27,685 nt of DNA from a virus (lineage: Duplodnaviria; Caudoviricetes). This document shows, piece by piece, positions 1 through 27,685 of the stretch. How positions within the stretch are numbered: the stretch's first letter is position 1; every line of letters starts with the position of its first letter. The notes under the pieces are model-generated. The model had not been told where the DNA came from, did not search any database, and was given only the letters and a program-made list of their open reading frames with translations. The position numbers were made by a program, and so were the translations under genes. The stretch lies in the IMG/VR virus record IMGVR_UViG_3300007863_000014, positions 1 to 27,685 of that record. One strand, 5' to 3'.

Positions 1-1
1 T

Positions 2-3000
2 TATCACACCAAGGGTGATGCTTACTGGAAAGATGACTGGAGAAACTTCCACATCCGTGCTTCGGATGACTCTTTCGTTCAGTGTGTCTCGGTCTTCGCT
101 GTTGGTTTCTTCGATCACTTCCTAATGGAAAGTGGTGGCGATATGTCCATCACGAACTCGAACTCTAACTTCGGTAATACATCACTTCACTCTATTGGTT
201 TCAAAGGATTCTCCTTCAACCAGGATAAAGGTGGATATGTTACTGATATTATTCCTGTTAAGAAAGTTGATACTAGTGCTTTTAACGAAGAAGATCTAAA
301 GTATTATCCTCTATCTAATCAGGCAACTAAAGTCAATGGTAACCAGACCAGACTGTACTACTCTGGTGATGATGTATACTCCCCATTCATCAAACCTGCC
401 ACCTCTATTGAAGGTTACAGACTCGGTGCTCTAACTAATGATAAGTTATTCCTAAAACTTCCAAAATTAGGAGGTGGTAATGCCATCTTCCAGTCTACTG
501 TTAGCCCTTCTGGTTTTAGACAGTATACTGCTTCTCTGGATACACTCAATCCAGATGGTGTCAACATTAATAATAATGCTCAGGATGCTTCTAACCTTAT
601 TGAAACGAACAAAGAGTTCATTCAAAGAGAAGCATACAACTACATCATCACTCGTTATCCTGCTCTACAGCAGAATAATAACATCACTATTTCTAAGTGT
701 GAAAGAGACATCGGTTATATTGTTGATGCTGTTATTCAAGACTTGAGAATTGGTGGCAACATCAATACAATTCAGGCAGCAGAAGGTTACTACGTTGGTG
801 GTACACTTTCGTACATTGATGGTGAGTTTAACGAATCAATCGAAGCATACGAGTACGTTAAGAATCTTACTATTGCTACGATGAGGAATTTTGATTATCT
901 AATCAAGAATCCTACGATCACCGCTGGTTCTCCTATTATTAATGTCGGTAGCACCGCTGGTCTACTAGTTGGTATGACTGTAAATCAGTATCCTTATACT
1001 GATACTGCTAATGGTGATGACGCTGCTACTGCTAACTTTACTAATGGCAGACTACGTGACACTGCTATTGCTCAGAACGTCCTGATTCCTAATAACGCTT
1101 ATATTAGACGTGTTATTGACTCGGAAAGAATTGAGATTGGTAATTCTCAACCTGTTCTGACTACAGATGCTCAAGGAAATCTTAGTGCTGCTTTTGGTAA
1201 CGCTGTTGTTGCTAACGCTCCTGGTTCTACTAGTGGTGCTTATCTTTACTTCGAGTTCCCACAAACAGCATCAGGATTAGATAGTGATGATGTTCTCACT
1301 GGTGGTTACAGTGACATCAATCCTGTAAGAGATAGCACGGTACTTCAAGATACCAGTGTTTGGGATGCTGCTGATAAAGGTTATCCTGAGTGTAATGATA
1401 TTCTTTCGCTAATTGAAGGTTACTTCAGTGAGTTCTTCCTAATCCTCAACAATGGTTTGACACCTCTTGGTGGTACTGAAGTTGATGCTCATAATCTAAT
1501 TCTTGGTAACAAGACTCTAATTGCTACTGAAGCAGTTGAGAGAATGCTCCTTGATCCTGCTAACTCTGGATTTACAATTCCTGGTGGTAATCAAGAATGT
1601 ATTGATGACGTTGAGTTGTTCCTAGAAGCAATTGCTTACAACATCAAGTACGGCGGAAATAGTAAAGTTTATGATGGTGCTCTACTTTATATCCAACAAC
1701 CTGGACTAATTAACGGAGAAAGAGACGAGTCCGTACAAGTTTACCTTGAGATGAGAGATCTAGCGATCTCTGCTATGAGAAATGAACCGATTACTATCCA
1801 AGGTTCTCACGGTCTAACTCAATTCATCGACAACAATGTCTTGGGTGATCTTTCTAGTCAAGCAGGAGTCTATGACTTTGCTAACGATTGTGCTGACATT
1901 GCTAGCTCCATCACCGTTTTTGGTGCTCTAATTACTCAAGCAATCGGATCAGATGCTGCTCCTGGTAACCTAACAGCTATCACCAGAACTGAACCTGCTT
2001 TCAACGTTGCTACTAGAGTTGAACCAGTTGTAGACACTGCTAACCTTGCTTCACGTGCTACTCTATTCACCATTAACACTGGTGGTTCAACATCAGATCC
2101 TCACCTATTTGAGACTGGAACTCCTATTAGATTGGTTCCTAAGGTAAGATCTGGTGTAGATCCTGCTACTGTTGATAAGCGTGTTATCAGACTTCCTAAA
2201 GGATTTAATACAAACACCATTTACTATGTAATTGCTCCTGGTAGATCTACAGAACCAGAAGATTACTCCGATGGTGTGACTTATCCCAACGTTTTTGAAA
2301 GAACTAACACAACTAAGTTGATGTTGGCAACGACAAGAGAGAACGCTGCTGCTGGCATTTACATGTACTCACCAGAGACTGACTCTGTTGATTATGATGT
2401 AGAGATTGCCCTTAACCAGTTTGTACTTGACGAGTCGTACAATCTTCACCAGTACATCTGTAACTTCCCAACTGGATTAACTGATCTTATCCAAACTGAT
2501 GTTCCTCACATCTTCGATGTTCCTGGAACTATCGATGTTGTTCATGAAGTATTCTTCAGAACATTTGGTTCTAACTCAACGCTACCACAAATCACTACTG
2601 GTGGTATTACTTCTGAAGTAGATATTAACAAGTATTACTATGTAAGATTCGTTACTCCAAAAACATTTGCTGTCTTCAACACTAAGGCAGAAGCAATTGC
2701 TGGTTCACCTAGAATTACGTTTGCTCCTAACTTTGGTGCTAACTTCTATACTTTTGCTAACAAACGTGTCTCTCCTGTCAAGTTTGACCCAACTAGAGAT
2801 GACTCTGCTCTAATTGCTGATCAGCAAGAAACAACTACAGGTCAGTGGTACATCAATACCACCGATGATTATGATCCTGCTATAAACATTCAAGCAAGAA
2901 TGAATGAGATCGGTCAAGATCTTAAGGATGCTCGTTCTAAGAACACTTCATTCAAGCGTCTTAAGGATGAGAGAACTGCTCAGGATAGAATCTATCGTTT

Positions 3001-6000
3001 ACGTTATGTCATTCCTAAGTATGCTGAAGGTGTACGTGATCCTCTCAATGGATTTGTTATCAAGGCAAGAACTGACGAAACTAGAAAACTTCTACCACAA
3101 AGAATTCTACTGAAGCCTACTGCTTCTGGTCTTGCTGATGTTGCTCTGTTTGAAACACAGATTCAATTAACTGCTGGTGGTAGTCTTGCTCAACAATTGG
3201 GTCTTCCTGCTGCTTCACTTGATCCTAACTTTGCTTACGATCCATATCTAAACACTCAAGTTAAAAAAGTTGCTTCCGATAGAGTTGCTTCTAAAACTTC
3301 TTTCAGCATCCAATCTGCTCGTCAGGTTGATGTAAGTGGAACTAACTATCTAGAACTAACTGTATTTGACCTTAGTATCACTGATGATGCTGTAAGAAAC
3401 GAACAGTTTGTAACGGTTAAGATCAACGCTCCTCAAGGTGGTGGTGGTGCTTTCAGAATTAACACTTCTGTTTCTAATAATCTCAATAAAATTCTCTGGA
3501 ATGGTTTCTCCTCAGGATTCGCTTTCGTACAAGGTTACTTTAACCCAGACGGCACCAACGATCACTACCTAGTTCTTAAAGGTCTAGATGGCGATGTTGT
3601 TAGATACGATAAAAACTCTGCTACTACATTCTCACAACCAGTTCTAGATGCTGATAACGATCCTGTATTGGATGGTAACGGTAATCAAGTTCTGATCTAC
3701 GCTACCCTACAAGCAAAACCAAACAGTGTTGGTTCACCTGATGACTCACTAAGCAAGTCTGATAGAAAAGACTATCTTTACAGCGATAAGAACTCTAATG
3801 TTCTTACCATGACTCCTGGTGATATCATCACTGATGATGACGGTAATGATTACGAAATTGCTTCTGTTGTGGATGCTGGTCAGATCGAAGATACATTCTA
3901 CATCTTCGACATTGAAGAGATCAAGCGTCGTATTCCTAACCAGCAAGAAGGTATCTACTACCTAACTTGTATTAAGGGTAACATCTCTCCATTCCCAACT
4001 GGTCCTGGAGTTGGTACTAACTTCCGTGGATTTAAATTCTCACAGCCTATCGGTCAACTATACCCATTGGATTATAAGAATGATCCTCTTTGGTTCCAAG
4101 TCCGTCCTGATGACACTAGAAACACAACAATTCTTGATACTGACCCAACGGTTTGTGCTGCTGATAACTTTGTTCATGGTCTCGTCACTACTAACGACTT
4201 CAAGAACAGTGAAACTAAAGAAGTTGTTCTTGACTTTATCGAGAACCCTGCCCTAAACAGATACGAGTATACTACTAATGCTGTTGAAGCACAAAGTGGT
4301 AACGCTGCTTCGGGTTCTGAAGATCGTTTGATTCCTATCTCTGGTGATTCTGTATATCCAACAGAGAACAAACTGTACGTCGAACTACGTCGTCCATCTA
4401 TTGCTAGATCTGGTAACCACACATTTGAGTATCTTGGATTCGGTCCTGGTAACTACTCAACTGGTTTCCCACTTCGTCAGGAAGTTGTTCTATCAGACAT
4501 TCAAGATTTCTACGCTCAGGCAAAACGTGAAAATGGCGGTATTGTCTTCTACACGGGTCTAAACTCTAACGGTGACCTCTATATCGGTAATCGTAAGATC
4601 AACGCTATCACAGGCGAAGAGACGTTCCTTGAGAAAGCAGAACTACTATCATCTGATGATGATGGTGGTGACATCGGTGGTTTGGTCACAACGTTTGAAC
4701 TTCCTGTTGCTTTTGAGCAAGAAATTACCGTTGACGGTAATGCTTTATTCAACAACCCAGTAACAATTAACGTTGATGACAACGAACCAAATGCTTTCAC
4801 TGTTGTCTCTAACGTTGATTCTAACTCTGGTGGTGATCAAACTCTAGACTCTGCTTCCTGGAACAGAAGTACAATTGCTTCTGAAGGTAATGTAGTTATT
4901 CATCAGAACCAGATCTTCTCTGCTATCTACAGACTTAACCCACGTGGTAGTTCACTACTATCTGGTCAAGACTATAGTTTCAGAACTCATGTTGATCAGC
5001 AAAGTGGAAACACCCCAACTAATAAAACACCTAATCAAACTAATTCCAACCTTGGAATTGAAGTTAAGTATGGCACTTTAGCAACTTCTGAAGGTCCTAC
5101 TGCTGGTGATATCCTACTTAAGGGTGAAGAAGTTGGTAGAACTGGTTCACTTGGGTGGATCTACGCTAACTTCTACCAGTCATTTGAAGCTAATATTGAC
5201 TCCACCACTGCTATTGGTGATGGTGGTCTACCAGCAGCTGCTGGACCTAAAGTCAGGTTTAACATGACTAATGGTGAATCTCCTGCTGCTAATGGTATTG
5301 AAGTTGGTAGCATTGTTAAGATTGCTGGTTTGGATGGTAGATTTATTAATGTCAACGGTATTAGATCGGTTGAGTCTGTACTAGGAGACTCTTTCGTTGT
5401 TAGTGCTCCTGTCGTAATCGACATGAGTGCCGTTGATGATCCTACTACGTTACCAGTTGATGCTGTTATTTCCGTATCACAAAGCAAATGGACTGAGACT
5501 TCTATAATTGGTGCTGAGACATTAAGAACTGATACCACAAATAATGGTGATTACAAATTAGGTATTAATACTCTAGCAAGATCTGCTCATAGCGACTTTG
5601 ATAAGGGATATAGTTCTGATGCTGTTGATCCAAGAGCAAACTTAGATGTTGTTGGTACAGTATACATTAGTGGTAAGACTCTTGCTCCTAATGGTTATGA
5701 TAATTTCCCACTACTTGCTAACAGATCGTTTGCCGAGCAGAACAATGCTCTACTAGTTGGTGGTGATTCAGTACAACCTAATCTGGAAGCAACATTTAGA
5801 GTTGCCACAACCAACGGTCTACAAGGTGATCATTCTGGACAGTCAACAGGAATTGCTAGAACTGTTGCTGGTGGTAGAGTTGGTATTAACGTCACTGATG
5901 GTGATACAAATCATACACTAACTGTTGTTGGTGACATGAGACTAACAGAGAATGCTCTGTTTGAAGAGAATCTACAGATCAATGGTGGATCTCTATCTAC

Positions 6001-8653
6001 GTTGTCACCATCGTTCAGTTTGCTTGATGGTGGTGCTACTACTGTATACTTTGCTTCTGAAGCAAGAAATCTCTTTATCGGCAACTCTGTTTCTGGTAGT
6101 GATACTTCAGAAGCTTCACCTCAGATCATTAACATCTCGCCAACCGCTGCTAATCAAGAAGTTAACATCGGTACATTTAGTCAAGATTCAGTCTTTAAGG
6201 TTCATAGTGGCGGTAAGAAGTCTTCTATGGCTCTCGGTACTTCTAATCTATCAGATACTGATGCTGTATCTGTTGTACGTATCGGTGGTGCTTACGCCAA
6301 GCAATCTAACTCTCTATCTGATGGTTCGGTTGTTAAATTACAGACCAGATTTACTCAGGTTGATGGTGATTTAAGCATTGGTACAGCACTTGTAGGTGGT
6401 ACTGGTATTGCTACTCTAAGTTCGCCTGCTCAACGAGTTAATCTATTCACGGTTACAACTTCTAAGTTGTATATTGGTAGTGCTGCTTCCAGAACCTTTA
6501 TCGGCGCTCAGGGTGGATTTACCCAGATCAATAATAGTCTGGTTGTTAAATCTGCTTCTACTCTTGAGGGTGATGTAACACTCTCTGGTGGTCTTAACTC
6601 TGGTGAGTTTGAAGTACGTAGAGGTTCGTTCTCTACTGATGCTGTAGCACATACACAAGGTGATAGCGACTTTGCTAACATTGACCTCTTTAGTAAGAGT
6701 GTTATTGGACAGTTCATTGACAAAGATTCCAGTTTCTTTGGTGCTGTTGCTGATGCTGTCGGTGGAACTGCTCCTAGCGATGAGTATTACCTACCATTTT
6801 CTACTCCATCCAACACTACGATCTTTGAAGTTGGTGCTTTCTTACTGATTGACCGTTCTAGACTAGCAATCTTTGATCCAACAGCATTTACTGCTAACGT
6901 TGGTCCTAATACTGCTACTATTACTAGTGTAACTAACGCTACTAGCTTCGACACTCTCAACACATGGGTAAGAATTGATGTAGATCAAGATGCTACCTTT
7001 AGTGATGGTACTAAGTATGCTCAGATCACTGCTATTACTGGAACTACATTTACTTTAAGTAAGTCTATCGCTTCTTCAGTTACTGCTGGACAGGTCAAGT
7101 TTACTGGTGGTGATTCTACTCAAGGTGCTGCTCCTGTTGGTGAACAGTACAGTGAACTTGTACAGATTCTTGAACTTACTAACCTGAACAACATCACTAA
7201 CGATTCTCTTCAGGTCAAAGTTAAGAGAGCAATGAACCAGCGTAATACCGTTGACGGTAGTATGCTTGCTGGAACTCCTGCTGATCTTCCTGGTTCTGCT
7301 GAAGCTTCTAGTTTCAAATATCTAAGAACGGATCACCCAGATAATGCTGAACTTATTCGATATGATCTAGCAGAAGATGTTAGCTTTATTGATCAGGTTA
7401 ATGGTCTTGGTGGCACTACAGGTGGTACACTACAAGACGTTAACACTGGTGACTTCTCTGGTTCTGTTGGAGAAGGCGACATTCTACGCTTCACTGACAG
7501 TGAATTGGCAATTATCACTGACATCAATACAACTTCTCCACAGAGATTTGTTGTTACTGATGGTTCTGATAACGCCCCAGTTGAACAGTTCTCCATTGAT
7601 TCTACAAATGGTGAAACTAGCATCTTAGGTAATGTAACTATTAATGCTAACTTTACACTTGCTGGATCTACAGTTGCTGGATCTCAGACACTTCAAATTA
7701 CCACTGGTGGTTCTAATCCTACAACCACATTCAGTGTTGATTCCGCTACTGGAGAAACATGCCTGAAGGGTGACTTTGGTGCTAGTGGTCCTAACTGTGA
7801 TAGGTTGACTGTCGATGCCGAGACTGGTCTCACTACTATAAGTATTGGCGACTTCTTAATTGGTAGTCCTACCGATCAAAAACTTATCCTTCAGAATAAC
7901 ACTGGTAACCTTACACTTGCTGGTCATATAACTGTTGAGGGAACTACCGAGAGTAAAATCTCTGGTCCTGTACAGATTGATGGTGGTAACTTCCAACTCA
8001 ATAAGATTGATCAGTCACCTGATTGGACTAATGGTGGTGCTGTTGAAGATGGAGATACGATTCACTACAGCGGTAACATTTACACTGTAGTTGGCAACGG
8101 AAACCTAGGTAACACTCAACCAACACACTCAACTGGTACTCTTGTCAATGGTGGTGTATCTCTTACCTTCCTCAAAACTAAGCAACCCGAAGAACTATTC
8201 GAGGTTGAAGTTGATGGTTCTATGAACTTCGCTGGTCAGGAAGGATTCTTCACACCAACTGGTGCTAGAAAGTGGGCGTTTGTTGGTGCTGGAGAAGAGG
8301 TATTTGATCTGGTATCTAATGTTAACTACTTTGTTTCTCCTTCTTCTGATACAACTCTCAAACTACCAGGAAACCCAGTCACGGGCGACTGTATCAGAAT
8401 CGTTGATGTTGGTGGTAATCTAACTTACAACGTTTCACTACGAGTAAGAGCTAAAGATAATATCGCTGTCCAAGGTGATAATACAAATGGCAATACTCCT
8501 GACCTAAGTAGTATTGACTACGACGGTGGTGAACTTGTCGTTCAGACCCCACATGCTGGATTTGGTCTGATATACCTAGGTAGTACAAACTTTGATGGAA
8601 CCACCACTGGTGCTCCATCAACAACACAAGGTTGGTGGTTGGTAGAAATCTAA
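2..8653 (+). CDS. Giant virion structural / tail-fibre protein, 5'-truncated (at least 2883 aa in window)
   Basis: The frame is open from base 2 (YHTKGDAYWKDDWRNFHIRASDDSFVQCVSVFAVGFFDHFL-MESGGD), so the track start at 125 is an internal Met. G/T/S/N-rich. Fibre-shaft motifs GINT..P.ANLDVVG and GINVT..HTLTVVG, and a C-terminal LKLPGNPVTGDCIRIVD...GWWLVEI domain typical of phage fibre ends. Lies upstream of collar-domain genes. Confidence 0.85.
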   Translation, partial: YHTKGDAYWKDDWRNFHIRASDDSFVQCVSVFAVGFFDHFLMESGGDMSITNSNSNFGNTSLHSIGFKGFSFNQDKGGYVTDIIPVKKVDTSAFNEEDLKYYPLSNQATKVNGNQTRLYYSGDDVYSPFIKPATSIEGYRLGALTNDKLFLKLPKLGGGNAIFQSTVSPSGFRQYTASLDTLNPDGVNINNNAQDASNLIETNKEFIQREAYNYIITRYPALQQNNNITISKCERDIGYIVDAVIQDLRIGGNINTIQAAEGYYVGGTLSYIDGEFNESIEAYEYVKNLTIATMRNFDYLIKNPTITAGSPIINVGSTAGLLVGMTVNQYPYTDTANGDDAATANFTNGRLRDTAIAQNVLIPNNAYIRRVIDSERIEIGNSQPVLTTDAQGNLSAAFGNAVVANAPGSTSGAYLYFEFPQTASGLDSDDVLTGGYSDINPVRDSTVLQDTSVWDAADKGYPECNDILSLIEGYFSEFFLILNNGLTPLGGTEVDAHNLILGNKTLIATEAVERMLLDPANSGFTIPGGNQECIDDVELFLEAIAYNIKYGGNSKVYDGALLYIQQPGLINGERDESVQVYLEMRDLAISAMRNEPITIQGSHGLTQFIDNNVLGDLSSQAGVYDFANDCADIASSITVFGALITQAIGSDAAPGNLTAITRTEPAFNVATRVEPVVDTANLASRATLFTINTGGSTSDPHLFETGTPIRLVPKVRSGVDPATVDKRVIRLPKGFNTNTIYYVIAPGRSTEPEDYSDGVTYPNVFERTNTTKLMLATTRENAAAGIYMYSPETDSVDYDVEIALNQFVLDESYNLHQYICNFPTGLTDLIQTDVPHIFDVPGTIDVVHEVFFRTFGSNSTLPQITTGGITSEVDINKYYYVRFVTPKTFAVFNTKAEAIAGSPRITFAPNFGANFYTFANKRVSPVKFDPTRDDSALIADQQETTTGQWYINTTDDYDPAINIQARMNEIGQDLKDARSKNTSFKRLKDERTAQDRIYRLRYVIPKYAEGVRDPLNGFVIKARTDETRKLLPQRILLKPTASGLADVALFETQIQLTAGGSLAQQLGLPAASLDPNFAYDPYLNTQVKKVASDRVASKTSFSIQSARQVDVSGTNYLELTVFDLSITDDAVRNEQFVTVKINAPQGGGGAFRINTSVSNNLNKILWNGFSSGFAFVQGYFNPDGTNDHYLVLKGLDGDVVRYDKNSATTFSQPVLDADNDPVLDGNGNQVLIYATLQAKPNSVGSPDDSLSKSDRKDYLYSDKNSNVLTMTPGDIITDDDGNDYEIASVVDAGQIEDTFYIFDIEEIKRRIPNQQEGIYYLTCIKGNISPFPTGPGVGTNFRGFKFSQPIGQLYPLDYKNDPLWFQVRPDDTRNTTILDTDPTVCAADNFVHGLVTTNDFKNSETKEVVLDFIENPALNRYEYTTNAVEAQSGNAASGSEDRLIPISGDSVYPTENKLYVELRRPSIARSGNHTFEYLGFGPGNYSTGFPLRQEVVLSDIQDFYAQAKRENGGIVFYTGLNSNGDLYIGNRKINAITGEETFLEKAELLSSDDDGGDIGGLVTTFELPVAFEQEITVDGNALFNNPVTINVDDNEPNAFTVVSNVDSNSGGDQTLDSASWNRSTIASEGNVVIHQNQIFSAIYRLNPRGSSLLSGQDYSFRTHVDQQSGNTPTNKTPNQTNSNLGIEVKYGTLATSEGPTAGDILLKGEEVGRTGSLGWIYANFYQSFEANIDSTTAIGDGGLPAAAGPKVRFNMTNGESPAANGIEVGSIVKIAGLDGRFINVNGIRSVESVLGDSFVVSAPVVIDMSAVDDPTTLPVDAVISVSQSKWTETSIIGAETLRTDTTNNGDYKLGINTLARSAHSDFDKGYSSDAVDPRANLDVVGTVYISGKTLAPNGYDNFPLLANRSFAEQNNALLVGGDSVQPNLEATFRVATTNGLQGDHSGQSTGIARTVAGGRVGINVTDGDTNHTLTVVGDMRLTENALFEENLQINGGSLSTLSPSFSLLDGGATTVYFASEARNLFIGNSVSGSDTSEASPQIINISPTAANQEVNIGTFSQDSVFKVHSGGKKSSMALGTSNLSDTDAVSVVRIGGAYAKQSNSLSDGSVVKLQTRFTQVDGDLSIGTALVGGTGIATLSSPAQRVNLFTVTTSKLYIGSAASRTFIGAQGGFTQINNSLVVKSASTLEGDVTLSGGLNSGEFEVRRGSFSTDAVAHTQGDSDFANIDLFSKSVIGQFIDKDSSFFGAVADAVGGTAPSDEYYLPFSTPSNTTIFEVGAFLLIDRSRLAIFDPTAFTANVGPNTATITSVTNATSFDTLNTWVRIDVDQDATFSDGTKYAQITAITGTTFTLSKSIASSVTAGQVKFTGGDSTQGAAPVGEQYSELVQILELTNLNNITNDSLQVKVKRAMNQRNTVDGSMLAGTPADLPGSAEASSFKYLRTDHPDNAELIRYDLAEDVSFIDQVNGLGGTTGGTLQDVNTGDFSGSVGEGDILRFTDSELAIITDINTTSPQRFVVTDGSDNAPVEQFSIDSTNGETSILGNVTINANFTLAGSTVAGSQTLQITTGGSNPTTTFSVDSATGETCLKGDFGASGPNCDRLTVDAETGLTTISIGDFLIGSPTDQKLILQNNTGNLTLAGHITVEGTTESKISGPVQIDGGNFQLNKIDQSPDWTNGGAVEDGDTIHYSGNIYTVVGNGNLGNTQPTHSTGTLVNGGVSLTFLKTKQPEELFEVEVDGSMNFAGQEGFFTPTGARKWAFVGAGEEVFDLVSNVNYFVSPSSDTTLKLPGNPVTGDCIRIVDVGGNLTYNVSLRVRAKDNIAVQGDNTNGNTPDLSSIDYDGGELVVQTPHAGFGLIYLGSTNFDGTTTGAPSTTQGWWLVEI

Positions 8654-10350
8654 TGGCAGGATACAACGTAGTTAAGACACAAAAAGGACTCCCTATTGGT
8701 TCACTACAACCATGGGGAGGAAATCTTTCTGAGATTCCAAATGGGTGGTTGTTATGTAATGGTGCCGAAATTGAGGCAGGAGACTATCCATTGTTAGCAC
8801 GTATTTTACGTGACACATACGGTGGTACTGCTTTTGGCGGTAATTTTCCTAATTATACAGGTACATTTAGGTTACCACAAACAAATAACAAAGCACTGGC
8901 AGATATTTCTACTGCTTATTTTGGTGTATATAATTCAACTACTGGGGTGATTCCTTCAGAAATTGATAATCCAAATGCTTTAAACATTATAGAAGATTTC
9001 CTTGGAGATTCTGTACCTGGATTTGAACCTGGAGATCTTGGTCCACCTAATGTTACAAATGCCAAGACAGATTTAAACTTTACATATACACCTGATCCAG
9101 CTGGAACTATTGTTAGTATTGTCACTACTGGTACAGGACCAACTGTAGCAACTACAAAACAGTATAAGAATGTAGTGGCAACTAACGGAACAAATGCTGA
9201 TACTGGAGCATCTGTTAGTGGTTTTGGTGCTTTATTTACCGTTGTTATTAATACCGATAATTCGTATGATATCATTCCTAAAGTCAAAGGACAGGGATAT
9301 GAAGTTGGAGATCAATTAACTGTTCCTGGAACTACATTTGCTGCTGACGGCGGCGTCTCCACTGCTAATGATATTGCTGTTACTGTTACTAAAGTTGGTA
9401 ACTCGTACTTTGAAGGTACTATCACTGGACAATCTATTATTGATGGATTCTCAATTAAAGAAGTTTTTATTGTTCCTAGAAAACTAGGAAGAGAACATTT
9501 TCCACAGCACTTTCACGAAGGAACATATAAATCAACTAACAGCGGCGATGCTGGAGAACAACCTGGTAGGGGTGCTTGTGTATTTGCCACCCCCGAAGTA
9601 AACTTCACTGAATTCTACGAAAGAGTTCATCCATGTCCATCTGGATACTTTGCTCCATTTGGACCTTATTGTCCCTTGCCAACTTCCCTTGATTGTACTA
9701 GTGGATTAGCAACTGGATTTTGGATTGGCAACTCTCCTACAAATAACGTCACATCTTTAAATAATTCTCCATTTACTACTGGTGCTGGTAGATATACTAT
9801 TGCTTCAGTTGGTGGCACACTGCCTGTTGCTGAACATGTACCATATGGTACTGGCAATACAGGTCATGGTCTTGGTAAAACTTGGTTTACTGGTGCTGGT
9901 ACACATTGGAACTTACGCCACACATCTGGTTCATCAGCTGATTCATCTGATGCTAACATGGTTGCCTTGAAAAACACGGGTAGATTTGCTCCTGGATATA
10001 GAGTTCCATTTTCAGATAACTCCCAAACAATTAAATCTCCAAATTTTGACTCTGGTACTAGTGGATCAGATAATACTCATGGAATTACAAAAACACTGTT
10101 CAATCACGCTGGTATCTCATTTTTGAATGATTCCTTGACAGGGGGAGGGGTTCAAGATGTTATTGAAGCACACGATCACGATGGATCATTTAATATTGTT
10201 TATGATGGTTCTAATATGGATGTTGTAGAACAACTACAAGTCCTGGCTCAACCTAATGTAACTCCAAATTCTATTGATGGAGCACTACAGATTACATTTA
10301 CCACAAGAGTGGCTTCTGTTACTATTACTAACTTAATTAGAGCATACTAA
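8653..10350 (+). CDS. Phage tail-collar domain fibre protein (565 aa)
   Basis: ATG at 8653 overlaps the upstream TAA (TAATG) and is preferred over the track start at 8632. N-terminal collar motif LPIGSLQPWGG...IPNGWLLCNGAEI...YPLLARIL...YGG...FRLP. Two HxH motifs (QHFHE, AHDHD). Ends LIRAY. Confidence 0.88.
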   Translation: MAGYNVVKTQKGLPIGSLQPWGGNLSEIPNGWLLCNGAEIEAGDYPLLARILRDTYGGTAFGGNFPNYTGTFRLPQTNNKALADISTAYFGVYNSTTGVIPSEIDNPNALNIIEDFLGDSVPGFEPGDLGPPNVTNAKTDLNFTYTPDPAGTIVSIVTTGTGPTVATTKQYKNVVATNGTNADTGASVSGFGALFTVVINTDNSYDIIPKVKGQGYEVGDQLTVPGTTFAADGGVSTANDIAVTVTKVGNSYFEGTITGQSIIDGFSIKEVFIVPRKLGREHFPQHFHEGTYKSTNSGDAGEQPGRGACVFATPEVNFTEFYERVHPCPSGYFAPFGPYCPLPTSLDCTSGLATGFWIGNSPTNNVTSLNNSPFTTGAGRYTIASVGGTLPVAEHVPYGTGNTGHGLGKTWFTGAGTHWNLRHTSGSSADSSDANMVALKNTGRFAPGYRVPFSDNSQTIKSPNFDSGTSGSDNTHGITKTLFNHAGISFLNDSLTGGGVQDVIEAHDHDGSFNIVYDGSNMDVVEQLQVLAQPNVTPNSIDGALQITFTTRVASVTITNLIRAY

Positions 10351-11249
10351 TGGCAGTATTTTACACAAACGAAAGAGCGAGATATGGTGGTGTCACAGGC
10401 ACTATCATACCTTTTCCTGTTAAATTGTCGGATGTTAATGTTCCTGATCAAGGAAACTTCAAGACTTTACTTCCTGCTGGTTTTTTGAGGTGTGATGGTT
10501 CAATTCTTGCTGCTGTTGAATATCCAGTTTTAGCACAGATATTAGGAACAGGTCAAAACTCAAAATTTAGAAGACCTGAGCAAGAATTAACTAATAATCA
10601 ACTCGTATTACCCGATATAGGATCCAAATATATTCAAGGTGGTAATGCTTCTGGTACTTATCTAAATGATCGAGTAACAAATGAGAATTCAACTAAACCA
10701 TATAGAGTTGGATCTGAAGTTAGCGTGGTATCATTAATTGGTGATACCACTACACTAACATATAGTGGGGAGTTTGAAGTTATTTCTCCTGGTAATAATG
10801 AATTTATTGGCAACCCTGCTTTTGGTACTACTACAACAGATGACAGAACACTAAAAGCATTTCTGTCTGAACAAAACTTTCAATCCCATGGTCATGAAGC
10901 TGACGTTGGAGTCTTTAACTATCTTGGAAATTGGGCAGATTCTATCTTTACTGGTGAAACCACTGGTGCTTCACAGGGTGGTAATGATGGTCAGAATGAG
11001 GGTTCTAATGAAGCAATTACTATTCAATCTCCAACTGGAGCAGCTGCTGTTGTATCTCATGGACATCTAATTGATTTCCCGTCATCTACTACTGTTTCAT
11101 TAAATAACAATTTAAAATATTCTTTTGTAAATACTGATGTTGATGCTTTTGGGTTGAAGTCAGAAGTAACTCTTACTACTAATGATCTTGTAAAACTAGA
11201 TGAAGCAACACCTCCATTTATTTTAGTAGAATACCTTATCAAGATTTAA
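10350..11249 (+). CDS. Phage tail-collar domain fibre protein (299 aa)
   Basis: TAATG coupling. Collar motif TGTIIPF...LPAGFLRCDGSIL...YPVLAQILG...LPDIGSKYIQG. Two HxH motifs (SHGHE, SHGHL). Ends PPFILVEYLIKI. Confidence 0.88.
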   Translation: MAVFYTNERARYGGVTGTIIPFPVKLSDVNVPDQGNFKTLLPAGFLRCDGSILAAVEYPVLAQILGTGQNSKFRRPEQELTNNQLVLPDIGSKYIQGGNASGTYLNDRVTNENSTKPYRVGSEVSVVSLIGDTTTLTYSGEFEVISPGNNEFIGNPAFGTTTTDDRTLKAFLSEQNFQSHGHEADVGVFNYLGNWADSIFTGETTGASQGGNDGQNEGSNEAITIQSPTGAAAVVSHGHLIDFPSSTTVSLNNNLKYSFVNTDVDAFGLKSEVTLTTNDLVKLDEATPPFILVEYLIKI

Positions 11250-11250
11250 A

Positions 11251-12810
11251 ATGCCAACAGTAAGTAGATCGTCACCTGGTAGTCAGTCATTTAATATTCC
11301 TAATAGTGGTTATAATATCACTGCTACAGTTCGTGGAGCTCGTGGTGGTAGGGGTGGTGACGATGCTGAAGCAAACGGCGGCAACGGTGGCACTACTACA
11401 CAACAATCGTTTACATTTAAGCCTAATCGGAATTTTATCAGTAGAAATTTTACAATAACTGTTGGTAATAATGGTAGTAATGGTGTAAATAATCAACCAA
11501 ACGCTGCTGGTGGTAACGGTGGTAGTGGTGTTGGTTCTGGTGGTCGTGGAGGTAACGCTGGCGATCCTCCCTATTCTGGCGGCGGTGGCGGTGGCGGCGG
11601 AGGATCCGCTGTTTATGATGGCGGAGCATTAGTTATTGTTATGGGTGGATCTGGTGGCGGCGGTGGTGCTTCCGATAATAAAAATGGTGGCGGCGGTGGC
11701 GCTCAATCTACTAATGCTTCTTCAGCAGGTAGTGTTGGATCTGGTAACGGTGGACAAGGCGGCGACCCTGGTGGTAATGATGGTGGTGGAGGCGGCGGCG
11801 GCGGAGGCGGTGCCAGCGGCGGCGGAGGCGGCATTGATGGACGAGATAACAACCGAGGTGGTGGCGGCGGTGGCGCTGGTGCTTCTCGATATAATATTAA
11901 CTACATGAATGCTGGTAGTTCCAGTTCTGGACAAGGATCATCAGACGGTTATGTATCAGTTTCTTGGCAGAATGCTAATGTTCAAATCAATTCCTTCACT
12001 GCCACTCCTAATCCACAAAATAGTACAGCAGGTCTTCCTCAATACTCAACTACATTAAATTGGCAAACTACCTATGCTTTTAATGGGGTTACTCTAACAA
12101 GTGATGCTGGAGAATCTTGGTCTTATAGTAATGGAACAAACTCTAGAGTTATTACTAACTTACCTCAATCGGTGGCAGGTACTAGTAGTCCTTCTCAAAG
12201 AACATATACTTTAACTGCTAGTAATGCTACTAGTTCTAAAAATAAAAATGTTAAAGTAAAAGCTCGTAATGATAACACGTTATCAAATAGTTGGACAACA
12301 TCATTTTCTAATTTACAACCCTCTACTGTTGTTGACTTAACAATAGGAACAGCTGCTGGTATTGATATGTCAACAACAGTAAACGCTGCTGGTGCTGGTA
12401 ATTTTGTTGGATCTGGTGGATCTTTTGCTGGATCAAAAAACTTTACTAATGGACAAACAATACAGTTAAGAACTACTACCTTGCCATATAATACAGATGT
12501 CAGTGGTGAAACAGGTATCTATGGCAAAACTAATTCTAAGACAGTAACTGTTAGTTATCCTGGTGGATCGGTTGATATTACTGTAACGACAACAGCTCCT
12601 AGGATTCGTGAGGACTTTGATTATGCTGATAATGTTAACAAATATCCATATGAAGATATTGATCTTATAACTAATTCACCAACACAACATTTAGCATCAG
12701 CACAGATTAATGCTGATGATATTGAGATTCCCATGGAAATAAAAGTTGACAAACCAGGCGCTCAGGTGAGTATTAATGGTGGTGGTTGGCAAAACGCTAG
12801 GAGTATATAA
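11251..12810 (+). CDS. Glycine-rich adhesin-like protein, paralog A (519 aa)
   Basis: N-terminal polyglycine domain (about 11330-11960), then a C-terminal region shared with 12810-16109 and 16111-17265 (PNPQNST...LPQS.AG...NDNT.SN.WT.SF...PYEDID...DDIEI...VSIN.G.WQ..R.I). Confidence 0.8.
   Translation: MPTVSRSSPGSQSFNIPNSGYNITATVRGARGGRGGDDAEANGGNGGTTTQQSFTFKPNRNFISRNFTITVGNNGSNGVNNQPNAAGGNGGSGVGSGGRGGNAGDPPYSGGGGGGGGGSAVYDGGALVIVMGGSGGGGGASDNKNGGGGGAQSTNASSAGSVGSGNGGQGGDPGGNDGGGGGGGGGGASGGGGGIDGRDNNRGGGGGGAGASRYNINYMNAGSSSSGQGSSDGYVSVSWQNANVQINSFTATPNPQNSTAGLPQYSTTLNWQTTYAFNGVTLTSDAGESWSYSNGTNSRVITNLPQSVAGTSSPSQRTYTLTASNATSSKNKNVKVKARNDNTLSNSWTTSFSNLQPSTVVDLTIGTAAGIDMSTTVNAAGAGNFVGSGGSFAGSKNFTNGQTIQLRTTTLPYNTDVSGETGIYGKTNSKTVTVSYPGGSVDITVTTTAPRIREDFDYADNVNKYPYEDIDLITNSPTQHLASAQINADDIEIPMEIKVDKPGAQVSINGGGWQNARSI
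12395..12479 (+). repeat. 85-bp near-identical direct repeat, copy 1 (copy 2 at 16844-16928)
   Basis: CTGGTAATTTTGTTGGATCTGGTGGATCTTTTGCTGGATC is identical for 40 bp; 4 mismatches over 85 bp. Confidence 0.9.
12537..12573 (+). repeat. 37-bp perfect direct repeat (copy 2 at 16992-17028; partial third copy near 15842-15860)
   Basis: TAAGACAGTAACTGTTAGTTATCCTGGTGGATCGGTT occurs in paralogs A and C; AGTAACTGTTAGTTATCCT also occurs in B. Confidence 0.9.
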
Positions 12811-15800
12811 TGCCATCTCAAACATTTACATCTAACACTTCATATGCTGTCCCTTCGGATGCTGCTAATGTTACATATATTATTCATGGTGGTAAAGGTG
12901 GCCAGGGCGGTCCTGCTAGCACTCGTGTAAATCGCAGTGGTGCTGCTGGTGCTAGAGGACAAAAAATATCTGGAACTTTAACTGGCGTTGCTGGTTCAAC
13001 ACTCACATTAACTATGGGTGGCAATGGATCTAGATGTTTTGGAGATTCTGGCGCTAATGGTGGTGGTGGATATTGGAATGGTGGACGTGGTGGTAATAAT
13101 GGTTCCTACGATAGTGAGAGTGGATGGAATGCTGGTGGAGGTGGCGGCGGTGGCGGTGCTTCTGCTATTCGTATTGGTAATACTGTATTAGCTGGTGCTG
13201 GCGGCGGTGGCGGCGGAGCGTGTATTTGTTATAGTGGTGATGCTGATGCTCCTGGACTAACATCTTCTGATATTAACACTAGTGGCGGATCTAATGGTGC
13301 TGCTGGTACTGATTCTGGCGCTGCATGGAATGGCGGCGGTGGCGGCGCTGGTGGGGGATTTCCTGGTGGTGTTGTTCAAATGATTGGTGCTGGATATGCT
13401 TGGGCTGCTGGTAATGATGGTAGTGGATTTGGTGGTGCTGGCGGTGCTGGATTTTATAACACTTCGTATCATCGTAGTACTTCTACTCTTGAAACTTCTA
13501 GTTCTGATAGTGCTTTTATTACAATTTCCTATGAGTATCAAATTATTACATCAGATAGCGCGTGGACCACTAGATCTCCTCAACTTGATAATTTTGTAGG
13601 AGCTCAGGGATCTGATCCAAATAATGCCTGGACTACTTTTTTATCTAATACTAACGTAGGTGGTTATGAACCTGAAGGCACTACCGTTACTAGATCAATT
13701 GAATGGAAAATTAATATTAACAATGCAGGGAGACAAATATTCAAGACAGCTGTAGATGATGATGCTGACGTATACATTGATAATGTATTACAATTTTCAC
13801 TTGACACTTATAACAGCAACACTAATTTTACTACAGCAGATATTATTAGTGCTGGTGAACATACTATACGGATTGAACATGTTAATACTGGTGGACCTTA
13901 TGGTGTAGCAATGGATTGGACTGGATATATTCTTCCAGTACCACCAACAGTATCCTTAACTACCAGTGATAATTATCCCGTTGTCGGTCAATCATTAACT
14001 CTTACTTATTCTGGTAGTGGTTTTGGTATAACTGGATATAGTTTTACACAAACTGTTGATGGGGTTACATCTCCTGCTATTCCTGGTACAATAGGAGGTA
14101 GTGGTGTATATTTTCCAGCTGCCTCAACTACAAGAACTTATACTTATTCAGCAACAAATCCATATGGAACTTCTACTGATTCCGAATTAATTACTGTTAT
14201 TCAGTTTCCTGTAGTATCTCTCATTTCAAGTGATTCTAATAATACAATTATTAAAGGACAATCTGTAGTTCTTACGTGGTCTGCTACTTCGTCGAACCCT
14301 TCTGGATATAATATTACAAATACTAGTATGACTGGTGTTAGTAGCCCAGGATTTACGGGATCTACATTAGTAACTCCTAATGTAACAACGGCATATACTT
14401 ATTCGGCAACAAATTATGCTGGCACTAGAAGTGATACAGAAACAATTACTGTCCAAATCATACCTCCAGTAGTATCTTTAACGTCAAATGCCTCTAGTGA
14501 CACTATTACTAGACCAGGATCAGTTACACTAACATGGTCTGCATCTGCAACTGGTAATGATATCACCAGTACTTCTCTTGTAGATAATAACGGTAACGTT
14601 GTTGTTTCAAATCCAGGTACATCAGGTACTGTTGTAGTAAGTCCATCTTACGATACAACATATACTTTTTCAGCAACAAATCCTTCTGGAACAACCAATG
14701 CTGATAGACCAATCACTGTTATTCTCCCTCCTCCTGTAGTAACTTTCGATATAGTAGATAGTAATGGTAATGTTATAACTGATAACACTATTATCGAGGG
14801 AGAGTCTTTATTTTTACGATGGAATGCTGATGGTTTTGATATTACATCTACTACTCTAACTAATTATTCATCTCCTGGACTTAGTGGTACGGCGTCATTT
14901 TCTCCAACTGTACAAACAACTTATACTTATTCGGCAACAAATGCTTCAGGGACAGATACTGATTCTATAACTATTATTGTTTACTACAAACCAGTTCTTG
15001 CGTTAACAACTAATGTGGAAGATTCTAATGGAGAATCAACTATTGATTTGTTTGACAGTGTTGACATAATTTGGTCTACAACTGGAGATGGTGGCACTGT
15101 AACTTGGACTTCTGGTACTCCAGCAATTGTTAATAGTAATGGTAATGGAACACAAGCACTTGTACCATTACCATATACTACACTTACAGAAACATATTGT
15201 GCATTTCCTTCTGGACTTGGTGGAATTGGTGATACTGAATGTGTGACCATAGATGTTATACCACCACCACCAATAGTTTCTACTTTTAGTGCTTTCCCAA
15301 ATCCACCAATTGGTTTGGATGGAACACCATTATTTGAAACTACACTATATTTTACTAGTACTGGATACGGTACTGTAACTGGTAAAATTTTCCGAGATGG
15401 AGTTTTGTATAATAGTAATGTTGGATCTCCTGGTAATGGTACTCTAGTCATTAGTGACCTACCACAATCAATAGCAGGTAGTAGTAATCCAATTTCTACA
15501 GAATTTGGTTTTCAAGTATGTAATGAGGGTGGATGCTCTCCTATTTCTAATATTACTATTTTTCCTCAAAATGATAATACTCTGTCTAATAATTGGACAT
15601 CATCATTTATTAATCTAGATCCTGGTACTCAGGTGGTAGTTACATTAGGTATACTTGATGGGGTAGATATGCCCACCACGATATCCGTATCAGGTTCTGG
15701 TAATTTTATGGGAAGGAATGGAGCTTTTACTGGCAGTATAAATTATAATAATGGAGATGTAGTGCAGTTAAAAACTACTACAATGCCATTTAATACTACA

Positions 15801-16109
15801 GTACCAGCATCAGGAACTTTTGGTCTCACTAATAGTAAGGTAGTAACTGTTAGTTATCCTACTGGATCGATTAATGTTATTTTTACAACCAAAGCACCTG
15901 TAGTTGCCGAAATTTTTGATTACACTAATACCACAAATAAATACCCATATGAAGACATTGATCGCATTACTAACTCGCCAACAGAATATTTGACATCAGC
16001 ACCGATTGGCACTGATGATATTGAAATTCCTGTTGAAGTTAAATCTTCTGATGAAAATACTGAAGTAAGTATCAATGGTGGTCCATGGCAAGATGTAAGG
16101 AGTATTTAA
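12810..16109 (+). CDS. Multidomain adhesin-like protein, paralog B: Gly-rich + PA14-like + Ig/PKD-like repeats + shared C-terminus (1099 aa)
   Basis: TAATG coupling. Gly-rich region about 12890-13460. FKTAVDDDADVYID...AGEHTIRIEHVNTGG resembles PA14. Tandem P.VSL...G.S..LTWS...TYTYSATN.GT units. Shared C-terminal region. Confidence 0.8.
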   Translation: MPSQTFTSNTSYAVPSDAANVTYIIHGGKGGQGGPASTRVNRSGAAGARGQKISGTLTGVAGSTLTLTMGGNGSRCFGDSGANGGGGYWNGGRGGNNGSYDSESGWNAGGGGGGGGASAIRIGNTVLAGAGGGGGGACICYSGDADAPGLTSSDINTSGGSNGAAGTDSGAAWNGGGGGAGGGFPGGVVQMIGAGYAWAAGNDGSGFGGAGGAGFYNTSYHRSTSTLETSSSDSAFITISYEYQIITSDSAWTTRSPQLDNFVGAQGSDPNNAWTTFLSNTNVGGYEPEGTTVTRSIEWKININNAGRQIFKTAVDDDADVYIDNVLQFSLDTYNSNTNFTTADIISAGEHTIRIEHVNTGGPYGVAMDWTGYILPVPPTVSLTTSDNYPVVGQSLTLTYSGSGFGITGYSFTQTVDGVTSPAIPGTIGGSGVYFPAASTTRTYTYSATNPYGTSTDSELITVIQFPVVSLISSDSNNTIIKGQSVVLTWSATSSNPSGYNITNTSMTGVSSPGFTGSTLVTPNVTTAYTYSATNYAGTRSDTETITVQIIPPVVSLTSNASSDTITRPGSVTLTWSASATGNDITSTSLVDNNGNVVVSNPGTSGTVVVSPSYDTTYTFSATNPSGTTNADRPITVILPPPVVTFDIVDSNGNVITDNTIIEGESLFLRWNADGFDITSTTLTNYSSPGLSGTASFSPTVQTTYTYSATNASGTDTDSITIIVYYKPVLALTTNVEDSNGESTIDLFDSVDIIWSTTGDGGTVTWTSGTPAIVNSNGNGTQALVPLPYTTLTETYCAFPSGLGGIGDTECVTIDVIPPPPIVSTFSAFPNPPIGLDGTPLFETTLYFTSTGYGTVTGKIFRDGVLYNSNVGSPGNGTLVISDLPQSIAGSSNPISTEFGFQVCNEGGCSPISNITIFPQNDNTLSNNWTSSFINLDPGTQVVVTLGILDGVDMPTTISVSGSGNFMGRNGAFTGSINYNNGDVVQLKTTTMPFNTTVPASGTFGLTNSKVVTVSYPTGSINVIFTTKAPVVAEIFDYTNTTNKYPYEDIDRITNSPTEYLTSAPIGTDDIEIPVEVKSSDENTEVSINGGPWQDVRSI
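13941..15266 (+). repeat. Five tandem Ig/PKD-like protein repeats in paralog B
   Basis: Units of about 85-90 aa start near 13941, 14205, 14463, 14730 and 14988. The first four end TYT(Y/F)SATN..GT; the fifth is diverged. Confidence 0.75.
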
Positions 16110-16110
16110 C

Positions 16111-17265
16111 ATGCCAACTGTAACTTTTTCCGTGGGCAGAGCTGCCGATAATGAAAATTTTATATCAATAGGTTCCTTCACCGTAGGACCAAACGCTGGT
16201 AATGTCTCCTGGTTTTACGGTCCTGGAAGTTATAATGGAATTTCTAGTTATGGCAATGGACCTGGTGGTACAGCTTTACGATTTAGTGGAAATACTGTTG
16301 GGTTAGATGACAATCAAGGCCAATATGATTCGGATGGCAATCCTCAATTTGATAGTGATTATAATGACTTAACGGCAACAATTACTTCAGGTAATGCTAT
16401 TTTTACTGGAGGTCAATTATATGTTTACTACGATCCAGTTACAATTTATAATTTTTATGCTAGCCCAAATCCACAAAATAGTACTGGTGGCACTCCTCAA
16501 TATTCCACTACGTTGTATTGGAGTTCTGTTAATGGTACGTCAGCGACGATTACTAGTTCTGCTGGAGAATCTTGGGGAGTAGGAACATCTGGCAATAGAG
16601 GCATTTTTAATCTACCACAATCAACAGCAGGTAGTAATAGTCCAAGAACTAGAAATTATAGTTTATCAGTATCTAATCCTAATAGTAGTAAATCTGCGTC
16701 TACTAGTGTTTCAGTTAGAAATGATAATACACCATCAAATGGTTGGACTACATCGTTCACTAATTTAAATCCTAGTACGTTATATACACTCAATATTGGC
16801 ACTCTTTCTGGTGTTGATATGCCTACCACGATATCAACAACATCTGGTAATTTTGTTGGATCTGGTGGATCTTTTGCTGGATCTAAAAACTTTACTAATG
16901 GCCAAGCAATTCAGTTAAGAACTACTACATTACCATTTAATACTAGTATGTCAGGCGTAGCTTCTAATGCTACATATGGAAATACAAATAGTAAGACAGT
17001 AACTGTTAGTTATCCTGGTGGATCGGTTAATGTTACTATAACTACCAAAGCACCTGTAGTAAAAGAGACATTTAATTACGCTGATAATGTAGGTAAATTT
17101 CCATATGAGGATATTGATCTTGTAGTTAACACCCCACTCGAATTTACTACATCCGCTAATATTACTGCTGATGATATTGAAATTGCTCAAGAAGTTAAAT
17201 TGGATAATCCTGATGCTCAGGTCAGCATAAATAGTGGAACATGGCAAAATGTAAGAGCAATTTAA
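16111..17265 (+). CDS. Adhesin-like protein, paralog C: short unique N-terminal domain + shared C-terminus (384 aa)
   Basis: About 110 unique N-terminal residues, then a region closely similar to paralog A (e.g. identical GNFVGSGGSFAGSKNFTNGQ and TNSKTVTVSYPGGSV). Confidence 0.8.
   Translation: MPTVTFSVGRAADNENFISIGSFTVGPNAGNVSWFYGPGSYNGISSYGNGPGGTALRFSGNTVGLDDNQGQYDSDGNPQFDSDYNDLTATITSGNAIFTGGQLYVYYDPVTIYNFYASPNPQNSTGGTPQYSTTLYWSSVNGTSATITSSAGESWGVGTSGNRGIFNLPQSTAGSNSPRTRNYSLSVSNPNSSKSASTSVSVRNDNTPSNGWTTSFTNLNPSTLYTLNIGTLSGVDMPTTISTTSGNFVGSGGSFAGSKNFTNGQAIQLRTTTLPFNTSMSGVASNATYGNTNSKTVTVSYPGGSVNVTITTKAPVVKETFNYADNVGKFPYEDIDLVVNTPLEFTTSANITADDIEIAQEVKLDNPDAQVSINSGTWQNVRAI
16844..16928 (+). 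repeat. 85-bp near-identical direct repeat, copy 2
   Basis: Aligns without gaps to 12395-12479 with 4 substitutions. Confidence 0.9.
17227..17233 (+). promoter_or_regulatory. Possible late promoter (ATAAATA) embedded in the end of paralog C
   Basis: 33 nt upstream of ATG 17267. The equivalent positions of paralogs A and B (attaatggt, atcaatggt) lack it. Confidence 0.4.
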
Positions 17266-17266
17266 A

Positions 17267-17476
17267 ATGGCAGTCGAAAGAACCGAAGTTGTAGATGCTA
17301 TTGAAGTTAGACCTTTGCTAAAGCAAGTAGGTGTTACAAAGACTGTGACTACAAAAGAAGATGGAGAAACAGTATCGGTAAATTCTTATACTCATTATTT
17401 TTCCCAAGACGACGACATTTCTGCTGAAGATGCTTTATTTCAGAATATTTCTAATCATTATTGGAGTACATTATGA
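17267..17476 (+). CDS. Small acidic hypothetical protein (69 aa), possible fibre-associated/chaperone protein
   Basis: ATG 1 nt after the upstream stop; its TGA overlaps the next ATG. The pattern VVDAIEV...KEDG..VS...H...DDIS.ED...W recalls small proteins found beside marine phage fibre genes (recollection, not searched). Confidence 0.65.
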   Translation: MAVERTEVVDAIEVRPLLKQVGVTKTVTTKEDGETVSVNSYTHYFSQDDDISAEDALFQNISNHYWSTL

Positions 17477-17649
17477 AAAAATTTCCTGTAGTAAATAATT
17501 TAAATCCAAGTCATCCTCATTATAAGTCAAAGATCTTTAAAGTTGACGGTGATCAATCTCAAGAAATCACAGCAGACAAACCGATACAAGTAAGAATTAA
17601 TAACGGTCCTTGGATTGACGTTAGACAATCTGACCTAAATAACAAATAG
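17473..17649 (+). CDS. 58-aa mini-protein carrying the terminal motif of paralogs A-C
   Basis: ATG 17473 forms an ATGA overlap and is preferred to TTG 17461. EITADKPIQVRINNGPWIDVRQ aligns with EIKVDKPGAQVSINGGGWQNARS (A) and TEVSINGGPWQDVRS (B). Confidence 0.7.
   Translation: MKKFPVVNNLNPSHPHYKSKIFKVDGDQSQEITADKPIQVRINNGPWIDVRQSDLNNK
17635..17641 (+). promoter_or_regulatory. Putative T4-like late promoter (CTAAATA)
   Basis: TAAATA core of the gp55-type TATAAATA promoter, 35 nt upstream of the 1917-aa gene, at one of the few intergenic gaps in the operon. Confidence 0.6.
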
Positions 17650-17676
17650 AAATAGCACGTGATAGAGTAGTAATCC

Positions 17677-20600
17677 ATGCCATTCAGTAGTAGTCCCGTA
17701 ACAGTAAATCCTGGGGATAACGTTCAAGTAAGATATCCGACGCCAGGAACCTGGAACACCAGTGTTACTGTCAATGTAAAGATTGGTACTGGAACTGATC
17801 CAGATGGAGTTACCTTTGGTACGAAAATTCCTGATGCTCTACCACAATCATTTGCTTTTACCAATCAATCTGGATTTACTGGTGCTTTTAATGGTACTAG
17901 CAGTAGTGGTGGGGTAAATGTATTCCAACGAAATACTACATATTATTCTCAAGTAATTGATATTGCTAGTATTGAGATTCCAATTCCTGCTAGTATTTCT
18001 GCTATATCTAACGGTCCTAAGAATAGTAATACAAACAATACTACAGCACAGTTTAGAATCTATAGAGGTGGTGCTTTTGACTCTTGGAGAACATCTATCA
18101 CTGCCAATATTTCTAATGGTACTGGTGGTCTCCAACCTGGAGATAAAATTCAATTAAGAGTAACAGTTCCAGACTGGTATGTTACCAGCACTCTGGTTAC
18201 TTTTAATGTAGGTGATGAGACATTTGGTACTGGTATTGGACAACCATCTACATCATTCTCTAGACAATGGGGTATTACTACTAGAGCACAAGATCAAAAC
18301 ATTAATCAATATGCTTTTACTGATAGAGTAGATCAGAAAATTCCTGCTGATGGTGGTCCTAGTTACTTTGGATATAACATTCCTATTACTGGTCTTGATG
18401 GTGATGTTGTACTTAGAGCAACATCTACTGGTAATGTACAAATTTCTGCTGATAATTCTAATTGGTCACAATCTATTGGTGATCAACTTGTCCTTGGTGA
18501 CACTCTCTACACAAGAATTCTTAATGGACCTAATTATACCCAGAAACGTACAGGTACGTTAAATGTATTTGCTGTTGGTGGTGATACCTATAGCAGAAGT
18601 GGTACGAATTATGAAAATACTACTGCTGGTACATACGGAGCAGGTACTTATCAGGTAACTCAAACTCTTGGTACAGTTACCGACAATTGGCAATCGTGGA
18701 CTGAAGTAGATAGATATACAGATCCAGTAGATGCCGCTCCTATTTTTACATATGGTGCTAAACTTGCGTTGACTGGAGCTCAACCAACTGGTGGGTTTGT
18801 TCCTGGTCAGAATTATAATGTTGTTGGTGGATCTGGCAACAGTATGGTAGTTAAAGTAACTACTGGTGGTTTTAATAACTTGGTTATTGTAGATCCTGGT
18901 TATGGATATACTATTGGAAACACCGTTACTATCAGTGGTGGTGGACAGACAGCTACATTACAAATTATAGAATATGAAAAAGTTGTAGTATCTGCTGATA
19001 ACTCACACAGTAGATCCGAACCTGGGTTCATGTATTTTGCTGATGTACTTATCACAGGTCTTGGCACAGAATATACTTCTGGAATTTACAATGACTTAGA
19101 AGCACCATATACAAATTTAAATAATAACAACCCAACGACTGCTAAAAATACAGTTGCTTCATTAAATGGTCAGGGAGTTAAGATGACCGCCATTATTGAT
19201 GGTACTGGTGGTTTTATTAGAAAAAATAATACTGGTACATGGGTACAGCAACTTATAGTTGAAGAAAATGATATTATTAACCTGAAAAAAGCATCGTCTG
19301 CTACTTACGGTGTTCTTCAAACTGCTAAGGTAAGATTACAAGGACCACCTGATGGTAATCCTACTATCGGCAATCCAACAGGTGGACCAAGTTCGCCAAC
19401 ATTTGCTGAAAAGACTTTCCAGATGAGTCTGTTCACTCGTGCAGCACGAACAGTTCCTTATCCATTCCATGCTACTCCTGTATATCTTTCAAATCCTGGT
19501 GTAGAACAAATTCAGGAAGTAAAAATTGATGGATTAGATCAAGCTACAACAGCATCAATTACTGGTGGTGTTGGTAGTCTTAGTGCTGATGGTATTAACT
19601 GGGGTTCGTCAGTTACTGTTCTGCCAACAACATATATTTTATATGTTAGACAGAATGCCGCCTCTGGATCTGGTGGTTTAGCACAACTTACATATAGAAT
19701 TGGTACAACATCTGATATTATTAATGGTCTTGCTCTATTTGATACATTTAGAGTATATACTAGTCAGTTTAATGTCTTAGGTGAATTTATTACTGAAACA
19801 TGGTTCGGTCAAAGTTTTATTGATTATACTGTCTTCCAGATTCCTGCCTTTGCTGGTGAAGCATTTTTCGTGTCGCTAATTGGTGCTGGTGGTGGATATG
19901 GTGGTTCTGACATACCCAATAGTACGGGTGGTCCTGGTGGTTCTGGTAATGTTACCAGACTAGCGGTTAGTATACCAACTGCTTTTTGGCCACTAAACAA
20001 TTTTGGAGAACCTGATTTTACACTAAGAATTTATCCTGCTGATAATGGTGAGGATGGTAGTGATTATGTAACAGGAACTGGTGGTGGAGATGGTGGATTT
20101 GGTTATGCTTATGGTGGCGATGGCGGCAACTCTGGCACTGGCGATCCTTCTGGTTCGGGTGGTGGCGGTGGTGGTGCTTCTGCTGTAACACTAAGTGATG
20201 GCACTTTGATTGCTATGGCTGGTGGAGGCGGTGGCGGTGGTGGCGCTGGTAATGATACTGCTACTCCATTAGAAATTCAATATGGTAATTATCAATCATA
20301 TGGTAGCTTAAGCACGTCAACAATAAACATCAACTTGCCTGGTGATGATGCTCCTGACAGAACTGGTCAAGGTGGTGGTCCTGGTGGTGGCGGTGGTGGA
20401 TATGATGGTGCTGCTGGTTCACTAATCACTAGTTATGTAGAGGTAGTTAGTGGTACTGAAATACCACTACAAACTAACGATCTAGATGCTACTGGTGGTC
20501 AAGGTGGTGGTGCTTTTTATAATACTACTTACTGTACTTTACTTGGTGCTGGAACTCCACAAGGTCAAGGTGCTGCTTGTGGTGAATCTGGCGCTGTTTA

Positions 20601-23430
20601 CATTGAATATTCACAGCAAGATGTAACACCAGATCCTTTTGCTTTCTCTACGACAGATGGTGCTACTATTGCTGAGGAAGTTTATTCTGATATTGTACAG
20701 ATCACAGGTATTACTGGAACCGTTGCTGTTTCTGTAACTTCTCCTGGGTTTACATCACAAGTTAGAATTTGTAGTACTGGATCAGAATCTAGTTGTGGAG
20801 GATGGCAGGCTTCTGCTCAAATAGCAAATGGCCAATATGTACAAATAAAAGCAATCACAGGTAATCAATTCTTTACCACATACACTGTTGGTGTTACTGT
20901 TGGCGATACTAGTGCTAACTGGGATATTAATACTGGTCCACCGCCAGACTCGGTTCCAAATCCGTTCTTCTTAACTCCAATTGATGGTGTAACTCCATCA
21001 ACTAGTGTTGTAAGTGAAGAGATTACAATTTCTGGTATTACTGTTCCCGTAATCATGACTGCTGTTGGTGCTGGTGCTGAGATTAGTGTAGAAGGTGCTG
21101 CTTACGTTTCTGGCACTCCTGGTGCTACCATATCAAATGGTGAAACGTTTACAATTAGACTGACATCTTCGGTTGATTTCTTGACTGAAGTAGAGACCGA
21201 AGTTACCGTTGGAAATGGAACTCCAACTGAATGGAAAGTTACGACTGCTGCTGAATTGGACTCAACTCCTGATCCTTATACTTGGATATATGAAGTTGGT
21301 GCTAATTTGTTGTCAACATTTGAAAGTAATACTAATTTAATCCAAGGTCTTGAAACTACTGTTGATTTTATTGTTGAGCAGGGTGCTGGTGATCAAGGAT
21401 CTGGTAGTGATTTAGCACGTATCATTAAAAATGGTGTATTATTGGCGGAAGGTGTTACAACGACTACAATTAATAACTTTGATACATTAGCACTACAGTA
21501 TACAACTAGTGATGTTATTGGCGAGACTAGGGTATTTAATACTAAATTAGGTCTTTCTACATCTACAGCAGGATTCTTTGAAACTCCTTGGAGTGTAGTT
21601 ACTGCTGGTCAATTTGGTACAGATCCCGATCCGTTCTCTTTTGCTACTCAAATTGCTTCTGCTCCTGATGTATTTACTGAAGCAGCAGAGACTATTACAA
21701 TTTCTGGTCTATCTCCTGGGATTACTATTGGATTGTATGGTACAAATGGACTTCAAATTAATGTTGGAGGTGGTGGATATAACACATATACGGTAGGTTC
21801 TCAAGCAAATGTATCAAATGGTTCAACATTTACTGTTAGACTATTATCTTCAGGGATCCCTGGATTTACAAGAACAGCATTTATTTTTGCTGGGTCTTAC
21901 GTAACTGGATACTCTCTTCAAACACCTGCTGCTGTACAAGATCCCATTAACAGTCAATGGTATAGTTCTATCACACCATGTAAATATATTGGTAATACAT
22001 TCAGTGGTCAGCAAGTCAGACTTAATACTAAATTTGATGGATTGCCTATTGGTGCTATTATGCCTGTATTCCAGGATGGTACTGAGTCTGACTTCTGGGG
22101 CAAACTTGATGGCAAACCAGACTCTAGATTCCCGAGTTGGGTTAACTGTGATGGTGGATATTATGATCCAGCAGAATATCCATTGCTATTCTCTGTATTA
22201 GACTATGATTATGGTGCTAAAACTGTTGGTGGTGATGTATACTTTAGAGTCCCTGATTACAGAAATAGATATGTCAAGGGAACGGGTGTTATCGATGGCA
22301 ATTCTCAATCATCACCTGGATTAGTTCCAGGATTCAAACCAACCAAGCAATCGGGTTCTCCTGGTAACCAAGAACCTGGAGCATTTGGTGGTATGTGGTT
22401 TGTAGATACTATTGGCGATCCTGGTGTTGATGAACTAGAACAGGTTATTACTCCTGCTACTGGACAACCAGCACAAGAATCTGAATATTTTGGTATTGCT
22501 CAGGTATCTACTACTGGATATACTCAAGTCAGTGGATTGATTGAGTTCTTTACATCGGGTAAAGCAGCATGTCCTGTTGGATTGAAACCAGAAAAGATTT
22601 ATGATGTTCCTCTACACTTCCACGATTTGATCTCTGGTGTTGCTGACCCAGGTAGATTTAAAGGTAAAGTTTCCTGGGGTGGTAATGCTGGATTTGGTAT
22701 TGATGTTGCGCCACCTAATGCTGCTAATTTAGGATCACCTACAGTGGCAACATTTGAATCATCAGGTCAGTTCTCATTCAACTTATGGGGATATGCTTTA
22801 CAAAATTATGATCTACAAGCAGATAATTTACCTGGATCTACTGGATGTGATGAATCTGGTTGGTGGGATGGAACTAAAGATAATTGGGGTGGGGGAACAT
22901 CTCCTGGTTATCAAGGTGTTAACAGTGTTGGTGGTTATGGTTCTATTACCATTGAACAAAGTGGTATAACTGGAGCGGTTTATAATGAGATCAATTCTTA
23001 TATTGATTTAGCTTCTATACCATTTACGGGTCAGACTGGAGCATATGGTGGTGAAAATGCTAGAAAGTTCCTTAGTACAGTTGACATTCCTGAGAAAGAA
23101 GTTACTGTTAAATCATATAACCCTGTGAATAAATTGAAGCATAATCACTATGTTTCATTGACTTCTATAGGTGATGATGCCGTCTATGGTTATGGTAATA
23201 ATGAGACTGGTGGTACTGCTAGTTCTGCTCTCAATAGTTTCTCTGGTGGTATTAACAGTTCTGTTAACCTAGAATTCTCTGCTTTAGATGTTGGTATTCA
23301 AGTTCTTCCTGGTACATTTACACTACAACAAACCAAACAGTTGATTCCTGTTCCCTCGTTCTCACCCCAAGATCAAGTTCCGATGGTCACACCTTACGTG
23401 TGGTCCAAGTGGATGATCAAAGCGTTCTAA
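17677..23430 (+). CDS. Long repeat-stalk fibre protein with internal Gly-rich domain and C-terminal tail-collar domain (1917 aa)
   Basis: Repeats of about 110 aa starting P(D/N)PF.F. Gly-rich domain about 19880-20620. Collar motif LPIGAIMP...PSWVNCDG...EYPLLFSVL...YG...FRVPDYRNRYVKG from 22042. Two HxH motifs (LHFHD, KHNHY). Ends WMIKAF. Confidence 0.85.
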   Translation: MPFSSSPVTVNPGDNVQVRYPTPGTWNTSVTVNVKIGTGTDPDGVTFGTKIPDALPQSFAFTNQSGFTGAFNGTSSSGGVNVFQRNTTYYSQVIDIASIEIPIPASISAISNGPKNSNTNNTTAQFRIYRGGAFDSWRTSITANISNGTGGLQPGDKIQLRVTVPDWYVTSTLVTFNVGDETFGTGIGQPSTSFSRQWGITTRAQDQNINQYAFTDRVDQKIPADGGPSYFGYNIPITGLDGDVVLRATSTGNVQISADNSNWSQSIGDQLVLGDTLYTRILNGPNYTQKRTGTLNVFAVGGDTYSRSGTNYENTTAGTYGAGTYQVTQTLGTVTDNWQSWTEVDRYTDPVDAAPIFTYGAKLALTGAQPTGGFVPGQNYNVVGGSGNSMVVKVTTGGFNNLVIVDPGYGYTIGNTVTISGGGQTATLQIIEYEKVVVSADNSHSRSEPGFMYFADVLITGLGTEYTSGIYNDLEAPYTNLNNNNPTTAKNTVASLNGQGVKMTAIIDGTGGFIRKNNTGTWVQQLIVEENDIINLKKASSATYGVLQTAKVRLQGPPDGNPTIGNPTGGPSSPTFAEKTFQMSLFTRAARTVPYPFHATPVYLSNPGVEQIQEVKIDGLDQATTASITGGVGSLSADGINWGSSVTVLPTTYILYVRQNAASGSGGLAQLTYRIGTTSDIINGLALFDTFRVYTSQFNVLGEFITETWFGQSFIDYTVFQIPAFAGEAFFVSLIGAGGGYGGSDIPNSTGGPGGSGNVTRLAVSIPTAFWPLNNFGEPDFTLRIYPADNGEDGSDYVTGTGGGDGGFGYAYGGDGGNSGTGDPSGSGGGGGGASAVTLSDGTLIAMAGGGGGGGGAGNDTATPLEIQYGNYQSYGSLSTSTININLPGDDAPDRTGQGGGPGGGGGGYDGAAGSLITSYVEVVSGTEIPLQTNDLDATGGQGGGAFYNTTYCTLLGAGTPQGQGAACGESGAVYIEYSQQDVTPDPFAFSTTDGATIAEEVYSDIVQITGITGTVAVSVTSPGFTSQVRICSTGSESSCGGWQASAQIANGQYVQIKAITGNQFFTTYTVGVTVGDTSANWDINTGPPPDSVPNPFFLTPIDGVTPSTSVVSEEITISGITVPVIMTAVGAGAEISVEGAAYVSGTPGATISNGETFTIRLTSSVDFLTEVETEVTVGNGTPTEWKVTTAAELDSTPDPYTWIYEVGANLLSTFESNTNLIQGLETTVDFIVEQGAGDQGSGSDLARIIKNGVLLAEGVTTTTINNFDTLALQYTTSDVIGETRVFNTKLGLSTSTAGFFETPWSVVTAGQFGTDPDPFSFATQIASAPDVFTEAAETITISGLSPGITIGLYGTNGLQINVGGGGYNTYTVGSQANVSNGSTFTVRLLSSGIPGFTRTAFIFAGSYVTGYSLQTPAAVQDPINSQWYSSITPCKYIGNTFSGQQVRLNTKFDGLPIGAIMPVFQDGTESDFWGKLDGKPDSRFPSWVNCDGGYYDPAEYPLLFSVLDYDYGAKTVGGDVYFRVPDYRNRYVKGTGVIDGNSQSSPGLVPGFKPTKQSGSPGNQEPGAFGGMWFVDTIGDPGVDELEQVITPATGQPAQESEYFGIAQVSTTGYTQVSGLIEFFTSGKAACPVGLKPEKIYDVPLHFHDLISGVADPGRFKGKVSWGGNAGFGIDVAPPNAANLGSPTVATFESSGQFSFNLWGYALQNYDLQADNLPGSTGCDESGWWDGTKDNWGGGTSPGYQGVNSVGGYGSITIEQSGITGAVYNEINSYIDLASIPFTGQTGAYGGENARKFLSTVDIPEKEVTVKSYNPVNKLKHNHYVSLTSIGDDAVYGYGNNETGGTASSALNSFSGGINSSVNLEFSALDVGIQVLPGTFTLQQTKQLIPVPSFSPQDQVPMVTPYVWSKWMIKAF
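20629..21945 (+). repeat. Four tandem stalk repeats of about 105-120 aa in the 1917-aa protein
   Basis: Units start PDPFAF (20629), PNPFFL (20956), PDPYTW (21268), PDPFSF (21625). More diverged copies lie at about 17840-19750. Confidence 0.8.
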
Positions 23431-23433
23431 ATA
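23427..23433 (+). promoter_or_regulatory. Putative T4-like late promoter (CTAAATA)
   Basis: Overlaps the TAA stop at 23428-23430, 22 nt upstream of ATG 23456. Same heptamer as at 17635. Confidence 0.6.
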
Positions 23434-23455
23434 GTAAAAAGGTATTCTAGTAGAA

Positions 23456-24388
23456 ATGGCGTTCAATCCAGACGATTTTCAATTTGAGAAAATCCTACCC
23501 CCCGAAGAAAGAAAACCTATTTTAGAATGGGACGCTTTACATCGTCTGATGGTTGTTCGTGTCAAGCAATCTGGTGAGTGGACTTACCTTGGTACAAAAC
23601 TTGATGCCCAGGTAAATACCAACCTACACAATAATCTACCAGATGAGTGGTCTAACGAAAATGACCGAATTGTAACTTTTGCTGTTTTTGAAGATGGTGA
23701 TCATATCTTTGAGAAGGAAAAACTAAAATTTGATTTTTCTACAAAAACATCAAAATGGTTGAGATATGAAAAAAATGATCTTACCTCTGGTCAAGTAAAA
23801 GAACTATTTGATATTCTCAAGGCAGCACTAGCAGTACAGCAAACTGATGCTGAAGTTGTAAAATCGAAAGCAATCGTTGATGTTGCTACTAGAAGAGAAT
23901 ATCTAGTAAAAACTGATGAAGAAAAGAAGGCAGTTCTAAATAAATTGCTTCGTGGTTCTGATTGGTCACAACTATCAGATGCTACGGAAAAGTTTAGTGG
24001 CGAACTAGAAATGTGGACTGCTTATAGAACATATTTGAGAGATAATATTAAAACACCAGAAGATTTTGATGATATGCTAGACTATCTTATCTGGGATGAA
24101 GAATATAATTGGCCAATAGATCCTTATGCCTATCATGAAATGGATCCAGATCATGAGACTGAATATCTATCAGTTCCCAGTCATTTTAAGTTTAGTGCAT
24201 TTGAAGCAGGAGAATATAGTACCGAACAACTCGTAGGTAATATTAAACAGTCTGCTGTTCTTGCTAAACAACGTCAAGATGAGGGTGGATTGCCATTGAA
24301 TAAGCAAATTTGGGATAAGATACAGCAGTATAGTTTGAATGAAGGACTAACTGGTGCTGTTATTGAAAATTTGAACATCACGGAGTAA
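23456..24388 (+). CDS. Tail-fibre assembly chaperone-like protein (310 aa)
   Basis: Internal LNKLLRGSDWSQLSDA...WTAYRTYLRD...WPIDP matches the RNxLLxxSDWTQLxD...WxxYRxxLRD...WP signature of phage tail assembly chaperones. Directly follows the fibre genes. Confidence 0.72.
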   Translation: MAFNPDDFQFEKILPPEERKPILEWDALHRLMVVRVKQSGEWTYLGTKLDAQVNTNLHNNLPDEWSNENDRIVTFAVFEDGDHIFEKEKLKFDFSTKTSKWLRYEKNDLTSGQVKELFDILKAALAVQQTDAEVVKSKAIVDVATRREYLVKTDEEKKAVLNKLLRGSDWSQLSDATEKFSGELEMWTAYRTYLRDNIKTPEDFDDMLDYLIWDEEYNWPIDPYAYHEMDPDHETEYLSVPSHFKFSAFEAGEYSTEQLVGNIKQSAVLAKQRQDEGGLPLNKQIWDKIQQYSLNEGLTGAVIENLNITE

Positions 24389-24392
24389 TATA

Positions 24393-24776
24393 ATGTACGT
24401 TACATCTAGAAACTTTGCCGAGTGGATTAAACACTATACAGAGGCAACACAATCAACAGTTGTACTATTAAGAACTGTAGGACCAGATGGTGTAGATGAT
24501 GCTACTAAAGCAACTGCTATCTATTCAGCATATTATTTGAATATGCAGTCTGAGAATCCAGCAATCTTTGATAAACTATTGTATAATGAGTTTACATTTG
24601 TTGAATTTACCACTGAGGAGTCTGCTGATGAGTTCTGTAGAGAGAATTTCCCCAATACTAAACCAGACGATCTGGATTATTTCATTCAATACGTTATTTT
24701 TAGTAATGGATTGTACGTTAGAGGAAACGATGGGATGACTGGACTCCGAGAACCACAACCAGAACCACTTCCATAA
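24393..24776 (+). CDS. Hypothetical protein (127 aa)
   Basis: ATG 4 nt after the previous stop, normal acidic composition, ends just before the terminator hairpin. No recognisable motif. Confidence 0.75.
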   Translation: MYVTSRNFAEWIKHYTEATQSTVVLLRTVGPDGVDDATKATAIYSAYYLNMQSENPAIFDKLLYNEFTFVEFTTEESADEFCRENFPNTKPDDLDYFIQYVIFSNGLYVRGNDGMTGLREPQPEPLP

Positions 24777-24783
24777 CTGGACT

Positions 24784-24809
24784 AGACCGCCCCACAAGGG
24801 CGGTTTTCT
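24784..24809 (+). terminator. Rho-independent terminator closing the tail operon
   Basis: Stem ACCGCCC (24786-24792), loop CACAA, stem GGGCGGT (24798-24804), then TTTCT. Starts a few nt after the stop at 24776. Confidence 0.75.
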
Positions 24810-24817
24810 GCTATAAT
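24809..24817 (+). promoter_or_regulatory. Extended -10 (sigma70-type early) promoter for helicase-HNH-MTase
   Basis: Perfect TGnTATAAT (TGCTATAAT) 24 nt upstream of ATG 24842. No TTGACA at the -35 position. Confidence 0.75.
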
Positions 24818-24841
24818 AATAGGGTAGTCAGCAAGGCATTC

Positions 24842-26089
24842 ATGCTCACCCTTCGTCCTCATCAGCAGCGAGCACTTGCTGCTCTTGAGAACAATTCCTT
24901 TGGTCAGGTCATTGTCCCCACAGGTGGTGGCAAGACTCTCGTCATGATCAAGGACACTGAGCGTCGTTTGCTCGCCGCCACCACGCCACAGACTATTGTA
25001 GTGGTCGCCCCACGTATTCTGCTGGCAAACCAACTGTGTGATGAGTTCTGGAATGCTCTCAACGGTGTTGTGAATGCTGAAATGTTCCACGTTCATAGTG
25101 GTGAAACTTCTTTCGGAAGCAGCACTAAAGTTCAACAGATCCAGTGTCACCATGGTGTATGTAAATCTGCTGGTATTCATGAGATTATCTTCACCACATA
25201 CAATAGTCTCCGTCGTATTGTAGAGTCTGACATTGATATTGACTGTATCTATTACGATGAGGCACACAATGCTGTCCGTCGTGATTTTTTTGAGTCTGTA
25301 CTCAATGTTGAGTCTAAGTCCTACTATTTCTTTACCGCCACACCTAAGCACACTCGTAATGCTTACGGACGTGGCATGAACAATAGCACAGTATATGGTC
25401 CTGTGCTTGAGAGTGTGCCTGCTCCTGAACTGATCAACAACGGCAGCATTCTTGCTCCTGAGGTAATATCTTATGAGGTTGACTTTGAGAGAGTCAAGGG
25501 TCAGTTCTCCTATGAGTCTGACAAAGACACACTCACCAATCTAATTGAAGACATTGATGCTGATGGCAATAAGATCTTAGTTGCTGCTCCTAGTAGCAAG
25601 GTCATGTTTAATCTGCTTTCCAAGACAACTGTGCTTGACTTCTTTCATGAGAAGGGTTATGATGTACTCCACATCACCAGCAAGTATGGTGCTTATGTGA
25701 ACAAGACTAAGGTCAACCGTGAGCAGTTCTTCGACACGTTCAATGCTTGGGGCAAAGATCCAAACCGTAAGTTTGTGATCTTCCACTACAGCATCCTGTC
25801 TGAAGGCATCAACGTTCACGGTCTAACACATTGTGTGTTCCTTCGTCAACTCGATGTCATTCAAATGGCACAAACTGTTGGTCGTGTCATCCGTCTTAAC
25901 AAAGATGACGCTGCTGACATTGCTTGTGGTAAGATTATCCCAGGCAAGTTTGACATGTACCGTAAGTCTTGTGGTAAGGTCATCGTACCTGTCTTCAAGA
26001 ACTACGGTGCTCACACTATCAAACGTCTTCAAAACCTTGTCGAGACTATTTTCGTCAAGGGTCTTCCTGCTGTTTCCGTCACTGTCTGA
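24842..26089 (+). CDS. Superfamily 2 DEAH helicase/ATPase, ResIII-like (415 aa)
   Basis: Q-motif LRPHQ, Walker A PTGGGKT, motif Ia VVAPRILLANQ, Walker B YYDEAH, motif III TATP, motif V SEGINV, motif VI QTVGRVIR. Confidence 0.93.
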   Translation: MLTLRPHQQRALAALENNSFGQVIVPTGGGKTLVMIKDTERRLLAATTPQTIVVVAPRILLANQLCDEFWNALNGVVNAEMFHVHSGETSFGSSTKVQQIQCHHGVCKSAGIHEIIFTTYNSLRRIVESDIDIDCIYYDEAHNAVRRDFFESVLNVESKSYYFFTATPKHTRNAYGRGMNNSTVYGPVLESVPAPELINNGSILAPEVISYEVDFERVKGQFSYESDKDTLTNLIEDIDADGNKILVAAPSSKVMFNLLSKTTVLDFFHEKGYDVLHITSKYGAYVNKTKVNREQFFDTFNAWGKDPNRKFVIFHYSILSEGINVHGLTHCVFLRQLDVIQMAQTVGRVIRLNKDDAADIACGKIIPGKFDMYRKSCGKVIVPVFKNYGAHTIKRLQNLVETIFVKGLPAVSVTV

Positions 26090-27060
26090 TGAACTCAACT
26101 CGTATTCCTGGTCACCAAATTCTCGATTGGCATCAAACTATGGGTCTCTTGGATAACAAAGAGACTCTACTATCTGGTGGTGATGCTATTCGATCCAACG
26201 TAAATACTGTTGAAGTATCATGGGAAGAAGCATCTATTTTTTATAATTCTCAGTCTACATCTGATCGTGCCATGATTCGTAAGTCTGGTCAACAGGGTCA
26301 CCTTGGTTGGTGGGATCCAGTCAGTGAATCATTGACAGATAATCCTACACAACAGCGTGGCATTCTTCTGTGTCAAATGTATCTGAAGCAAGATCGTAAG
26401 TGTGCTTATACTTTGAGTGGACCACATCATATTCTTGACTTACAAGTTGAGCATATCTCACCTAACGGTGGAGATCATCCAGATAATATGATCTTGACTC
26501 TATACAATGTCAATGAGAATCGTAAACAATCCACCATGGAGGTGTTTGTTGATCGTTGGCAGAAACGTGCTGACAAAGGAGAGACAGAGTTTAATAGTTG
26601 GTATGCTGATACGCTCAAAGCATCTGCTAAAGGACAGAAAGAGAAGGTCAAGATCCTCGCTATGGATGAGGAGGATCTAGCAAAGTTTGCTCCTATGTGT
26701 GCTAAACGCTATGAGAAGTACATGTGGCGTAATATTGGTATGTCATCACTACAACCATTTCGTTTAACTAAGAAGGGAGAAGTACGTTCTGGTGGTAGTC
26801 AAGGCAATTACAAACCAGTTCTTAATACTATTCTACACGAATACTTGTACGGTAACAAGGAATTAGCACAACAGATGTTCAGTGCCATACGTATTGCTGC
26901 TTCTAGTTATGTAAACGGAAGAATCAACAACGACACATATGCATATATTATGTGTGACTGTCTAGACTTGTCAGATCACCAACCTGTAGGATATAATAGA
27001 GATAAGTTTACTGCCAAAGTTCTTCGTAGCACCTATTCATGGCCCCATCTCAAAAAGTAA
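26089..27060 (+). CDS. HNH (H-N-N) endonuclease (323 aa)
   Basis: YLKQDRKCAYT...LQVEHISP...DHPDNMILTLYNVNENRK is a beta-beta-alpha-metal motif. TGATG coupling to the helicase. Confidence 0.8.
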   Translation: MNSTRIPGHQILDWHQTMGLLDNKETLLSGGDAIRSNVNTVEVSWEEASIFYNSQSTSDRAMIRKSGQQGHLGWWDPVSESLTDNPTQQRGILLCQMYLKQDRKCAYTLSGPHHILDLQVEHISPNGGDHPDNMILTLYNVNENRKQSTMEVFVDRWQKRADKGETEFNSWYADTLKASAKGQKEKVKILAMDEEDLAKFAPMCAKRYEKYMWRNIGMSSLQPFRLTKKGEVRSGGSQGNYKPVLNTILHEYLYGNKELAQQMFSAIRIAASSYVNGRINNDTYAYIMCDCLDLSDHQPVGYNRDKFTAKVLRSTYSWPHLKK

Positions 27061-27685
27061 CTAATCATTCTCTCTACCGCTATGCTGGTGGTAAGAATCG
27101 AATGAAGAAAGATATTATCAAGATCATTCGTGATGTCAATCCTGGCATTGAATATCTTGTGTCACCCTTCTGGGGTGGTGGCAGCACTGAAATGCTGATC
27201 GCCAGTGAGGGAGTCAAGGTCCAAGGTTATGACGTGTTTCGCCCACTAGCAGATTTCTGGGAGATCGTGGTGGGCAATGGTGGTGCTGCTATCCTTGCCG
27301 ACATGGCAGAGGAGCATTTTCCACTAGTTGACAGTGATCACTACAAATCATTCCTTCCAGGATTAGATAGTGAGGACAAGTGGGAGCGAGCACTGTCATT
27401 TTACCTTGCAATCAAGGGTTCGTACTCAGGTAAGATCGGATGTTCTACTGTTCGTAGTAGAGCAGAGTTCCGATTAGTGGGTGTGAATAAACTTAGGAAT
27501 TTCCATGCTCCCAACGTGTCGTTTGCCTATGGTAGTTGCTTCGACACCATCCCAGCACATGAAAATGACTTCTTGTACCTGGACCCACCATATTATGAGA
27601 CTGTGAGTCACTACTATGGTAAAGATGGTGCTCTTCATAAGGCATTCAATCATGAACAGTTCTGTGAGACACTGAAGCAACATAA
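27039..27685 (+). CDS. D12-class (Dam-family) DNA N6-adenine methyltransferase, 3'-truncated; absent from ORF track
   Basis: My translation from ATG 27039: MAPSQKVTNHSLYRYAGGKNRM (motif X)...YLVSPFWGGGSTE (motif I)...VQGYDV...DFLYLDPPYY (motif IV)...FNHEQF. Open to the window end; overlaps the HNH gene by 22 nt. Confidence 0.93.
   Translation, partial: MAPSQKVTNHSLYRYAGGKNRMKKDIIKIIRDVNPGIEYLVSPFWGGGSTEMLIASEGVKVQGYDVFRPLADFWEIVVGNGGAAILADMAEEHFPLVDSDHYKSFLPGLDSEDKWERALSFYLAIKGSYSGKIGCSTVRSRAEFRLVGVNKLRNFHAPNVSFAYGSCFDTIPAHENDFLYLDPPYYETVSHYYGKDGALHKAFNHEQFCETLKQH

Follow-up and report, generated by a model that had tools for sequence, protein, structure and literature searches.

Depletion of the tetranucleotide class YGCR in a marine T4-like cyanophage and a candidate phage-borne nuclease-methyltransferase pair

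Chloroviruses encode enzymes with short four-base specificities, including CviJI (RG^CY, a degenerate site) and CviRI (TG^CA), and use them on host DNA. They are eukaryotic viruses that protect themselves by heavy methylation, not by site removal. The cyanophage DNA analyzed here, a stretch of 27,685 nucleotides (hereafter, the window), removes sites instead; the CviRI target TGCA is one word of the class YGCR (TGCA, TGCG/CGCA, and CGCG) avoided in the window. We know of no enzyme of YGCR specificity, in agreement with the initial annotation of the window. Avoidance of restriction sites has been described in phages and in genomes bearing restriction-modification systems, where, in the cited portions of two studies, short palindromes are under-represented through synonymous codons (PMC6286503, PMC4687349). 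The window resembles these cases and differs from those portions in that its word is a degenerate class without a known enzyme and that the likely nuclease is encoded by the phage.

The closest described methyltransferases are those of CbeI/M.CbeI (Caldicellulosiruptor bescii) and DmtB (Anabaena), alpha-class N4-cytosine enzymes for GGCC, which have in common with the methyltransferase at the end of the window (MTase2) a D12 fold, a DPPY motif, and a four-base target of the form xGCx, predicted for MTase2. According to the cited parts of two reports (PMC3425538; PMC8616854), M.CbeI was likewise taken for an adenine methylase at first, and the position it methylates is N4 of the inner C in GGCC, itself an xGCx word. 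MTase2 differs from M.CbeI in an identity of only ~30%, in a predicted target of YGCR and not GGCC, and in a predicted partner nuclease (ORF323) from an undescribed HNH family. In fold, the core of ORF323 comes nearest, with weak scores, to the Gme HNH nicking endonuclease (PDB 4h9d, a small phage HNH) and the HNH domains of Cas9/IscB, and it has the motif DxxVEHIxP...N...N. Unlike these, ORF323 has ~100 extra N-terminal residues and a conserved 130-residue C-terminal helical domain, has no zinc ribbon, and is always paired with a methyltransferase. Among the matches listed in a whole-word full-text search, "YGCR" is in every case the name of a gene, and no paper joined "RGCY" with "Synechococcus"; the cyanophage and restriction literature searched contained nothing on a YGCR avoidance pattern.

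From its word counts and models, Pfam matches, and helicase identity, the window (1..27685, no strand assigned) is a stretch of the tail-fibre region of an uncultured marine T4-like cyanomyovirus. It encodes giant tail-fibre genes, a chaperone, a helicase, a nuclease, and a methyltransferase, with Pfam matches to Collar, PA14, ResIII/DEAD, and D12 methyltransferase. The superfamily-2 DNA helicase (24842..26089, forward strand; Pfam ResIII, DEAD, and Helicase_C) is 62-64% identical to Synechococcus phage helicases and served as the landmark for retrieving related phage records.

Loss of YGCR and other words from the window

An exact count identified 18 YGCR sites in the window (TGCA 11, CGCA 2, TGCG 4, and CGCG 1), all at the positions listed in the initial annotation, which had proposed an extreme avoidance of this class and had reported no site in the first 12,932 bases. 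The count in that part (1..12932, forward strand, holding four tail-fibre or structural genes) was indeed zero, with 31.9, 9.1, 3.3, and 6.0 sites expected from within-gene codon shuffles; across the genes spanning 2-12810, ~50 sites were expected and 0 observed. For the whole window, amino-acid-preserving codon shuffles gave an expectation of ~127, about nine in ten sites having been lost. Both checks suggested at the outset, codon shuffles and a Markov model, left the depletion in place. Against 300 synonymous-codon shuffles, TGCA was observed 11 times with 82.5 expected (z -11.5), TGCG/CGCA 6 times with 39.3 expected (z -6.2), and CGCG once with 4.9 expected (z -2.0), while the third-order Markov model gave 11 observed and 122.8 expected for TGCA, 4 and 50.7 for TGCG, 2 and 21.1 for CGCA, and 1 and 8.7 for CGCG.

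The silent route of this loss consists of Y-GCY and R-GCR Ala codons and, before a purine, of TGT and never TGC. In 1-12932, GCA/GCG Ala codons occur only after a purine (61 of 61), as had been noticed from the letters, and the 233 Ala codons that follow a pyrimidine there are GCT or GCC without exception. Other alternating tetramers are common, again in line with the earlier reading (TGTA 144, TACA 211), and the TGCA site at 24544 is, as that reading had it, imposed by Met-Gln (ATG-CAG by codon reading; ATGCAG at 24543..24548, forward strand). Avoidance at the protein level was not significant, with 1 Met-Gln/Met-His dipeptide against 4.2 expected (P 0.074).

Such a pattern might also arise with no single agent acting on YGCR, as the sum of a low CpG content, a bias in mutation, or preferences for certain codon pairs, or as the joint effect of separate TGCA and CGCG enzymes, an explanation to which we give next to no credence. 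It agrees with the CpG observed/expected of 0.52 in the window and with a mild YGCR deficit in related phages that lack the ORF323-family gene (0.63-0.80, see below). However, the codon shuffles and the third-order Markov model preserve biases of this kind, and the site numbers they predict are nonetheless 7-10 times higher. Low CpG alone, which the initial annotation had named as a reading that would leave only TGCA avoidance, is insufficient as a cause because GGCG (78), CGCT (50), AGCG (24), and CGCC (20) are plentiful in the window; such CpG tetramers are normal or enriched, with GGCG/CGCC at 98 against 76 expected from codon shuffles. TGCG/CGCA is not a palindrome and lies beyond the reach of TGCA and CGCG enzymes, and the 3 YGCR words co-vary across the 102 records compared below.

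Two further purges had been overlooked. RGCY has 49 sites in the window, with AGCT at 30 against 123, GGCT/AGCC at 12 against 87.5, and GGCC at 7 against 21.8 expected, and CCGG has 0 against 27.5 expected (codon shuffles). Of the 136 strand-symmetric tetramers, the 7 with the strongest depletion are the 3 RGCY words, CCGG, and the 3 YGCR words, and the RGCR/YGCY context holds 827 of the 894 GC dinucleotides of the window. Further palindromes are missing in these phages, namely GGTACC (0 against 143), CGTACG (0 against 36), GACGTC (0 against 33), and GTCGAC (0 against 36). S-TIM5 and Sf-FR1 both infect Synechococcus WH8102. Tetramer avoidance is absent in S-TIM5 (lowest observed/expected 0.76), and the RGCY/CCGG purges of Sf-FR1 are thus not forced on every WH8102 phage.

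A candidate HNH nuclease and its methyltransferase neighbour

ORF323 (P0001; 26089..27060, forward strand) combines a predicted HNH nuclease with the conserved C-terminal helical domain and is, on the evidence of motif, model, and co-occurrence, a candidate YGCR endonuclease. In its motif, QVEHI..NGGDHPDN..L..NVNENRK, residues E121, H122, N133, and N142 do not vary among 21 homologues, and D117 hardly varies; it has the catalytic His, the acidic residue before it, and the 2 conserved Asn/His after it that mark the HNH superfamily. ORF323 itself matched no Pfam HNH model even at E <= 10, and its profile drew 24 remote relatives, of which P0038 and P0041 (HNH_4) and P0047 (HNH) exceed the Pfam cut-offs. 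The alignment of these relatives was too divergent for use as a search query, and scans of viral and metagenome data did not find the DNA context of P0031, P0035, and P0137. Weak sequence matches were obtained to the PHROG endonuclease VII (E 2.8e-4), PtuB (E 0.025), and the IscB HNH stretch (E 1.7e-4), and the profile matched only Cas9 HNH among PDB sequences (E 0.04-0.27). The structure model has a pLDDT of 90; its core gave weak fold matches in VIA-align to 4h9d (Z 5.3, 78 residues aligned, rmsd 3.1) and to Cas9 HNH domains (Z 4.1-4.8), and Foldseek returned no PDB match at E <= 0.001.

MTase2 (27039..27683, forward strand) is the 5' part of a D12/alpha-class DNA methyltransferase gene, with 215 of ~280 codons before the window end cuts it. 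The fragment matches PF02086 with 46.9 bits (cut-off 22), and a full-length copy in record L004 has the DPPY motif (DPPYY). The 2 genes overlap by 22 bases, with the nuclease first and the methylase second, and MTase2 adjoins the HNH gene in 37 of the 40 records that carry an ORF323-family gene, while the other 3 stop short of it; nuclease and methyltransferase genes are thus adjacent and inherited together, as in type II restriction-modification systems. The nearest solved relative of MTase2 is M.CbeI (E 6e-20 with the single sequence, 7e-31 with the profile), compared with E ~3e-4 for GATC Dam enzymes. Its profile scores 7M6B at 111 bits, DpnII M1 at 37.6, and the E. coli and T4 Dam at ~23, which places it nearer to M.CbeI than to the adenine methylases of GATC. 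MTase2 scores below the threshold for Dam (GATC) enzymes in NCBIfam TIGR00571 (53.6 bits, cut-off 114.85). With the "dam" that is usual in cyanophages it shares only ~30% identity, and the genome group G001 has an MTase2-type gene besides that "dam". By analogy with M.CbeI, the product would be N4-methylcytosine, and MTase2 could in principle also protect CGCG because M.CbeI, in the cited parts of the reports on it, methylates the inner C of GGCC. In a methylase scan of cellular genomes, the only matches were a contig of 1.2 kb from an assembly of Synechococcus lacustris and a gammaproteobacterial gene of 30% identity.

Distribution of the pair and of the depletion

We compared the window with 2 cultured phages and 99 IMG/VR contigs, 102 distinct records in all. 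Loci were grouped by contig name; grouping by shared 40-mers was dropped because it wrongly merged related phages. An ORF323-family gene was identified in 40 of the 102 records (carriers), with YGCR observed/expected of 0.015-0.21 (median 0.11) and, pooled over 1.11 Mb, 948 sites against 7673 expected. Another 38 records span the syntenic place without the gene, and 37 of these score 0.63-0.80. The depletion extends over whole genomes of relatives, where the initial annotation had suggested looking. Beyond the clade of the window, gene and depletion again go together in the G001 group, G007, G008, and G005. G007, a 190-kb genome that is 98% complete, has 94 YGCR sites against 1110 expected, with CGCG at 1 against 52, and the HNH gene of G008 is very divergent (112 bits). 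Depletion coincides one-to-one with the gene pair.

The contrast between carriers and non-carriers was strong in exactly 3 of the 136 tetramers, TGCA (0.12 vs 0.71), CGCA/TGCG (0.13 vs 0.63), and CGCG (0.17 vs 0.71). This joint fall supports the earlier proposal that a single enzyme of degenerate YGCR specificity selects against these words. The agent is probably not a host defence but the phage's own nuclease-methyltransferase pair, which lies partly in the window at 26089-27683; the depletion tracks this pair and does so also in an unrelated phage. In approximately 20 phage records, an unrelated 286-aa ORF takes the place of the HNH gene ahead of a methyltransferase of 55-56% identity, and YGCR is not avoided. 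The depletion therefore follows the nuclease and not the methylase. A related methyltransferase also occurs in G006/L151, with partial depletion (CGCA 0.11, CGCG 0.42, TGCA 0.48) and no ORF323 homologue within its 56 kb (32% of the genome).

A restriction enzyme of YGCR specificity in the host or in a co-resident mobile element could also select against the word, leaving the phage pair as a lineage marker or as a captured counter-defence methylase beside an unrelated nuclease. We consider this unlikely. Host restriction-modification is the textbook cause of site avoidance in the cited portion of one study (PMC6286503), and many other palindromes (RGCY, CCGG, GGTACC, CGTACG, GACGTC, and GTCGAC) are avoided without a known phage nuclease. 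Common ancestry together with a common host could produce the coincidence if the cyanomyovirus carriers are one clade, and in the helicase tree, where the carrier group G001 branches with non-carriers (support 95/80), such a clade was not rejected (AU p 0.069). We therefore make no case for repeated independent gains among cyanomyoviruses, and the tree offers only 2 independent contrasts, so that a sign test cannot reach significance. Firm independence of the coincidence rests mainly on G005, a phage unrelated to that of the window, with a DnaE-type polymerase and GroEL, in which an HNH homologue (hhalign probability 99.9) lies beside a methyltransferase. Its YGCR words rank 2, 4, and 5 among the most depleted tetramers, whereas AGCT, AGCC, and CCGG are not avoided, so the same pairing occurs with a different avoidance repertoire, which speaks against a host enzyme. 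So do the unpurged records with a related methylase and no HNH gene, and S-TIM5, which avoids no tetramer although it shares its host with Sf-FR1. A protective methylase should moreover let carriers afford sites, and the opposite is observed; in a pattern-based scan of cellular genomes, with one genome per species, no ORF323 homologue was found.

Proposed action of the pair and the residual sites

We estimate a probability of about 0.6 that the agent is a phage-borne nuclease-methylase pair whose YGCR specificity is predicted from co-occurrence and whose own genome avoids the site. ORF323 is predicted to cut YGCR and the M.CbeI-like MTase2 to methylate the cytosine within it, and the phage may use the pair, in the manner of a type II restriction-modification system, on the DNA of its host or of rival phages. 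When phage DNA replicates fast, YGCR left unmethylated would be exposed to the phage's own nuclease, and the sites would be selected out, stripped from the genome by synonymous codon choice. Several observations weigh against the pair. A partner methylase should make avoidance needless, and for the removal of 80-98% of sites there is only an analogy, with genomes described in the cited part of one study (PMC4687349) as avoiding the targets of restriction-modification systems that they carry themselves. In addition, 5-20% of sites persist, which a fully active four-base cutter would cut, the carriers are kin, and the mild deficit in non-carriers has another cause. The partial depletion in G006/L151, where no ORF323 homologue was found in the 56 kb available, also counts against the pair, as do the missing Pfam HNH match and the weak fold matches of ORF323.

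Modification-dependent HNH nucleases of the McrA type exist, and MTase2 might mark YGCR in host DNA for an ORF323 that cuts only marked sites, obliging the phage to lack the word. Such a scheme accounts for site removal despite a methylase in the genome and for depletion that follows the nuclease. We judge it very improbable, given that it takes 2 steps where one suffices, host DNA being already unmodified at YGCR, and that neither structure nor sequence revealed a methyl-base-reading domain in ORF323, whose C-terminal domain matches generic helical bundles only.

T4-like cyanophages are without the modified cytosine of T4, and a question in marine virology is by what means cyanomyoviruses, with ordinary cytosine in their DNA, destroy the DNA of the host and keep out competitors while sparing themselves. 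The nuclease-methylase pair, if it acts as proposed, bears on this question. More tentatively, and at less than even odds, T4-like cyanophages may tell self from non-self by "restriction through absence", in which short-word nucleases (here the predicted YGCR HNH enzyme, with an N4-cytosine methylase as back-up) would shred host and rival-phage DNA while the word is stripped from their own 190-kb genomes, the module having spread to unrelated large phages. If ORF323 cuts YGCR, its four-base restriction specificity would be new to the literature searched. With it would come an HNH architecture that is compact and uncharacterised and a second cytosine methylase of the alpha class, both directly useful as enzymes.

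In 526 distinct residual-site contexts from the clade (both strands), no base is markedly favoured in the flanks, and no longer motif is therefore indicated. Within the window, 10 of the 18 residual sites fall in the least purged gene, a 1099-aa structural gene with a PA14 domain (12810..16109, forward strand), for which within-gene codon shuffles expect 17.8. Segments from non-carrier phages, of which this gene may be an example, would come in with their sites and shed them later. Over 1.6 kb, the window and Synechococcus phage ACG-2014e, a non-carrier, have 4 and 6 sites with one in common, a comparison that does not show ongoing site loss. The first 1.1 kb of the gene is 88.8% identical to ACG-2014e, and its G+C is 0.36 locally against ~0.41 elsewhere. 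The gene is likely a fairly recent import by recombination, and a site-rich patch in these mosaic genomes can be read as a recently imported gene.

YGCR depletion in the window

The window contains, in order, giant tail-fibre-type genes (Collar, PA14 domains), a tail-fibre chaperone, a superfamily-2 helicase, a 323-codon ORF (ORF323; 26089-27060, + strand), and the start of a D12-class methyltransferase gene (MTase2; from 27039, cut by the window end). The helicase shares 62-64% identity with its counterparts in cultured Synechococcus myoviruses, and nucleotide matches of the window were to cultured Synechococcus myoviruses only, from which we assign it, by sequence, to an uncultured T4-like cyanomyovirus. 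It is a fragment; the assembly consists of this one contig and nothing more.

Direct counting identified 18 sites of the class YGCR, the same number and positions as in the initial annotation: TGCA at 13322, 13724, 14540, 14546, 15200, 15763, 19440, 24196, 24544, 26940, and 27407; CGCA at 12933 and 15963; TGCG at 14999, 16695, 18765, and 22707; and CGCG at 13559. Positions 1-12932 were free of YGCR, as had been claimed. Codon shuffles that left all proteins and the codon usage of every gene intact (n = 300) placed all 3 words below expectation, with 11 TGCA observed against 82.5 expected (z -11.5), 6 TGCG/CGCA against 39.3 (z -6.2), and 1 CGCG against 4.9 (z -2.0). A third-order Markov model gave the same picture for the single words TGCA (11 vs 122.8), TGCG (4 vs 50.7), CGCA (2 vs 21.1), and CGCG (1 vs 8.7). 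In the 4 genes over 2-12810, 0 sites were found against ~50 expected from within-gene shuffles, which are conservative because avoidance has already bent codon usage.

The choice of synonymous codons reflects this depletion. All 61 GCA/GCG codons in 1-12932 follow a purine, a rule already noted in the initial annotation, and all 233 alanine codons following a pyrimidine there are GCT or GCC. Before a purine, TGC was used 0 times and TGT 36 times. The site at 24544 is indeed forced by Met-Gln (ATG-CAG). The alternative that low CpG alone removes these words was ruled out: CpG observed/expected is 0.52 in the window, but GGCG (78), CGCT (50), AGCG (24), and CGCC (20) all occur, and GGCG/CGCC exceeds its shuffle expectation (98 vs 76). 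The loss of YGCR is therefore not caused by low CpG.

The 18 residual sites share no common flank. The gene at 12810-16109 holds 10 of them and is barely purged (10 vs 17.8 expected, within-gene shuffles); its G+C is below that of the rest of the window, and the first 1.5 kb of its DNA is 80-89% identical to the phages ACG-2014e/j, which lack an ORF323 homologue. This gene is probably a later import; ongoing site loss was not visible in a direct alignment of the region with ACG-2014e.

Distribution of YGCR depletion among relatives

DNA of relatives was obtained from IMG/VR (59 helicase loci, 30 ORF323 loci, and 63 methyltransferase loci), to which 2 cultured phages and 9 whole contigs were added; grouping by contig gave 102 distinct records, window included. 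YGCR avoidance was split among these records, and the split coincided with 1 gene, the ORF323 family. All 40 carriers of an ORF323 homologue had YGCR observed/expected of 0.015-0.21 (median 0.11), with 948 sites against 7673 expected in 1.11 Mb of pooled DNA, whereas 37 of the 38 records spanning the syntenic place without a homologue were at 0.63-0.80 and 1 was at 0.29. Left out of this scoring were 1 record broken off inside the ORF323 gene and 23 not spanning the syntenic place. Twelve of these 23 were purged (0.03-0.23), with 8 breaking off in the helicase gene before the nuclease gene's place is reached, and 4 starting inside the methylase gene or slightly ahead of it.

Pooled carriers and non-carriers differed strongly in the 3 YGCR words only, namely TGCA (0.12 vs 0.71), CGCA/TGCG (0.13 vs 0.63), and CGCG (0.17 vs 0.71), the next largest difference being that of CCGG (0.16 vs 0.23). 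Because a non-palindromic word and 2 palindromes are equally depleted in carriers, the loss points to one degenerate specificity, as the initial annotation had supposed, and not to several enzymes. Composition or mutation bias is contradicted by this tetramer contrast as well as by the codon shuffles and the Markov model. Depletion was genome-wide both in a 190-kb, 98% complete contig (94 YGCR sites vs 1110 expected; CGCG 1 vs 52) and in the 157-kb contig G001 (206 vs 1047). Context-dependent synonymous codons are the means of removal, genome-wide, wherever the gene pair of nuclease and methylase is present.

We analyzed whether shared ancestry could underlie this association. The carrier group of G001 clusters with non-carriers in the helicase tree (95/80 support), but on a long branch, and a single clade of all carriers is compatible with the AU test (p 0.069). 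The tree gives only 2 independent contrasts, both concordant, so a sign test is powerless. More weight on this question is carried by 2 records, G005 and G008, and by records with the methylase only. In G005, the ORF323 homologue is distant (26% identity; hhalign probability 99.9), and the gene immediately downstream encodes a 60%-identical methyltransferase. This phage is not T4-like; it has GroEL and a polymerase of the DnaE type, as well as a further restriction-modification pair (MvaI/BcnI family). Its avoided words are unlike those of the window (GGCC 0 vs 154, ACGT 14 vs 72; AGCT, AGCC, and CCGG not avoided), yet CGCA, TGCA, and CGCG take places 2, 4, and 5 when its tetramers are ordered by depletion. 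In G008, a very divergent HNH gene (112 bits vs about 500) adjoins an 80%-identical methylase, and YGCR is purged to 0.18. In about 20 records, a 55-56% identical methylase lies behind the helicase with an unrelated 286-codon ORF in the HNH gene's place; these were not purged (YGCR 0.66-0.79), and a 136-kb contig of the group had no ORF323 relative anywhere. YGCR depletion thus goes with the nuclease gene rather than with the methylase or the genome around it.

An exception was G006 (L151:8815-11077), in which a 362-codon ORF without family match is followed by the gene of a related methylase that carries some 80 inserted residues (about 80). No ORF323 relative was found in the 56 kb covered, and the pattern was partial (CGCA 0.11, with CGCA/TGCG 14 vs 132; CGCG 0.42; TGCA 0.48). 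This phage also carries ClpX-like and thymidine-kinase genes.

Several further features of these loci were recorded. In the second pair of G005 (L125:11076-12634), the MvaI/BcnI-family nuclease is accompanied by an N4/N6 methylase; the phage also has a third D12 methylase. The 286-codon ORF (L137:9133-9993 and about 20 sister loci), located between the helicase and a 56%-identical methylase, belongs to no family, and the slot may serve as a cassette site that accepts different partners. A 1162-base contig of a Synechococcus lacustris assembly (L183, NZ_PXVC01000205.1) encodes a methylase 56% identical to MTase2 and of the non-avoider type; it is probably phage DNA in the culture and would therefore hint at the host of the methylase-only group.

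Candidate HNH nuclease and predicted partner methylase

ORF323 had 24 relatives in a set of 5.8 billion proteins, none with an assigned name, and no relative in cultured phages except a weak partial match in S-TIM5. The alignment contains an HNH motif (QVEHI..NGGDHPDN..L..NVNENRK) with E121, H122, N133, and N142 invariant, which we take to resemble the HNH motif of Cas9. The core of a confident structure model (pLDDT 90) gave weak fold matches, at Z 5.3 to the Gme HNH nicking endonuclease and at Z 4.1-4.8 to HNH domains of Cas9. Weak sequence matches included endonuclease VII, PtuB, and IscB; a profile search identified 114 remote relatives at E <= 0.001, with 3 of 24 tested passing Pfam HNH cut-offs, and in a protein atlas ORF323 adjoins HNH clusters at 0.90-0.91. 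Conservation is also strong over the C-terminal 130 residues (GMSSL, GGSQGNY), whose structural matches were generic helical bundles only. In S-TIM5, gp079, annotated as a virion protein, has the N-terminal and HNH parts in common with ORF323 (27.5% identity) and lies next to a gene recorded as encoding a DNA methylase.

ORF323 and the methyltransferase gene have 22 bases in common, and the latter follows the former in 37 of 40 carriers, the other 3 records ending earlier. A full-length copy of MTase2 is located at L004:12198-13040. By far the nearest solved relative of MTase2 was 7M6B (E 6e-20, single sequence), and the MTase2 profile scored 111 bits to 7M6B against 37.6 to DpnII M1 and about 23 to Dam. 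Two papers describe 7M6B as M.CbeI, annotated as an adenine methylase, shown to N4-methylate the inner cytosine of GGCC, and 57% identical to cyanobacterial DmtB (PMC8616854; PMC3425538). The objection that an adenine methylase cannot protect CGCG is removed, because this relative methylates cytosine in an xGCx word.

MTase2 was also considered as an ordinary cyanophage "dam" and rejected, with ~30% identity, a score of 53.6 bits where the Dam cut-off is 114.85, and both genes present in G001. The "dam" of G001 (G001:C1:135777-136493; L090:15777-16493) itself matched the GGCC N4-cytosine methylase M.CbeI (E 2.9e-43) far better than the GATC methylase DpnII M1 (E 4.5e-10), and judging by these matches its product may methylate the cytosine of GGCC instead of being a Dam, though the genomes hosting this gene avoid GGCC.

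We propose that ORF323 would cut YGCR and that MTase2 would methylate it, probably at N4 of cytosine, the pair serving the phage as a restriction-modification system of its own, directed at DNA of the host or of rival phages. New phage DNA would be made faster than it is methylated, so that its own sites would become a liability and be selected out. Cellular genomes avoid sites of their own restriction-modification systems, as one study reports (PMC4687349), and a phage avoiding its own pair's site would be analogous. In a mark-and-cut variant, methylation would condemn DNA, with the HNH enzyme cutting at the modified sites. This variant would explain the need for avoidance; we regard it as very improbable.

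A host enzyme, here one of YGCR specificity, is the standard type of explanation for avoided sites, and avoidance in these phages extends to many palindromes without an assigned agent. However, selection by such an enzyme leaves open why methylase-only phages keep sites that nuclease carriers lose, and it does not account for G005. Further, S-TIM5 and Sf-FR1 both infect Synechococcus WH8102, on which Sf-FR1 was isolated; Sf-FR1 is purged (CCGG 0 vs 42, CGCG 0 vs 26), yet S-TIM5 avoids no tetramer (lowest observed/expected 0.76; CCGG 91 vs 102 and GGCC 107 vs 109 in L185, 115000-164999), although its DNA might be otherwise protected. We consider a host enzyme unlikely, if a good deal less so than cutting of modified sites, and favor the phage-borne pair.

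Site avoidance as a phenomenon is known, and chloroviruses carry virus-borne four-base restriction-modification systems, including CviJI (RGCY) and CviRI (TGCA). To our knowledge, no enzyme is described for YGCR, and a literature search on the word showed none among the matches listed. New here are the word YGCR, an HNH family with no previously described members, the constant association of this family with an M.CbeI-like methylase, and its presence in 2 unrelated phage types.

Other depleted and enriched words

The 7 most depleted of 136 strand-symmetric tetramers in the window (codon shuffles) were the 3 YGCR words together with CCGG (0 vs 27.5), GGCT/AGCC (12 vs 87.5), AGCT (30 vs 123), and GGCC (7 vs 21.8). 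RGCY, with 49 sites in total, and CCGG were purged to the same strength as YGCR; neither purge had been reported in the initial annotation. As many as 827 of 894 GC dinucleotides lie in the asymmetric RGCR/YGCY context. Avoidance of RGCY and CCGG was near-universal among the fetched cyanomyovirus relatives (L001-L061), with lineage-specific exceptions for RGCY (L047 at 0.69, L031/L032 at 0.6) and for CCGG (ACG-2014e, L004, L008 [3 vs 8], L023, L040, L034, L031/L032, and L041).

In L004, the window's sister contig (helicase 98% identical), all 19 CCGG sites fall in tail-fibre genes (L004:101-8079) and 0 in the other 8 kb (L004:8080-16153). This pattern is consistent with acquisition of the tail-fibre module, by exchange, from a lineage not avoiding CCGG and is the same mosaic signature as that of YGCR in the window gene at 12810-16109.

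Longer words were also depleted in 716 kb of pooled carrier DNA, with GGTACC (0 vs 143), CGTACG (0 vs 36), GACGTC (0 vs 33), and GTCGAC (0 vs 36) absent and AGCGCT (2 vs 48) and CTCGAG (6 vs 31) rare. A CATG purge was lineage-specific (0 vs 83-84 in L042, L043, and L045; 0 vs 60 in L044), and single loci were purged of GTAC (2 vs 40 in L055; 4 vs 57 in L061), AATT (observed/expected 0.08 in L073), or TCGA (4 vs 23 in L031). GATC was enriched in the window (157 vs 115, codon shuffles; z +6.4).

Follow-up and report, generated by a model that had tools for sequence, protein, structure and literature searches.

In chaperone-usher pili, an Ig-like fold that one chain leaves incomplete obtains the missing beta structure from a second chain, which is known as donor-strand complementation or exchange. 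The pilin lacks one C-terminal strand, the donor is an N-terminal extension, and the system comprises a PapD-like chaperone and an usher. Many fibre termini form trimeric beta structures, and T4 gp12 is a homotrimer with a metal-binding His motif on its axis. According to two reports on Klebsiella and Escherichia phages, a primary receptor-binding protein (RBP) with a T4gp10-like branching domain is combined with secondary RBPs that carry a conserved docking peptide (PMC13352976, PMC6872550).

The window analyzed here (the whole stretch of 27,685 nucleotides) is the tail module of a T4-like cyanomyovirus, a marine cyanophage. Three paralogous proteins (A, B and C) and a small protein (s58) end in the first half of an Ig-like repeat, and the adjacent fibre protein opens with the second half. 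We refer to these termini as donor and acceptor halves.

Comparison with described systems

As in chaperone-usher pili, one chain would supply what the Ig-like fold of another is missing, a non-structural protein would be able to hold the place, and subunits carrying both kinds of end can form head-to-tail chains, which would also be open to the double-ended protein P0018 (see below). In contrast, pilins receive one strand, whereas the halves considered here would each contribute four strands; the context is that of a phage virion, and neither sequence homology nor an exchange after complementation is indicated. Among the ten ORFs scanned (8632-27060), none matched a PapD-like chaperone or usher in Pfam. 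The locus has only the principle in common with chaperone-usher donor-strand complementation and is not a member of that class.

With the branched RBP systems, to the extent that the two reports describe them, the locus would share receptor-binding proteins encoded side by side, a common docking element and one anchor protein, as well as the prospect of wider host recognition without DNA rearrangement. However, in those descriptions an N-terminal docking peptide or domain binds a folded branching domain, whereas here a C-terminal half-domain would complete an N-terminal half-domain; the paralogs carry their conserved element at the C-terminus. Neither Pfam nor PHROGs reported a T4gp10-like domain for these proteins, and the locus falls outside the branched RBP class.

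The fibre protein itself resembles the short tail fibres of the T4 gp12 type. It belongs to the tail-collar family (Pfam Collar PF07484 at aa 1487-1532, 30.5 bits against a cut-off of 24), its residues 1140-1917 match phrog_4924 ('short tail fiber', E 1e-89), and a chaperone-like gene follows the fibre gene. The motif LHFHD at aa 1646-1650 may correspond to the metal-binding His motif of gp12. A PDB search by sequence gave no solved structure for the C-terminal 498 aa. Unlike in gp12-type fibres, the collar of this protein is preceded by ~1400 residues made up of Ig-like repeats and a Gly-rich domain, and the chain opens with a half domain.

Gene organization of the locus

The features of the locus are compiled in Table 1. 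An earlier note on this DNA had listed A, B, C and the fibre as the carriers of a split repeat, and the ORFs and peptides that it quoted were found at their positions. While the donor halves of A, B and C were confirmed, the note had overlooked s58 as a further carrier of the first half, which brings the donors in the window to four instead of three.

Table 1. Genes and half-repeats of the locus (nucleotide positions in the window; aa, residues of the protein)
Feature	Position	Strand	Description
Paralog A (519 aa)	11251-12810	+	Gly-rich N-terminal domain, Ig-like module, intact repeat, donor half; phrog_2155/29022, virion structural protein
Intact repeat of paralog A	aa 340-447, nt 12268-12591	+	Directly before donor half
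Donor half of A (predicted strands 1-4 of repeat)	12595-12810	+	HMM match A 471-515 on positions 14-60
Paralog B (1099 aa)	12810-16109	+	Gly-rich domain, PA14 domain, ~five Ig-like repeats, conserved C-terminal module
Donor half of B	15894-16109	+	Aligned with A and C tails; 59% identity to A tail
Paralog C (384 aa)	16111-17265	+	Different N-terminal domain, then conserved C-terminal module
Donor half of C	17050-17265	+	HMM match C 338-380 on positions 16-60; tail alignment
s69 (69 aa), conserved ORF	17267-17476	+	phrog_6228; unrelated to repeat
s58 (58 aa), little more than donor half	17473-17649	+	Directly upstream of fibre; matches tail family
Acceptor half (fibre residues 1-51, predicted strands 5-8 of repeat)	17677-17829	+	hhalign: residues 9-42 on repeat positions 66-99
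Fibre protein (1917 aa)	17677-23430	+	Acceptor half, R1-R4, Gly-rich domain (aa 700-980), R5-R8, collar, C-terminal module
Fibre repeats R5-R8	aa 981-1417, nt 20617-21927	+	Intact repeats
Tail-fibre assembly chaperone-like gene, 3' of fibre	23456-24388	+	phrog_4697, E 4e-38; Pfam Phage_tail_APC below cut-off

Paralogs C and A are 52% identical over 388 aa, and the PA14 domain of B reaches 26.6 bits in Pfam, where the cut-off is 24 (E 6e-6). In A, the conserved Trp of the donor half is followed by six residues and the stop codon. The s69 gene, which is missing in more distant relatives, was rejected as a hidden second half, as hhalign matched it neither with the repeat nor with one of the halves. 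A read-through from s58 into the fibre was also rejected: the two genes share a reading frame in the window (spacing of 204 nt), yet four stop codons lie between them, and several relatives are out of frame (spacings of 200, 199, 212 and 214 nt). The T4 late-promoter motif TATAAATA had 0 matches in the window.

Complementary halves of one repeat

A repeat profile of 106 positions, based on a 75-sequence alignment of the intact repeats R4-R8 from 15 fibre homologues, was compared with both kinds of terminus using hhalign. Residues 9-42 of the fibre N-terminus aligned to repeat positions 66-99 of 106 (probability 95%, P 3.5e-8), and columns 21-71 of the C-terminal tail family (43 distinct tails) aligned to positions 7-59 (probability 89%, P 2.4e-6). 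The two halves showed no similarity to each other in hhalign, neither the fibre N-terminus and the tails (P 0.12) nor the fibre N-terminus and s58 (P 0.06). All scores of the real profile (40.5, 35.0 and 20.5) were higher than every one of 30 column shuffles (maxima of 22.3, 20.2 and 12.4).

Single-sequence HMM matches were weak for the tails (A, i-E 0.2; C, i-E 0.56; none for B at i-E <= 1), while the fibre N-terminus matched with i-E 7e-4. At i-E <= 1, the C-terminal matches of the paralogs stop at position 59-60, 4-5 residues before the protein end, with the one exception of a match closing a frameshift fragment in the relative contig L021; all fibre N-terminal matches begin at HMM position 62-66, corresponding to residue 5-9. 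The internal repeats R4-R8 cover positions 2-106, and neither the tails nor the fibre N-terminus reach a full-length profile match. By these alignments, the termini are halves of a repeat-family member and not members by themselves. No Pfam model exists for the repeat, and a PDB search by sequence gave nothing meaningful for the repeats.

In the AlphaFold2 model of the two intact repeats R5-R6 (pLDDT 94.5), each repeat has eight strands, the fourth and fifth of which flank the conserved Trp, and Foldseek searches with intact repeats returned generic Ig-like sandwiches. The predicted split site falls in the loop that connects strands 4 and 5 of the sandwich. While an autonomous beta-sandwich fold was predicted for intact R5-R6, this was not the case for the isolated acceptor half: fibre residues 1-60 were modelled as coil without strands (pLDDT 35-50, MSA depth as for R5-R6), a low confidence that may partly stem from a shallow, 81%-identical alignment. 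The neighbouring R1 reached only moderate confidence (54-83).

Conservation and selection among relatives

All 18 usable related contigs (18/18), from which the 43 distinct tails were taken, encode two to three such paralogs, s58 and a fibre opening with the second half. In 21/22 further, more distant loci, with identities as low as 37%, the tail ends 6-10 residues past the Trp; the 22nd locus runs off its contig. The split layout is thus conserved almost without exception among the relatives examined. No fused form was found among the relatives, the distant loci and two homologue searches, the latter being weak evidence (s58 against longer proteins; A residues 340-519 against proteins of 910-2595 aa). 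The search with A yielded only two B-like proteins, both with the same tail at their end.

The dN/dS values, which are rough because dS exceeds 1, were 0.12 for the acceptor, 0.17 for s58, 0.25 for the tails and 0.34 for intact R5-R6. From these sequence comparisons, the halves appear to be under purifying selection, with a dN/dS below that of the intact internal repeats. Gene conversion among paralog tails was not seen, as 37/43 tails are closest to a tail from another genome.

In two near-complete relative genomes, the repeat is confined to the fibre, the adjacent paralogs and s58, and the fibre is the only protein opening with the second half; no other acceptors were found in these two genomes. 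The assembly behind the window consists of the window alone. Three to four donors per genome face one acceptor type.

Docking on the fibre and alternative explanations

The best reading of the termini is docking by fold complementation in trans, a predicted binding that we consider somewhat probable. A, B, C and s58 would end in strands 1-4 and the fibre would open with strands 5-8, the two kinds of half would join non-covalently to form one complete domain, and a paralog, or the 58-residue 'blank plug', would dock on the fibre N-terminus. Because intact repeats directly flank both halves, the joined domain would be a further bead in a continuous string from paralog to fibre. We infer that the halves bind each other, with one donor per acceptor. 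The donors would then compete for the same socket, and the virion would therefore combine fibre ends occupied by A, B or C with capped ones, with s58 serving as a cap or placeholder and not as an adhesin. This could result in mixed or switchable receptor specificity. Since the collar and the C-terminal module are located at the other end, donors would dock at the N-terminal end of the fibre; which fibre end is distal is likewise something that we infer.

The earlier note had proposed that one repeat is split between genes so that adhesin 'tips' complete a fibre 'stalk'. The first part of this proposal is borne out: by hhalign coverage, the donor and acceptor termini complement each other as halves of a single repeat family, and the predicted loop break, the conservation, the selection, the lack of fused versions among contigs, distant loci and weak homologue searches, and the acceptor half, which is not predicted to fold as a complete domain alone, all speak for split-domain docking. 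Apart from the donor count, the labels need correcting: the 'stalk' belongs to the short-tail-fibre family and bears a collar domain, and 'tip' may not describe the position of the donors.

P0018, P0137 and P0138 (487 aa, 90-94% identical) are three variants of one double-ended protein that combines an N-terminal acceptor half (aa 1-48, i-E 3e-23) with a C-terminal donor half (aa 395-487, i-E 3e-12), which also speaks for docking in trans. A bolder version, a pilus-like plug-and-socket code of cyanomyovirus fibres, is rather doubtful. In this code, any protein with a donor half would lock irreversibly onto any protein with an acceptor half, and double-ended subunits such as P0018 would extend or polymerise the chain head to tail. 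s58 would act as a terminator cap whose expression level sets bare versus adhesin-carrying arms, and host range would be tuned by stoichiometry without DNA change.

s58 has no adhesin part and nothing in its own chain to complete the half, and it matches the tail family with hhalign (probability 96.8%, P 2e-10) and, weakly, the intact repeat (P 1.6e-3, positions 14-59). Its 17 distinct homologues share a nearly invariant ITADKPIQVRINNGPW; a search of the ESM Atlas gave no usable match for s58. The protein is kept in all relatives examined, always directly upstream of the fibre, including distant ones without s69. As the conservation of s58 greatly exceeds that of the paralog tails, with a lower dN/dS, and as its core and the acceptor are both nearly invariant, s58 could be the only true partner of the fibre. 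One domain would then be split over two adjacent genes as the sole cognate pair, and the paralog tails would be homologous leftovers that bind elsewhere (baseplate or upstream-encoded collar proteins) or bind the fibre only marginally. We regard this as unlikely, because ~59 distinct paralog tails hold the same four-strand half and stop position, down to 37% identity, and because these tails match s58, no second acceptor was found in the two near-complete genomes, and the double-ended protein bears a tail of the paralog and not of the s58 type.

It is quite improbable that the halves are unpaired and that each represents a homo-oligomerisation element, for example with three fibre N-termini or three tails in a trimeric beta structure. 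T4 gp12 short tail fibres are trimers, the fibre analyzed here has a collar domain and falls into the short-tail-fibre family, and a trimer would be invisible to AlphaFold2 of a monomer. However, the intact repeats are predicted to be autonomous monomeric sandwiches, and therefore each arm looks like beads on one chain. Furthermore, the exact complementarity of the break point would be a coincidence, and s58 and the double-ended protein would be left without an obvious role.

Frequent recombination of repeat-rich fibre genes and the fibre of L021, which is broken into several ORFs, would fit inert scars of an old gene fission or repeat recombination without present function, but this already disfavoured explanation is very improbable, as the halves evolve slower than intact repeats, the position of the termini varies by no more than a few residues across dozens of diverged genes, and a 58-aa gene consisting only of a half persists in all relatives. 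Completion of each half in cis, for example by the insertions of R1 (~45 residues longer than a standard repeat) for the fibre N-terminus or by the paralog N-termini for their own tails, hardly deserves more credit, because the N-terminal parts of the paralogs are unrelated to each other and none opens with a second half, s58 has no other part, and fibre residues 1-60 are not packed on R1 in the AlphaFold2 model.

To our knowledge, fibre construction and host choice of marine T4-like cyanophages are largely unknown, and we know of no assigned virion places for their large 'virion structural proteins'. The conserved split domain provides a concrete and cheap hypothesis on which proteins join and through which residues, and suggests how two to three adhesin-like proteins, one with a PA14 sugar-binding domain, could share one anchor. 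We found no description of a docking principle of this kind for phage receptor-binding proteins in the literature searched. If docking by fold complementation proves true, it would represent a new docking principle for these proteins and provide a naturally occurring pair of tags, ~50-75 residues long, for coupling proteins non-covalently. The idea is directly testable in vitro with s58 (58 aa) as the minimal donor and with the 487-aa double-ended protein.

Occurrence beyond the close relatives

A profile search of 1.84 billion representatives gave a match at protein residue 1-5 in 20 fibre-family clusters, whose representatives share the split layout, and the other matches were located inside tandem intact repeats of large proteins or in gene fragments. 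Scans of viral and metagenome contigs for the genomic context of the double-ended protein gave ordinary loci only. Within the phage collection, s58 and a split fibre were found only in Sf-FR1, whose gp22 donor continues for ~60 more residues past the Trp; this extension is unlike a second half and is a point against the docking reading. The same ~105-aa Ig-like tandem repeat is present in the large proteins P0011, P0020, P0025 and P0027 and in QFG06490.1 of Synechococcus phage S-SCSM1. In these proteins, the stretch aligned with the fibre N-terminus spans the second half of one repeat and the start of the next. Unlike in the fibre, each repeat of these proteins is intact in one chain, including the first repeat of S-SCSM1.

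Gene content of the window

The window (27.7 kb) comes from a T4-like cyanomyovirus and spans its tail-fibre and baseplate region. Using megablast, only partial matches to the Synechococcus phages ACG-2014e and ACG-2014j were obtained, annotated as ‘virion structural protein’, and Synechococcus phage Sf-FR1 is syntenic with the window in gene order. The genes are packed stop to start, and the T4 late-promoter consensus TATAAATA has no match in window positions 1-27685 (2.2 expected by chance). Based on PHROGs, the fibre, a protein of 1917 aa, belongs to a ‘short tail fiber’ family and the paralogous proteins A and B to ‘virion structural protein’ families.

Features of the window (nucleotide positions; protein residues and sequence ends as remarks)
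Feature	Position	Strand	Remark
Giant fibre-like protein	..8653	+	5' end open
Two collar-domain proteins	between giant fibre-like protein and A	+	
Paralog A	11251-12810	+	
Gly-rich domain of A	11251-11970		N-terminus
Paralog B	12810-16109	+	
Gly-rich domain of B	12810-13530		N-terminus
PA14 domain of B	13635-13922		
Ig-like repeats of B	~13950-15270		aa ~380-820
Paralog C	16111-17265	+	
s69	17267-17476	+	
s58	17473-17649	+	
Fibre	17677-23430	+	1917 aa
Gly-rich domain of fibre	19775-20616		aa 700-980
Collar domain of fibre (Pfam)			aa 1487-1532
Fibre-chaperone-like gene	3' of fibre	+	
Hydrophobic end motifs	8620-8653, 10320-10350, 11220-11249, 23400-23430		...WWLVEI, ...NLIRAY, ...VEYLIKI, ...KWMIKAF

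The PA14 domain of B (Pfam E 6e-6, barely over the cut-off) suggests a predicted sugar-binding function and is followed by about five more Ig-like repeats. The long Gly-rich domain with GGxGG runs is shared by A, B and the fibre, and is found again at the C-terminal end of the repeat protein of phage S-SCSM1. The giant protein, both collar-domain proteins and the fibre resemble each other in their short hydrophobic end motif, which may serve as a shared attachment or trimerisation signal.

Neighbouring genes carry complementary halves of one repeat

For the ~105-aa Ig-like repeat, a profile of 106 positions was built from five clean internal repeats (R4-R8) of the fibre in the window and the same segments of 14 distinct full-length fibre homologues from related viral contigs. 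In profile-profile comparison, 43 distinct paralog C-termini (“tails”), taken as a family, aligned to repeat positions 7-59 (probability 89%, P 2.4e-6), and fibre residues 9-42 to positions 66-99 (95%, P 3.5e-8). In the same type of comparison, no similarity was seen between the paralog donor half and the fibre acceptor half, and all three real profile scores exceeded every one of 30 column shuffles. Taken singly, the tails match poorly (i-E 0.2 for A and 0.56 for C, and nothing for B at i-E ≤ 1). The pattern described in the earlier note, whose quoted peptides were found as written, is confirmed as real, far beyond chance.

The break point is highly regular across related loci. All fibre matches start at profile position 62-66 (protein residue 5-9), and all but one of the C-terminal paralog matches end at position 59-60, 4-5 residues from the protein end; the lone deviation sits where a frameshift fragment ends in the related contig L021. 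In this contig, the fibre is split over several ORFs (2629-8073), by either frameshifts or assembly errors.

The AlphaFold2 model of the intact repeats R5-R6 (15-sequence alignment, pLDDT 94.5) shows eight strands per repeat. A conserved aromatic residue lies between strands 4 and 5, so that the paralogs extend six residues into the loop that follows strand 4, and according to the same strand layout the fibre begins a few residues ahead of strand 5. Foldseek searches with R5-R6 returned generic tandem Ig-like sandwiches, including ASH or PapD-like domains, Fabs, titin, an S-layer protein and CFA/I pilins. Modelled alone at the same alignment depth, fibre residues 1-60 form coil (pLDDT 35-50) in a model that is weak as a whole (mean pLDDT only 56.8; R1, 54-83), which is compatible with a half that requires a partner.

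A fourth donor half upstream of the fibre

While A, B and C are indeed first-half carriers as the earlier note had claimed, they are not the only three. The 58-aa ORF s58, located between C and the fibre and starting four bases before the s69 stop, matches the paralog tails (probability 96.8%, P 2e-10) and aligns weakly to the intact repeat (positions 14-59, P 1.6e-3); it is a stand-alone first half with no other part. In every relative inspected, Sf-FR1 among them, s58 immediately precedes the fibre; its core is almost invariant, and it is kept also in distant relatives that do not encode s69. The latter ORF (69 aa, phrog_6228, function not annotated) is conserved in close relatives and has no similarity to the repeat in profile comparison.

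In the window, s58 and the fibre have the same reading frame, and read-through between them was considered. The nine intervening codons (17647-17679) contain four stops (three TAG, one TAA), and in several relatives the two frames differ; read-through was therefore rejected and the common frame looks coincidental.

Conservation and selection

Two to three half-ending paralogs, then s58 and then a fibre starting with the second half are encoded on each of the related contigs that include upstream sequence (18/18). A scan with the tail alignment yielded 42 loci, 22 of them on contigs new to the analysis. Among the latter, with identity down to 37%, 21 tails stop 6-10 residues past the Trp and one runs off the contig; none of the 22 is followed by a second half. 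As an exception, Sf-FR1 gp22 (locus L001, 3568-4956) continues for ~60 residues past the conserved Trp, and these show no match to the second half.

Median pairwise dN/dS, with rough values because dS > 1, was lowest in the acceptor half (0.12), followed by s58 (0.17), the tails (0.25) and intact R5-R6 (0.34), indicating that the halves are maintained and not decaying. Gene conversion among the tails was rejected: for 37 of 43, the nearest neighbour is in another genome, as for old paralogs.

The repeat itself, for which Pfam has no model, is normally contiguous. A search of 1.84 billion cluster representatives with a profile of fibre residues 1-205 gave 133 proteins, 21 of which match from residue 1-5 (20 fibre-family members, one gene fragment), and the second half is the start of all 11 fibre-family sequences inspected. 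For the remaining matches, the best match is not at the true protein start; four large proteins inspected have it within tandem intact repeats, and a further three hits are gene fragments. In phage S-SCSM1, a protein whose first repeat is whole carries an intact internal repeat, to the second half of which the fibre N-terminus aligns. No fused donor-acceptor forms were found in separate searches, which are weak by design.

Proposed complementation in trans

The assembly of the window itself extends no further than the window. In two near-complete relative genomes (a 190-kb record and Sf-FR1), the repeat is confined to the fibre, the paralogs beside it and s58. The fibre is the sole protein starting with the second half in both, and no paralog in the related loci starts with it; there is thus one acceptor type per three to four donor types.

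On balance, we favour with moderate confidence that the fibre acceptor half is complemented in trans by a donor half, from s58 or one of the paralogs A, B and C, giving one whole predicted Ig-like domain. This is the best-supported reading and is partly supported, with strong comparative evidence that shows the homology of the halves, the break point, their conservation, the selection on them and the single acceptor type; we infer from this that the halves would bind, in a 1:1 ratio, that donors would compete and that s58 would act as a cap. An intact repeat immediately precedes the half in each paralog (A aa 340-447) and the fibre repeats immediately follow the acceptor half, so that the joined domain would continue a string of beads from the paralog chain into the fibre chain.

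In T4 gp12, the collar and C-terminal module form the host-binding end. As this module lies at the fibre end opposite the acceptor half, A, B and C would sit at the N-terminal end of the fibre, which may be either distal or proximal on the particle, and are at most candidate tips on a stalk.

Relation to known systems

The principle is similar to donor-strand complementation in chaperone-usher pili, but the missing piece comprises four strands here and one in pili, and Pfam revealed no chaperone-usher machinery among the ten ORFs scanned (8632-27060). There is also a functional resemblance to branched systems of receptor-binding proteins (RBPs), in which a primary RBP is reported to receive secondary RBPs via a conserved peptide and a branching domain (PMC13352976, PMC6872550). 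In the present case, the predicted docking element is C-terminal, and neither Pfam nor PHROGs reported a T4gp10-like domain for these proteins. Docking of several RBPs on one anchor is already known; here it would take place by a split domain. Full-text literature searches on fold or strand complementation and donor strands in phage tail fibres, and on Ig-like domains completed in trans, brought up no account of a fibre domain split in this way among the papers listed.

Double-ended proteins and repeat arrays

The search with the fibre N-terminus profile also identified, outside the window, a protein of 487 aa (P0018). It has two variants: P0137, which comes from another source collection and is 94% identical, and P0138, with 90% identity across the first 180 residues. 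In all three, the N-terminus (aa 1-48) matches the acceptor half (i-E 3e-23) and the C-terminus (aa 395-487) the donor half of the paralog type (i-E 3e-12); the stretch between the two holds an R1-like repeat, an Ig-like module and an intact repeat. Such a double-ended layout is hard to explain outside a plug-and-socket system, in which the protein could be an extender or a head-to-tail polymerising subunit. Scanning viral and metagenome contigs for its gene neighbourhood returned nothing but ordinary loci.

In large proteins of the protein collections (P0011, P0020, P0025, P0027), the ~105-aa repeat forms arrays with as many as 26 copies, and some of these proteins also harbour an OmpA-like or RCC1 domain.
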